From an uncultured virus (IMG/VR IMGVR_UViG_3300036791_001015) (taxonomy: Duplodnaviria; Heunggongvirae; Uroviricota; Caudoviricetes), in IMG/VR virus record IMGVR_UViG_3300036791_001015: a stretch of DNA of 54,642 nt; one strand, written 5' to 3'. The position numbers were made by a program, and so were the translations under genes. Below, in pieces: positions 1 through 54,642 of the stretch; the first letter of the stretch is position 1, and every line of letters begins with the position of its first letter. The notes under the pieces are model-generated. The model was given only the letters and a program-made list of their open reading frames with translations. It made no database searches and was not told where the DNA came from.

Positions 1-9
1 TGTTGCACC

Positions 10-38
10 ACATAGGCCTGCACTTGTAATGCGTCAAC
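10..38 (-). promoter_or_regulatory. Leftward sigma70-type promoter pointing out of the window
   Basis: Minus strand reads GTTGAC-N17-CTATGT, preceded by TTTTTTTTTGCCTG as at the promoters at 19100, 21007 and 22048. Confidence 0.65.
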
Positions 39-125
39 CGGTTTTTGTGGAGCAGGCAAAAAAAATTCGCCGTCGCGGTAGGGTAGCACCCATTATATAA
101 TGACAAGCGCTATATGGAGGATGTC

Positions 126-350
126 ATGACGCTTGAGACCGATGAGCCACAGACAGTCATTCAAATTAGGTTTCCGCAGGCAATCTTGGACCGCATCGAT
201 GTCTGGCGGCGGAAACAGAAACTACGGCCCACGCGCGCGCAGACCATCAGGTTTCTAGTGGAAAATTCGCTGGGCGATCTGGAGCAAGAGGAGGTAAAGG
301 AGCCGATCCCTGTTCGACCGCGCCCCGAATTAAGGCGGCGCACAGCATGA
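126..350 (+). CDS. Ribbon-helix-helix (CopG/Arc-like) DNA-binding protein
   Basis: GGAGG RBS; VIQIRFPQAILDRIDVWR...TRAQTIRFLVE fits the RHH pattern. Confidence 0.7.
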   Translation: MTLETDEPQTVIQIRFPQAILDRIDVWRRKQKLRPTRAQTIRFLVENSLGDLEQEEVKEPIPVRPRPELRRRTA

Positions 351-631
351 CTGACCAACAAAAGCTCGCCGCCCACCGGCAGCGGCTCTTCGAGGCCCGC
401 CGCTTGGGACCGCTGGCGACGTATCGCCTACGTGCTGAACTCCTTCTGGAGAAGCCCGATCTGGAGCTAAGCAATATCGAGCGCGAGGAACTGGAGCGGA
501 TCGCCGCCAGCCCGCGCAAGAACGATCTGGCATATCTCCAGCAGTGGCGCGGTGTGAACGCGCGACCGGGAGCTAAGCTCGGCGAGCCACGGCGCAAGCT
601 GCGGATCAGCCCGCCAAGACCGCAATGCTGA
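347..631 (+). CDS. Hypothetical protein
   Basis: ATGA overlap with the upstream gene. Confidence 0.6.
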   Translation: MTDQQKLAAHRQRLFEARRLGPLATYRLRAELLLEKPDLELSNIEREELERIAASPRKNDLAYLQQWRGVNARPGAKLGEPRRKLRISPPRPQC

Positions 632-685
632 GCCAATACAACTTTTAAGTGTAACGCCAGGGAATATTAAAACTAAAAATCTACG

Positions 686-715
686 TTGACATTTGGGGCG
701 GATATATCATATTAT
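686..715 (+). promoter_or_regulatory. Sigma70-type promoter, possibly giving a leaderless mRNA
   Basis: TTGACA at 686 and AT-rich -10 (TATTAT at 710) just before ATG 721; no RBS. Confidence 0.5.
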
Positions 716-720
716 GTAAT

Positions 721-1545
721 ATGCCTGACATCGATCTGACAATCGAGGAGACCGGCCTGCCGCAAGAGGCGGGAGATGAGGCTAGCCTAGCCTTATCTCC
801 CTCCGACGAGGATATATCGCTGCCGCCGCCATTGGACCTAAGCCATGCCGAGGAGTGGAGCGAGCGGCAGTCTCAGGAATGGACCGATCTCAGCCAGGAC
901 GAAAAAGACCACGTGTTGCTGGCCGAGGACATCCTGCTAGTCCGGACGCATCACAGCTTGCACGAAAATCTCCAAATCGGGCGCGGCCTGTGGATATTCC
1001 AACAATACGTTCAGCGAATATCCGGAGCTACCAGCCTGCGCGATTACGTCTACAGGCGCATGTTCAACAGCAAGGCGACGCCTGAGATCAAGGCGCTACC
1101 CCCCACCAAGCGCGCCGAATTCATCTGGCTGTGGACCCATCACGAAGAACTATTGGTATGGTGGGGTCGCCTGGATGACCGCGCGCGGCGACGCTGGAAT
1201 AATCCAGCAGTGGTCCGCACGCGATATCTGATGGATGAGCACATCCTCCCATCCCCCAACACGATGGTTCATCCCCACAATCCCCATAAGGAAATACCGC
1301 TGGTCTCGCCCCCAGGCATGACAGCGCAAGCGGAGCGCTCTGCCACCTTCCAGGCCAACGAGGCTGTCCGCTTGCGGTCACTGATGGACGAGCGGGCGCG
1401 CAATCCGGCGACCGATATCGAGACGGCGATCGACAACGCGCTCGAACGGGGGCTGCAACAAGCGGAAGACTGGCCCGCGCTACATGCGATCATCACCCGG
1501 TTCATTTACAAAATGAATGAACGTTATGGAGAACCGACCACTTGA
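721..1545 (+). CDS. Hypothetical phage protein
   Basis: 274-aa ORF with an acidic N-terminus and a Trp-rich helical core. Confidence 0.75.
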   Translation: MPDIDLTIEETGLPQEAGDEASLALSPSDEDISLPPPLDLSHAEEWSERQSQEWTDLSQDEKDHVLLAEDILLVRTHHSLHENLQIGRGLWIFQQYVQRISGATSLRDYVYRRMFNSKATPEIKALPPTKRAEFIWLWTHHEELLVWWGRLDDRARRRWNNPAVVRTRYLMDEHILPSPNTMVHPHNPHKEIPLVSPPGMTAQAERSATFQANEAVRLRSLMDERARNPATDIETAIDNALERGLQQAEDWPALHAIITRFIYKMNERYGEPTT

Positions 1546-1634
1546 ATATCAGCGGAGGCGCATTAATTCTGGTGAGATTTCGTGACAAATCACTGGGCCT
1601 CTATGGCCATTCTATGAGCGAGGAGCACCTGCAA

Positions 1635-1850
1635 ATGGCAATGAGCGACAAGGAACGGCAAGCAAAGCGTCGAAAGAAGCTCGCGGACCGGGGCATTAGC
1701 ACGGTAACAGTGCCTTGGCCCCATAGCTGTCCGCACGCCGAATTATATCTGGTCGGTGAATTTCTGATCGCCAATCCCGACTGCTCGTTTGTGCCATGTT
1801 ATCGCGACGCACGCGGGCGGCTTTATACGCTGCGCGAAAACCGTGGCTGA
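1635..1850 (+). CDS. Hypothetical protein
   Basis: GAGGAG RBS before ATG 1635; basic MSDKERQAKRRKK start typical of small phage DNA-binding proteins. Confidence 0.6.
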   Translation: MAMSDKERQAKRRKKLADRGISTVTVPWPHSCPHAELYLVGEFLIANPDCSFVPCYRDARGRLYTLRENRG

Positions 1851-1892
1851 CAATGCCTTATATATACGCGCACGCACGCGAGGGAGAAGCAC

Positions 1893-2411
1893 ATGATATT
1901 ACGACGCAAAGCCCAAAACGATCCCAAGGGATTTTCTATCAATGACGGTATGACCGAGGAGGAAGAGCGGGCAGTAACACGGGCTTGGATCGCACAACGC
2001 CAAGCTGGAGAAAATGTGCCATTCCCTCGCAGGCCAGTTCGAAAGGGGCGGCTATTTATAGAGAACAGAGGCTCTCAGCCATCCTTTATCGCCGATCTGC
2101 GGGAAGGAACGCGCTGGCCCAGTATGCAAAGCGACGGCTCCGACAGCTTCAGTCTACCGGGCACGGTACGCCGATGCTTCCCACATTTCCGCGAAGATGA
2201 ACGTGGGTCCACATACGCGATCGATATCGACTGGAACGACATCATCGAGATGATCAAATTCCTGGCGACCAAGGATCATTATCCGCCAGCCGTCGCGCTC
2301 CTGGCACAGATCGAGGCGCAACACGAACCGACGCGATCGTGGCGATTGTGGCTGGCTGAGCTTTGGCAGCGGATACGAAGCCTCATCGGCCTGACGAGGC
2401 AGCATGCCTAA
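1893..2411 (+). CDS. Hypothetical protein
   Basis: GGGAGA RBS; 172 aa; amphipathic C-terminal helix. Confidence 0.65.
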   Translation: MILRRKAQNDPKGFSINDGMTEEEERAVTRAWIAQRQAGENVPFPRRPVRKGRLFIENRGSQPSFIADLREGTRWPSMQSDGSDSFSLPGTVRRCFPHFREDERGSTYAIDIDWNDIIEMIKFLATKDHYPPAVALLAQIEAQHEPTRSWRLWLAELWQRIRSLIGLTRQHA

Positions 2412-2520
2412 AAAGAACCGGGCGCGCTCAAGGCCTAGACGGGGGACGAGAAGGCCTTCGATAGATCGCGAGCGCGCCCGGCGGGGGACAGCCAGTATGT
2501 ATAGCGGCCTTACCGGTTAT

Positions 2521-2973
2521 TCAAGCGACAAGCTCAGCCCGCCGCACCAAACGATAAAGCAGCCTGCTGCTGTGGTAGCCAGGATAGCACTGCTCCATCG
2601 CCCGCGAGATTTCGCTGATCCCCGCAAGCAGGGAAACGGTATCGATCCGCTCCTTGCGCCCACCCAGATACGCGGCTATCGCCTTGACGCTGAGCAGTAC
2701 CAGCCCCCGCACTTGGGTCTCGTTCAATTCGGCGATCTGCTCGCCGTACCAGTCAAAGAGCGCGGTGGTCTGGGCATCGATCTTGTATTTTCTGAGGCCC
2801 GCAAGCGGTGTGCGCTCGCGGGTGATCTCAAAGACCGCGTCGCGGACATATTCCGCGCGGCGCGACAGCGGCTCGCGGTTGCCGCCCTGGAGCAAGGCAA
2901 TCTCGGCCTGCAACTGGCGGCGCTCGTCAGCCGTCAGTTCACCGATCGCGTCGAGGATCGCAGAACGTTGCAT
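2521..2973 (-). CDS. Hypothetical protein
   Basis: 150-aa helical ORF with more protein-like composition than the overlapping + frames. Confidence 0.55.
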   Translation of the reverse strand: MQRSAILDAIGELTADERRQLQAEIALLQGGNREPLSRRAEYVRDAVFEITRERTPLAGLRKYKIDAQTTALFDWYGEQIAELNETQVRGLVLLSVKAIAAYLGGRKERIDTVSLLAGISEISRAMEQCYPGYHSSRLLYRLVRRAELVA

Positions 2974-3046
2974 GGCGATATCATATCCTGATTTTATTGC
3001 AATTCAACCAATATCCCGTGTTATCTCGATGAACAAGGAGAACGGC

Positions 3047-3379
3047 ATGGCGATCCCTGACGACTGGATCGAACCTGACGTGGTCGAATTCACCTGCCCT
3101 GGCTGCGGTCGGCTGATTATCGGCATCACCATGTTCCGGATGTGGCCACGGATTTGCGGGGCCTGCCTCACCACGCCTTGCTGGCTCGATATGCCCGAGA
3201 TGGCGAAGGCGCTCGATCCGTTTGGCGATTGCGATCCCAGCCTGCGGACCATGACGACCACGGAAGTCGAATGCCGCAGCATCTGGCTCCACGCCTGCCT
3301 TGCTCACTTTAGCGCGAGAACTCGGATCATCGAGGACGTGGTCGATTGGGATCGGACCGAGCAGCAATGGTTGCACTGA
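3047..3379 (+). CDS. Zn-finger hypothetical protein
   Basis: AAGGAG RBS; CPGC...CGAC. Confidence 0.65.
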   Translation: MAIPDDWIEPDVVEFTCPGCGRLIIGITMFRMWPRICGACLTTPCWLDMPEMAKALDPFGDCDPSLRTMTTTEVECRSIWLHACLAHFSARTRIIEDVVDWDRTEQQWLH

Positions 3380-3427
3380 TAGATGTGGCTACGATATTCC
3401 CAAGGCACCGGCAGAAATGGTTCCCCC

Positions 3428-3484
3428 ATTGACATAGTCGATGATATTTGCTATGTAGCAACTCACAGGAATTATTCCTGCGAG
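3428..3484 (+). promoter_or_regulatory. Promoter with a 5' leader hairpin
   Basis: ATTGAC-N17-CTATGT followed by CTC-A-CAGGAA-TTA-TTCCTG-C-GAG. Confidence 0.65.
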
Positions 3485-3492
3485 AGGAACCG

Positions 3493-3816
3493 ATGAAAGT
3501 CTATGTGAGGCATAATCACCACACCGGAGAGACATGCTGTAGTTCCAGTCTCGCGGCAATGACGCAAGACTACGGTGAGCAGTTAAGCGGCCCGTTTTCA
3601 GCATCACCGATGACCGGGGAGCCGGTGCGAGCACCGCACATATCGTGGTGGATCAATGACAGCGAGCACGAATACACAATAAGGGAATATGATCCCCCTG
3701 ATGAAGTCATCCAGCATGCAGTTCTGGAAATAATGTGTTATGGGCAAGAAACACCTGAACACGATGAGCTAGTTAAGCTGGTTAGCCGCTGGTACGGGTG
3801 GCCGCAAGAGGCTTAG
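3493..3816 (+). CDS. Hypothetical protein
   Basis: GAGG RBS downstream of the promoter. Confidence 0.65.
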   Translation: MKVYVRHNHHTGETCCSSSLAAMTQDYGEQLSGPFSASPMTGEPVRAPHISWWINDSEHEYTIREYDPPDEVIQHAVLEIMCYGQETPEHDELVKLVSRWYGWPQEA

Positions 3817-3906
3817 CCTGTCGCCAGATATACGGCGACCACGACAACGCCCAACGCAATGAGGACACAAAGCAGGGCAAGCAAGAACTGTTCGAGGATT
3901 TCCCGC

Positions 3907-4128
3907 ATGCGCAGCATCCACGTCGGCGACGGCAAAATCTGCCGCCACTGTCATACCCAGATGCGCCGATTTGAGCATCCCCAGGAATGGCAACCCAAGC
4001 CGAGGCAGCGCTACTTTTTCCTCTGGTGGGATATCTGCCCGGTGGCGGACGGGGGCTGCGGCAGAATTTTTCAATATGAGGAAGCCAAGCGCTCATCATG
4101 GCGGCGAACCGGGTATATAGAGGCATAG
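3907..4128 (+). CDS. Zn-binding hypothetical protein (start uncertain)
   Basis: CRHC...C-x6-C. Confidence 0.5.
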   Translation: MRSIHVGDGKICRHCHTQMRRFEHPQEWQPKPRQRYFFLWWDICPVADGGCGRIFQYEEAKRSSWRRTGYIEA

Positions 4129-4667
4129 GACCGACAGGAGGCGTGGAGACCGATGCTCTGGTTGGCGAGCTTGAACGCCCAGACAGCGGAGAATTGCGCC
4201 TGTTGGAATGGGTGCTTTCCGGTTGAGCCACGATCGAACCGGTTCCCACGGGGGGACTTCGCCGGTCAAAGAGGGAGCGCTGGGGCTTGCCCCAGTCCGA
4301 CCGGACTTCCGACCCCCGGAATGCGTGATGACGCGCTGACGGACAACCAAGTCCAATTAACCCCGATGCATCTTGCGGGGGAGGCGACTGGCCTCGATAG
4401 AGGCAGGCTTGGCTATACGTGGGTTAAAAGTCATCCCCTGGAACGCGCACCGATGATCCGTGATGATGGTTCAATAGTTGGGCAGACAGCAGGCGGCGGG
4501 CGAATTTTTTTGGCTGTAACTTGATACCCTGTTTTTTTCCAAATTCGATTTCCCCGTACAATGCCCCTGTCTAAGGCCTGTTTTCTGCCTGCCCAGCAGT
4601 TTGGACGTGAACGGGGAGGGAGGGGAGCGGAAGGGAAGATTATGCCTGGACCACGTGGAGAGAATAA

Positions 4668-5345
4668 ATGCTGCACGCTTCATTAATCGATATCCCGATG
4701 CCCGACCGCATCAAGCGCCTGCCGCTCGATCACCGGGGCTTCCCCGTGCCGTGGTTTGTGGCGTGGATCGTCCCGCCCAATGTCGAGGCCGAGCCGCAGG
4801 CCGACCACCGGGTGATCCGCCAAAGCGCGATGCAGCCAGCGGTCCGCAAAAGGCTGTGCTGGACCTGTGGCGAGCCGCTGGGCCGCACCTTTGTCTCGCT
4901 GATCGGCTGCATGTGCTCCGTCAATCGGGTGATCTCCGAGCCACCCAGCCACCGTGACTGCGCCGAATACGCGGTCAGGGCCTGCCCCTTTCTGGCGCGC
5001 CCGCAGATGCACCGCCGTGAGGCCGGTCTCCCCGAGCAGCGCGTCGCCGCCGCTGGCATGGCGCTCGCGCGTAATCCTGGCGTGGTATGTTTGTGGATAA
5101 GCCGTGTATATCCCAAGCCGTTCCGCGCCTCCGCCGGGCAGGCTGGAACTCTGTTTCAACTCGGTGAGCCGGAAGAGACTGTGTGGTATCGGGAGGGACG
5201 CCTTGCGACACGGCAGGAAGTCATCGACGCGATCGACGACGGCCTCCCCAATCTACTAAAGCCCGCGCGCGAGGAGGGACTGGAGGCGATTACCGAACTC
5301 GCGCGGCTGCACAAGCGGGCGCTGAATTACCTGCCTGCTGCATGA
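4668..5345 (+). CDS. Conserved phage Zn-binding hypothetical protein
   Basis: RGFPVPWFV, CWTCGEPLG and HRDCAEYAVRACPFL motifs recurrent in phage proteins. Confidence 0.8.
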   Translation: MLHASLIDIPMPDRIKRLPLDHRGFPVPWFVAWIVPPNVEAEPQADHRVIRQSAMQPAVRKRLCWTCGEPLGRTFVSLIGCMCSVNRVISEPPSHRDCAEYAVRACPFLARPQMHRREAGLPEQRVAAAGMALARNPGVVCLWISRVYPKPFRASAGQAGTLFQLGEPEETVWYREGRLATRQEVIDAIDDGLPNLLKPAREEGLEAITELARLHKRALNYLPAA

Positions 5346-5545
5346 GCGCCGACGAGCACCTGAAGGCGGCGTTTGCCGCGTTGCTGAAAGGCGATCTGGC
5401 CGAGCGCGATCGGCAGGCGGCGCTCGCCGAGGCGGCGCTTAACGCCACGCCAGATAAGGCGATAAAGCGCCTGATGGAAATTGACTTCTTTGTCACGCCA
5501 CGGGGCACGGTGATCCCAGCGGTCAAGATGATGCCGCGCGCCTGA
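5342..5545 (+). CDS. Hypothetical protein
   Basis: ATGA coupling to the upstream gene. Confidence 0.6.
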   Translation: MSADEHLKAAFAALLKGDLAERDRQAALAEAALNATPDKAIKRLMEIDFFVTPRGTVIPAVKMMPRA

Positions 5546-5688
5546 TGGGCCGCTTTGAGTGGATGCTTATCCTCGCTCTCGTCACCTTCGCTGTCGTCGT
5601 CGGCGTAGGCGCGTATTTTGCTGGGTCGATCCCGCCGCGCCCGATCGAGATATTCATCCATTTCGGACCGGAAAAAAAAGTGCAATAG
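5545..5688 (+). CDS. Small membrane protein (47 aa, below the ORF-track cutoff)
   Basis: TGATG overlap; MGRFEWMLILALVTFAVVVGVGAYFAG hydrophobic helix. Confidence 0.55.
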   Translation: MGRFEWMLILALVTFAVVVGVGAYFAGSIPPRPIEIFIHFGPEKKVQ

Positions 5689-5702
5689 GCCCAAAAATAC
5701 CT

Positions 5703-5763
5703 ATTGCAATCTGAGCGGCTCTCCACTATATGTATTGTGCGGACGGGAAATGGTTTCCGCCGC
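5703..5763 (+). promoter_or_regulatory. Promoter plus conserved bulged hairpin (copy 1)
   Basis: ATTGCA-N17-CTATAT-N7-GCGG A CGGGAA ATGG TTTCCG CCGC. Confidence 0.8.
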
Positions 5764-5780
5764 CAATGGAGGAGCCTCCA

Positions 5781-7142
5781 ATGGCCATGAATTGGCCCCG
5801 GTGGATAAAGCGGGAGTGGTCGCGGGTCGCGGCTGGGGCGCATAGCGCCAATCCGCAGTCCTTCGCGATGCTGCCATCCGCGCTGCGGGAGCCATCCTAC
5901 GGCGATATCGACGCGTGCTTTGAGCACTACCGGCAGATCGCGCTAAACGCCAGTCGGCACGTCGAGATTACCCTCAATCCCGACAGCAGCATTCCTTACA
6001 ACATGGCGCGGTGCGTGTGGCTGGCGGATGAGCTAGCCAGCGACAGCCCGGTCCTCTCGGGCTGGCGGCTGAGCAGCGCGCGGCGGCGGGCCTTCGACCG
6101 GTTTAATTTCACGCTCGTCCCCTTGGGGCGGTCGGCGGGTCTCGCGGTGCAGGTCAGTCAAGTGTCGCGGCCCCGGTGGCGGAGCGATGCGGCCTGGAAC
6201 ATCGTGCGGGTCAAGTGGCTTGAGGCACAGGTCTCGCATCTGATCCTCAGCGGTGCCGCCAACGTCGAGACCGTGCCAGTGACCGTGCCTGAGGCGGCGG
6301 TAACGGGTGCAGTCGGGCCTGCGGTCATCGTCTGGAACGAGCAGACCTACGGTGTCGAAATCGAGTGCTACCGGCCACTGAATATCTCGATGGCCGAATT
6401 CGCGCGGCGGCTGACCGATGCGGGCCTGCCCTGCCAGGATGAGGGTTACAACCACTTGCTGCGGGGCCACTGGAAGATCGTCACGGATGGTTCGCTCAAC
6501 AACGCGCCTCCAGGGCATATCGGGATGGAGGTAGTCTCTCCGATCCTGCAAGGCGAGACCGATTTCGAAAAAATCCGGACGGTCTCCTCGATCCTGCTCG
6601 CGGCACGGTGCCGGATCAACAAGTCAACCGGGCTGCATGTCCACGTGGGTCTGCCACGGTTGCGGAATGAGCCGGTCGGTCTGCCGATGAATGTTCTGCG
6701 GCTTTACAGCCATTATGAAAAGGTGATCGACAGCCTGATGCCGGAAAGCCGGCGGGGCACGATGGCCTACTACGCCCAGCCGATCGGCTTTGGTCCTGGG
6801 CTGGCGCGGGCCACCACGACCGCTGCGCTGCGGCAAGCCTACAATGTCGGTCACATGCACCGGGAGCGGTATCGGAAGGTCAATCTGGAGGCGGTCGGGC
6901 GGCACGGCACGCTGGAATTCCGGCAGCACGCTGGGACGATCGAGGCCGAGAAGATCATCAACTGGGTGACGCTGGTCCTCAAGCTGATGGCGACCGCCAG
7001 CACCGCGCCAGCGCTCCCTGAGGGGCCTGCCACACTCTCTGGTCTGATGAGCTTCATCGGGGCCAATGACGCGGCGGAGGCCTTCTGGACACGGCGGCAG
7101 GCACTGCTCGCCCCCGCGAATATGCGGGCCGCAGCAGACTAG
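5781..7142 (+). CDS. Putative amidoligase (COOH-NH2 ligase, Amidoligase_2 type) with an N-terminal extension
   Basis: TYGVEIE, WKIVTDGSL, EVVSPIL, TGLHVHVG, RYRKVNL and TLEFRQHAGT motifs; GGAGGAG RBS. Confidence 0.9.
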   Translation: MAMNWPRWIKREWSRVAAGAHSANPQSFAMLPSALREPSYGDIDACFEHYRQIALNASRHVEITLNPDSSIPYNMARCVWLADELASDSPVLSGWRLSSARRRAFDRFNFTLVPLGRSAGLAVQVSQVSRPRWRSDAAWNIVRVKWLEAQVSHLILSGAANVETVPVTVPEAAVTGAVGPAVIVWNEQTYGVEIECYRPLNISMAEFARRLTDAGLPCQDEGYNHLLRGHWKIVTDGSLNNAPPGHIGMEVVSPILQGETDFEKIRTVSSILLAARCRINKSTGLHVHVGLPRLRNEPVGLPMNVLRLYSHYEKVIDSLMPESRRGTMAYYAQPIGFGPGLARATTTAALRQAYNVGHMHRERYRKVNLEAVGRHGTLEFRQHAGTIEAEKIINWVTLVLKLMATASTAPALPEGPATLSGLMSFIGANDAAEAFWTRRQALLAPANMRAAAD

Positions 7143-7154
7143 ACATTAAACTGA

Positions 7155-7181
7155 CGGGCGGCGGGATCGTCTCGCCGCCCG
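7155..7181 (+). terminator. Strong GC hairpin after the amidoligase (no U tract)
   Basis: CGGGCGGCGGGA-TCG-TCTCGCCGCCCG. Confidence 0.45.
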
Positions 7182-7205
7182 AATTGCAAGCAAGGGAGCA
7201 CACCA

Positions 7206-7463
7206 ATGGTTAGGACCAATGACGGCCAGACACTGCGGGCGATCGAAGCGGAGGATATCGTCGCGGAGCTAAACGATCTGAGCTACACGCCGGAAGATAC
7301 ACCGGGGCAGTTTATGACCGCGAGCGCGGGACGCATTCTCGCCTTCTCAGGCGCGAAAATCCGCACCGACAATGCCGCAAACTATGTCGCCGATCTCTTC
7401 AGTTTTGGCTTCCTCACCACTGACGAGGAACCGCTGAAGGGAAAGCCCCGCGCGAAGCCCTGA
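7206..7463 (+). CDS. Hypothetical protein
   Basis: GGGAG RBS; 85 aa. Confidence 0.7.
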   Translation: MVRTNDGQTLRAIEAEDIVAELNDLSYTPEDTPGQFMTASAGRILAFSGAKIRTDNAANYVADLFSFGFLTTDEEPLKGKPRAKP

Positions 7464-7567
7464 GAGCCTGATGGATGCCAAAGACGGCCTGGACACCGTT
7501 CGACGCCGCTTTGCGCATCCTGAGGGGCCGCAGCGGCTCCAGCGCCGATCCTGAGAGGGAGGAGACC

Positions 7568-8596
7568 GTGTTAAACACCAGCGGGATTAATCTTCGTGGC
7601 TACCACCGCGAGATTATCGACTATATGCGTGATACGTATGGCATCGAGGATGTCACGGTAAAGCGCGGAGGGAAGCACCTTCAGCTTGAATATGTCTACG
7701 CGGGGCGCAGGCACAAAAACACCCTGCCCCGTAACAATTACAGCGACCGCAACTGGCTCGACACCAGAAAGCACGATCTACGAAAAGAACTGGGTGAGCC
7801 ACCGTCGCTCGCCCCCGACGCCAAGAGTAAAAGGAGCCTCGATGACATGACCAACGAAATTCAAGCCAAGGCCGATCTGATGACCACCACGGCGATCGGG
7901 GCGGTGATCGAGCCGATCGCCAAGCCGACGATATCGCAGCCGCAGCCGATCTCGCCGGGCACTGGCAAGACCACCACCACCAAGCCGGTGGTGCAGCAGA
8001 AGACATTTGCCTGCACGATCGGCGCGCTGAAAAACGATATCGCCTTCTATCTCGGACGCGAACTGGCCGAGGCAATGGACCGGCAGTTTGGCAAGAACCG
8101 GCGCTATGTCGTCGTCTATCACTACCCCAACGCCTGGACCGCCAAGCCGTCGCGCGACGCAGGACGGGCGATCGAGGAGCCAAACCACCGCCTGCGCTGC
8201 ACCGGAACCGAGGTGATAAAGCGGCTGGGGGGCCGGTTCCCTGCAACCAAGGCCGAGGCGATCGTGCGGCACAACCGTGTCGAACTGCGCCTGACCGAGC
8301 CGATGGAACTGGTCAAGGCGATCTTGGACGCGATCGAGACGCCGCCTGCGCAGGAGGCCGCTCGCCCGGCGGCTGCACCTTACACCGCGCCCATGCCAAT
8401 ACCGGAACCGGTGCCTGTGCCGGAACCGCCGCCTGCGCCACCACCACCACCACCGCCGCCGGTCAATCAACGCGAGCGGCTGCGCGCCGTACTGCGGGCG
8501 ATAAAAGAAATCGAAGACGAAGGCATCTACACCCTAATCCCCGGTGATCAATGGCGCTGGCGGGCCTACGACATCAAGCTGGAGGATGACGAGTGA
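7568..8596 (+). CDS. Multidomain hypothetical protein with a HicA-like N-terminus and a Pro-rich linker
   Basis: GGAGGAG RBS plus GTG start; VTVKRGGKHLQLEY resembles the HicA/dsRBD GxH motif. Confidence 0.7.
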   Translation: MLNTSGINLRGYHREIIDYMRDTYGIEDVTVKRGGKHLQLEYVYAGRRHKNTLPRNNYSDRNWLDTRKHDLRKELGEPPSLAPDAKSKRSLDDMTNEIQAKADLMTTTAIGAVIEPIAKPTISQPQPISPGTGKTTTTKPVVQQKTFACTIGALKNDIAFYLGRELAEAMDRQFGKNRRYVVVYHYPNAWTAKPSRDAGRAIEEPNHRLRCTGTEVIKRLGGRFPATKAEAIVRHNRVELRLTEPMELVKAILDAIETPPAQEAARPAAAPYTAPMPIPEPVPVPEPPPAPPPPPPPPVNQRERLRAVLRAIKEIEDEGIYTLIPGDQWRWRAYDIKLEDDE

Positions 8597-8817
8597 TGAG
8601 CATACCAGCGACCAACGAGATCAAGATGTACTTCCACTGCAAGCGATGTCTGGCGGAGAAACCACCGGATATCTCGCCTCGTGACTGGGCCGCAACCGAG
8701 GCCGGGTTTACCCCGCAGGGCATCCAGATTTGGTGCAAGCGGCACGAGATCAACATCATGCACATGGATTTCGAAGGGCAGAAGCATCCCGCTAATGCCA
8801 GCGCACTGGAGGACTGA
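8593..8817 (+). CDS. Conserved phage hypothetical protein
   Basis: HCKRC...GIQIWCKRH; coupled start. Confidence 0.7.
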   Translation: MMSIPATNEIKMYFHCKRCLAEKPPDISPRDWAATEAGFTPQGIQIWCKRHEINIMHMDFEGQKHPANASALED

Positions 8818-8819
8818 AC

Positions 8820-9089
8820 ATGCAAAATCTTTCCGCACGGATCGACGCCGAGACGTTCACGGCACTGATCAGTGGCAAAGTGGTCGAGCTTGTCGCGCTC
8901 GACACACGGCATCCTAGCAATGGCGAGGACGGCAGACCGGTGGTTATGGTCAGGACGATCCTCGCCGATATCGGCTTCGCTCAGATGCGGGCCTTGCTGG
9001 ACGAGGCCGAGGCGGCGGCGCGGGCCAAATGGGAAGGCGAACTGCCCGAGCCGTGCATCATCCCGCCGGGCGAGCCGCCGCGCCCATGA
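8820..9089 (+). CDS. Hypothetical protein
   Basis: GGAGG RBS; tightly packed. Confidence 0.65.
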   Translation: MQNLSARIDAETFTALISGKVVELVALDTRHPSNGEDGRPVVMVRTILADIGFAQMRALLDEAEAAARAKWEGELPEPCIIPPGEPPRP

Positions 9090-9251
9090 TCAAGGAGGCG
9101 GCGGATTGAGGCCCAACATTATCGATATCGGCGCGGCCAGTTGCATGGTGCTCCTTGCGTATGTCAATCGGGCGTCGCATTGGTACTGGCCGCTAATATC
9201 CTCCGCGACCGGTATCCTCATCGGCAGTCTGATCTCTTCATGGTGGCTCTG

Positions 9252-9491
9252 ATGGAACTGACCGAGCAAGAGCAGTATCTGATCCGCACCTATCTGGCCG
9301 ATGCCACCATGCGCATCCAGCGGGAACTCGGCTCGCCCAAGCACGGGCCGGATGAACTGCTGCCAAGCGTCCTGGCGCAACTGATCTCGCTGGCGCACAT
9401 GATCGCCACGATCAATCTCGGTCTCTCCGAGGAGGACTTTATCGAGGCCTGTATGGCGGGGAGCGACACCGCCTCAAAATTCCGCAACTGA
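9252..9491 (+). CDS. Hypothetical protein
   Basis: TGATG coupling; helical. Confidence 0.6.
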   Translation: MELTEQEQYLIRTYLADATMRIQRELGSPKHGPDELLPSVLAQLISLAHMIATINLGLSEEDFIEACMAGSDTASKFRN

Positions 9492-9492
9492 C

Positions 9493-9885
9493 ATGGCTAT
9501 CGTGTATTTCAAGCTTATCCGAAAGATCGCGGTGCCCTGCCGCGATATGTTCGACTGGGCGATGTGGTTTGAGGATGCCGACCGGCAGGTCGGCTTGACC
9601 GATATCGGCCCGATGACCGTCTCGACGGTCTTTATCGGTCTGCACCACGGCTTAAACGACAAGCCGAAGCTCTTCGAGACGATGATCATGAGCGGCGACG
9701 AGAAGATCATCAAGCTGAGCGAGCGCTCCAGGCTGATCCAAGATTTCCTCGATTACCAGACACGCTGCGAGACATGGGGCGAGGCCGAGGAGATGCACCG
9801 CGTCGCCTGTGCGTGGGCCACTGAGCAACTGGCCAAAGTCGATAATATTATTCGCCTGCCGGATCGATCCTCCCTTGACAAATAG
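9493..9885 (+). CDS. Conserved phage hypothetical protein
   Basis: VSTVFIGL...KLFETMI...CETWGEAEEMH motif recurrent in phages. Confidence 0.75.
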   Translation: MAIVYFKLIRKIAVPCRDMFDWAMWFEDADRQVGLTDIGPMTVSTVFIGLHHGLNDKPKLFETMIMSGDEKIIKLSERSRLIQDFLDYQTRCETWGEAEEMHRVACAWATEQLAKVDNIIRLPDRSSLDK

Positions 9886-9903
9886 GGGGCTAAAGCCCCA
9901 TAT
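9874..9903 (+). promoter_or_regulatory. Sigma70-type promoter
   Basis: CTTGAC-N18-CCATAT then AAGGAGG RBS. Confidence 0.65.
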
Positions 9904-9926
9904 GTAAACCGAAGGAGGGCGGTCCG

Positions 9927-10040
9927 ATGATGATGTTCGTGATGGCCGTCTTGTTCGCCTCGTTCGCTGCCGGCGCCTGGACCAGTGGGTCCACATGGGG
10001 CGAGGAGGTTTTCGGGAAATTCGAGGCGGTGGAGGCCTAA
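9927..10040 (+). CDS. Small hydrophobic peptide (37 aa)
   Basis: AAGGAGG RBS; MMMFVMAVLFASFAAGAW. Confidence 0.55.
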   Translation: MMMFVMAVLFASFAAGAWTSGSTWGEEVFGKFEAVEA

Positions 10041-10041
10041 C

Positions 10042-10149
10042 ATGCTTGAAGCTGTTGCCGTTGCTCTGGTTGTCGTCGCGCTCTGGTACATGTCGGCGAT
10101 GGAGGCCAAGGAGCCTCACCAGTATCAATCATCTCAGGCGCTGGGTTAA
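10042..10149 (+). CDS. Small membrane peptide (35 aa)
   Basis: GGAGG RBS; MLEAVAVALVVVALWYM. Confidence 0.55.
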   Translation: MLEAVAVALVVVALWYMSAMEAKEPHQYQSSQALG

Positions 10150-10160
10150 GGGAGATCACG

Positions 10161-10388
10161 ATGACGATCAAATGGACACGGGAGCCGGATGCCGATCCTG
10201 GCTTCTGGGATAGCGCCGATGGCCGGTTCTCGATCTGGCCCCGGTTCAATCACTCGGAGAGGCCGTCGAGCTACCGGGTGCGGGACAACGCCGCAAAATA
10301 CGAAACCACCCACTACACCCTGCGGGACGCAAAAGCGTGGGCGGTGCGGCAGGCGGCGCGGAAGATCAGCGTCCCAACGGTGTTGTGA
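10161..10388 (+). CDS. Hypothetical protein
   Basis: GGGAGA RBS. Confidence 0.7.
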   Translation: MTIKWTREPDADPGFWDSADGRFSIWPRFNHSERPSSYRVRDNAAKYETTHYTLRDAKAWAVRQAARKISVPTVL

Positions 10389-10594
10389 TGAACGGATTGA
10401 TCCCAAGCGAGATAAAGGCGCTGGCCGAAATCCGCGCCGCGTCTAACGTGTTTGCCGCCTCGCATGACCGCGCCGATTTTGACGCGATGAAGCGGCTCGC
10501 CACCAAATGGGTCAAAGCCAATGCGGCGCGGGCGGCAAGGCGGCGGAGCGCGCTGCGCACCGTGCGGTTTGCCTACGCGCATCTTCCCGGTTGA
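10388..10594 (+). CDS. Hypothetical protein
   Basis: TGATG coupling. Confidence 0.6.
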   Translation: MNGLIPSEIKALAEIRAASNVFAASHDRADFDAMKRLATKWVKANAARAARRRSALRTVRFAYAHLPG

Positions 10595-10650
10595 ACAATC
10601 GTGGAAAACATGCTATATGTAAATCGGACGCGGGAAACGGTTTCCGGTCC
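10590..10650 (+). promoter_or_regulatory. Promoter plus conserved bulged hairpin (copy 2)
   Basis: GTTGAA-N17-CTATAT-N7-GGAC G CGGGAA ACGG TTTCCG GTCC. Confidence 0.85.
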
Positions 10651-10669
10651 CAACAAGGAGGGCAAATTC

Positions 10670-11542
10670 GTGAAGCTCTACTGGGCCTACGGGTCAAATC
10701 TCAACAAGCGGCAGATGGCAAGGCGCTGCCCTGCGGCGGTGCCGCTGGAGGCGCTGACCGTGGAAAATCTCGTCTTGCGGTTCCGTGGCGTGGCCGATGT
10801 CGGCTATCTCACCGGAGCCTTTGCCGAGGGCGCGCTGTGGCTGATCACGCCAGCCTGCGAAAAGGCGCTCGACAGCTATGAAGGCGTCGGACCGGGCGGC
10901 TACGCCGGTCTCTATCGGAAGGTTTATTTCGACTACACCGATCCGGATACCGGCGAGACGCACAAGGTGCTCTACTACAAAATGAACCGCAGCGGGATCA
11001 TGCCGCCGGGCGAGCCTTATCTCGACAGCATCATCGAGGGCTACGCGGATTTTGGCATCGATACCCATCGGCTGGTCAAGGCGGTCGAGCATTCCTGGCG
11101 CAAAAAGCAGACAGAGGGCATCAACGGTTTTATGTCGTACCGCTGGCAAAAGGCGGGCAGGCCAAAGATGGCGCGGCCCGATCGGGTGGCGATGGTCTAC
11201 GAGGGCACCGAGCCAAGCGAGATCATGCCGCCGATCCAGCGCGACGATCTGGACGACAGCGAACTGCCGCCGTTTAATCCGCCGCCGCGCAAAAAGAAGA
11301 GGAAGATGCGGTCTGTCGGCGAAGAGCCGATGCCGGATGTCTGCCTGCGCACCGATCCGGATAATCCCAACTACTGCCGTGCGGTCACGCTGACCGAGAA
11401 GGGCGAGGATTATTTCGCCGAGAATATCAAGGCCAAGAAGCTGTTCACCGAATGGTGCTTCAAATTCTCGACGCACGTCGTCGCGGGGCTTTTGCAAAAG
11501 AAGCGGCTGACCGTCGCCATCCTTGAGAAGCTGCGCAAATGA
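10670..11542 (+). CDS. Gamma-glutamylcyclotransferase (AIG2-like/GGCT) with a C-terminal extension
   Basis: YWAYGSNLN..QMARRCP, LDSYEG and YLDSIIEGY motifs; AAGGAGG RBS plus GTG start. Confidence 0.9.
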   Translation: MKLYWAYGSNLNKRQMARRCPAAVPLEALTVENLVLRFRGVADVGYLTGAFAEGALWLITPACEKALDSYEGVGPGGYAGLYRKVYFDYTDPDTGETHKVLYYKMNRSGIMPPGEPYLDSIIEGYADFGIDTHRLVKAVEHSWRKKQTEGINGFMSYRWQKAGRPKMARPDRVAMVYEGTEPSEIMPPIQRDDLDDSELPPFNPPPRKKKRKMRSVGEEPMPDVCLRTDPDNPNYCRAVTLTEKGEDYFAENIKAKKLFTEWCFKFSTHVVAGLLQKKRLTVAILEKLRK

Positions 11543-11856
11543 TCTGCCAGACATGTCAAGGCGACGGTCGGCGGCTCAATCCTGGCCTACAGGTCACGGT
11601 TCACGACGAGCGCGTCGATATCCACAACGCGGCGGGGATGCCGGTCTTGGTCGAATGCCCCGAATGCCGAGGCAGCGGCAAGGCCAACGGCAGCGAACCG
11701 TTGCAGCGCATGCGGCTGACGATCGAGGACGTGGACGGGATGATCAGCGAAGTGTGGGCTTGTCAGCCGATGCTCAAAGCCAAGCGCGGTGCGCTGCTCA
11801 ACCGGCTCTACCGCATCCGCCACAATCTGGAAATTCTGCGGGGCGCAAATGGCTGA
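11539..11856 (+). CDS. DnaJ-type Zn-finger protein
   Basis: CQTCQGDG...CPECRGSG. Confidence 0.7.
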   Translation: MICQTCQGDGRRLNPGLQVTVHDERVDIHNAAGMPVLVECPECRGSGKANGSEPLQRMRLTIEDVDGMISEVWACQPMLKAKRGALLNRLYRIRHNLEILRGANG

Positions 11857-12073
11857 TTATGACATCATCGTACTCTTCGAGGATGGCACGCGGGAGGCGA
11901 TCCCGGTCGCCGCCAGCAATCCCGTCTGGGCGGTGACCGCCGCGACAAACCGCATGCTGCTGTGGGATAGGGACAAACAATGTCGCGTCACCAGCCTGTC
12001 GATTGTCCCGCCCAAGCGCAAAGCCACGATCATGCCGATGCCGCGCCCAGCCCTGCGCCGCCCCGCAGCATGA
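11849..12073 (+). CDS. Hypothetical protein
   Basis: Coupled ORF ending PRPALRRPAA. Confidence 0.6.
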   Translation: MADYDIIVLFEDGTREAIPVAASNPVWAVTAATNRMLLWDRDKQCRVTSLSIVPPKRKATIMPMPRPALRRPAA

Positions 12074-12303
12074 GTGAACCGGAACTGCTGATGGAATGTC
12101 GCAGCGCGTTGGGCTACACCCAGCAAGGGCTGGCAAAATTTATCGCCTATCGCGACGATCGCATGATGCGGCGCTGGGAGAAGGGCGATAAGGACATCCC
12201 GACGCTCCTGTGGCTGGTGCTCTTTTACATGCTGCGCGACGGTGGCAAGCGCGAGCTTATGAACCGCGTCCACGGCCTCATTCAGGCCAGGAGATCAGGC
12301 TGA
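12070..12303 (+). CDS. XRE-family HTH regulator
   Basis: RSALGYTQQGLAKFI...MMRRWEKG. Confidence 0.8.
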   Translation: MSEPELLMECRSALGYTQQGLAKFIAYRDDRMMRRWEKGDKDIPTLLWLVLFYMLRDGGKRELMNRVHGLIQARRSG

Positions 12304-12521
12304 TGGCCGTTGTCGAATGCCAGATCGACTATGTTGAACTGGAAAACGACGATGGTCTTCAGATCGACGGCGTGCGGGCGATCTGCGAGCGCTGCGAGCA
12401 CGAAACCGAAAGCTTTGGCACCACGTCAGCTAGCGTGCGGCGATGTCTTGTTCTGATGCGCGAAGAATGTCCAAGGGAAGAGCACAACTACTATCTCGCC
12501 GTTGATGGAGAGGTAAGCTGA
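12303..12521 (+). CDS. Zn-binding hypothetical protein
   Basis: AGGAG RBS; CERC. Confidence 0.65.
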   Translation: MAVVECQIDYVELENDDGLQIDGVRAICERCEHETESFGTTSASVRRCLVLMREECPREEHNYYLAVDGEVS

Positions 12522-12700
12522 TGGCCGAAAGAGTGAGCATCAGTGAGCAAATGGTGGATATCACCCGGCCACAGGGGGAGGTGGAAATCATGTATTCTGG
12601 TGGTGTTCTCTGGGTTAACGTAGACGGCATCTGCCGCCTGCGCTGCACCCAGATCAAGCCGGAATTGCTGACATGGAACATCGATCCGGAGAAGCACTAA
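12521..12700 (+). CDS. Hypothetical protein (59 aa)
   Basis: TGATG coupling; MAERVSISEQMVDIT...LWVNVDGICRLR. Confidence 0.6.
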   Translation: MAERVSISEQMVDITRPQGEVEIMYSGGVLWVNVDGICRLRCTQIKPELLTWNIDPEKH

Positions 12701-12795
12701 AGGACCGGCTCGCTTGGTCGCAGGCGGCGCTGGTGATCGCTGGCCTGTCGATCGTCACGTGGGGCCTCGTTATTTTCCTGATCTGGTTGGCCTAG

Positions 12796-13725
12796 ATGAT
12801 CCTGTGGCGACAACTGCTCGACGCGATCGGCGTGCGCTGGATCGATCGCGGGCACAACACCGCACGCGGTCACGTCAACATCCAATGCCCGTGGTGCGGC
12901 ACCGCCGATCCGAGTGCCCATCTGGGGATCGAGGAGGCCACAGGGGCCTATTACTGCCTGCGCTCGCAGCCGCCGCATGCCGGTTATTCCACGAAGTATC
13001 TGCTGGGAGCGCTGAACGTCCCGTCGTTTCAGATCGACGCGCTGCTGCGCGATTTCTCGGACGACAGCGAGCCGACGCGCACACCGCGCTACCATGAGAC
13101 AACCGACTGGGACCGGTTCCAGAGCGCCGCCGATCATCCCGCCGCGCTGACCTATCTGAAGGAGGAGCGCAGGATTGATCCGCCTGCTATGATCGCCCGC
13201 CGCTACGACATGCGGTTTACCACGGTGGGCCGTCATAGTTGGCGCATCTTGTTGCCGCTGCATCTCAATTTCGCGGTCGCCGGCTGGACCGGGCGGGCGA
13301 TCACCGATCGTCAGACACCGCGCTATCAGGCAAACGATCCCACGGAGGGAGCCTCGCTCTACGTCCCGGTTTATCCAACCGAGGCGACACAAATTATCGT
13401 TGTGGTCGAGGGACCGTTTGACGCTATCGCCATTACCGACGCCTTTCACCCGACGCACGAAATCATCGCGGTCGCGGTAATCGGTCTTAACATCAGCCCG
13501 GTGCGCCGCCAGCATTTGGCCGATATCATCAACTTAGCCCAAGCACCGCGCGTCCTGCTGACGCTCGACAATGATCAAGGGCCGCACATCGTCGCGAACT
13601 TCAAGGCTGCTCTTGCACAGGCTACGGGCATTCCTTACCCTCGTAATTTCCCGCTGCCGCTTGCCGTCAAAGATGCGGGCGACATGTCGCGGACACAAAT
13701 TCGGGCGTGGCTAAAACCCGCCTGA
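12796..13725 (+). CDS. DnaG-like DNA primase (Zn finger plus TOPRIM)
   Basis: CPWC...YYCLR Zn-binding region; WTGRAI; VVEGPFDA, LDND and KDAGD TOPRIM motifs. Confidence 0.85.
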   Translation: MILWRQLLDAIGVRWIDRGHNTARGHVNIQCPWCGTADPSAHLGIEEATGAYYCLRSQPPHAGYSTKYLLGALNVPSFQIDALLRDFSDDSEPTRTPRYHETTDWDRFQSAADHPAALTYLKEERRIDPPAMIARRYDMRFTTVGRHSWRILLPLHLNFAVAGWTGRAITDRQTPRYQANDPTEGASLYVPVYPTEATQIIVVVEGPFDAIAITDAFHPTHEIIAVAVIGLNISPVRRQHLADIINLAQAPRVLLTLDNDQGPHIVANFKAALAQATGIPYPRNFPLPLAVKDAGDMSRTQIRAWLKPA

Positions 13726-14297
13726 CCATCTATCAGCGCGCGAGGGGGCGACCTGTGGAAGGCTTTGAACCACAATGGCAAGGCGTCTTCGAAAATTGGA
13801 TGCGATCGTATCTACGAGATCACTACTGGAAAGTCGAACAGGAACTGACCCTTAACGAGGCCGTGCAGGAGGGGGCCGAAATCTTTGCGTGGTGTCTGCG
13901 CAAGACCACATCACGGGGAGGCCGGATCGATAACAACAAGTGGTTCATGCGCTATTTCCAAAGGGCGGTAGGCACGTGGCTCATCGACACAGCCGCCAAG
14001 GCGACCGCCCGCAGGGAGACCTTGTTGACCCTGACCCAGCAACAGCCGATCGCCACCGTCGAGCCAGACGGTCCGTTGTTTGCCGCGCTCAGCCAGGACA
14101 CCTCCCATGAACTGCGCACCGTCCTGCGCTTTATTATCGAGACCCCCAGCGAGTATTTCCTGGGTCTGCTGCTGCGGCCCGGCCCGGATAACATCTGGTC
14201 GCGGCGGATGTGCCGTCTCTGTGGCATCCCGGTCAACGAGAATATCATCAGCGAACTGCGCAAACTGCTAAGCCTTGAATATCGGGGCCGCAGTTGA
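13707..14297 (+). CDS. Possible sigma-factor-like protein (region 2-like)
   Basis: EAVQEGAEIF...FMRYFQRAVGTWLID resembles sigma region 2; weak. Confidence 0.45.
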   Translation: MAKTRLTIYQRARGRPVEGFEPQWQGVFENWMRSYLRDHYWKVEQELTLNEAVQEGAEIFAWCLRKTTSRGGRIDNNKWFMRYFQRAVGTWLIDTAAKATARRETLLTLTQQQPIATVEPDGPLFAALSQDTSHELRTVLRFIIETPSEYFLGLLLRPGPDNIWSRRMCRLCGIPVNENIISELRKLLSLEYRGRS

Positions 14298-14302
14298 TAT
14301 AT
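14274..14302 (+). promoter_or_regulatory. Sigma70-type promoter
   Basis: CTTGAA-N17-ATATAT. Confidence 0.55.
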
Positions 14303-14332
14303 TAGACGTTACACCTTCGAAAGGAGAGCCAC

Positions 14333-14860
14333 ATGGCAGTCGAAGCCGAAGTTGAAACTATCGAGACGGTCTGTGACGAATTGCTTGCCGCAATCCGTCA
14401 GCACAAGCCGAAATTTCGCCCGCAGAAAGAGACCGAGAGCGACGCGGAATACATCGAGCGTGTCCTGCAAGCGATTGCCGACATCCCCGATGAAATCTAC
14501 AACAAGCTGTCGCCCGAGGCGCTGCAATGGTTTGCCCAAGCAGCCGAAACCACCAATGCTGGGGAACAAGCCGAGCCGCCGGATGGCTTTGTGTCTGCCT
14601 TCAAGCCCAAGAAGGAGCCGACGCCAAAGAAGCTGATCACCCGCGAAAAGCCGGTCAAGGAGACGCCGCCGACGATGGGAGCACTGATCCGCCGCGCGAT
14701 CATCGACAACCGCGATATCTCGGTGCAGGACCTTGAGACTATGCTGGCAGCGGCAGGCTTTACGGATATCAAGCGCACCACCGTCTTCTCGTTCCAACGT
14801 GGCTCGCTCGATACCCTCAAGGTCGCCGAGCAGATGGGGCGTTTCTCCTGGCCAACGTAG
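14333..14860 (+). CDS. Hypothetical protein
   Basis: AAGGAG RBS; 175 aa. Confidence 0.75.
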   Translation: MAVEAEVETIETVCDELLAAIRQHKPKFRPQKETESDAEYIERVLQAIADIPDEIYNKLSPEALQWFAQAAETTNAGEQAEPPDGFVSAFKPKKEPTPKKLITREKPVKETPPTMGALIRRAIIDNRDISVQDLETMLAAAGFTDIKRTTVFSFQRGSLDTLKVAEQMGRFSWPT

Positions 14861-14883
14861 CGCCGAGCCATGCAAAATTTCCA

Positions 14884-14917
14884 ATGGCCCCCGATTAATA
14901 GCGGGGGCCATCTTTTT
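14884..14917 (+). terminator. Intrinsic terminator
   Basis: ATGGCCCCCG-N8-CGGGGGCCAT-CTTTTT. Confidence 0.7.
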
Positions 14918-15113
14918 GGGGTATAGATATCCAAGCAAGAGTAACACAAGCTTGCGGCCTTGGTCCGTAGTCTGCCCGCTGGTCGTGTAGCAACATCAGG
15001 GGGAAGTGCAGTGACCCGCCGCTGGGCGTGTGGCTACCGAGCGACGGAGTGTCGGTGGCACTTGGAGTACATGATATGAACGACGCTGTCATGGCCAGCC
15101 CCGAGGAAGCGGC

Positions 15114-15401
15114 ATGAAAATCGGTAAACGGCTCACTGTTCGCGATCTGAAAGAGGACATTAACGTCGTCCTTTTTCCACCACAGTTTCACCATGACGGG
15201 AAATCACCTGTCCCTGTGTTTTCGGTGATGATGGTGGATCGCAAAGGTCATCCAACGGTGGCCCCCGAGGGCCAAGTGTCATTTGCCTACTGCGTTCCCC
15301 CCGATGCCAGGACGTTCTGGCTTGGTTACCAAATCCGGGGCGACCAACTCGTTGATCAGCGCGGCACACTGATCCGCGTCCACGAAGCGGAGACAGAATG
15401 A
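15114..15401 (+). CDS. Hypothetical protein
   Basis: GAGG RBS. Confidence 0.6.
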   Translation: MKIGKRLTVRDLKEDINVVLFPPQFHHDGKSPVPVFSVMMVDRKGHPTVAPEGQVSFAYCVPPDARTFWLGYQIRGDQLVDQRGTLIRVHEAETE

Positions 15402-15706
15402 TCGAGTTCACGCTCAAGCACCCACGCGCAACACACGACATGCTGGGCTATCTGCCGCAGTGCTGGGACGCGCGCAATCCGCAGTCGGCCCGCGAGCAGG
15501 CCGATGCCAATTACAGCCACGGCGGCGGCTGGGAGCCGTTCCACGGCTTCCGGATGACCAATCGGGGCCTGGAATATCCTGGGGACCCACCGATGGTGCT
15601 GATCGCCGAGGCAAAGCTGCGCGACGAGACGATCCGGCTCTACGATTGCTCCTGGGTGGCGATCGTCCAGCCCGATGGTAGTTTTGAAGCTTGCAGGATG
15701 GATTAG
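15398..15706 (+). CDS. Conserved phage hypothetical protein
   Basis: NYSHGGGW...YPGDP...WVAIVQPDGSFEACRMD. Confidence 0.75.
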   Translation: MIEFTLKHPRATHDMLGYLPQCWDARNPQSAREQADANYSHGGGWEPFHGFRMTNRGLEYPGDPPMVLIAEAKLRDETIRLYDCSWVAIVQPDGSFEACRMD

Positions 15707-15841
15707 GTGGGCCGGGATTAGGCACCGGGGCAACGCGTCGTCTGACATCCAGCGGGTAGGAACGGAGTAACGATCCGTCGCAAGGCTTGTGCCCCGAACC
15801 CGGTAGCCAACGTGGCGGCGTCCCATCAACGGAGAGAAGAC

Positions 15842-16078
15842 ATGATCAAGGGCAGGGGCAAACGCGGCGACCGAGATACCATCATTCTCGGTCTGTCGTT
15901 TGAGAACCTAAGGCGATTGAAGCAAGACAAGCCCATCGTCATCTGGAAAGAGGAAATGGACTTGCCCCACGACATCATCATCTTCGCCGAAGAGACCGAG
16001 GCGAAGCTGATCGAGGCCGTCCGCAATCCCGAGACCATCATCCACGATCAGCACACCAAGCGTCCGCTGAAGAACTAG
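15842..16078 (+). CDS. Hypothetical protein
   Basis: GGAG RBS; ILGLSFENLRRLKQDKPI. Confidence 0.7.
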   Translation: MIKGRGKRGDRDTIILGLSFENLRRLKQDKPIVIWKEEMDLPHDIIIFAEETEAKLIEAVRNPETIIHDQHTKRPLKN

Positions 16079-17061
16079 ACCGGCAACAGGTTATGCCCAA
16101 TCGTTGATTGCGGCACCCGCTGATAGACGCGGATGTAGTCGGCGTCGAGCGAGCGCGGCAGGGCCGCGTCGTTGACGCCATAGCGCCCCGCCCAGGAGCC
16201 GCCGACCGCTAGATTAGCAAAGAGGTAGCAGCCGGGCATCGGCTGACCGTCATCCGCCACCCAGTCGTAGTTGAAGGCGAGGATCGGCTTGCGGTCGAGA
16301 TAGACGATCGCCTCAGGCCGCTTGTAGTAAAGCCCGTAGGTATGAAAGCCCTGCGACAGATCGGCGTCGCTCCAATAATACATCCACTGCCAGTTAAAGC
16401 CTTCCGCCGCCCACGTTCCGGCAAAGCCCTGCGGATTGGTGTCCCACTGCATGACCTGACCGGTGCAGTGGAGCATGTGGTTGGTATCGTCCTGGCCGTT
16501 GTTGACGATCTCGCACTGGTCGATCTCCGGAGGCCACGGGATGGACTGATCGTCGCCAGGATTGCGCTCGCTGCCAGCAATCCAGAAGCCCACCCAACTG
16601 CCGAGGAAATCCGGCCCCTTTAGCCGCCCCTCGAAATACCACTCGTTGCCATCGGCGATCGGGAAGCAGTCTTTTGAGCGGATCATCCCCGAGGGCCAGA
16701 ACTGCCCATTATGCGGCTGCGCCGTCAGATGCAGCACCGAGCCGTCGAGCACGTGGTTGCCGCTCTCGCGGTAGCGCTGCCATTCGTCGTTGAGGTAATC
16801 GAGCGTCCCGCCTTCATAGACATAGCGCGTCCACCAACGCTGCATATCAACGTTGGACATGCTGAAATTATCGTTGAGCAGCACCCGCCAATCGGGCGTC
16901 AGGCTCATGACCGGCGGTGGTTCCTCGCGCGGTGTCCGCGCCATCGGTGTCGGCTTCCAGTTGCGATCACCGGGATACATCCGCATCGGGCGCGGATGGG
17001 TGGGCGACCGGCGCGGCTTTTTCAGATCGTGACCGGGATAGGTATGCGCGGTTTGGGCCAT
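16075..17061 (-). CDS. Glycoside hydrolase family 16 (beta-glucanase-like)
   Basis: SGMIRSK, YFEGRLK, GSWVGFW, WPPEIDQCE (ExDxxE catalytic motif), FHTYGL, NLAVGGSW and DYIRVYQ. Confidence 0.9.
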   Translation of the reverse strand: MAQTAHTYPGHDLKKPRRSPTHPRPMRMYPGDRNWKPTPMARTPREEPPPVMSLTPDWRVLLNDNFSMSNVDMQRWWTRYVYEGGTLDYLNDEWQRYRESGNHVLDGSVLHLTAQPHNGQFWPSGMIRSKDCFPIADGNEWYFEGRLKGPDFLGSWVGFWIAGSERNPGDDQSIPWPPEIDQCEIVNNGQDDTNHMLHCTGQVMQWDTNPQGFAGTWAAEGFNWQWMYYWSDADLSQGFHTYGLYYKRPEAIVYLDRKPILAFNYDWVADDGQPMPGCYLFANLAVGGSWAGRYGVNDAALPRSLDADYIRVYQRVPQSTIGHNLLPV

Positions 17062-17070
17062 GTCGATCTC

Positions 17071-17235
17071 CTATTTCGGATCAGCGGCGAGTGGCTCGAT
17101 CGTCTCCATTGCCGGGAACGGGCGCACGGGATGCAGCACTGTCTGCCACTGCGACGGCGGCGGCGGACGCAGTGCGTTGAGCGCGGCAAACGTCGCGCCG
17201 AGAAAGACCACCACCGCGATAATCGCCGCTCTCAT
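17071..17235 (-). CDS. Small membrane/secreted protein (54 aa)
   Basis: MRAAIIAVVVFLGATFAALNAL; its stop overlaps the AGGAG RBS of the GH16 gene. Confidence 0.55.
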   Translation of the reverse strand: MRAAIIAVVVFLGATFAALNALRPPPPSQWQTVLHPVRPFPAMETIEPLAADPK

Positions 17236-17379
17236 AGTTCCCAGCATAGCTTTTGATTGTGACCGCCAGCCGCCGGCCCGCTACCGCGCTGGCTCTGTGC
17301 GCTCAATTGGGCGGGCACTCCCGCACAGCGGACCGGATTATGCCCCGAGAAAATAATATCTCCAAAGCGCGATTTATGA

Positions 17380-17408
17380 CTTGAATTTTGACGGGCTACG
17401 CTCTATAT
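17380..17408 (+). promoter_or_regulatory. Sigma70-type promoter
   Basis: CTTGAA-N17-CTATAT. Confidence 0.8.
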
Positions 17409-17434
17409 GTAATACGAAAGAAGGAGGACCGATT

Positions 17435-17749
17435 ATGCGCCGCGTCCCAGGCGATATTCCAGCGGCGGCGATCCGCCGCCGCTGGGTGCGCTCACAGGCC
17501 GAGCCTTTGGAATTTCACGGCACCCGCAAGCAATGCTTTGACTGGCTCTCCAGCCTTGGCTTTCGCCGCGACGAGATCGGCTGGCACAAGGGCAACTGGA
17601 CGTACAGCCTCAGCCAGAATGCTGGCGAATTCAGCATCAAGGCGTGGGAAATATCTGTGGTCCTGCCACGAAAAAAACGCGCACAAGACCTTGACATACC
17701 TGCCGATATAACCCATATATATAGCGAAGAAGAAAGGAGCGACCAATGA
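17435..17749 (+). CDS. Hypothetical protein
   Basis: AAGGAGG RBS. Confidence 0.65.
   Translation: MRRVPGDIPAAAIRRRWVRSQAEPLEFHGTRKQCFDWLSSLGFRRDEIGWHKGNWTYSLSQNAGEFSIKAWEISVVLPRKKRAQDLDIPADITHIYSEEERSDQ
17690..17718 (+). promoter_or_regulatory. Sigma70-type promoter
   Basis: CTTGAC-N17-CCATAT. Confidence 0.75.
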
Positions 17750-18213
17750 CGTTGTTCATCGATCTCGATGGCGTCTTGGCCAATTTTGATGCTGGCTACG
17801 CTGCCATCAACGGGGCACCGCCCTGCAAACACCTCGATGATGTGGACTGGGAGAAGATCAAGGCGGTCCCCGGTTTCTACGCCAATCTGCCGCCCATGCC
17901 CGATATGGAGGCCCTGTGGGCTTACGCCTCGACATGGTCGGATGTGGTGGTCTTGACCGGTGTTCCCAAGAGCGTCCCCGAGGCCGCAGCAGACAAGCGG
18001 GCCTGGGTGACAAAGCACCTTGGGGCGCATGTAAAGATGATCGCCTGCTTTTCCAAGGACAAGAGCCTGCACATGAAGGCTGGCGATATCTTGGTGGACG
18101 ATTGGGAGAAATACCGGGAGCACTGGCTGGAGGCCGGCGGCGTCTGGATCACCCACGTGAACGCAGCGGCGAGCGTCGCCGCGCTAAAAGAGCTAGCCTG
18201 GAGCATGTCATGA
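17746..18213 (+). CDS. HAD-superfamily 5'(3')-deoxyribonucleotidase (NT5C-like)
   Basis: FIDLDGVLANF, LT, K and ILVDD motifs. Confidence 0.88.
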   Translation: MTLFIDLDGVLANFDAGYAAINGAPPCKHLDDVDWEKIKAVPGFYANLPPMPDMEALWAYASTWSDVVVLTGVPKSVPEAAADKRAWVTKHLGAHVKMIACFSKDKSLHMKAGDILVDDWEKYREHWLEAGGVWITHVNAAASVAALKELAWSMS

Positions 18214-18449
18214 CCGATGATATCTCTCGCGAGCTTAATACAAGAGAGCAGATCGCGCGCATCGACCGCTCGATGGCTGAATATCACAAATTCGCCGCTG
18301 AGGAGGAAAAGCTGCGCGCGGAGGCGCACAAATTCTACACAGAAGAACGCAAGCTTAACCGCGAACGCTGGTGGTTCCCTTGGTTACAACTGATCACCAC
18401 CGTAGGCGGCAGTGCGCTCATCGCCGCGATCGTCGCCAAACTACTGTGA
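18210..18449 (+). CDS. Coiled-coil plus C-terminal TM protein (paralog A)
   Basis: Heptad region, WWFPW, then a hydrophobic helix. Confidence 0.75.
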   Translation: MTDDISRELNTREQIARIDRSMAEYHKFAAEEEKLRAEAHKFYTEERKLNRERWWFPWLQLITTVGGSALIAAIVAKLL

Positions 18450-18455
18450 GGCATC

Positions 18456-18737
18456 ATGACCTCTAGCTTTATCGTGATCTGCCGCGACGATGTCCAGCAA
18501 GGACCTAACGGCACCATCCAGCCCGGTCCCTACATGCTGGCAACGCGGCAGGTCTTTGGCTCTGCCGCTGCGGCAGAGGACTACGCGCAAGGGATCGCGC
18601 GCGGGCGCAAGCCGATCGTGGTCGAAGGCCGTTGGGCAGAACTGCGACTGACGGCTAGCTGTCCGCGCGGCGGCGATTGCGAGCACGGTGCAGGATCGGA
18701 TTGTCCGTTCCGCCGCGTCTGCCTCGCGGAGGCATAA
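18456..18737 (+). CDS. Hypothetical protein
   Basis: GAGG RBS; Cys-rich C-terminus. Confidence 0.6.
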   Translation: MTSSFIVICRDDVQQGPNGTIQPGPYMLATRQVFGSAAAAEDYAQGIARGRKPIVVEGRWAELRLTASCPRGGDCEHGAGSDCPFRRVCLAEA

Positions 18738-18738
18738 A

Positions 18739-19074
18739 ATGACGCTGATCGAAGATTACGAAATGGTCAATCTTGCGCCTAAATTGACTGGGCTACCAAT
18801 GACTGTCCATGCCATGCCACGTGGGCGAAATCGCCATGATGTCCGACTTAAAGTGCATCGGGTACACGGTAATCGCATGATCGCCGATAACACCGCCGTG
18901 ATCGGCGTCCGCCCGGTGCCGCATTTGATCGAGAATGGCCTCAAGCCAAAAGATCAGATTAAGGTTTATCAATGGGCTGCATTAAACGAGCAGGCGCTGG
19001 TTGACTACTGGGAGGGACGGATCAACAGCCGCGAATTTCTCGATCAGTTACTGCTGCTGCCAGAGAGCACATAA
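18739..19074 (+). CDS. DUF4160-like hypothetical protein
   Basis: NLAPKLTGLPM...RHDVRLKV...WAALNEQALVDYW. Confidence 0.6.
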   Translation: MTLIEDYEMVNLAPKLTGLPMTVHAMPRGRNRHDVRLKVHRVHGNRMIADNTAVIGVRPVPHLIENGLKPKDQIKVYQWAALNEQALVDYWEGRINSREFLDQLLLLPEST

Positions 19075-19099
19075 CCGCAATATTTTTTTTGCCTGGAGG

Positions 19100-19161
19100 C
19101 TTGACATTCACTGATATATGCCCAATATGTAAGACAGAACGCGGGCAATGGTGTCCGGTTC
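19100..19161 (+). promoter_or_regulatory. Promoter plus conserved bulged hairpin (copy 3)
   Basis: CTTGAC-N17-CAATAT-N8-GAAC G CGGGCA ATGG TGTCCG GTTC. Confidence 0.8.
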
Positions 19162-19183
19162 CAACACGAAGGGAAATCCCTTA

Positions 19184-19954
19184 ATGTTCTCCACCGCAAA
19201 AAAGGTGGCGCTCACGTCCCAAGCTCCTGCCAAAGGCAAGCCGCAAAAGGCGCTCGATATGATCGAGGGCTGGGAACAACTGTGCGCGCTCGACGCGGTC
19301 AGCAAGGCGCTCGCCGGTCTGGTCGCGATCAAGAAGCAGACGATCGAGGACGGCCCCGTCACCGATCTTCTCATCACACGCGGTCTGGCGACCGGGCGCA
19401 AGCCTGAAAGCCTCTCGCCGGTCGAGGGAGACGGCAAAGGCTCAGCCTATATCGCCAAGCGCTCGACGCGGTCCGCGCTCAGCGAGGACGAGATCGCATT
19501 GCTGACCGAGACGGTCGGCGAGGACGCGGTCGAGACCTACGTCGAGACGGTCGAGGCCCAGCCAGCGCTGCTGGCAGTCAATCCGGCCTACGCCGACGAC
19601 GAGGCGTTGCTGCGGCGGATCGACAAGGCGCTCTCGGGTGTCAAGGGCATTCCGGAGGATTTTATCATCCAGACCGAGGCCCAGTCGAAGACGGTGGTAT
19701 CGGACGAGGCGGTCAACGCCATGTTCGCGCTGTCGCCCGAGAAGCTCGACGCGATCTTCGCGATCCTCGCTGGGATCAGCCTGCGGCCTGTCTTCGCCGG
19801 CGGTCTGGAAAAGGCTTGGGAGGTGGTGAAGCCTCTCATCCCCGAGGCCGAGAGCCTCCCCGAGAAGCCCAAGAGCCGCAAGGTCGCGCCGCCGACGCCA
19901 GTCGCGCGGAACCGGGCTGAACTGCGCGAGCAGTTCCGCAAGTCGGCGGGCTGA
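19184..19954 (+). CDS. Hypothetical protein
   Basis: 256 aa with strong GC3 bias. Confidence 0.8.
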   Translation: MFSTAKKVALTSQAPAKGKPQKALDMIEGWEQLCALDAVSKALAGLVAIKKQTIEDGPVTDLLITRGLATGRKPESLSPVEGDGKGSAYIAKRSTRSALSEDEIALLTETVGEDAVETYVETVEAQPALLAVNPAYADDEALLRRIDKALSGVKGIPEDFIIQTEAQSKTVVSDEAVNAMFALSPEKLDAIFAILAGISLRPVFAGGLEKAWEVVKPLIPEAESLPEKPKSRKVAPPTPVARNRAELREQFRKSAG

Positions 19955-20050
19955 CGAGACAAGCGAGCGGGGCGACTTCCTCCTTTCCAGGCTTGCCGGT
20001 GATCCTGCCTCCCCGCGCACCGGCTCTCCCTCCTACCGAAAGAAACTGCA

Positions 20051-20437
20051 ATGACTTCCCGCTTTTTTCTCGTGCTCACCGCGCTGCTCGCCTTCGCCTT
20101 GATGACCCAGATGATCCCCAAGGCGCACGCTCAACAGTCGCCTGCAACATCGGAGTTACAGGCGGAGAAACAAGCTATTCGCTCGTTTCGCGCACTGGGT
20201 ACCACCAAGCTGGCGTGCCTCTCCACCCGCAATGACGACAAGAATATCATCGAGACCTGCGGTCTCGATGATACCGATGTGCCGGGCTTCTTTGTCTACA
20301 TGGGCGATATGGGCCTGCGCTTCTTTGCTCCTTGGGTCGAGGCGCATTGCCACCGGACGGTCCTCAATATCCGCTGCGAATACAAGGGCTACTGGCAGGA
20401 ATTCGCCCAACGCCGCTGTGCGCTCTGCGGCGGATAA
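20051..20437 (+). CDS. Secreted Cys-containing protein
   Basis: Signal peptide ending AHA. Confidence 0.7.
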   Translation: MTSRFFLVLTALLAFALMTQMIPKAHAQQSPATSELQAEKQAIRSFRALGTTKLACLSTRNDDKNIIETCGLDDTDVPGFFVYMGDMGLRFFAPWVEAHCHRTVLNIRCEYKGYWQEFAQRRCALCGG

Positions 20438-20460
20438 AAAGCGTCTTCGGGCGCTTTTTT
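20436..20460 (+). terminator. Intrinsic terminator with a UUCG loop
   Basis: AAAAAGCGTC-TTCG-GGCGC-TTTTTT. Confidence 0.85.
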
Positions 20461-20473
20461 ATTTGTTCGCGCA

Positions 20474-20524
20474 CTTGACATATGGGTCTATATTCCCCAT
20501 ATCTAAGGGGAAGGAGAAATCACC
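20474..20524 (+). promoter_or_regulatory. Promoter-RBS cassette (copy 1)
   Basis: CTTGAC-N17-CCATAT-CTAAGGGGAAGGAGAAATC. Confidence 0.85.
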
Positions 20525-20716
20525 ATGAACGCAAAATTGACGATGGCCAAATTGATGAGCGCCGCCAAAGCCTCGGAGAAAGGCCCGGTCAGTTACGGCT
20601 TCTGCGTCGCCTGCGGCAAGAAGCACAGCGGCGTCGAGCCAGACGCGCGGAAATACCCGTGCAAGGGCTGCGGCAAGAACGCGGTCTATGGCGCGGAAGA
20701 ATTGCTGATGAGCTAG
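20525..20716 (+). CDS. Small Zn-ribbon protein
   Basis: CVAC...EPDA...CKGC. Confidence 0.8.
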   Translation: MNAKLTMAKLMSAAKASEKGPVSYGFCVACGKKHSGVEPDARKYPCKGCGKNAVYGAEELLMS

Positions 20717-20726
20717 GAGAGCTAAA

Positions 20727-20990
20727 ATGAACAAGCTTCTCGCCGCCGCCGCAATAGCGCTCTGCGCGCTCGCGGCCCCGACCACAGCGCATGCCTTTGC
20801 CTGCATGCCGCCCGATCCCGAATGCACCGGAAGCCATGTCACGCCGCTGCCGCACGTCGAGCCGTGCAAGTGGAACGGGACCGATTACGTCGTCAATTCG
20901 ACCTGCGTGATCCTGCCAAAACCGAGCACCCACAAATGTCCTGCTGGATATCGGTGGGTCGCTGAGATGAAGGCGTGCAACGGCGACTAA
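20727..20990 (+). CDS. Secreted Cys-rich protein
   Basis: Signal peptide ending AHA; six Cys in the mature part. Confidence 0.7.
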   Translation: MNKLLAAAAIALCALAAPTTAHAFACMPPDPECTGSHVTPLPHVEPCKWNGTDYVVNSTCVILPKPSTHKCPAGYRWVAEMKACNGD

Positions 20991-21006
20991 AAATTTTGCC
21001 TGCGCA

Positions 21007-21057
21007 CTTGACATCTGATGTGATGTTCCCTATATCTAAGGGGAAGGAGAAATCGCC
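21007..21057 (+). promoter_or_regulatory. Promoter-RBS cassette (copy 2)
   Basis: CTTGAC-N17-CTATAT-CTAAGGGGAAGGAGAAATC. Confidence 0.85.
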
Positions 21058-21294
21058 ATGAACATCCCGAAATACGTCGCTGAGAAAGCCCTGTCCTCCG
21101 GAAAATTCACCGCCGCCGAATTGGCGCTGATCGAGCCGGTGCTCTACCGGTACTGCTGCCCCGATTGGTCCGAGGACAGCTACGAAACCACATGGGGCTA
21201 CTTCCGGATCGTGCTGGCCTGTCTGACGCTGGCCGCCGGTAAAAAGCTCGATAAGCTCGACTGGGACAAGCTGATGGCTGATGTCCCGATGTAA
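21058..21294 (+). CDS. Hypothetical protein
   Basis: Directly after the cassette RBS. Confidence 0.7.
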   Translation: MNIPKYVAEKALSSGKFTAAELALIEPVLYRYCCPDWSEDSYETTWGYFRIVLACLTLAAGKKLDKLDWDKLMADVPM

Positions 21295-21307
21295 GGAGGA
21301 GCACACG

Positions 21308-21772
21308 ATGATCTACGTTCTGCCCAACACCCACATTTCCGCCGAAACTGCCTATGAGGTCCCAGACTACCCGTTTGGCTTCAAACTGCGCTGCACGATG
21401 CGCTACTGGATCGAATTCCAGCCCAAGAAGGGCTTCCGGCTGTGGATGCAGTCGAGCAATCCCAAGCGGCCCGGTACGTGGAACAAGCCGAAATCGGGCA
21501 CGTATTCGAAATTCGGCGCGGCGCTTTATCTCGATAATGACGGCCACGTGAAGTGCGCCGGGCTGTCGGAATACAGCAACGTCGAGGAATGCGAGGCCTT
21601 TGTCGATATGTACCTCGCGGGCGTCCCTGCGGCGGGCCAAAAAGTCACTAAGGCATGGCTGGCCGCGAAACAGGCCTACTACGTGCGGCAGACGAGGCCG
21701 ATCGATCCGGTCGCCGCCGCGCACGCCCACGTGGCCTTTGTCAAGACGATCGCCGCTGAGGAGGGATCATGA
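21308..21772 (+). CDS. Conserved phage hypothetical protein
   Basis: AAGGAGG RBS; DYPFGFKLRC...WNKPKSGTY. Confidence 0.75.
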   Translation: MIYVLPNTHISAETAYEVPDYPFGFKLRCTMRYWIEFQPKKGFRLWMQSSNPKRPGTWNKPKSGTYSKFGAALYLDNDGHVKCAGLSEYSNVEECEAFVDMYLAGVPAAGQKVTKAWLAAKQAYYVRQTRPIDPVAAAHAHVAFVKTIAAEEGS

Positions 21773-22008
21773 CGGAAGACACCCCCACTTCCGAACAGAA
21801 AAAACGAGCCGAATGGGATTTGCTGCTCGCCGATATTGAATACCGCCAGGAGCAACTACGACTGGCACGCCAGGATCATCGATGGAAGCCCTGGCAAATC
21901 GTGCTGCCGGTCGTTACTGGCGCGCTCACAGCGGGCGCAGCATTGTTCGCCGCTGGGGCCGCTTTTATGAAGCTATTCGGTGGCGGAGGAACAGCATGGC
22001 CAACATAA
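21769..22008 (+). CDS. Coiled-coil plus C-terminal TM protein (paralog B)
   Basis: ADIE, RWKPW, then a hydrophobic helix. Confidence 0.75.
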   Translation: MTEDTPTSEQKKRAEWDLLLADIEYRQEQLRLARQDHRWKPWQIVLPVVTGALTAGAALFAAGAAFMKLFGGGGTAWPT

Positions 22009-22010
22009 AA

Positions 22011-22038
22011 GCTCCGCCCTTTGGCGGAGTTTTTTTTT
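22011..22038 (+). terminator. Intrinsic terminator
   Basis: GCTCCGCC-CTTT-GGCGGAGT-TTTTTTTT. Confidence 0.85.
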
Positions 22039-22047
22039 GCCTGCCCA

Positions 22048-22098
22048 CTTGACATATAGCGCGATATGCCCCATATCTAAGGGGAAGGAGAAATCGAG
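22048..22098 (+). promoter_or_regulatory. Promoter-RBS cassette (copy 3)
   Basis: CTTGAC-N17-CCATAT-CTAAGGGGAAGGAGAAATC. Confidence 0.85.
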
Positions 22099-22293
22099 AT
22101 GGCCAACGTTGTTGTCAAGAAATCCGCCGCCGCCACTTGGTCCGTATCCGTGGAGGGCGTCGAGGCTGGGGTCGTTTCCTTCTTTTGGAAGGGCAGCAAG
22201 GGCGTCTTCTGCCACTCGCTGCTGGTCAAGCGGGGGGCAGTCTTCCCGTCGCTCAAGGCGGCGGTCGCCAGCATGGTGGAGATGGCGGCATGA
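22099..22293 (+). CDS. Hypothetical protein
   Basis: After the cassette RBS. Confidence 0.7.
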   Translation: MANVVVKKSAAATWSVSVEGVEAGVVSFFWKGSKGVFCHSLLVKRGAVFPSLKAAVASMVEMAA

Positions 22294-22496
22294 ACCCAAT
22301 CGAGGAACACATCCTAGAGGTAGCGGCGCGCCGCATCGTGCGCGCCCATGTCGAGGCGCGGCTCACCGGCTTCGACATCAAGAAAGTGCGCCGCGTCATC
22401 CAATCGCTGGTTAGGCGCAAGCTGCTTTATCAATGCGAGAAGCCCCTACGAAATTATTTCGGATCGGGCGAGGCCGGATATCGGAGGCTCCCGTGA
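22290..22496 (+). CDS. Small winged-helix-like hypothetical protein
   Basis: ATGA coupling; VRRVIQSLVRRKLL. Confidence 0.55.
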   Translation: MNPIEEHILEVAARRIVRAHVEARLTGFDIKKVRRVIQSLVRRKLLYQCEKPLRNYFGSGEAGYRRLP

Positions 22497-23134
22497 AATA
22501 CGACACTTACAAATATCTTTGGCCTCCACGGCCCGAAACCAAGATCGCGCCAACCGATCTAAAGGTGATCGAGGATATGGGCTGGTGGGGGCAGGCCAAG
22601 ATGAACGGGACGCTTTGCACGATCTATCAGCCCGCCTTCAAGGACCGCCAGAAGCCCTTTGCGATGGGGCGGCACGGCCCCGACAACATGCTCGCATGGC
22701 AACCGGGCGAGGCATGGCACTGTTTTGCCGACACGCTGGCCAACGGCTGGTACGTCTTTGTCGGCGAACTACTGCATGACAAGGGCGTCGGCGTGCGCAA
22801 CACGATCGTGCTGTTTGATCTGCTGGTCGAGGATGGCGAATATCTCGTCGGCATGCCTTATAGCGAGCGGTTCCACCGCCTCGCGCAGTTGCTCGCGATC
22901 TACCGCGATAATCCCCGCGTCGAGGCAACGCACAAGGAATATAACGAGGGAATATGGTTGATCCAGAACCACGCGCGGGCCTTCCGGCAATGGTTTGACG
23001 CGCCCGCGCCCGCGATGGTCGAGGGGCTGGTGTTCAAGCAGCGTGATGCCAAGCTGCGGCTGTGCAGCCGCGCAACCGCCAACAAGGGCTGGCAGGTTAA
23101 ATGCCGTCATCCCAAAGCCAATGTCTCGTTTTGA
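22493..23134 (+). CDS. ATP-dependent ligase / capping-type nucleotidyltransferase, adenylation domain only
   Basis: Motif I QAKMNG, III FVGEL, IIIa LFDLL, IV EGLVFK, V WQVKCR; GGAGG RBS plus GTG start. Confidence 0.8.
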   Translation: MKYDTYKYLWPPRPETKIAPTDLKVIEDMGWWGQAKMNGTLCTIYQPAFKDRQKPFAMGRHGPDNMLAWQPGEAWHCFADTLANGWYVFVGELLHDKGVGVRNTIVLFDLLVEDGEYLVGMPYSERFHRLAQLLAIYRDNPRVEATHKEYNEGIWLIQNHARAFRQWFDAPAPAMVEGLVFKQRDAKLRLCSRATANKGWQVKCRHPKANVSF

Positions 23135-23147
23135 GGAGCATGCTGAA

Positions 23148-23270
23148 ATGCTAATGATCGCTGGGGGCATCCTCATCGCCTTCGCCGTCATGGGCGCGCT
23201 GCGGCACATCGGTGCCGTCGCGTTTGTGATCCTCCTGCTGCTAGCGCTTGGCCACTGTTCTGGGAGCTAA
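23148..23270 (+). CDS. Small membrane protein
   Basis: GAGGAG RBS; two hydrophobic stretches. Confidence 0.5.
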   Translation: MLMIAGGILIAFAVMGALRHIGAVAFVILLLLALGHCSGS

Positions 23271-23433
23271 CTCCATGCCGCGCATCCATCCCGCCGTGTT
23301 GAACATGGCTTACGCCACAATGGACCAGAAATCGCGCCGCTGTTGGTGCTGGCCCGTGGTCGCGATCGTTTGCGCCGCGTTTGCGTACCTACTGTTTATG
23401 CGTGTTCTGGCCCATCCATAACAAGGAGCGACC

Positions 23434-23622
23434 ATGCCGTTAGACGCAACCAATATCGACATCGTCCACGCGGCCCAGCGCTGCGTCGAGGAGTGGCTCA
23501 ATCATCTGTGCTACCTCGATCCCAAGGACGAGCGCTTTGCCCCTTCGCTGGCCTCCTACCGCGACGCCATCAAGCTGCGCAACCGGCTGGAGCGCAAGCT
23601 GACGATCCGGAGAGCACGATGA
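23434..23622 (+). CDS. Hypothetical protein
   Basis: AAGGAG RBS. Confidence 0.65.
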   Translation: MPLDATNIDIVHAAQRCVEEWLNHLCYLDPKDERFAPSLASYRDAIKLRNRLERKLTIRRAR

Positions 23623-23891
23623 CAATGCGGGTGCAAAAGAAGCAATGCAAGACCTGCATCTTCCGATCAGATGTCTGGCCCCCCGAGCGACTGGCCGAGC
23701 TTCTCGACCAAATCCGCGATCCAAAGATGGACGGGTTCTTTGACGGCTATCGTCTCTGCCACCATTCCAACGACGCGGTGTGCGCCGGTTTTTGGGCACG
23801 ACACAAGGATGACTTTGCCTTGGGGCAGATCGCCCAACGGCTCGCCTTTGTCGAATTTGTAGAGGATACCGAGCGAGACGATACCGATTGA
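23619..23891 (+). CDS. Zn-binding hypothetical protein
   Basis: CKTCIFR...CHH...CAGF. Confidence 0.7.
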   Translation: MTMRVQKKQCKTCIFRSDVWPPERLAELLDQIRDPKMDGFFDGYRLCHHSNDAVCAGFWARHKDDFALGQIAQRLAFVEFVEDTERDDTD

Positions 23892-23897
23892 ACAGCC

Positions 23898-23926
23898 CTT
23901 TACTTTGGCAGAATTAAGCCCTATAT
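23898..23926 (+). promoter_or_regulatory. Sigma70-type promoter
   Basis: CTTTAC-N17-CTATAT. Confidence 0.6.
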
Positions 23927-24133
23927 GTAAGATGCTATGAAACCAACATGGAAAACCCACCGCACGTGGGTGCCCAAAGATCAGCGTCCGGAGCGCCTAC
24001 AGCGCTCCCCAGTGGGACTGGAACTGCTCAAGCTTGGGCACACGCGGGCGCGCAGCGCCAAGCACTACAGCCGCAAGGGAGCGCAAGCGAGGTATATAGC
24101 TAGCGAACACGATTTCGCAGAAAGGAATAATTA

Positions 24134-25183
24134 ATGAGCACCGATCCACGCACAGAAGCCCTTTTAAAGAAGGGTGCCTACAAGTTTCAGTATGTGGCCA
24201 AGGAGCCGTTCACCAATATCGATCTTCCGGCAAGCGAGATCAATCCAGCGCGGCTCAACCGCAAAATCGATATCTTGACGGTGAACCAGTATGGCTGCGC
24301 GATGCTCGATGGCGCGGTCTTCCCCGCCATCGTGCTGTTGCGCCAAGACCGCGCGAAGCATATCGTCGCGACGGGCATGCACCGGATTAAAGCGGCGCTC
24401 GACATCAAGAAAGACTGGTTCGACGCCTATATCGTTACCGAGACAGATCAATTCCGCTGCGACGCGCTGATCCGCCTGCTCAATAGCATCGAGGGGCGCG
24501 GTGACACCGTTAGGGACCAGTTGCGCCATGTCGTCTCGCTTCATGAGATATACCCCAAGCACTCGTTGGCTGAGCTTGCGACGATGTTTAATCTTACCAA
24601 GGGCACCGTTCTAAATTCTTGGAACGAGCATCAGGGCATTCAACGCGCCAGCCGTCTCGGCTTCGACTTTGAGGGATCGCAGCGCCAGCCGCAAAACACG
24701 ATTGTGGCGCTAAACACGATCGGCAGTGATCTTGTCTATGTCAAAGCTGCCGAATTTGTCGTTCACTTCGATGTGCCCGGCAGCGAAGTCACCGAGATCG
24801 TCAAAGAGCTAAAGGAAGTGCGGCATCAGGGAGAAGGTGCCGAGATCAAGATCGTCCAGAAGCATCACGATATTGCCGAAGAGCGCTATCATCGGGCAAA
24901 GCTGCGCACCGGCAAGACCAAGTCAACCGAATGCGTCAAGTTTATCGGCAAGTGTAAGGCACTCAGCCGCCTCGTCCGCCGTGGTATCGAGCACTTGCAC
25001 CTATCGGCTCTGGGCATCTCGAATTATCCAGATGCTCTTGTCTCACTTGAAGATGCGATGGACAATTTGGCAAAGGTCAAGGCTGAGATCGAACGTATCC
25101 AACGGCTGTCAGCATCGGCACCGGGCGGATCAGGCGGTAGCGGGGGATCAGGTGTACCGATCGCCGCCGCGCCGCGCTCGTAA
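24134..25183 (+). CDS. ParB/Srx-like N-terminal domain protein
   Basis: AMLDGAVFPAIVL...IVATGMHRIKAA (ParB GxHR motif), followed by an HTH-like segment. Confidence 0.7.
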   Translation: MSTDPRTEALLKKGAYKFQYVAKEPFTNIDLPASEINPARLNRKIDILTVNQYGCAMLDGAVFPAIVLLRQDRAKHIVATGMHRIKAALDIKKDWFDAYIVTETDQFRCDALIRLLNSIEGRGDTVRDQLRHVVSLHEIYPKHSLAELATMFNLTKGTVLNSWNEHQGIQRASRLGFDFEGSQRQPQNTIVALNTIGSDLVYVKAAEFVVHFDVPGSEVTEIVKELKEVRHQGEGAEIKIVQKHHDIAEERYHRAKLRTGKTKSTECVKFIGKCKALSRLVRRGIEHLHLSALGISNYPDALVSLEDAMDNLAKVKAEIERIQRLSASAPGGSGGSGGSGVPIAAAPRS

Positions 25184-25198
25184 CATGGTATTCTTCCT

Positions 25199-26308
25199 AT
25201 GCCTTTGAGTTGGCGACAGAAATGCGTTGAGCGCTTAGCATCAGACCCAACAAACTGGTTACGTTTATCTGAGGTCTTTGCCGAAGTCGAACGGGATATT
25301 CCCGTTCACTACGCTATGCGCAGGCAGCGTAGACCGACCAACGATGTCGGTCTCAATACCGCGCGTTGGCGCATGTTCCTGTCCCATGTTAGCCCGCTCG
25401 TCGAGCGGCGGGCTTGCTCTGGGGACACGTTTTGGCGGGCGCTGCGTACTGATCTGGTGCGCTTGCTTCCCGAAAAGGAACCCTGTGAGGCTTGTGGTGG
25501 GGCACGCTATCTCACTTCGTGGGGAAATAAGCGCGGGCGCGGGAGTGGCCGGGCCTATGCTTGTCTAAATTGCTCGAAGCCGCAGTCGATTGAACCAATA
25601 ATTATAGAGTGGATTGATCCGGCTATACTAATTGAACCTACAGTGGCCAAGCCGCTACCTAAGCCTCTACTTAGACTTATCCCACCCACACAGGCAATTG
25701 CGCCTAAATCTCCACCTAAGCCGCAGCCTAGCCTGAGGAGGATAACCGCTACAGTACCTGAAAGGCCAACAAAGCATTTTATAGAATTGGCATTTTTGAG
25801 TACTTATGATGAGATTTGGAAAGAATGTGTGTTTCGCTGTATGGCTCCCAAATTTCAAAATGAACCTAAGATGGTTAGAAAACTGCATCGTGCATTAGAA
25901 GCGGGTTTGGTTGATGAATTTTTCCGCCTTAATACTGCTGGGGATAGGTTTACGGAAGTTAATACAGTTATCGCAGATGTGCAGTGGAAATCAATATCTC
26001 CGGAGAAGTATATATTTGACTTGTCCAAGATTAATCTTTCCGTATTTGATAATCGTGGGGTAGAATGGGCAGCACATGCCTTAACGATACAACAACGAAA
26101 GCGTGGGGAGGATCACTTTATCGGTGCCTACGCTTTTGGTTGCGCGACCATTTTTGCTATGGCTACAGCGCAGAGGCTTCCAGTTATTGTTAATGTGATT
26201 GAGAAGCTGGTGCCTAAGCCTAAACCACGACAACCAGCAAGGACTTCCTGGCTTGCTCCTATGCGGGCAAAGGCCAGGAACGTATTAAGTAGATATCGCA
26301 ATCGGTAA
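25199..26308 (+). CDS. Hypothetical protein (Zn ribbon, Pro linker, AT-rich C-terminal domain)
   Basis: 369 aa; CEAC...CLNC. Confidence 0.65.
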   Translation: MPLSWRQKCVERLASDPTNWLRLSEVFAEVERDIPVHYAMRRQRRPTNDVGLNTARWRMFLSHVSPLVERRACSGDTFWRALRTDLVRLLPEKEPCEACGGARYLTSWGNKRGRGSGRAYACLNCSKPQSIEPIIIEWIDPAILIEPTVAKPLPKPLLRLIPPTQAIAPKSPPKPQPSLRRITATVPERPTKHFIELAFLSTYDEIWKECVFRCMAPKFQNEPKMVRKLHRALEAGLVDEFFRLNTAGDRFTEVNTVIADVQWKSISPEKYIFDLSKINLSVFDNRGVEWAAHALTIQQRKRGEDHFIGAYAFGCATIFAMATAQRLPVIVNVIEKLVPKPKPRQPARTSWLAPMRAKARNVLSRYRNR

Positions 26309-26330
26309 CAACGACAAAAAAGGCCTCTTG

Positions 26331-26573
26331 ATGAAAAACATACTGGACAAGCGGATTTTGAAATCGCGGTCATCCTGCCTCTGGCGGTTGAAGCGGATGC
26401 GGGAACTCGACGCGCCGCTCAACGTCCTGCGGACCGAGCAGATGTATCTCTGGGCGGTCCGCCAATGGTTCAAGACCGGCACGCGGGTAGCACCATTCGA
26501 CATACCGGGCTTTCAAGCGAACTATCAAAAATTCGTCCTGATCCACCATGCCGATACAAAATTTCCCTCTTGA
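26331..26573 (+). CDS. Hypothetical protein
   Basis: 80-aa ORF in operon orientation. Confidence 0.5.
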   Translation: MKNILDKRILKSRSSCLWRLKRMRELDAPLNVLRTEQMYLWAVRQWFKTGTRVAPFDIPGFQANYQKFVLIHHADTKFPS

Positions 26574-26619
26574 ATTATGAGGTAGTACACCCTATATATA
26601 TCATGCGGGAGGCCTCCGC
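26569..26619 (+). promoter_or_regulatory. Promoter with a short leader hairpin
   Basis: CTTGAA-N17-CTATAT-N7-GCGGGAGGCCTCCGC. Confidence 0.7.
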
Positions 26620-26755
26620 TCCAGATCAGACGAGCTAGCAGAAAGGCGGGTAGCGACAGATGAAAAAACCGAGATCGGCAATGCCGATCATCCCAATCCC
26701 CTCCACCGGCCCGCATGGCACGCTCCTGCGGGCCTTGGCGTATATAAAATTTCCT

Positions 26756-26816
26756 CTTGAATTACGCAGGAAGATGCCCTATATATAAAGCGGACACGGG
26801 AAATGGTTTCCGGTCC
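26756..26816 (+). promoter_or_regulatory. Promoter plus conserved bulged hairpin (copy 4)
   Basis: CTTGAA-N17-CTATAT-N7-GGAC A CGGGAA ATGG TTTCCG GTCC. Confidence 0.85.
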
Positions 26817-26835
26817 CAGCAAGGAATAAGCGGTT

Positions 26836-27291
26836 ATGACGGGACACACGATGACGGAACCAGCCCAAATCCGGCAGTTCACGCTGGCCGGGCTTGCGAC
26901 GCTGACCCTCAAATCCCTGCGGACCGAAAAGCACTACACCTACAAGGTCAAGCAGGCGGTCGATCGGGAAACTGGCGAGGAGCAGGCGCTGTGGTTTGTC
27001 CACGTGCTGACCAACGGCGACGAATACAAATATGCTGGTATCATCGGCTCGACCGAGCAATTCAAGCTGACGCAGAAAAGCCGGTTCACCGAGGAGGCGG
27101 AATGCGTCAAGGCATGGCGGTATTTCTGGGCCGGTATCGTGGCCGGCGTCGTCAAGCCCGATCTGGAAATCCGGCATGAAGGCCGGTGCGGGCGGTGTGG
27201 TCGGGAATTGACCACGCCCGAAAGTGTTGATACTGGATTTGGGCCAGAATGCTCTGAAATTCTGGGCATCCCCTGGATGACGCGGTCATGA
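26836..27291 (+). CDS. DUF6011-like Zn-finger phage protein
   Basis: C-terminal HEGRCGRCGRELTTPESVDTGFGPEC. Confidence 0.8.
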   Translation: MTGHTMTEPAQIRQFTLAGLATLTLKSLRTEKHYTYKVKQAVDRETGEEQALWFVHVLTNGDEYKYAGIIGSTEQFKLTQKSRFTEEAECVKAWRYFWAGIVAGVVKPDLEIRHEGRCGRCGRELTTPESVDTGFGPECSEILGIPWMTRS

Positions 27292-27515
27292 CCGAGGAAG
27301 AATTAAGGATCGAGCAAATGTCTGCGGACATCGAAAACAAGCGCGTTGACACCGAATACAAACGCGGCCTTATGCAGTTCGAACCGTGGAAAATCGTCAT
27401 TACGGCAGTTGCCGCTGGTGGAATACTAGGTGGAGCTATCGTCGGCGCATTCAGCTATGTCGGGCGACAGCCCCCGGCACCGATCATCATTCAGCTACCG
27501 CCACCGAGGACCTGA
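27288..27515 (+). CDS. Coiled-coil plus C-terminal TM protein (paralog C)
   Basis: ADIE, QFEPW, then a hydrophobic helix. Confidence 0.75.
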   Translation: MTEEELRIEQMSADIENKRVDTEYKRGLMQFEPWKIVITAVAAGGILGGAIVGAFSYVGRQPPAPIIIQLPPPRT

Positions 27516-27805
27516 TGGCCCAAACGCAAATACGACGCCTCGACCATCTCGCGCGGGATACCGGCTACCGGTTTACCGATGGCCGCGATCCCATACTGGA
27601 ACTGGTCTCGCGCCTGATCACCGATAGCGGCTTTTCATTGAACGCGATCGAGAGCCGCTGCGGCGTCTGCGCCAACACAATGCGATCGTGGCAGAATGGC
27701 AAGACCAAGAAGCCGCAAAACGCCACAGTCGAGATGGTCCTGCGCACGCTGGGCTACCGCCGCGCGATCATCGGCCCAAACGGAAAGGAATACCGATGGC
27801 CATAA
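27515..27805 (+). CDS. HTH regulator
   Basis: SLNAIESRCGVCANTMRSWQNGKTKKPQNATV. Confidence 0.8.
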   Translation: MAQTQIRRLDHLARDTGYRFTDGRDPILELVSRLITDSGFSLNAIESRCGVCANTMRSWQNGKTKKPQNATVEMVLRTLGYRRAIIGPNGKEYRWP

Positions 27806-28320
27806 CACTGGAGCAGCTAGTCGAGAGCGGCATCAACCACGCGAAGCACATCCTCTTGGAGCAGCGCGAGAAGCAGTTGCAGGCGCTCTACACACTGATC
27901 ACCGACCAGAACGAGCTAATCCTGCTACCTTGCACCTTTAGCAACGATTTCGAGAAGGACGTGACCGTTGCAGCCGTCAAGGCCACGGCGGCGCTCAGCA
28001 ACGCGGTGATGGCGCTCTATGTCAACGAAGGCTGGATGCTCAAGCTGCCCAAGGCGCTGACACCGTGGCACGCCGATCGGCAGATGGAGAATTTGCCGCG
28101 CCCATCGCAAAGCCCCGACCGGATCGAGGTGGTCCACGCGCTGGCGACGAACGGCACCACCACCTTGTCGCGCACTTTACAGATGGTGCGAAACAAGCCC
28201 GGTGGCAAATTAATGTCGCTCGTCCCCATGCCGGAACTATCATCTGACGAGGGGACTACCTATATAGGCAGGATGATCAGTGGTATTATCCCGCCGCGAA
28301 CAAAGGAAGCTATGCAATGA
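27796..28320 (+). CDS. Hypothetical protein
   Basis: AAGGA RBS; EGW...RPSQSPDRIEVV. Confidence 0.75.
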   Translation: MAITLEQLVESGINHAKHILLEQREKQLQALYTLITDQNELILLPCTFSNDFEKDVTVAAVKATAALSNAVMALYVNEGWMLKLPKALTPWHADRQMENLPRPSQSPDRIEVVHALATNGTTTLSRTLQMVRNKPGGKLMSLVPMPELSSDEGTTYIGRMISGIIPPRTKEAMQ

Positions 28321-28976
28321 CGAAAGAGACCAACAAAGACCTGTCCCAGCTAAGCCTCGCCGAGGAACTGTGGCTGTGGCGCGTCCGCCAGCCGGTCACA
28401 CAGCGCCCGAATAGCACCTATCACCGCGATGTGATGACCCGTGGGCAAGCCGCCAAAGCGCTGGGCATGAGCCTGGAACGCTATAAAAATCTGGAGGCCG
28501 GGCGTCGTATCAATATCGCGCTGGATGAATTGCCCAAGCTCGCCTTCCTGCGCGCATCGCGCGCCGACATCTCGCTACGCGAGCAGGCGTTCCTGGCGCG
28601 CCGTCGATCGGGCCTCTACATCCGCGAGATTTCCAAGCAGTTTGGCCTGTCGCATACGCGGATGCTGGCGCATGAGGATATGGCTTCACAGCGCCTGATC
28701 GATTTCTGGTCGGCTAAGGGCTACTTTGGCTGGAACCAGCCGATAAAGACCAAGCGCCCGGTTCTGGTACGCCACCAGCGCCCCATCCCTATCCCAGCCT
28801 CGGTCGAGGAGGATTTCATCGAGCAGGGGGCAGCTTCGCCTGCCCAAAAGCTGGTGGAAACGGCCCCGATGGCCCGTCCCCGCCCCATGCTGATGCGCCG
28901 TGGCGTGGTGATCAATCCGCCGCCGCTCCCGACGCCTGCTAGGCCTCAGTTACTGCGCCGACCAAACGCGGCATAG
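28317..28976 (+). CDS. Double-HTH protein with a Pro/Arg-rich tail
   Basis: TRGQAAKALGMSLERYKNLE; IREISKQFGLSH. Confidence 0.7.
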   Translation: MTKETNKDLSQLSLAEELWLWRVRQPVTQRPNSTYHRDVMTRGQAAKALGMSLERYKNLEAGRRINIALDELPKLAFLRASRADISLREQAFLARRRSGLYIREISKQFGLSHTRMLAHEDMASQRLIDFWSAKGYFGWNQPIKTKRPVLVRHQRPIPIPASVEEDFIEQGAASPAQKLVETAPMARPRPMLMRRGVVINPPPLPTPARPQLLRRPNAA

Positions 28977-29151
28977 AACGGCAGACCAGTTCCCTTACTG
29001 GCGAGTTCCCGTCGTGCTGTTTCCCGCCTTCCTCCGTCTCCACAAGCTGGGCTGGGGAAGGCATCCCCTTCTCATAGGAAGGGAAACCGTACACCGCGTG
29101 CAGCCCACTGGCCCCAAAGACGGGATGCAAGGCCACTAACCGGAGGAGAAT

Positions 29152-29691
29152 ATGGGCACCAAGGCAAACCCCGGCGAATTCGATTGTTATGACAGGGCAG
29201 ACGACGACGAGGAGATGTTCATCCTCATCGGGCGCGACCGGCACGCGGGGGCGCTGGTCCGTCTGTGGGCCGAGATGCGCGAGCGCGAAGGCGAGGACCC
29301 GTTGGTGGTCGATAACGCCCGCGAGATCGCCGATCGCATGGAAAAGCAGGCGCAGGCGATGGGCAAGCCGGTGATGAACATGGACAGCCTTGTGATGTTC
29401 GCTACCACGCTCAGAGCGGCCAAGGAGGCCGCTGTGGCGGCTCCTACGGCACCGGAAGCCGTCCCGACCGGTTATGGCCTCGCCGTGGGCGAGATCGTCA
29501 TGGTGGGCCACGGCGGGCCGGCCAGGCTCATCCGCATCTTCCCCGATGATGTCGATCCGACCGAGCTACGCGGTCATGTCAATGTGCAGTTCCCGCGCGC
29601 GACCGGCCCGGTGACGGTCGATGCCCAGCAGATACGCCGCGCGATGCCTGAGGAGGTGGAACAATATCGCCTCGCTGGAGGACGCCTATGA
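29152..29691 (+). CDS. Conserved phage hypothetical protein
   Basis: GGAGGAG RBS; MGTKANPGEFDCY...MFILIGRD..A..LVRLWA. Confidence 0.8.
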   Translation: MGTKANPGEFDCYDRADDDEEMFILIGRDRHAGALVRLWAEMREREGEDPLVVDNAREIADRMEKQAQAMGKPVMNMDSLVMFATTLRAAKEAAVAAPTAPEAVPTGYGLAVGEIVMVGHGGPARLIRIFPDDVDPTELRGHVNVQFPRATGPVTVDAQQIRRAMPEEVEQYRLAGGRL

Positions 29692-29779
29692 ACGGCGATA
29701 GCATCATGCTGATCGGGCTGGCCTTTGTTCCAGCCCTGCTGGGCCTCTTTGTGCTGGGCATCGTAATGGCGTGGCAGTA

Positions 29780-29989
29780 ATGGACAACGACGACGCCAAG
29801 CACGTGATCCTCTCCGTGCGGCGCATGGTGCTGGAAGGCTATCCCTATCCCGCCGGATCGACGCTCGATGCCCGCTACGCGATGGCCTTTGGGCTGATCG
29901 CGGGCCTCTGCACCGAGACGATCCAGGCAATCCAGCAAAACCGCCCGATCCGGCTCAATTTCGCGGCGGGCACGGCGGATGATGATTAA
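29780..29989 (+). CDS. Hypothetical protein
   Basis: TAATG coupling to a 30-aa hydrophobic ORF at 29688-29780. Confidence 0.55.
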   Translation: MDNDDAKHVILSVRRMVLEGYPYPAGSTLDARYAMAFGLIAGLCTETIQAIQQNRPIRLNFAAGTADDD

Positions 29990-30209
29990 GCGTCCCTGCT
30001 ATTACCGCCTATCGCTAAAGCCGCCGCGTGGCTTTTATAAGCGGGAGGAACGCTGTTTTTGTCCGTGCGAGCTATGTCAACTAGCCTACGGCAGACTGCT
30101 CTACAACCGCTTTAGAGGCGGGCCAGCCCTCAATCTCGGCATCCGGTGGCAAGGCCCGCGACGTTGGAGAGAACATTGTATTTGAACGGGAGATAAGACC
30201 ATTTTTTTG

Positions 30210-31208
30210 ATGGACACCATAGCGGACGCCGCGATGCTGGTCCGTGACAGCAAGATAGCAAACGAGCCGCTCCTCAAAATCTTTCCGGTGATGGACCGCA
30301 AGCTAAAGGGGACGCCGCGCTATCTCCTCGATGAGCACGCGATCCACACCGCCGTCGAATTGACGCTGGGACGCCCCAAGGTGCTGCTGGAGGCGATGCG
30401 CCATCTGCGTGTGCCTTATCCGCGTATCTGGGTGGAATGGCCGGAAAGCGGGCGCGCCAAGCTGCGCGAGACCTTTGGCGATCAAGGCTATGTCGGTCCC
30501 GATCGCCCGCTGCCCAAGCGGCTGGGCTTTTTCTTGGAATGCACCGATGACAGCGGGCGCAGGGGGCAGGTCACGTGGGCCTGGACATCACCCGAGCACG
30601 AAGTAATGAGCGGCAATTTTCCCAATATTGGAGCGATCTCGCCGTTCTTTGATCTCAACGCGCGGCTAGACCAGCCGGCGGAGCGGATCGAGGGCTTTCT
30701 GCGCGGCAATCTCGCCCGCATGTGGAAAGACAATCCCATTCAACTCGAAGCGCTCTTTGACATCTGGCGCACCGCCCAGCACGGCCCCAGCGAATGGGGC
30801 TTCGAATACTGTTCGATCTTGGAACAGCAAGGCGTCCTCAAACAGCATTTGCCGATGATGTGGGCCGATGTCTATGGCGAATATATTATTATCTGGAGCA
30901 TTTTATTACTCTTAACTGCCAGCAGACCCACTATCGAATATCATGAAGTCAATCGTTCGCGGATCAATAAGCTGCGGGCAAAGCGCAAACAATCGCTATT
31001 ATGGGATCATACTGAAGTCACCATGCGGCTAGGACAACAACACACCACAGGACAGCGCCGTCAACCGCTAGGCTACCAAAGAAAAAGTCCAAGAATTCAC
31101 GTCGTAGCCTCGTATTTGAACAGGCGAGGGGACAAACATTGGATTACGACGCCGTTCCTCCGAGGCAGTGGTGACATCATCCATAGGCAGATCAATGTCA
31201 AAGGCTAG
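30210..31208 (+). CDS. Hypothetical phage protein, with an apparently replaced 3' end
   Basis: 332 aa; C-terminal SPRIH..Y.RR...W...F.RG motif; codon usage shifts after ~30880. Confidence 0.8.
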   Translation: MDTIADAAMLVRDSKIANEPLLKIFPVMDRKLKGTPRYLLDEHAIHTAVELTLGRPKVLLEAMRHLRVPYPRIWVEWPESGRAKLRETFGDQGYVGPDRPLPKRLGFFLECTDDSGRRGQVTWAWTSPEHEVMSGNFPNIGAISPFFDLNARLDQPAERIEGFLRGNLARMWKDNPIQLEALFDIWRTAQHGPSEWGFEYCSILEQQGVLKQHLPMMWADVYGEYIIIWSILLLLTASRPTIEYHEVNRSRINKLRAKRKQSLLWDHTEVTMRLGQQHTTGQRRQPLGYQRKSPRIHVVASYLNRRGDKHWITTPFLRGSGDIIHRQINVKG

Positions 31209-31731
31209 GCCAAGCCGTGAGGCGGTTGCCGAATATCTCGCCTACGATCCTGCGACTGGCATCTTTCGCTGGAAGAAACGGAGCGGTAACAGTAAGGCCG
31301 GGACCATCGCAGGCACCTTAGGAAAGAGATCGCCCGGCGATAGAACCGGACGCCGACGCATTAATATCCTTGGGGGCAGATATCCCGCCGCAAATATCGC
31401 ATGGCTGTTGATGACAGGAGCATGGCCCGAGGATCGGATCGATCACCGTAACAACGACGGCACCGATGACCGATGGATCAATCTGCGCGAGGCAACCCAA
31501 GCGCAGAACATGATGAACCAGAGCGTTCGATCAGATAGCCCTACCGGCTTCAAGGGTATCCGCTTCTACAAGCGCAACTTACGCAAGCCTTGGGCCGCTC
31601 ATATCAGCGGGAAGCATCTCGGCTATTTCGCCACTGCCGAGGACGCTGCCATTGCCTATGACGCAGCGGCGATCGAGACCTACGGCGAATTCGCATATCT
31701 GAATTTTCCCGCAGAGGAACCCACCCGTTGA
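31195..31731 (+). CDS. HNH homing endonuclease with an AP2 DNA-binding domain
   Basis: LAYDPATGIFRW; IDHRNNDGTDDRWINLREAT..QN; GFKG...WAAHI...LGYF.TAEDAAIAYD.AA...GEFA. Confidence 0.92.
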   Translation: MSKARPSREAVAEYLAYDPATGIFRWKKRSGNSKAGTIAGTLGKRSPGDRTGRRRINILGGRYPAANIAWLLMTGAWPEDRIDHRNNDGTDDRWINLREATQAQNMMNQSVRSDSPTGFKGIRFYKRNLRKPWAAHISGKHLGYFATAEDAAIAYDAAAIETYGEFAYLNFPAEEPTR

Positions 31732-31734
31732 CAG

Positions 31735-31782
31735 CGTGGCAGCGGTGATATTATTCATCGGCAGATCAATGTGCGGGCTTGA
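31735..31782 (+). pseudogene. Stranded duplicate of the last 16 codons of gene 30210-31208
   Basis: Encodes RGSGDIIHRQINVRA* versus RGSGDIIHRQINVKG* at 31161-31208. Confidence 0.85.
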
Positions 31783-31806
31783 AATTTGGTTCAGTTCGTT
31801 CTATAT
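31778..31806 (+). promoter_or_regulatory. Sigma70-type promoter
   Basis: CTTGAA-N17-CTATAT. Confidence 0.8.
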
Positions 31807-31832
31807 GCCTGCCACGCATAGGAGAACGCGAA

Positions 31833-32087
31833 ATGGCAGGCAACATGGCCACCAAAGAGCAAACCGAAATCCATCGGCGCGAGCAGCTCGAGCGTGACCG
31901 CGAAAATCTGCGCGACGCGCTGCTGATCGAGATGGCAAAGGCACTATCGATCATCGGCCAGTGTACGGCGGCGATCCAACCCACGCACGGTGATCTTCGC
32001 GTGAGCCTGGACACGAACCGGACACGTCTGGCGCAACTGAGCACGGCGCTCCACGCGGCCCGTCACATCAACCCGCAACCCGTATGA
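31833..32087 (+). CDS. Hypothetical protein
   Basis: AGGAG RBS. Confidence 0.65.
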   Translation: MAGNMATKEQTEIHRREQLERDRENLRDALLIEMAKALSIIGQCTAAIQPTHGDLRVSLDTNRTRLAQLSTALHAARHINPQPV

Positions 32088-32112
32088 ACAGCGACTGGCC
32101 AAAATATCCGCC

Positions 32113-32418
32113 ATGACTGATCCAATCGACATAGTTGGCCCGCTGCTGCGGTCTATCCAAGCCGATCTGCGGGAACTGAAATTTACCGCAGAAGTCGATC
32201 GCAAAAACGCGCGATCGAGCTTCGATCATCTTGTTAGCGAAGTGGGTGCGACGCTTGGCCTTTTTGAGGCAAAGCTGACCCATCAGCTTGGCGAAATGAA
32301 CGCCCGCCTTGACCAGCTTACTGGCCAATTCGATCAATCACGTGCGGAAGTCAATGTGCAACTGGAGGCGCTCCGGACACAGCTTGATCGCATCGAGCAG
32401 GCCGTGACCAAGCCGTGA
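32113..32418 (+). CDS. Coiled-coil protein
   Basis: Heptad-rich, 101 aa. Confidence 0.7.
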   Translation: MTDPIDIVGPLLRSIQADLRELKFTAEVDRKNARSSFDHLVSEVGATLGLFEAKLTHQLGEMNARLDQLTGQFDQSRAEVNVQLEALRTQLDRIEQAVTKP

Positions 32419-32636
32419 TCTATTCCGGTGGGGAAATCCGTATGAACAGCGCCGAATGGCCCAAGCTCGATCAGGGCACGCCAGTCGGCTACCGGCTGAT
32501 CGTCGTCAATATCGCTGATCACCGCTATGGCGCAGAAGCCAAGGCCGAGACGATGCAGCCGCTGCTCGAACTAAACGAGCAGTTCGCGGAACTGGGGTAT
32601 GAATTTGTGAAGCTCGAAAGGATTTTCGGATCATGA
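32415..32636 (+). CDS. Hypothetical protein
   Basis: GTGA coupling. Confidence 0.55.
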   Translation: MIYSGGEIRMNSAEWPKLDQGTPVGYRLIVVNIADHRYGAEAKAETMQPLLELNEQFAELGYEFVKLERIFGS

Positions 32637-32851
32637 CGATCTACCGCTACCATTATATTCCATCAAAGCCGGTTACCTTCCAGGCTTTGGGCGATATCCG
32701 CTGGAAGTATCTGGAAGCTCCGCCCGCGATGGCCGAGAACATGGCCGGGTGCCCGGTCAGCAAACACGAACACGGCGTCATCGCAACCGACCGCTACGTG
32801 CTGCAATCGATGCTGGAGGCCGCTGGTCTGACGCCGGTCAAATCGGCATGA
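32633..32851 (+). CDS. Hypothetical protein
   Basis: ATGA coupling. Confidence 0.6.
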   Translation: MTIYRYHYIPSKPVTFQALGDIRWKYLEAPPAMAENMAGCPVSKHEHGVIATDRYVLQSMLEAAGLTPVKSA

Positions 32852-33162
32852 CCAGCTACCCGCTCGTCATCCCCTCGCTGCGCTTTGCCGGTCTCTTGTC
32901 CACATGGGCGGCGGAAGCCGATATCACGATCGAACACAGCCGCGCCGTGGCCCCCAAGCCGGGAAAGGGCCAACCGGTGATCATGGTGTTCCGCACGGTC
33001 GCCGATCGCACAGCGCTGCTGGCGGTCGCCCGCGATAAGATCGAGGCGATCCGCACCGCACGCTGCGGCCCTCCCGGTAAATCCGGCGGGCGCAAAAGCC
33101 ATCCGGTCGCGCTCGACAATATCGCCAACCAGCTTGAAGCCGAATATCGGCTGATTTCGTGA
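32848..33162 (+). CDS. Hypothetical protein
   Basis: ATGA coupling. Confidence 0.6.
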   Translation: MTSYPLVIPSLRFAGLLSTWAAEADITIEHSRAVAPKPGKGQPVIMVFRTVADRTALLAVARDKIEAIRTARCGPPGKSGGRKSHPVALDNIANQLEAEYRLIS

Positions 33163-33169
33163 GGACGCC

Positions 33170-33394
33170 ATGACGCTCAAAGATATGGAAGATTTGTGGG
33201 AGCTTGGCCGCACCATCCATGAGGCACGGCTCAAGCTGGCATGGGGCGCTGCCGCCGCGACCAGAGAACCGTGGCCAGAATTTACGTCGGCCTATTCGCA
33301 CAACCCGATCGCCTATGTCGATCTGGCGCTGGCCAGCGCAGCGGCAGTCCGCGACCGGTTCAACGTGACGCCCAAAGAAACAACCGAGGCATAG
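33170..33394 (+). CDS. Hypothetical protein
   Basis: GAGG RBS; last gene of the rightward block. Confidence 0.65.
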   Translation: MTLKDMEDLWELGRTIHEARLKLAWGAAAATREPWPEFTSAYSHNPIAYVDLALASAAAVRDRFNVTPKETTEA

Positions 33395-33500
33395 CCGAGG
33401 CCGCAGCCGGAAGCGGTGCAAGGCTAGGGGGCTGGTCAGTGGAGGGGGATTTAGGACGCGACGGCGACCTCCCTGAGGAAGCGGGCCAGCCCCCGGCGCT

Positions 33501-33928
33501 TCGACAATTTTAATCGGCGGTATCGGCGGCGACTTAATTTGTCGAGGGAGGTAGCAGTGTCGGAAAAGGAACCGGACGAACAGAAGCCTACACCGGAAGA
33601 GAGGGGCGAGGCGGAGTTCAAAGCCCAAATGCGGCACAAAAAAGCGCAGCGCAGGCCGCGTCCGGTAGACCCAAGCTAGAGGGTCGGCGGTGCGGTTGAT
33701 GCCACCAACCGCACTTTTAATCCGACAATTTTAATCGGCGGTAATTGGCGGCGGTTTAAACCGCCTTTATCCAAATATTTCAATGACTTAAAATTCGCCG
33801 CCAAAAAATCAGTTTGGCGGATAACTGCCGCCGGTTTTCCGCCATCAGCAATTTCAACGGCTTAAAACTGAACGTAGCCGGCCAATTTGGAAATAGTTAG
33901 CGAAAGTGGCGGACTGGGTGGCGGACTG
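33501..33928. repeat. Non-coding repeat cluster (origin/terminus-like)
   Basis: 21-nt direct repeat at 33502 and 33723; ATTTCAAYGRCTTAAAA at 33777 and 33851; GTGGCGGACTG at 33906 and 33918; many GGCGG/CCGCC. Confidence 0.75.
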
Positions 33929-34036
33929 AAAGAAGCCCCCCCAGGGCCTCCAGACGCGCAAAAGGCCACAAGACCGGTCCTTGGACCAATCTGTGGCCTT
34001 TCGTTTACCAGCGGCCCGCAGACGCTGGCGCTGGGC

Positions 34037-34360
34037 TTATCTGGGCAGCGGGCTATTCGGCGGCGACGAGGCGGGCACGGAACCGGCTGGCTCGACACCT
34101 CCGGAATGATGGTGCGACACGTGGCGGCGCAAGGACGCTGGGCGCACGTTGTGGTGATAATAGGAATGCCGATGCGCGTAATAGTGAGAGCGCCCGTGAT
34201 GGCGATGCCCGTAGAGCACAGGGGGCGGTGGCGGTGGCGGGGGAGCCTCAAAGACCTGCGGTGGCGGTGCGGGCGGGATCACCGCCACGGCCTGCGGCTC
34301 CGGACGCGAGCACGCCGCCAGCGCAGCGCAGGCAGCAGCCAGAACAATCAGACGGCGCAT
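34037..34360 (-). CDS. Pro/His-rich lipoprotein
   Basis: AGGAGG RBS; signal peptide with lipobox LAAC. Confidence 0.7.
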   Translation of the reverse strand: MRRLIVLAAACAALAACSRPEPQAVAVIPPAPPPQVFEAPPPPPPPPVLYGHRHHGRSHYYAHRHSYYHHNVRPASLRRHVSHHHSGGVEPAGSVPASSPPNSPLPR

Positions 34361-34388
34361 TGGTTTCCTCCTGTGGTAGGTTTCCATT

Positions 34389-35498
34389 ATGGCAAACATC
34401 GCTCTGGTGATGATCGTCAAAAATGAAGCGAAATTGATCGAGCGCTGTCTCGACAGTGCCCTGCCGCTGATCGATTACGTCTCGATCGATGACACCGGCT
34501 CGACCGACGACACCAAGGAGATCATCCGCCAATGGCTCGACAGGCACGATATTTCTGGCGACGTGTTCGACAAACCTTGGCAGGATTTTGGCACCAACCG
34601 CACGATCGCGCTTCAGCGGCTGCGGGCGCATACCGAGATCGACTACGCACTGATGCTCGACGCCGACGATACGCTTGTCTGCGCGGCGGGCTTTGATCCC
34701 GCCGTCTTTAAGGAGGGGCTGAGCGCCGATCTCTACCATGTCGCGATACGCCTCGGCGGCATCCGCTACCACCGCCCACAGCTATGGCGTAACGCGCTCC
34801 CGTTTCACTATCGCGGCGTCGTCCACGAATTTCTCGTCAGTCCGCAAGGAGCGACGATCGGCACAGCGGCGGGCCTCTGCATCGTCGCGGGCGTCGATGG
34901 CGCACGCAGCGTTGATCCCGACAAATACCGCAAGGACGCGGAACTGCTGAGCGATGCCTTGGCGACCGAGGAAGACGCCTTCCTGCGCGCCCGCTACACT
35001 TTCTACCTAGCAAACAGTCTAAAGGATTGCGGTGAGACAGAGGCGGCATTGGGCCAATATCTCGCGCGAGCAAAGCTTGGATTTTGGGATGAGGAGATAT
35101 TTGTCAGCCTGTGGCGTGCAGCGCAGATGATGGAGGCGCTCGATTACCACAGCCACAAGATCATCGGGATGTATCTGCGCGCGTGGGAGGCCTTTCCGCA
35201 GCGTGCGGAGGCCCTGCACGGCGCGGCGCGCTACTGCCGTGCCCACGATATGCACCAGCAAGGCTATCTCTTTGCCAAGGCAGGCAGTCGGATCAGACAA
35301 CCCGCCAGCGGCCTCTTTGTCGAGCCGTGGATTTACGACTACGGCCTACTCGATGAACTCAGCGTGACCGCCTACTGGATCGGACGCTATGGCCAAAGCT
35401 TCATGGCCTGCCAGCGCCTGCTGGGGATGGCGCTGCCGGCGGAGACGCACGCACGCATCGAGATCAACGCCCGGTTTGCCAAGGAAAGGCTAATGTAG
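34389..35498 (+). CDS. Family 2 glycosyltransferase with TPR repeats
   Basis: MIVKNE...RCLDS...DTGSTD, DAD (DxD), YRGVVHE; C-terminal TPRs (FYLANS, AWEAFPQRAEAL). Confidence 0.92.
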   Translation: MANIALVMIVKNEAKLIERCLDSALPLIDYVSIDDTGSTDDTKEIIRQWLDRHDISGDVFDKPWQDFGTNRTIALQRLRAHTEIDYALMLDADDTLVCAAGFDPAVFKEGLSADLYHVAIRLGGIRYHRPQLWRNALPFHYRGVVHEFLVSPQGATIGTAAGLCIVAGVDGARSVDPDKYRKDAELLSDALATEEDAFLRARYTFYLANSLKDCGETEAALGQYLARAKLGFWDEEIFVSLWRAAQMMEALDYHSHKIIGMYLRAWEAFPQRAEALHGAARYCRAHDMHQQGYLFAKAGSRIRQPASGLFVEPWIYDYGLLDELSVTAYWIGRYGQSFMACQRLLGMALPAETHARIEINARFAKERLM

Positions 35499-37661
35499 CT
35501 TGCCCTCCACTTGCTCCAGACGTTCAGTCAATTGCTGGATCGCGCGCAGCGAATAGGCCAGCATGGTCGCCAGATCGATGGCAAGCGTGGGCTGCGTCTC
35601 CCAGTCGCAACCGACATCGCCGGTCTCCGGATGATCCATGTTAAACTTCACCGGCATATCGGTCTCGATAACCGCATCGGGAAGCGACGCCTGCACCTGT
35701 TGCGCCGTAAAGCCAAGCGCGACATGACTACGTGCGTCGATGATCTCTCCTTCCGGTGTGACACGCGGAACATCATAGGAATAGAATTGCAGCGGCTTGA
35801 TCGCCGCCAGCGCGTCGCGCTCGACGCTACTGATATTCCGCTTTAGCCGCTCATCCGAATAGGCTGAGAAGAACTGCGCGTAGATGCCCAGCCCGCTGAC
35901 AAACTGCATGTGGTTGCCGATCGGCGCTCCCCAGGTGTAATCAAAATTAAAGGCCGCCCCACCAAGACAGAACCCATTGTTGGCACTAAGATGCTGGACC
36001 GTTGTCTGGCCGCCAGGGACATAAAGAGTGCCGTTAATCTGACACCCGCCGTAGTCCATGATGTAGCTCGTGTAGGTCGCGTTTGAACTAACAGTATTAT
36101 TGCAATTGACATTGCCTCCGACACCCAAAGTACTGGCGATATCCGCATTCCCGGCGCTGTTGATATAGTTAGAATACACAGTGTTACTGTTAAACTGACC
36201 CGCGCAGGCCATGTTACCGGTACTATAGACATAGCCACCCTGCGCGGTCCCGTAGGCTGTAACCCAGCCACTTGCCGCGATATTACCACTGCTGCCGACA
36301 TAAGCCGCCTGAACATTACCGGCAAAGGTCGCGTTGCCACTATTGACGACGAGGCCGTTCCAGACATTCAGCCCGCCATAGGAATAGGTGCCACCCTGGA
36401 CGGTGATCTGCGCGCAGTTGAGATTGCCGCTGGCGACATTGGCCCCGTTATAAGCAGTCAGCCCGCCATTGATGGCCAGCGCGCCAAAAGTGGTGATGTT
36501 GCCGCTGAGATCGATCTGCAAGCGAACCGCTGCGGCGGTTTCATCATTGATACTCCAGATACCGCTGGGATATACGCCACAAGTCCAAGAACGCGTGCCG
36601 GCAGTAGTATAGTAAATGCGCGCGTAGTAGCCGTGATCGGCATAAATCTGCCAAGGATCATTACCGCCGGGGATATACGCCCGCCCGCCGCCTTGGCTGT
36701 AGAGGTAGCCATTGACCTGAAAAACACCAAGAGCATAGGTGGTGTTGTGCAGATAGATCGCGTTTGAGCCGCCTGCGTAGATATCCGTTGTGCCGATACC
36801 ACCACTGCCGATCAGCAAGCTATTCCCGGTGTTGATCCCCACTACATTACGGGGCGCTCCACCCGTATCTTTACAGTAGTAGAAATAATTATTGGAGATA
36901 ACGATATTTCCCTGAAACCACGCCGTCCCGATATCGACATAGAGATTGGCACCACCCGCGATATGGACATAGTTGTCGGAGAGGATGCCGATTAGCGCGT
37001 GGGCCGTCCCCGATGTATCCTTGCCATTCCAACTAACATTATTGTTGATGACCGGTATGCCGTTAAACATGACAAAAGGTGCTGAACCGTCATTGATATA
37101 GACGTTATTGTCGGAGCCTTTGAGGATCAGGCCGCGCGGATTGCCCGCCGTGTCGAGACCAAAATACCACGTGTTGTTTGCCAGGATGGTCGAGATACCG
37201 CTTTGAAAGCGGATGTGGCCGACCATCGTGCCGCCCGCGAGGGGCAAATACGCGCCCAAATTTGGACCGGCGGGGATCAATGCGGTGACAAAATTGGCCA
37301 GCGCCTGCTGCCAGTTTGCCATCCAGTTAATCTGATCCCCGTTATCGTAAATATATTGCTGGATTTGCCCCGATATCCACAAACACAGACTACTGGCAAC
37401 AAACGTCCCCTGCCGGATCGCCCGATTGTTAAAGGCGCTGATCGCCAGCCCTGGCATATTGCCGGTACCCAGCAACGGATCGGCAAAATAAGCAGGAAGC
37501 CCCTCAAGATTGGCCCCCGCGCCAATCGCCACCGCCTTAAAATCGGTCCCGACCGGTGTGGTTGTCGCTAGCTCAGTCGGGATCGGCGGATCACCAGGGA
37601 GCTTTGGAATTTCCAGCGGAGGGCCGCCATTGCCGTTCATCACGGGCATATTGTCACTCAT
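35490..37661 (-). CDS. Tail fibre with a C-terminal intramolecular chaperone (peptidase S74-like)
   Basis: N-terminal DFKAVAIGAGAN...NRAIRQ baseplate-anchor-like region; SDERLKRNI...GFTAQQV...AIQQL; start may be 37673. Confidence 0.85.
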   Translation of the reverse strand: MSDNMPVMNGNGGPPLEIPKLPGDPPIPTELATTTPVGTDFKAVAIGAGANLEGLPAYFADPLLGTGNMPGLAISAFNNRAIRQGTFVASSLCLWISGQIQQYIYDNGDQINWMANWQQALANFVTALIPAGPNLGAYLPLAGGTMVGHIRFQSGISTILANNTWYFGLDTAGNPRGLILKGSDNNVYINDGSAPFVMFNGIPVINNNVSWNGKDTSGTAHALIGILSDNYVHIAGGANLYVDIGTAWFQGNIVISNNYFYYCKDTGGAPRNVVGINTGNSLLIGSGGIGTTDIYAGGSNAIYLHNTTYALGVFQVNGYLYSQGGGRAYIPGGNDPWQIYADHGYYARIYYTTAGTRSWTCGVYPSGIWSINDETAAAVRLQIDLSGNITTFGALAINGGLTAYNGANVASGNLNCAQITVQGGTYSYGGLNVWNGLVVNSGNATFAGNVQAAYVGSSGNIAASGWVTAYGTAQGGYVYSTGNMACAGQFNSNTVYSNYINSAGNADIASTLGVGGNVNCNNTVSSNATYTSYIMDYGGCQINGTLYVPGGQTTVQHLSANNGFCLGGAAFNFDYTWGAPIGNHMQFVSGLGIYAQFFSAYSDERLKRNISSVERDALAAIKPLQFYSYDVPRVTPEGEIIDARSHVALGFTAQQVQASLPDAVIETDMPVKFNMDHPETGDVGCDWETQPTLAIDLATMLAYSLRAIQQLTERLEQVEGKLH

Positions 37662-39408
37662 CAGCCGCTCCATCCTCTTGAGTTCCGGCGGTGCCCTGTC
37701 CTGGCGGCACCATCACGCCCCAATAACCCTCATTCCAGCCGTGGACGCTGTCGCTGTCGCTGTCCCAGGCAAAGAACGGCTCGCCTGGGCTTGGCTGTAA
37801 GGCGTAGGCGCGCAGGGCCACGCCTTCAGGCCGTAAGTCCATCTGCCCGGTGAGGAACAGCGATAACAGCACTTGGTCCAAGATTTGGTCCGACATCAGG
37901 CCGTACAGCATCGTCATATTGCCGTAATCCTGAATGATCACCTTTAGCCCGGCATACTCGAACAGCGTGTCCCACGCCGCATAGGCCTGTGGGATCGAAC
38001 CATCCCAGTGATTGGCGATAATCGTCGCGTAAAGCAGCAAGCGATAATGATAGTCGTCAAGCCGCTCCAGACTATTGTCGCTGTCCGCCGGCCCTTTCCA
38101 GTTGGCTTGGTTCCAGCCATTGCCTTCGTCATCCCAGGTAAAAAAGACACTGGGTATCTCGATCCACCGGCTCTTGCCGATCCACTGACCGGTAAAATCC
38201 TCCTGTTGCCCGACAGAATAATCGAGATCAAACAACCCGACGATGCCAGCAATGAGTTGTTGGTCCTCAACAATGCTCTCCAGGCTGTCCGCCACCGTCG
38301 CCATATATTTGGGTTTTTGATTATGCTCGGACGTGATGCGGTTGAGATAATCGAGCGTGGTAAAAGTCGGGAAGGGAGACGGATAATCCGGTAGCGGCTT
38401 GATAAGCTCGCTGATGACAAGCGAGGCCACCGCCGCTGCGGTGATCGTCCCAAAGAGGACATTCTGCCGCGACTGGCTGGCCGCAAGGAGACTGGTCCTG
38501 GCGCTGATCCGGCCTGCAAAAGTCGTCGCGTACCGACCGGTTGCCCATGTGACCTTGCCAGCGCCGGAAATCGAACCAAAGAGCGAAAGCGGATGTGGTG
38601 TGAGATCGGGAAACCGGAGACGGGCCTCGCTGATCGCGCTGACTTTAGCGGTCAGGTTGATGTGTGTTGGTATCGATATTGTCGGCGGAGAAATCCGTAT
38701 CTGGCTACGCGCGCCGATAATCGTTGAAAGCTGACCAGACACCCACAGATTGGCCACGCGAAGACGCGCGCTGCTACGCCCACCAATCCTAAGGGTAAGC
38801 TGGCCTGGGTTCTGCCAGAGAAACGGCGTCCCGATCCGCGCGCGGCTGCGCCCCGCGATCGTGACCGACAGTTGGCCGCGTTGCCAAAGCGCCGCCGTGC
38901 GGACCTGTATTTTTGTCTGGGCGCTGACACGCGCGGCAAGGCTTAGATGAAGATTGCCTAACCTTGTCTTGCTCGCCGCACTAGCGCGCCCCGCCAGCCA
39001 CGTGACGCGGGCATAACCTATGGCACCGCCAAATATCCTGCCGGTGAGGAGAGCCTGAAAAATCCGCAGGCTAGCCTGCGAGGCACTCCCGATCCGCCCC
39101 GACAGATTGCGTGGTTCAGGGACAAAATCGCGAAGGGCTGTCTGAGTTCGTGCGCTGATCCGGCCCGAGACATATTGGATAGGCCGAAATGTTTGCAGCG
39201 ATAATTTAGTACCGCCGCTGATGCTGCCTGACAGATTATGAACAGGCAGAACGCTGCGTGCTTGTGTATTCGCAGTAATCCGTCCCGCGACGTTGAGAAC
39301 CAAAACGGGACCCAACGGACCACCGCGAGCTTGTGTGCTCGCCGTGATCCGGCCTGCTACATTTAGAACCGCTGCGGCTTGCGGCCCAACTGGTGTGTTG
39401 GCGGCCAT
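37654..39408 (-). CDS. DUF2612-like baseplate wedge protein with a long N-terminal repeat region
   Basis: C-terminal ITSEHNQKPKY...FDLDYSVGQQ...LDDYHYRLLL..I.ANHWDG; ~15 LxGRIxxxS/T repeats. Confidence 0.85.
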   Translation of the reverse strand: MAANTPVGPQAAAVLNVAGRITASTQARGGPLGPVLVLNVAGRITANTQARSVLPVHNLSGSISGGTKLSLQTFRPIQYVSGRISARTQTALRDFVPEPRNLSGRIGSASQASLRIFQALLTGRIFGGAIGYARVTWLAGRASAASKTRLGNLHLSLAARVSAQTKIQVRTAALWQRGQLSVTIAGRSRARIGTPFLWQNPGQLTLRIGGRSSARLRVANLWVSGQLSTIIGARSQIRISPPTISIPTHINLTAKVSAISEARLRFPDLTPHPLSLFGSISGAGKVTWATGRYATTFAGRISARTSLLAASQSRQNVLFGTITAAAVASLVISELIKPLPDYPSPFPTFTTLDYLNRITSEHNQKPKYMATVADSLESIVEDQQLIAGIVGLFDLDYSVGQQEDFTGQWIGKSRWIEIPSVFFTWDDEGNGWNQANWKGPADSDNSLERLDDYHYRLLLYATIIANHWDGSIPQAYAAWDTLFEYAGLKVIIQDYGNMTMLYGLMSDQILDQVLLSLFLTGQMDLRPEGVALRAYALQPSPGEPFFAWDSDSDSVHGWNEGYWGVMVPPGQGTAGTQEDGAADE

Positions 39409-40068
39409 CTAGGCAAGCGAGACAACCAGCGAGCCAGCCGGGAAGGTCGCCTGGACATTGACGCCAATGGCCTGCGAGGTGAATTTGCGGACATTGCCGT
39501 CGCCCGATGTCGCGGTGTTGACCGCCGTGCCGCCATTGGTCACGGTAAACGTATCGGTCAGCGAATTGGCAACCACCAACGGCCCGGTAAAATTCCCCTG
39601 CGAGAAGGTCGGTGGTGTGCCCCCGTATTCGGTGGTGAACATCACCGTATCGCCATTGAGATAACCGTGACGCGGCGTGGTCAGCACGGCGGGCGAGGCG
39701 GCGACAACCGAGGCCGGTATCCAGGCATAACTGCCAAAATAATCCCACGCGACCAGATTACCCGCCGTCAGCGCATCATAGAGACCAAAGGCGACAATCG
39801 TCCCCCAGGAGCCGGTCGATGTCGGGAAGACGATCGGATTGGCATTCTGGATCGTGCTGGGGGCCGTGCCGGTGGCGGCGGCCCAATCGGCGGCGGCGGT
39901 GGTCGCGCGGGCGTAGGCGTTGCCCGCCACCTCGGTAAAGCCCGTCCCGTCATCCAGCCCCGCCGCTGTAAAGAGCGCGACAAAGGCTGGTTTGAGGGTA
40001 AAGATCGCCGTCTTGCCGGTGATATGATTGAGCACGCCCTGCGACGTGTAGTTGGTCAAGCCGCTCAT
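39409..40068 (-). CDS. Minor tail/structural protein
   Basis: LTNY...LNH...ALFTA...EV.G..YAR...FPT.TG.WGTI..FGLYDA.T.GNL motif of a common minor tail family. Confidence 0.75.
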   Translation of the reverse strand: MSGLTNYTSQGVLNHITGKTAIFTLKPAFVALFTAAGLDDGTGFTEVAGNAYARATTAAADWAAATGTAPSTIQNANPIVFPTSTGSWGTIVAFGLYDALTAGNLVAWDYFGSYAWIPASVVAASPAVLTTPRHGYLNGDTVMFTTEYGGTPPTFSQGNFTGPLVVANSLTDTFTVTNGGTAVNTATSGDGNVRKFTSQAIGVNVQATFPAGSLVVSLA

Positions 40069-40079
40069 GGTCTCTCCTT

Positions 40080-41255
40080 CTAGCTAACCAAGACTGTAAC
40101 CAAGCTGGCATCACAGTAGGCCGCCTCAATAAACGAAATAAGGACATCAGTTCCTTGCACCGCGTTGTTGTCCCGCGCCTGCAAGACCGTTGTCACGTCG
40201 TAGGTCAGCCCATCCGGTTCCGGTAGCTGCGTCGCGGCGACCAATTTGGTGTAGTAGCTGTCATAGCCGATCGGCAGGGAGGTGATAAACGCGATCACCT
40301 GATTGACGATCGCGTTCTCGATCGCGGTGCTAAATCCCGGCAATGCCGTGATCAGCAGATGGACCGTGATCGATACTTGCATAAGCTGGTAATAATTGAT
40401 CTGCGAGGGGATACCGCGACTATCGTAGACAATCAGATGCGTGGTGCCGTAGGTCGGGGAACCGGGCGTTTTACGCAGGGCAATGGCTTGGCCGATCGAC
40501 TGCGCGTCGCCGCCCTCGACCACGGCGGCCATCGAATAGGCCGGAATACCATTGGCATCGGCGGCATTGGTCGGGTTCTCATAGATCATCACCCGCTGCA
40601 CACCGGGGAGATTTTCGATCGCCCCCTGGATACCGACAACCACGGTCTGCGACGGATTGGCGACCGATTGCGTCTGCCGCCGCCGTAGCTGCGCATCGGT
40701 CTCGATCGGCTGGCCGATCACCGCCGGTACATCGTTGGTGACCGTCTGCCAGCCAGGGATTGGTGTGATAATCTGCGTGATCGTGCCGACATCGGCAATA
40801 ATCGATCCCATAACCGTGCAGGTCGCGGTCGCCTCGACTTGGCCTTGATAGGGGATGATGACACCAGCCGGTAATTGCCAGACCGTCCCGAGACTGAGAT
40901 TATCGCCAACCAAGGCATTGCTGACATCGGTCCCCGCGACCCCCGCGCAGGTCACAATGACCGTGCTGGTGCTGGCGGTGAGCCGCCGGATGCCGTTGAT
41001 CTTGACGACACTGGAGAGACCGACGCCTTGCGCGTAAGAGGGGCTATAGGCTTGGTAGGTCGCGGCGATCGTCATATTGGTATCGTTGACCGCCGAGGCG
41101 ATCACCGACACCCACTGACCGTCCTGCGTATCGGGATCGAGATTGACATCGGCCCCGTAGATCGCCTGATATTGCTGCTGAAAATAGGCCAGCACATCTT
41201 GGAAATGCGGCACATAGACGCCGGTTGCGTCGATCATCGTAATCGGGACAGCCAT
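40080..41255 (-). CDS. Baseplate J-like wedge protein
   Basis: PDTQDGQ...LSSVVKINGI.R...ETDAQLRRR...VEGG...I.LRKTPG. Confidence 0.9.
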   Translation of the reverse strand: MAVPITMIDATGVYVPHFQDVLAYFQQQYQAIYGADVNLDPDTQDGQWVSVIASAVNDTNMTIAATYQAYSPSYAQGVGLSSVVKINGIRRLTASTSTVIVTCAGVAGTDVSNALVGDNLSLGTVWQLPAGVIIPYQGQVEATATCTVMGSIIADVGTITQIITPIPGWQTVTNDVPAVIGQPIETDAQLRRRQTQSVANPSQTVVVGIQGAIENLPGVQRVMIYENPTNAADANGIPAYSMAAVVEGGDAQSIGQAIALRKTPGSPTYGTTHLIVYDSRGIPSQINYYQLMQVSITVHLLITALPGFSTAIENAIVNQVIAFITSLPIGYDSYYTKLVAATQLPEPDGLTYDVTTVLQARDNNAVQGTDVLISFIEAAYCDASLVTVLVS

Positions 41256-41259
41256 CGGC

Positions 41260-41748
41260 TTACCTCATCGGTGGCAAACGCGCCAAGAGCGGTGGGGCTG
41301 GCATCCTGGCAGGCATCCGGTTTGATGGCTCGACAACGACATGGATGCCTGCGGTCGGCGTCGCCGTCAGGCTCACTGACAGCGAGACGCCGTAGATCGT
41401 GTCGATCGTCGCGTTGACCGAATAGGCGCGACTATCGGGATCAACCGAACTGCCATAGTTGGTGATCTGGATCACACCAAATGTCGTCATGATGCGAGAG
41501 CGGATCGCGGCATCACGCGATAGCTGCGTGTGGACGCCGAGGATGCGGCCCTGCAAAACGACAAGATCGTTTAGCGGAAAGCCACCCCACGGCGTTCCAG
41601 CCACAGTGTCGAGATACCATTCGCCCGAGAACAGCAGGAGCCGAGTTTTGACGGATTGGCCGACCGCATCCGGCACATCGTGCCAGAAATCCCCCGCCCC
41701 GTGTCCGAACTGCATATCACCGTTCGCATCGAGCTTCCGGTAGCGCAT
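41260..41748 (-). CDS. Baseplate wedge protein (gp25/GP46-like)
   Basis: MRYRKLDANGD..FG...AVGQSVKTRLLLFSGEWYLD...IDTIYG. Confidence 0.85.
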   Translation of the reverse strand: MRYRKLDANGDMQFGHGAGDFWHDVPDAVGQSVKTRLLLFSGEWYLDTVAGTPWGGFPLNDLVVLQGRILGVHTQLSRDAAIRSRIMTTFGVIQITNYGSSVDPDSRAYSVNATIDTIYGVSLSVSLTATPTAGIHVVVEPSNRMPARMPAPPLLARLPPMR

Positions 41749-41960
41749 CAGTGTGGCTGTTGCGGCGGGGGCGGCATTTCGGGCATCCCCAGCCCATTTG
41801 CCGTTTGCGGGGCCTGTGTCTGTAGCTGGCCGCTGATCGCCTGGATCAGTGGCGCGGCGACGCGATACGGCGCATCGGAGAGCGCGCCAAGCACGCCGTT
41901 CCACTGTTGGGCTTCCAAGGTGATGGTAAAGGGCTGGTTGGGCGCGACGGGTTCAGGCAT
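41748..41960 (-). CDS. Hypothetical tail-module protein
   Basis: GAGGAG RBS; ALSDAPYRVAAPLI. Confidence 0.65.
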   Translation of the reverse strand: MPEPVAPNQPFTITLEAQQWNGVLGALSDAPYRVAAPLIQAISGQLQTQAPQTANGLGMPEMPPPPQQPH

Positions 41961-42483
41961 GGCTTTCCTCCTCTAGTAATTCGGGGACGCCTACCAGGGA
42001 TGCTGGATCGGGCATCGGTGGCGGCGGCGGAATATCGACAGCCGGGACCACCTCTGGCGGCGGCGGGGGCATTGCTGGCGACGGTTCGCTCACTGGCACG
42101 CTTACCGCGACCACCTCAGGCGGCGGCATCACCGGCAGCGGCGGTGGTGGCGATATCGCCGTGCGTGGCGGATTGCCCAAGGCCGCCAACTGATCCTTTA
42201 GCTCGTCCTGCCGCGTCGTCAGCCAATCAACCACAGCATTAGCCAAAGCTGGGGCGTTTGGCAACGCAACGGTGACACCCACCGACGCGGGCACGGGTGG
42301 GGCTGTTGATGTTGGCGGCGGCGGGGCCGCCAGGGGCGGTGTGGCTGACGGAGCAGGCGCGACGAGACCGCCCTGCACCATGATAAAGGAGATACCGCTA
42401 CCCTCTTGGTCAAGCAGCACCAGCGCCTGCTCGATCACCGCGCTCTCATTGTAAAGCGCGTCAGCACTGGGGGCGTCCGTCAT
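41953..42483 (-). CDS. Pro-rich hypothetical protein, paralog of 42480-42827
   Basis: LYNE...AL...ELKDQLAALG. Confidence 0.7.
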   Translation of the reverse strand: MTDAPSADALYNESAVIEQALVLLDQEGSGISFIMVQGGLVAPAPSATPPLAAPPPPTSTAPPVPASVGVTVALPNAPALANAVVDWLTTRQDELKDQLAALGNPPRTAISPPPPLPVMPPPEVVAVSVPVSEPSPAMPPPPPEVVPAVDIPPPPPMPDPASLVGVPELLEEESHA

Positions 42484-42827
42484 GTCCCCGTCGCCCCTGT
42501 CGCGCCCGTAGCGCCTGTCGGCTTCCACTTTCTGACCGGTGGATCGGTCACGCCCAAGGCCGCTAGCTCCGCGTAAATCTCGTCATCCCGCGCCTGGAGA
42601 GCGACGATAGCCGCCTCGACAAGAGCCGGTGGATTGGGCGGTTTTAGCTGGATGGAAACCGCCATCATAAATGCCGGGGACACGGGGGCTTCCGGATCGG
42701 GCGGCGGCGGCGAGACCACCATCGAGGCGATCGGGCCGCCGTTCATCAGAAAATCGATCGCCGACTGGACCTGCTGCTGCTCCAGATAAAGCGTGTTGAC
42801 TTGTGGGACATCGCTATAAGCGGTCAT
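42480..42827 (-). CDS. Hypothetical protein (possible fibre-associated)
   Basis: LYLE...AI...EIYAELAALG; ends in GAT triplets. Confidence 0.7.
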   Translation of the reverse strand: MTAYSDVPQVNTLYLEQQQVQSAIDFLMNGGPIASMVVSPPPPDPEAPVSPAFMMAVSIQLKPPNPPALVEAAIVALQARDDEIYAELAALGVTDPPVRKWKPTGATGATGATGT

Positions 42828-44614
42828 CGGGCCTCCAATTGCGCTAGGCGCGCCTCCAACTGCTGGATCGCGCGGATATAATAGCCGTGCAGCCGTTCAT
42901 AGTTGATCTTCATCAGCCCTGGCGTCGCGTCGTGGGTGTGTCCCTCTGCGGCGCAATCGCTGGGCATTTCCTGCGCCACCAGACCGATCGCCACCGGGCG
43001 GCGAGCGACTTCGTGGCCAAGCGTCCTTGCGTGTTCCGGTGTCCATTCAAACGATCGGACCGGGATTGCGCAGAGCGCGACCAGGGCATCGACCTCGGTA
43101 TCCCGAATATTCATCTTGACGCGACGATCGGATACACCATCAACAAACACTTCAAAGAGCGTGCCGTAATAGTAATGACAGATGCTCCAACCGCTCGCAG
43201 TACCGGGTTCAGTACAGGCATTAATCCCACCTGTCAGATTTGTTGTGTGAACAATCCCATATTCAAGGGCTTCATCAATTCGATATAAGAGATAACCATT
43301 ACTGCTGTCCCAACGGAAATTAACACCGTTATTCGTATTGAACGTCCCTAAGTGACCGGCATTACCGGGGCCACCGAGCAACTTGCCTGTGTATACTAAG
43401 CCCCCAGTTATATTACCGTTTGCGACTATCGAACCGTCAACCTGCAAGGAACTACCAGTATGAATAGGTTGCCCCGTCGTAACCCAGCCACTGCCATTGT
43501 ACCACGACACACCAGCAAAGAAGATTTGGCCACTGGTATTAATGTTCCCATCGGAATAGAAATCAGGCACCCGAAACACCTGATTAAAGCCAAACCATCC
43601 GTCGCCTCGATTGTAAAGGACACCGCCTGCGACATTAAGCTGGCTAGCGGCGTATAAGTTTACCGCCGAATGTATTGATCCGCGAACTGAGTAGATTTCA
43701 CCGGCATTATTGATTTGCAGATGATCGCCCGCATTTCCTGAATAGACCCGAAAGACATCAGCATCAACATAAATACACCATTGGTTTGTGCCTGCCTCCT
43801 GCAAATAAAGATGCCCACCATTACCTATAAAATTCGAGGTAGTCGTAATACTCCCGCTTGTGCTGATGCTAGCTGCGGAAAAGGAGCCGCTAACCGTCAG
43901 TATGCTGTTGACCGTCAGATTGCCGTTGACCGTCAGATTATCCCAAACACGAACAAGCCTGTTACTAGCCGTTGTTCCCGCACCGACAATCCCAAGCGCG
44001 GCACCATCAAAACCACGGTAATCAATTGATCCCGCACTAGGCTCGTCACCGGAATTGACCGCAAGCCGCCAACGCCTCGCGGTAAAATTCGAGAATGTTT
44101 GACTTTGGAAATCGGCTCCCTGAATTTGTACGACAACGGGTCCTGTTCCACCAGAACCAACAACCCAGAACGGCGCACCTATAATTACAGAACCAATGGA
44201 ATTATCGATGCGAATAGGACGGAGCGAATTATAACTGCCAAGGTAGTCACCATTCGCGGTCAATAACAGGTACGTATTAGTCCCATCATTATACCACATC
44301 GAGCCGTAACCGGAGCCGTTGGACATATGAAACTGCCCCTGGCCCCCAGGTCCTGTGTTCATCCCATAAATCGGCCCGGTAACCTGCCCACCCGCCAGCG
44401 GCAAGAAGGGCAGCGCTGTCGTCGCAGCGGTCCAGTCGGTGATATCGACATGGGTCAGCACGACATCGCCGGTCCGCCCCGCGACCGAATAGACCTGTCC
44501 GCCGCCGGCCCCAGAACCGGCGACCCATTTTTGCCCATCCCAGGACCACTGATGCCCGCCGCTGGTGAATTTCTGATTGAGCGTCGGGCTATTGGGATAG
44601 TCGATCACGGTCAT
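42824..44614 (-). CDS. Tail fibre with S74-like chaperone
   Basis: SDRRVKMNI...GLVAQE...AIQQL; YGSMWYNDG..YLLLT fibre module. Confidence 0.88.
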   Translation of the reverse strand: MTVIDYPNSPTLNQKFTSGGHQWSWDGQKWVAGSGAGGGQVYSVAGRTGDVVLTHVDITDWTAATTALPFLPLAGGQVTGPIYGMNTGPGGQGQFHMSNGSGYGSMWYNDGTNTYLLLTANGDYLGSYNSLRPIRIDNSIGSVIIGAPFWVVGSGGTGPVVVQIQGADFQSQTFSNFTARRWRLAVNSGDEPSAGSIDYRGFDGAALGIVGAGTTASNRLVRVWDNLTVNGNLTVNSILTVSGSFSAASISTSGSITTTSNFIGNGGHLYLQEAGTNQWCIYVDADVFRVYSGNAGDHLQINNAGEIYSVRGSIHSAVNLYAASQLNVAGGVLYNRGDGWFGFNQVFRVPDFYSDGNINTSGQIFFAGVSWYNGSGWVTTGQPIHTGSSLQVDGSIVANGNITGGLVYTGKLLGGPGNAGHLGTFNTNNGVNFRWDSSNGYLLYRIDEALEYGIVHTTNLTGGINACTEPGTASGWSICHYYYGTLFEVFVDGVSDRRVKMNIRDTEVDALVALCAIPVRSFEWTPEHARTLGHEVARRPVAIGLVAQEMPSDCAAEGHTHDATPGLMKINYERLHGYYIRAIQQLEARLAQLEAR

Positions 44615-46686
44615 GCAAGCCTCGCTTTAAGCGCGGTCATTTCAGCGCTCAATTCTTGAACTGCCTTCCACAAGACGGCAACCAGTTCATTGTAGTTGAG
44701 ACCCTGTCCTATGCCTCCTTCTCCCTTAAAGATACGGTGTCCACCAAAATTATGGTCTTTAAAGACCTCGCCGACATGCTGCGCGACGAACCCCCAGTGA
44801 ACAATACCGTCATCTTCCGGCGGGCCGTTATTGAAACGATAGCGCTTTGGTACAAGCGCGCGCACAAAATCGAGACAATCTGGCACATCTTCAATATCGG
44901 TCTTTTGGCTGATATCGCTTGAAGTAATGTAATTGTATGCGGCTACACCGTACCACGAATTACCGTTGGCTGGATAAGGCAGACCGCACCAATAGGTGTT
45001 GTTGGCGGCTGGCGTCAGATGCGGGTTGATGAATATTACATTGCCATCTCTACTGTTCCATATAAGCGCTTGCCCGCCTGCCGCATAAAGTTGCCAATTG
45101 ACCGGGGCTGCTCCGCCACGATCGGCAAAAGTAAAGGAAGCGGTTCCCCCCGTCGTAGTTATTGCATTGTAGGCGGTCAGCGCGCCGTTACCAGCAATAC
45201 TGGCGAGCGTTGCCCCCCCACCAGCACTATAAAAATAGAAAGTACCGTTGCCCGAAGGTAGAATAAACACATAGTTGGTATTGGTGCTTTCGACATAAAT
45301 CTGTCCAGTTGAGTTTGGACCAAGATAAATAGTACCTTTACAGTAAGTATTTCCGTTAACGGTTAGGGCGGAACCCATATTTACATTGCCAGTAACACTT
45401 AGAATGGCACCCATTGTTACATTGCCGGTTGCGTTATCGGCGTAAAAGGGACGCAAACTATTAAAGGTGCCGAGCCAATCGCCGCTGGCGGTCAGCAAAA
45501 GATAAGTAGTGTTCCCGTCATTATACCAAAACGAGCCGTAGCCCAACCCATTGGACATATGGAATTGGCCCGCCACCGGGCTGGTGCCGGTCGATGTCAC
45601 AAAGATCGTGTTGTTAAATGTCGCCTTGCCGCTACCAGAAAGACCCAACAATTGCAGTGGGGTCGCCGATGCGTTCGGGAAGTCGTAGATATTCAGACCG
45701 CCCGCCGTACCAGCGCCCCGGTTGATAAAGACATCCGTCTCGCCGCCGCCACCCGTGTAATTCCACCCGATACCTATCGCGCCGCTATTGGCAAGCACAT
45801 TGAATGTCGTATTAAGCTGCGCCCACGTAAAACCTCCTATGTTGACAACACCGCCGCCGGTTCTAAACCCGCCGTTAGTCTGTGTCAGTCCAGAACTTAC
45901 GACCCGCAGAGCCTCGGTAAGGGTTGCATCTGTGGAAACGCGGCGCGTCGAAAAAACAATATCGCCTTGGCTGTTGTTCGATCCGCTGGTAACCCAGCCC
46001 TGAATAGTCGCGAACCGCCAAACCTGTTGATTAGCACTAAACAAAATCGCGCCGCCGTTACCCACACCAACGCCAACATCATCCAGCAGTAAAACATTTA
46101 TGAGTGAGCCTGCCGTGTTGAAAGCAGCTGAACCCTGACCAACACCTCCTAACCCTGACACCGTAACTCTAGCAAATACGCCCGTTACTCCGGTTCCGAT
46201 GCCGAGATAGCCACCAGCCAACTGCATCTGAAGGGTCGTGCCGCCGTACCAAGCAAAATTATTGCCTGTCGTCCCCACCGAATGCCACAGCGTGCCGCTG
46301 TCGATCCCAATCGCGTAATCAGCAGACGAAGAACTCAAACTGGGATAGAGAACGAGCTTGGTGCCAGCCGACCGGGTGGTGAATGCTGGCGGCGCAGTAC
46401 CGTAGGCAAGCCACATCATCCAATTCGACGTGGTGTTACTCAACGTGATCTGCGGCGCTGTGCCGGTCAGGGACATCGCCCCGGTCAGGGACATCGCCCC
46501 GGTCAGTGCTGTTGTGCCGTTGACCGTCAGATTACCGGGATTGCTTAAAGTCCCTCCGGTGAGCAACAGAAACGGGCCGCTCGGTGACGATGTCGTGTTC
46601 CATGTCGAGCCGTTCCACATCCACGCAACACCGCTAGACGTAAACGTCTGGCCGTTTGTCGGTGTATCGGGAAAATTCATCGGCAT
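44611..46686 (-). CDS. Tail fibre with S74-like chaperone
   Basis: SDISQKTDI...WGFVAQ...[15 protein letters not shown]. Confidence 0.88.
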   Translation of the reverse strand: MPMNFPDTPTNGQTFTSSGVAWMWNGSTWNTTSSPSGPFLLLTGGTLSNPGNLTVNGTTALTGAMSLTGAMSLTGTAPQITLSNTTSNWMMWLAYGTAPPAFTTRSAGTKLVLYPSLSSSSADYAIGIDSGTLWHSVGTTGNNFAWYGGTTLQMQLAGGYLGIGTGVTGVFARVTVSGLGGVGQGSAAFNTAGSLINVLLLDDVGVGVGNGGAILFSANQQVWRFATIQGWVTSGSNNSQGDIVFSTRRVSTDATLTEALRVVSSGLTQTNGGFRTGGGVVNIGGFTWAQLNTTFNVLANSGAIGIGWNYTGGGGETDVFINRGAGTAGGLNIYDFPNASATPLQLLGLSGSGKATFNNTIFVTSTGTSPVAGQFHMSNGLGYGSFWYNDGNTTYLLLTASGDWLGTFNSLRPFYADNATGNVTMGAILSVTGNVNMGSALTVNGNTYCKGTIYLGPNSTGQIYVESTNTNYVFILPSGNGTFYFYSAGGGATLASIAGNGALTAYNAITTTGGTASFTFADRGGAAPVNWQLYAAGGQALIWNSRDGNVIFINPHLTPAANNTYWCGLPYPANGNSWYGVAAYNYITSSDISQKTDIEDVPDCLDFVRALVPKRYRFNNGPPEDDGIVHWGFVAQHVGEVFKDHNFGGHRIFKGEGGIGQGLNYNELVAVLWKAVQELSAEMTALKARLA

Positions 46687-46691
46687 CGGAA

Positions 46692-47834
46692 TTATCTCAC
46701 CCGCAGTGCGTATATAGTGGTGCTAACGGTTGTTGTAGCGCTGGCCCAGATCGCGCGAACATTAACAGCCGCTAATCCAGTGGCGGACAGGTTAGCAGTC
46801 CATATCCCTGTTGGTAATACGCAGCCGTTAGCCAGCGTTGGACCATAGATAAGATGATCTGACGCTTGCACGTTCTGCGGTGTGTTACCCGTATATCCAC
46901 TGGTAATGCTAGCCTCTAGTAAGGTGAACCCACCAGTATTAGTAAACTGTACCATCCCCCAAACAATCCACTGCCCGGCTGGCAAGTTAAGAGACGCTAA
47001 TTGATAATTAGTGTTGCTGGTGGCTAGTGTTTGGTTAGGAGTGGAGCTAGCGGTCTGCAACTCACCAACCATGCCCGCCGCCGCGCTGCTGCCATTGGTG
47101 ACGCCAACAATACCTCCGGGAGCCGCGACTGTGCCGGAAAACGTTGCGGCGTTGCCAGCAAGGACCAGTGAATTGATGGCTGCGTTTGTTCCAGTCGGGA
47201 TCGTCGCCAGCTGCAAGTTTGTTCCGTTGGCGCTGCCTGTCCATGTCTCGGTAGCGCCAAACGTAATCGATGCGCTATAGGTAGTGGTGAAACTCGTGCC
47301 GTAGCCGATAGCGCCCAGAACAGCAAGATTGTCGCCGTTCTGCACCGCTGTCGGTGCCGCCGCCGTGCCGCGCGCGTGGCGCATTTTCAGTTGAACGGCG
47401 CTCGCACCATAATTGTCGATCGAGACAGCGGCCAAAGTCTCGCTCGCTAGCCACAGTTTCGGGTTGTCCGCGTTGGGCTGCGGCTGCGTTGCCGTGTCGT
47501 TGATCAGCAGTGCGTTAGGGCCTGGGCCGGTTACCGGCTGAACACCAATCGTTCCACCTGTTAGTGGCAGATATAGACCACCACCCATATTGTTGGCAGT
47601 CACCCACTGAGAACTCGTTCCATCGTTGTAATAGACATAAAGCTGCCCAATACCGGGAGAACTGTTCCACCAAAGCAATCCCGGTGTTGGAACTGGTGGT
47701 GGCGTATCGGCGATCGTCGTTAGAAAGCCGACACCGTTACCGGATTTCCACTTAACAGTATCCCACAGCCAGCTACCATCACCCGTCGTGAATATCTGGC
47801 CGTTGGTTGGTGTGTTGGGGAAATCAAGCGCCAT
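46692..47834 (-). CDS. Tail fibre/adaptor protein
   Basis: TAATG coupling; [14 protein letters not shown]-terminus; WWNS..GQLYVYY.DG module; beta-sandwich-like C-terminus; no chaperone. Confidence 0.8.
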   Translation of the reverse strand: MALDFPNTPTNGQIFTTGDGSWLWDTVKWKSGNGVGFLTTIADTPPPVPTPGLLWWNSSPGIGQLYVYYNDGTSSQWVTANNMGGGLYLPLTGGTIGVQPVTGPGPNALLINDTATQPQPNADNPKLWLASETLAAVSIDNYGASAVQLKMRHARGTAAAPTAVQNGDNLAVLGAIGYGTSFTTTYSASITFGATETWTGSANGTNLQLATIPTGTNAAINSLVLAGNAATFSGTVAAPGGIVGVTNGSSAAAGMVGELQTASSTPNQTLATSNTNYQLASLNLPAGQWIVWGMVQFTNTGGFTLLEASITSGYTGNTPQNVQASDHLIYGPTLANGCVLPTGIWTANLSATGLAAVNVRAIWASATTTVSTTIYALRVR

Positions 47835-50800
47835 TACGCTAGCCTTGCTTCTAGCTGATCGATCCGCGCTGCCATCTCCTGCACCGCTTTCCACAGGACA
47901 GCGGTCAACTCGTTATAACGCAGTCCTTGCGTCTGCTGCGCGTCATCGCCAACCAGATGACCGCCAAACACCACGCCCGCCGCTGCCATCGCCGCGCCGA
48001 CATCTTGCGCGATAAACCCCCAGTTTGGCCGGTCCTGTTCCGGTCCGCTGCGAAGGCGATATTGTCGTGGATGGATCGCTTGCACCAGATCGAGACAACT
48101 CGACGGCAGATCGTCAATATCGGTCTTATGGCGCAGATCAGAGGCGGTGTCGAAGTGGTATGACCATACGTCGGTCCACGCCAAGCTGCCAAATCCGCAG
48201 GTTTGGGTATTATTCGCGCTTGGGGCTAACGCGGTATTACAGGAGACGCCGATACCGGCAGCAACCTGCAACCAAGTCGTACCGCCGCCGATGTTCTGAA
48301 ACGTGTGGGTGGTATTGCGGTAATAGTTCTGCGGGTCACCGGAGCCGCCGCAGATCACCGCGCCGTTGCCGGAACCATCACGCAGGTAGACGTAGCTCCC
48401 CCCGGCGTCGAGACAATGAATGCCGTTGGAGTAATAAAAGCCGCCGATGGTCAGATTGCCGCCACTGCTGACTGTGAGCACGTCGCTTCCATTATAGAGG
48501 CGCGCGATGCCGCCAGTGGCGTACCAAATCCATGAAGCGGCTGAATTACTGCGATCTTGGAAGGAGAAACCAGCGTTTGTACCATTGCTGATGATCAAAT
48601 TGCCAGAAGTGATCGAACCATTTACCACGGATAGTCCGGTAGAACTGAGTGATGCAGCCTGCCCGTTACCAATGGCCCCGGTACCGACAAAGAAATTGAT
48701 GGTGCCGCCACGCGCCCAGAGGATCAGGTTACCAGTGTAGTCACCGGTTGTCGCGTTAGCCTTGCGCCCCTCAACACCGGCAAAATCGGCGTAGGCCCCC
48801 GCCGTCGTATATTGACCCTGAAAGGTAATACCACCGCCAACGCCCTGTGCCATCGCTCGCGCATCTTGAAAGGACGCTGTGGTGATATCCCAGTAGTAAG
48901 TATTATTGGCAGGCGTGGATAAGGCGGCAAAGGTCGCACCATTGTTGAAACTTGCCCCACTGACCAACAAACCAACCGTGGTAAAATATCCGGCCCTACC
49001 CGTGGTGGTCCAAATCGAGACGGCTTGACCGATAATATCGAGACTGCCTCCCGACAGCCCAATCCCAAAATTACCGACGCTGCCGCCAAACAGATCGATC
49101 CTGTTCGCGACCGGCGGCGTGTTAGTATAGGCCGATCCGAATTGGATAACACCTGTCACCGGTACTGCGGCGGTACTCCCGCTAAGCGCGAGATAGGGCG
49201 TCGAGACATCAATAGTCGAAGGTGACGTGCCGGTATTAAGATGCAAGCCTGGACCAACCTGCCAGTTTGGTCCCTGCGGCCCCGGCGGCGAACTATTGGC
49301 AATTACCCATTGTTGCGAATTACCGTCGTCATACCAAAGATAGAGTTCACCACCGACATCATCCCACCACATATTGCCGACAGCGGGTGAAGCAGGTGGT
49401 GTCGGCCCTACTGTAACAGTACTACCTCCGCCACCCGTACCTGTCGGACCTGTTGCCCCTGTCGCCCCTGTAGGCCCGGTCGGGCCTGGAACGACTGATG
49501 CTGCTCCCGTGGGACCTGTAGGTCCTGTAGGGCCTGGAACTGTGGAATTTGCACCTGTAGGACCTGTTGCTCCGGTAGGTCCAGCTATACCAGTATTACC
49601 AGTGGGTCCCGTTGGTCCTGCTACGCCTGTATTACCGGTTGGACCGATAGCACCTGTTGCACCCGTGGGGCCGGTCGGACCGGGAACTGTTGATGCAGCA
49701 CCAGTTGGCCCGGTCGGGCCAGTTGCCCCCTGCGGGCCAGGGACTTGGCTGATCGCCCCGGTCGCCCCCTGCGCCCCGGTCGCCCCGGTCGCCCCATTAG
49801 CCCCCTGCGGCCCGGTATCCCCGGTCGGGCCAGGGATGGTCGAGGCCGCCCCGGTTGCGCCTGTCGCCCCGGTCGCGCCCGTGGCTCCAGGCGTTCCAGG
49901 CGTGCCGGTCGCGCCGGTCGGGCCGGTTGGTCCCCCCGCTGGCCCGGTAGGGCCGACAACACCACTATTGGCGATCACCCACTGTGCTGAAGTACCGTCA
50001 TCATACCAGACGTAAAGCTGCCCGTTGGAAACCGCGCTATCCCACCAGAGATTGCCCTGTGACGGGCCAACCGGTGGTGTGTCGGAGACGGTGATCGAAC
50101 CGCCGCCCCCGGTTCCCCCGCCCGCTGGGCCTGTCGCCCCGGTCGCGCCTGTGGGACCGGTCGGACCAGCGGGGCCTGTCGCCCCGGTCGGGCCAGGGCC
50201 TCCGCTGCCGGTGCCACCGCCGACCGGCACACCATTCTTAAAGAAACCGCCCGAGGCGTCGATCTTGCCGTTGGCCTTTACGTCGCCCGTGTGCGTCGTC
50301 TGCGGTGTGTCAAAGGTGATCTGGCTGACGGCTTTTTGCGTTGAGCTTTCGACATTGGTATTAAACGCCTTGCCTTGCACGCTCAGCGGATTGGTCGGTG
50401 TGGTAAATTGAAATGTCCCGCCGCCTGACGGGTTAAAATCCATATTGGTCGCGCCATTCTGTGTCCGCACCTGAAAGCTGTTGGTGCTGACATTGGGGAG
50501 CGCGTTGGGCTGCGAGCGAAAACCGGGGATAAAAAAGCCATCCGAGAGATCGTGCATCCGGCTGGCAAACTGGTCCTGCTGATCCCCCTTGTTCCACCAG
50601 TTGTCGATCGACCGGCTGGCAAAGACCGTCAGGCCCTCATCGCCCTTTTGCACCGGGATGGTGATCGCCATCCCACCGCCGCCAAGATTGAGGGTCGGCA
50701 TCGTCAGCTTGGGGATGGCATTCCACTGGATCGCGCCACCCGGTTGCAGTGTCGCCAGCTTTATCGAGCTATTGCCATCGACCGTGTTCTGCTGCGGATT

Positions 50801-50938
50801 ATGGCTCTCGGCGATAATCGGCATCGCCGTCCACATCCCCGATTGATGGGCCTGATGGGTCTGACGATTGAGTTCATCGAGATCGTAGAACCGCTCGGTC
50901 AGATCAAAGACGCCGCTGCTGCTGTTGTCGTCAGCCAT
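47834..50938 (-). CDS. Baseplate central spike (Gp138-like N-terminus) fused to collagen repeats, a fibre and an S74-like chaperone
   Basis: WTAMP...[19 protein letters not shown]...[13 protein letters not shown]; Gly-X-Y run; SDLRHKTDI...WKAVQEM. Confidence 0.9.
49435..49960 (-). repeat. Collagen-like GPT/GAT repeat
   Basis: Gly-X-Thr triplets with STVP interruptions; a shorter run lies at ~50115-50200. Confidence 0.9.
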
Positions 50939-50945
50939 CAGCCCC

Positions 50946-51278
50946 TCACGGCATCACAAGATAGACGTGACCGTCCGTGCCAAGATTGTCAAAAGTCGGC
51001 ACACTGTCGGGCGAATTAAACGGTCCGGTGGTCATCACCGTGATCACCGTGGTGGTCGCCAGCGGGATATAGCCAAACTGGCCGAGAAGATCGGTGCCGG
51101 TGACGATCGGCAGACCGATAAGGATCGGTGTTATGCCATCGACATCATAGATATCGAGTTGCCAGCACTGGGTCACGGTGTTCCATTTGAAAAACAGCGT
51201 GTAGGCGACACCGCCCCAGGTCACGGTCTCGTTAAAGGGATGCCCACTCTCGGTCGGGATTTCGGCGATGCTGGCCAT
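50946..51278 (-). CDS. Baseplate plug-like protein
   Basis: Y.L...WN....W.LDI.D..G..PI..G.PIVTG.DLL.QF.Y. Confidence 0.8.
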
Positions 51279-52154
51279 TTACGGTGAGATAATCTGAGGG
51301 GGCGCGGGCGGAATGGGGATGACCTGCCCTGCTTGGTTGCCGGTCGAAACCGGCGGCGGTGGCTCGACAAAGTCTTTACCGGTAACAGCGGGCGCGATCG
51401 GAATTTCCTGCCCCTGCTGATTTTGGCTGACCATGCCGACTTTACCGCCGCCGCCGATGCCACTGTCGCTGCTGCTCGTGCTGTACTTAGTGCTGTCGCC
51501 AATACCTTTTTCATTTAACTGAGCATCGGAGCTATTCGCGTGCGTGGTCTGATTGGCGGTTGAGCTTGCGGTCTCGGCTGGCTTTGTCGTCGGCTTGTCG
51601 CCATTCCCCGTTGCGGGCGCGGTCTTGTCCGGTTCTTGGTGTTCGTTGGCCGAGGACGACATCCCCTGCACTTGAGCGGTCTGGGTCGCGACGATGATCA
51701 CCTCGCGGCACATGATCTGCGCCATCAGCGTATATTCGTTGTGGTTGTCGGTGCTGACCACCAGCCGCTCGATCAGCATATTCTGATACGAGCGCTTGCC
51801 GGTAATCACGTCAAACGGCATCAAGGACGCTTGCCAGCTTAACAGCAGGCCGTAGACGCCACTCTCCGCCGACAGATCAAAGGCCAGCGCGGTTGACCAG
51901 CCAGCGGTGATATTGACCTGTACCGGGCGCTTAAACGCGTGATCGCTGACGGGTGCCCCGCCCTCGACGGGATGGTCGGTTATCTGTAGCTCATCGGTGT
52001 GCTGTTCCTCGATCGTCACATTAGCGACGATCCCGCCGATCGACCGGCGGTGCGGCTGAAAGAGCGCGGGCGTCCAGTTGCCATAGGGCAGGACCGGACT
52101 GGCCGCAGGCGCGGCGGGCGTCTCCCTGACCATTGATGGCGGCGGCGAGGCCAT
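51279..52154 (-). CDS. Dit-like/tail tube initiator protein
   Basis: EEQHTDELQITDHPVEGGAPVSDHAFKRP...VITGKRSYQNMLI. Confidence 0.85.
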   Translation of the reverse strand: MASPPPSMVRETPAAPAASPVLPYGNWTPALFQPHRRSIGGIVANVTIEEQHTDELQITDHPVEGGAPVSDHAFKRPVQVNITAGWSTALAFDLSAESGVYGLLLSWQASLMPFDVITGKRSYQNMLIERLVVSTDNHNEYTLMAQIMCREVIIVATQTAQVQGMSSSANEHQEPDKTAPATGNGDKPTTKPAETASSTANQTTHANSSDAQLNEKGIGDSTKYSTSSSDSGIGGGGKVGMVSQNQQGQEIPIAPAVTGKDFVEPPPPVSTGNQAGQVIPIPPAPPQIISP

Positions 52155-53439
52155 CAGGTTTCCACCTGTCGCTTATAGGTCGTGTTACCGACCTTGGCGC
52201 TCTCGATCACCATATTGTCCTCTCCCACCGCGAGACAGACGAGATCGTCGTACCAGGGCTGACCACGCGTATCGCCGCTGATCTCGATGGTAAAAATCTT
52301 GTAGCGTCCGACCGGCGATGTCGGCGTTGGGACTTCGATCTGCGGTGTCCCCTTGCCTGCCAGCGCCTCCTGCTTCTTCTGGGTCTCGTAGGTGCCTTCG
52401 ACACCGGCCCCCGGTATGTAGGAGATGCCCGAGATAAATTTCTTGTCGAGTTGCACCAGCCCGCACACCTTAAAGCGCGGATTGAGCAGACAGCGGATTT
52501 GCATCCCTTCCGGTGTCGCTTCTGGTATCCCGATAAGGCCGGTCTGCGGGCTGAGGATCACCGCCTCGCCGGGTAATATCTCCTTCTGTTCGACCACGTG
52601 CAGCTTGTTGTTGTCGGGAAAGCAGTTCGCGCCGTATTTGTTCATCATGTCGCGCAGATATTTATGGGTCGGTCCAGCGACGATCAGTGGCCACTTTAAT
52701 ACCTGGGTGCCGACAGTGGGGCTGAGATAGCCCGCCGGTATTCCGGTATCCTTGACATATTGCTGGATAATATCGCTCTCTTTGGTGCCCACCTCAAACC
52801 GGTGAAATGATGTGGCCCCCGCGAGGCTGTCGGTATCGACCGCTCTGATCTCCATATAGGTGTCGGTGATATTCTCGCGCCCGATACGATACTGCACCAC
52901 GGTCCCGTCAAAGATCATACCGTATTGCGCGAATTTGTAGCCCGCGCTCAGTTGCACGCGGGTAAACTGGATGATCTTTTTCATCGTCTGCGGCGACAGA
53001 TTATAGACCTTCGCCTCCAGCACATTGGGTGTACCGACCACATTTTTGTGGACGTTAAAGGTCACCCGCAAACCGCCAAGCTCAAGCCCCGCCGCCTGCT
53101 TGGCATCGCTCGCTGGCGTCGAAGCTGGAGGATCGGCCTTGGCGGTGACCTGCACATCGGGAAGCTCGATCGTGTCTGCACGTGATCCAGGCGCGCGCTG
53201 GACGCGCGCCAGGGCGGGGCCTGATTGGACGGGGGAGGCAGATGCGGGTGGCCCGAATTGCTCGCTCTGTTTGTAGACGATCAGACTGATCTGCCTGATC
53301 CACTGCGCGTTGTCGGGGGCCTTGCCGCCTTGCTTAAAGCCACCCGAATACGGCCCCTGGCTGGGCTGCATCTTCCCCGCCAGGGATTGCCACACCTCCT
53401 GCGTCGCAGGATTGTTCCAGGCGGGATTGCCATCCGGCA

Positions 53440-53443
<4 letters not shown>
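52154..53443 (-). CDS. Baseplate hub protein (gp27/gp44-like)
   Basis: VYNLSPQT...LSAGY...IFDG; TGLIGIP...CLLNP; GRYKI...GDTRGQPWY. Confidence 0.85.

Positions 53444-54642
<1,199 letters not shown>

Follow-up and report, generated by a model that had tools for sequence, protein, structure and literature searches.

Known stabilizers at mRNA 5′ ends are described as structure-dependent, CsrA/RsmA sites expose GGA in a loop (ANGGA), the ANYA loop of the MS2 operator has a bulged A two pairs beneath it, and lambda boxB has a GNRA-like pentaloop. Other described elements share features with the one reported here. The Aca1/Aca2 motifs found in acr-aca operon 5′-UTRs share with it a phage hairpin of ~20 to 25 nt directly after the predicted start, unpaired bases that split a lower from an upper stem, an end ~20 nt upstream of the start codon, motif classes that track lineage, several operons per genome, and an HTH reader, which is a candidate here (PMC13551039). 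That source also reports that Aca1 did not silence translation through a similarly placed hairpin and that Aca10 and Aca12 did not bind their predicted motifs (PMC13551039). The PeSL cassettes of the T4-type phages RB49 and phi1 share a repeated strong sigma70 promoter followed by a stem-loop and an SD, in a variable early region of mostly unknown genes; PeSL stems are polyG/polyC, occur at five different sites within or near the promoter, and serve to terminate transcription (PMC2839356). Finally, ompA/papA-type 5′ stabilizers share paired first nucleotides, which RppH needs unpaired (PMC3997798).

Here, we analyzed a window of 54,642 nt (the whole stretch of DNA examined) from the 116.5-kb genome of the source phage, G000. 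On re-reading, the letters matched exactly the four 25-mers that an earlier note had placed at 5739, 10626, 19137, and 26792 on the (+) strand, and each copy shows the architecture described there: an outer stem of 4 bp, a purine bulge, an inner stem of 6 bp that includes a G-T pair, and an AYGG loop. The apical tip is, however, better read as a hexaloop than as an AYGG tetraloop. The labels given to the four downstream genes also proved correct. The features are as follows:

3462..3484, (+) strand: different hairpin after the promoter at 3429, outside the hairpin family
5704..5732, (+) strand: predicted sigma70-type early promoter of copy 1 (−35 TTGCAA at 5704-5709, −10 TATATG at 5727-5732)
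5739..5763, (+) strand: hairpin copy 1, GCGG-A-CGGGAA-ATGG-TTTCCG-CCGC, first base at the inferred +1, SD at 5768
5781..7142, (+) strand: Amidoligase_2 gene, 453 aa (E = 6e-30), first gene after copy 1
10591..10619, (+) strand: predicted early promoter of copy 2 (−35 TTGAAC, −10 TATATG)
10626..10650, (+) strand: hairpin copy 2, GGAC-G-CGGGAA-ACGG-TTTCCG-GTCC, first base at the inferred +1, SD at 10655
10670..11542, (+) strand: GGCT/AIG2-like gene, 290 aa (phrog_2520, E = 8e-17), followed by a block containing the primase
19101..19129, (+) strand: predicted early promoter of copy 3 (−35 TTGACA, −10 AATATG)
19137..19161, (+) strand: hairpin copy 3, GAAC-G-CGGGCA-ATGG-TGTCCG-GTTC, inner stem with a C-G swap, first base at the inferred +2 (start 19136), SD at 19169
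19184..19954, (+) strand: gene for a 256-aa phage protein without known family or fold, after copy 3
26757..26785, (+) strand: predicted early promoter of copy 4 (−35 TTGAAT, −10 TATATA)
26792..26816, (+) strand: hairpin copy 4, GGAC-A-CGGGAA-ATGG-TTTCCG-GTCC, first base at the inferred +1, SD at 26821
26836..27291, (+) strand: DUF6011 gene, 151 aa, after copy 4
28317..28976, (+) strand: gene for a protein of 219 aa in which an XRE-type HTH is joined by another HTH-like repeat, the leading candidate reader

The 17-nt core, with up to two mismatches allowed, matched the window four times against 0.16 expected (sd 0.37, maximum 1; 100 shuffles); since this pattern was derived from the copies themselves, the independent support is that from homologues. 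The other 62 kb of the G000 genome contained no extra copy. The hairpin ends 18 to 23 nt before the start codon, and the SD lies 4 to 7 nt after the hairpin rather than inside it. A "looser variant" proposed at 3462-3484 dropped out of the family: it is a hairpin, but it gave no covariance-model match at E ≤ 5, its tip differs, and the start inferred for it (3464) is located within the outer stem. As for the 256-aa protein, 47 proteins were found at E ≤ 0.001 (itself counted), while its predicted structure (pLDDT 81.6) had no PDB match at E ≤ 0.001 and no named Atlas family.

Every copy follows a promoter of the consensus TTG(A/C)NN-N17-(T/A)ATAT(G/A), and the hairpin is present behind 4 of the 14 strong (+)-strand promoters of the window. 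Its position at about +1 was borne out for the predicted start, with a pyrimidine/purine step at the inferred start offset in 29 of 37 promoters from three genomes, compared with 0 to 8 of 37 at seven other offsets. Specifically, the first base of the stem is the inferred start in 9 of 11 copies from G000, G005, and G008 and in all seven metagenome copies.

Next to this constant placement stands the pairing itself. Among 17 distinct near-clade copies, pairing was kept in 97.1% of 170 cells, with double changes at 5 of the 10 pairs, compared with 30% to 66% pairing in slid-alignment controls. RNAalifold recovered the same fold unprompted, and folding energies were −11.5 to −12.8 kcal/mol for the sense strand versus −6.9 to −9.4 kcal/mol for the antisense strand. 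Double changes affected all four outer pairs in the near clade, four inner pairs were invariant, and the G-G and the loop A were retained as far as the distant phage G010. The G-U pair was never repaired (17 of 17 distinct near-clade copies), in agreement with the proposal that its retention points to RNA. Covariation in relatives likewise favors the view that stem changes are compensatory, with the exception of one outer pair broken once (in G005); the constancy of the bulge and the AYGG loop holds for the window copies only, as the bulge was lost once (in the G008 amidoligase copy) and G008 loops read ATCG or ATTG. Overall, these comparisons support a hairpin at the level of sense-strand RNA, located at the inferred start and both conserved and covarying in related phages.

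A protein search yielded two relatives with the hairpin, G005 (three copies) and G008 (four copies), and the distant phage G010, whose proteins are 40% to 49% identical, carries 10 copies, one of them ahead of a helicase gene. In relatives, the hairpin mostly precedes the same genes with the same outer stems; a check for gene shuffling between cassettes showed one 78-codon ORF inserted after a hairpin in G005, which also has no hairpin promoter at GGCT. The same genes occur without the hairpin in the relatives G011 (complete), G012, and G013 (both incomplete). The hairpin-defined "regulon" is a putative one, and its membership shifts between genomes. Among 20 metagenome matches to a pattern that excluded the outer stem, this stem was 4 to 6 bp in all 7 promoter-linked loci and 0 to 2 bp in the other 13, and all 22 cellular pattern matches were without it (0 to 1 bp), none being promoter-linked. 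A distant-clade pattern found 21 loci, with promoter context or several copies only in the G010/G026/G030 lineage, and a strict pattern of promoter plus core had no match in IMG/VR. The covariance model matched 2 of 151 genomes of G045's class at E ≤ 0.003 (45 candidates scored per genome), neither behind a promoter; its best E-value in 16 further phage records was 0.005, with no promoter context, and it had no match in leaders from three phage regions of cultured alphaproteobacterial origin that contain relatives of DUF6011. Rfam 15 models gave three weak matches on the window (E = 0.17 to 4.5), none on a copy and all far below gathering scores; the hairpin is absent from Rfam. No close relative was found among cultured ones, and a literature search, which was not by sequence and had most subscription papers outside its scope, found no description of the motif.

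What is new here, on these alignments, is that the loop varies by genome and the outer stem by locus. In a permutation test of 11 related copies from three genomes (G000, G005, and G008), picked after the pattern was seen, loop differences clustered by genome (p = 0.0003) and outer-stem differences by locus (p = 0.002). The G005 copy ahead of the 256-aa gene combines a genome-specific loop base with the adjacent, retained locus-specific C-G pair, so that a conversion tract there would span 6 nt or less. The loop changes could not be polarized, as the near clade was not resolved in trees built from three of the downstream proteins. Avoidance of restriction or nuclease words was rejected as the cause of the loop change (no depletion in G005 or G008), as was a partner RNA pairing with the loop (the sole find, in a tail gene, was a coincidence of synonymous codons). 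Also set aside were an upstream ORF starting at the loop AUG (missing in copy 2 and G008) and termination, for which neither direction offers a U tract.

The reading we prefer, with confidence that falls a little short of even, is a two-part hairpin at the 5′ terminus of some of the early transcripts made by host polymerase, serving both as an end shield and as the site of a phage-encoded RNA-binding regulator. Transcription would start on the hairpin's first base, a well-supported step, and the outer stem would pair the 5′ end and block 5′-end-dependent decay, its sequence being unconstrained provided that pairing holds. The apical part (G-C, G-U/G-C, and A-U/C-G, then a hexaloop RAYNRW) would be read by sequence by a trans-acting factor of the phage's own, so that site and reader would drift jointly and all copies in a genome would change in step. 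In the weakest step, the bound protein would, as its level rises, most likely damp translation or set the lifetime of early-unit mRNA, like Aca2, since the hairpin reaches to the border of the 30S footprint. A protein site and a 5′ stabilizer are the two best readings of the sequence, and both roles are probably combined. Counting against the preferred reading are the placement of the SD outside the hairpin, the Aca1, Aca10, and Aca12 results cited above, and the relatives that have these genes with no hairpin.

The tandem-HTH protein at 28317-28976 is the leading candidate reader, an identification that is unlikely taken on its own. All four genomes with the hairpin have its gene, at most 1.5 kb away from that for DUF6011; no counterpart was found in G011, which is complete and has no hairpin, and the incomplete G012 and G013 gave only a weak 31-residue match. 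This distribution also fits plain relatedness, as other genes share it, and it includes a single complete negative genome. A G034 fragment, whose +1 hairpins differ in sequence, gave no HTH match, and the Atlas structure model of the protein had a pTM of 0.51. In both G000 and G008, the stretch from copy 4 to the HTH gene contains weak promoter-like sites, and the G010 gene has its own promoter-like site without a hairpin, so that autoregulation would not be clean. The fuller proposal is that an HTH-type (or other) phage RNA-binding protein controls a dispersed early regulon of a lytic phage through 5′-terminal hairpins, with protein and loop co-diverging into mutually orthogonal pairs in G000, G005, G008, and G010. 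This would be RNA control in the manner of Aca, but away from anti-CRISPR loci and combined with 5′-end protection; we consider it doubtful as a whole.

The main rival, which is possible but not probable, is a structure-only 5′ stabilizer with no reader, i.e., one ancestral cassette whose core is kept alike by recombination or gene conversion. The stem begins at the inferred +1, and 5′ hairpins impede RppH and stabilize mRNA (PMC3997798). Moreover, +1 hairpins of unrelated sequence occur in the relatives G034 and G041 and at two other promoters in G000 and in G008. Homogenized promoter cassettes are visible in the group (the G012 leaders and three near-identical promoters within the window), and a UvsX-like recombinase is encoded, which makes gene conversion a live cause of the likeness; PeSL recombination is documented (PMC2839356). 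However, a stabilizer alone leaves unexplained why four inner pairs, including the weak G-U, are invariant while every outer pair varies, and why G010 still has GG and the loop A, and conversion would have to alter loop bases yet spare the adjacent locus-specific pair, the outer stem, and the promoter spacer.

Improbable in our estimate is a loading site for processive antitermination, acting through an RfaH-like paralog of NusG or, as put-type elements would, on RNA polymerase itself. A NusG paralog nearest RfaH is encoded at C1:56511-57032, but it also occurs in the hairpin-less G012 and G013, and its gene has its own conserved upstream motif (GTCACCG-N-GTAGCCT, three genomes). Intervals to the next promoter were longer behind hairpin promoters in G000 (p = 0.02) and possibly G008 (p = 0.055) but not in G005 (p = 0.68), and while one strong terminator-like site (14884-14911) lies within the copy 2 interval, those of copies 1 and 3 have none before their ends. 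A DNA operator over +1 to +25, with the duplex dyad read by a phage repressor such as the tandem-HTH protein, seems to us just as improbable. The constant promoter distance, the imperfect dyad that most copies of the near clade have (GGAAA-N3-TTTCC), and the nearby HTH protein fit it, and genome-wise concerted change suits any phage-encoded reader; yet an operator needs neither locus-specific outer arms that always pair nor pairing-preserving A-U/C-G and A-U/G-U swaps, and the GGAAA/TTTCC register is broken in copy 3 and G010. By analogy with Aca2, a dual DNA/RNA role may apply. Capture of the site of a host RNA-binding factor (an ANTAR protein such as NasT, or another) is very improbable: the four G000 copies, as hexaloops, share A1 and G4 with the ANTAR hexaloops (EutV), the two ANTAR determinants (PMC8934654), and a different host per phage could still yield genome-wise change, but G4 is missing in 4 of 4 G008 and 10 of 10 G010 copies and A1 in 3 of 3 G005 copies, the hairpin is single rather than dual and overlaps no terminator, no promoter-linked copy was found in the cellular genomes searched, and ANTAR protein searches gave nothing over the cut-off in five phage genomes.

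Lytic phages that use very strong early promoters on host polymerase need to time and limit those genes, and a start-site hairpin with a tip co-evolving per genome speaks for an RNA reader made by the phage. If this reading is true, HTH-RNA regulation would extend past anti-CRISPR operons and offer small orthogonal RNA-protein parts for alphaproteobacteria; a stabilizer alone would be a tidy but ordinary expression part. Because this is an uncultured phage with an inferred host, direct tests are limited to heterologous ones, for which four natural loop variants and four candidate proteins form a ready cross-binding set.

Set against known systems, several analogies drawn previously were not supported. 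GGA occurs in none of 27 loops, where the GG is followed by U and is variable, which speaks against CsrA; the bulge lies six pairs below the tip, is A, G, or absent, and the loops are AYNG/AAUCRA, unlike MS2 or boxB. A PeSL-type terminator role is likewise not supported: the 8 nt after the stem contain 0 to 1 T in 11 of 11 copies, none has a U tract or is called as a terminator, and the position is fixed. Unlike PeSL stems (PMC2839356), the hairpin lies at +1 inside the transcript and has a conserved tip. It differs from ompA/papA-type stabilizers in that its tip is sequence-conserved and genome-concerted. Searches with Aca and Acr families in Pfam, PHROGs, and NCBIfam found only generic HTH matches, although the operons may contain anti-defense genes of kinds outside those families, and the 11 hairpin promoters examined share no DNA dyad of the kind that Aca systems have as an inverted repeat over the promoter. 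The sites here are further set apart from the Aca systems by their dispersal across 21 kb within the early region and by a conserved upper and a covarying lower stem, an arrangement opposite to that of Aca1 (PMC13551039).

The virus record (~116.6 kb, with direct terminal repeats) has the window as its second half and encodes a tail sheath, terminase, portal, DNA polymerase, helicases and an RfaH-like NusG paralog; searches for relatives found no close cultured phage. We infer an alphaproteobacterial host because of the phage names of DUF6011 relatives (35 of 39 records among cultured phages bear the name of Rhizobium, Brevundimonas, Caulobacter, Sinorhizobium or Agrobacterium) and because its promoters, in the register chosen for this analysis, lack a T at −7, as do many alphaproteobacterial promoters (PMC7703639). 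The (+) strand block of small genes (window 1–35,500) contains 14 strong promoter-like sites of a single type, of which four carry the hairpin and most others lead directly into a purine-rich leader and SD. A 328-aa ORF at 16075–17061 on the (−) strand, opposite to the early-block direction, is 72–74% identical to a gene of the hairpin-less relative G011 and was not found in the near-clade relatives G005 and G008 or the distant phage G010; it is likely a recent insertion.

The four 25-nt elements (at 5739, 10626, 19137 and 26792) have exactly the sequences given in the earlier note. Their 17-nt core occurs four times in the window versus 0.16 times in shuffles and was not found elsewhere in the phage genome, and a search of Rfam returned nothing over any copy. 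In 29 of 37 promoters from this phage, G005 and G008, a pyrimidine/purine step occurs at the same offset, compared with 0–8 at seven other offsets, and this position is the predicted start site. The first paired base coincides with it in 9 of 11 copies, in line with the proposed placement at the transcription start; the two exceptions are window copy 3, which begins at +2, and a G005 copy that begins a few bases further on. The stem ends 4–7 nt before the SD and 18–23 nt before the start codon.

G005 (n = 3 copies) and G008 (n = 4) were found through protein searches in which the motif played no part. When 17 distinct near-clade copies are compared, pairing is kept in 97.1% of cells, with double changes in 5 of 10 pairs, which bears out the claimed covariation; slid controls gave 30–66% pairing, the shuffle control was inflated by sequence relatedness, and RNAalifold returned the same fold. 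A metagenome search with a promoter-plus-core pattern that left out the outer stem gave 20 loci, seven having a −35 box and a 4–6 bp outer stem (these biased toward an AYGG loop by the query) and 13 only 0–2 bp. In G010 (40–49% protein identity), a related hairpin occurs 10 times, preceding the amidoligase, 256-aa and DUF6011 orthologues and other genes, with the tip GGC-AAUCRA-GYC (ending in GCA in one copy). The five lower inner pairs are mostly kept in both clades; because the closing pair is broken in 10/10 G010 copies, we read the tip as a hexaloop, RAYNRW; the AYGG loop of the four window copies is not invariant. The bulge, kept in all four window copies, is dispensable, being missing from the G008 amidoligase copy. 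The hairpin is absent from G011 (complete) and G012/G013 (incomplete), where the promoter type and 256-aa gene are retained. These relatives have homogenised early cassettes of their own, with GTCAGAAYGGAG leaders in G012/G013. Two fragments from other relatives, G034 (L130) and G041 (L146), carry +1 hairpins with pentaloops and a different sequence. Start-site hairpins are thus recurrent across this group of phages, their tips differing by lineage.

The outer stem goes with the locus: GCGG/CCGC at the amidoligase gene, GAAC/GTTC or GAAGC/GCTTC at the 256-aa gene, and GGAC/GTCC at the GGCT and DUF6011 genes. Loops follow the genome, with G at position 1 in 3/3 G005 copies and non-G at position 4 in 4/4 G008 copies. 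In a post hoc label permutation of 11 mutually related copies, the loop sorted by genome (p = 0.0003) rather than locus (p = 0.96), and the outer stem by locus (p = 0.002) rather than genome (p = 0.90). The simplest cause of the loop pattern is selection by a factor differing between phages, most simply a phage-encoded one. Gene conversion or host differences are possible causes; conversion would hardly yield the copy that heads the 256-aa gene in G005, in which the loop base of its genome and the C-G pair of its locus lie one base apart. A search for word avoidance across the genome found none, nor was any complementary partner RNA found.

We tentatively favor a phage-encoded reader combined with 5′-end shielding. 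The outer stem would pair the first bases and shield the 5′ end from RppH-initiated decay, a known effect of such pairing (PMC3997798); this suits a stem whose sequence is free but whose position at +1 is not. A conserved tip in which the G-U stays constant suits recognition by a protein, which, bound at a stem ending 18–23 nt before the start codon, could impede ribosome loading. A stabilizer acting by structure only, its copies homogenised, is the main rival and somewhat less likely; an antitermination site and a DNA operator both appear improbable, and a host factor very improbable. A candidate for the phage-encoded reader, the tandem-HTH gene (28317–28976), lies near the DUF6011 gene in 4/4 hairpin-bearing genomes and was not found in G011; however, several other genes share its presence pattern, and promoter-like sites without the hairpin precede it. 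A poorer candidate is the NusG paralog:

G000:C1:56511-57032 (L003:16511-17032), (−) strand, outside the window: RfaH-like NusG paralog, first gene of the replication block

It is poorer because it occurs in hairpin-less G012/G013 and has its own upstream motif, GTCACCG-N3/4-GTAGCCT then AAACAT(T/C)CC, conserved ~60–80 nt upstream in this phage, G005 and G008. We take this motif to resemble ops; the locus had no match among cultured phages. DndB-like and Mom-like genes adjoin it (G000:C1:57184-59377, (−) strand) and were not found among the relatives compared.

Other promoters carry features of their own. At 26570–26700, 187 nt upstream of copy 4's promoter, a near-identical promoter bears a different short +1 hairpin, with an ops-like GGCGGGTAGCGA at ~26646; since no clear gene lies ahead of the next promoter, it may drive a short RNA. 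At the amidoligase promoter, a 9-bp inverted repeat (5681–5708) overlaps the −35 box; it was not seen at other hairpin promoters. Many promoters can be read as ACATAT-N15-ATATGT dyads and score as promoters in either strand direction (window 9875–9908; G005:C1:27436, 36915; several metagenome loci). The 256-aa gene has a weak second hairpin (GGG-N4-CCC type) that covers its SD (19164–19184), as do its G005 and G008 orthologues. Three near-identical cassettes are hairpin-less:

window 20436-20525: promoter and AAGGGGAAGGAGAAAT leader
window 21008-21058: promoter and AAGGGGAAGGAGAAAT leader
window 22007-22099: promoter and AAGGGGAAGGAGAAAT leader

Two of the three lie directly downstream of intrinsic-terminator-like sites.

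These cassettes are nearer to classical PeSLs than the +1 elements are; the hairpin, lacking a U tract, was not classed as a PeSL-type terminator (PMC2839356). The loop and bulge letters do not match CsrA, MS2 or boxB, suggested in the earlier note. An ANTAR site (PMC8934654) was rejected, A1/G4 being lost in relatives and the phage having no ANTAR gene. In its proposed action the hairpin resembles 5′ stabilizers and Aca 5′-UTR motifs. According to PMC13551039, the Aca1 motif has the same placement and is bound by an HTH protein, motif classes track protein lineage, one regulator governs several operons, Aca1 gave no translational silencing, and Aca10/Aca12 no binding. In a comparison of placement and context, the hairpin was not classed as an Aca motif, since its promoters share no dyad and no aca/acr match was found. 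The promoter, leader hairpin and RBS layout is already known in kind; new are the motif itself, no description of which was found in Rfam or the literature searched, and its division into a base that varies by locus and a tip that varies by genome.
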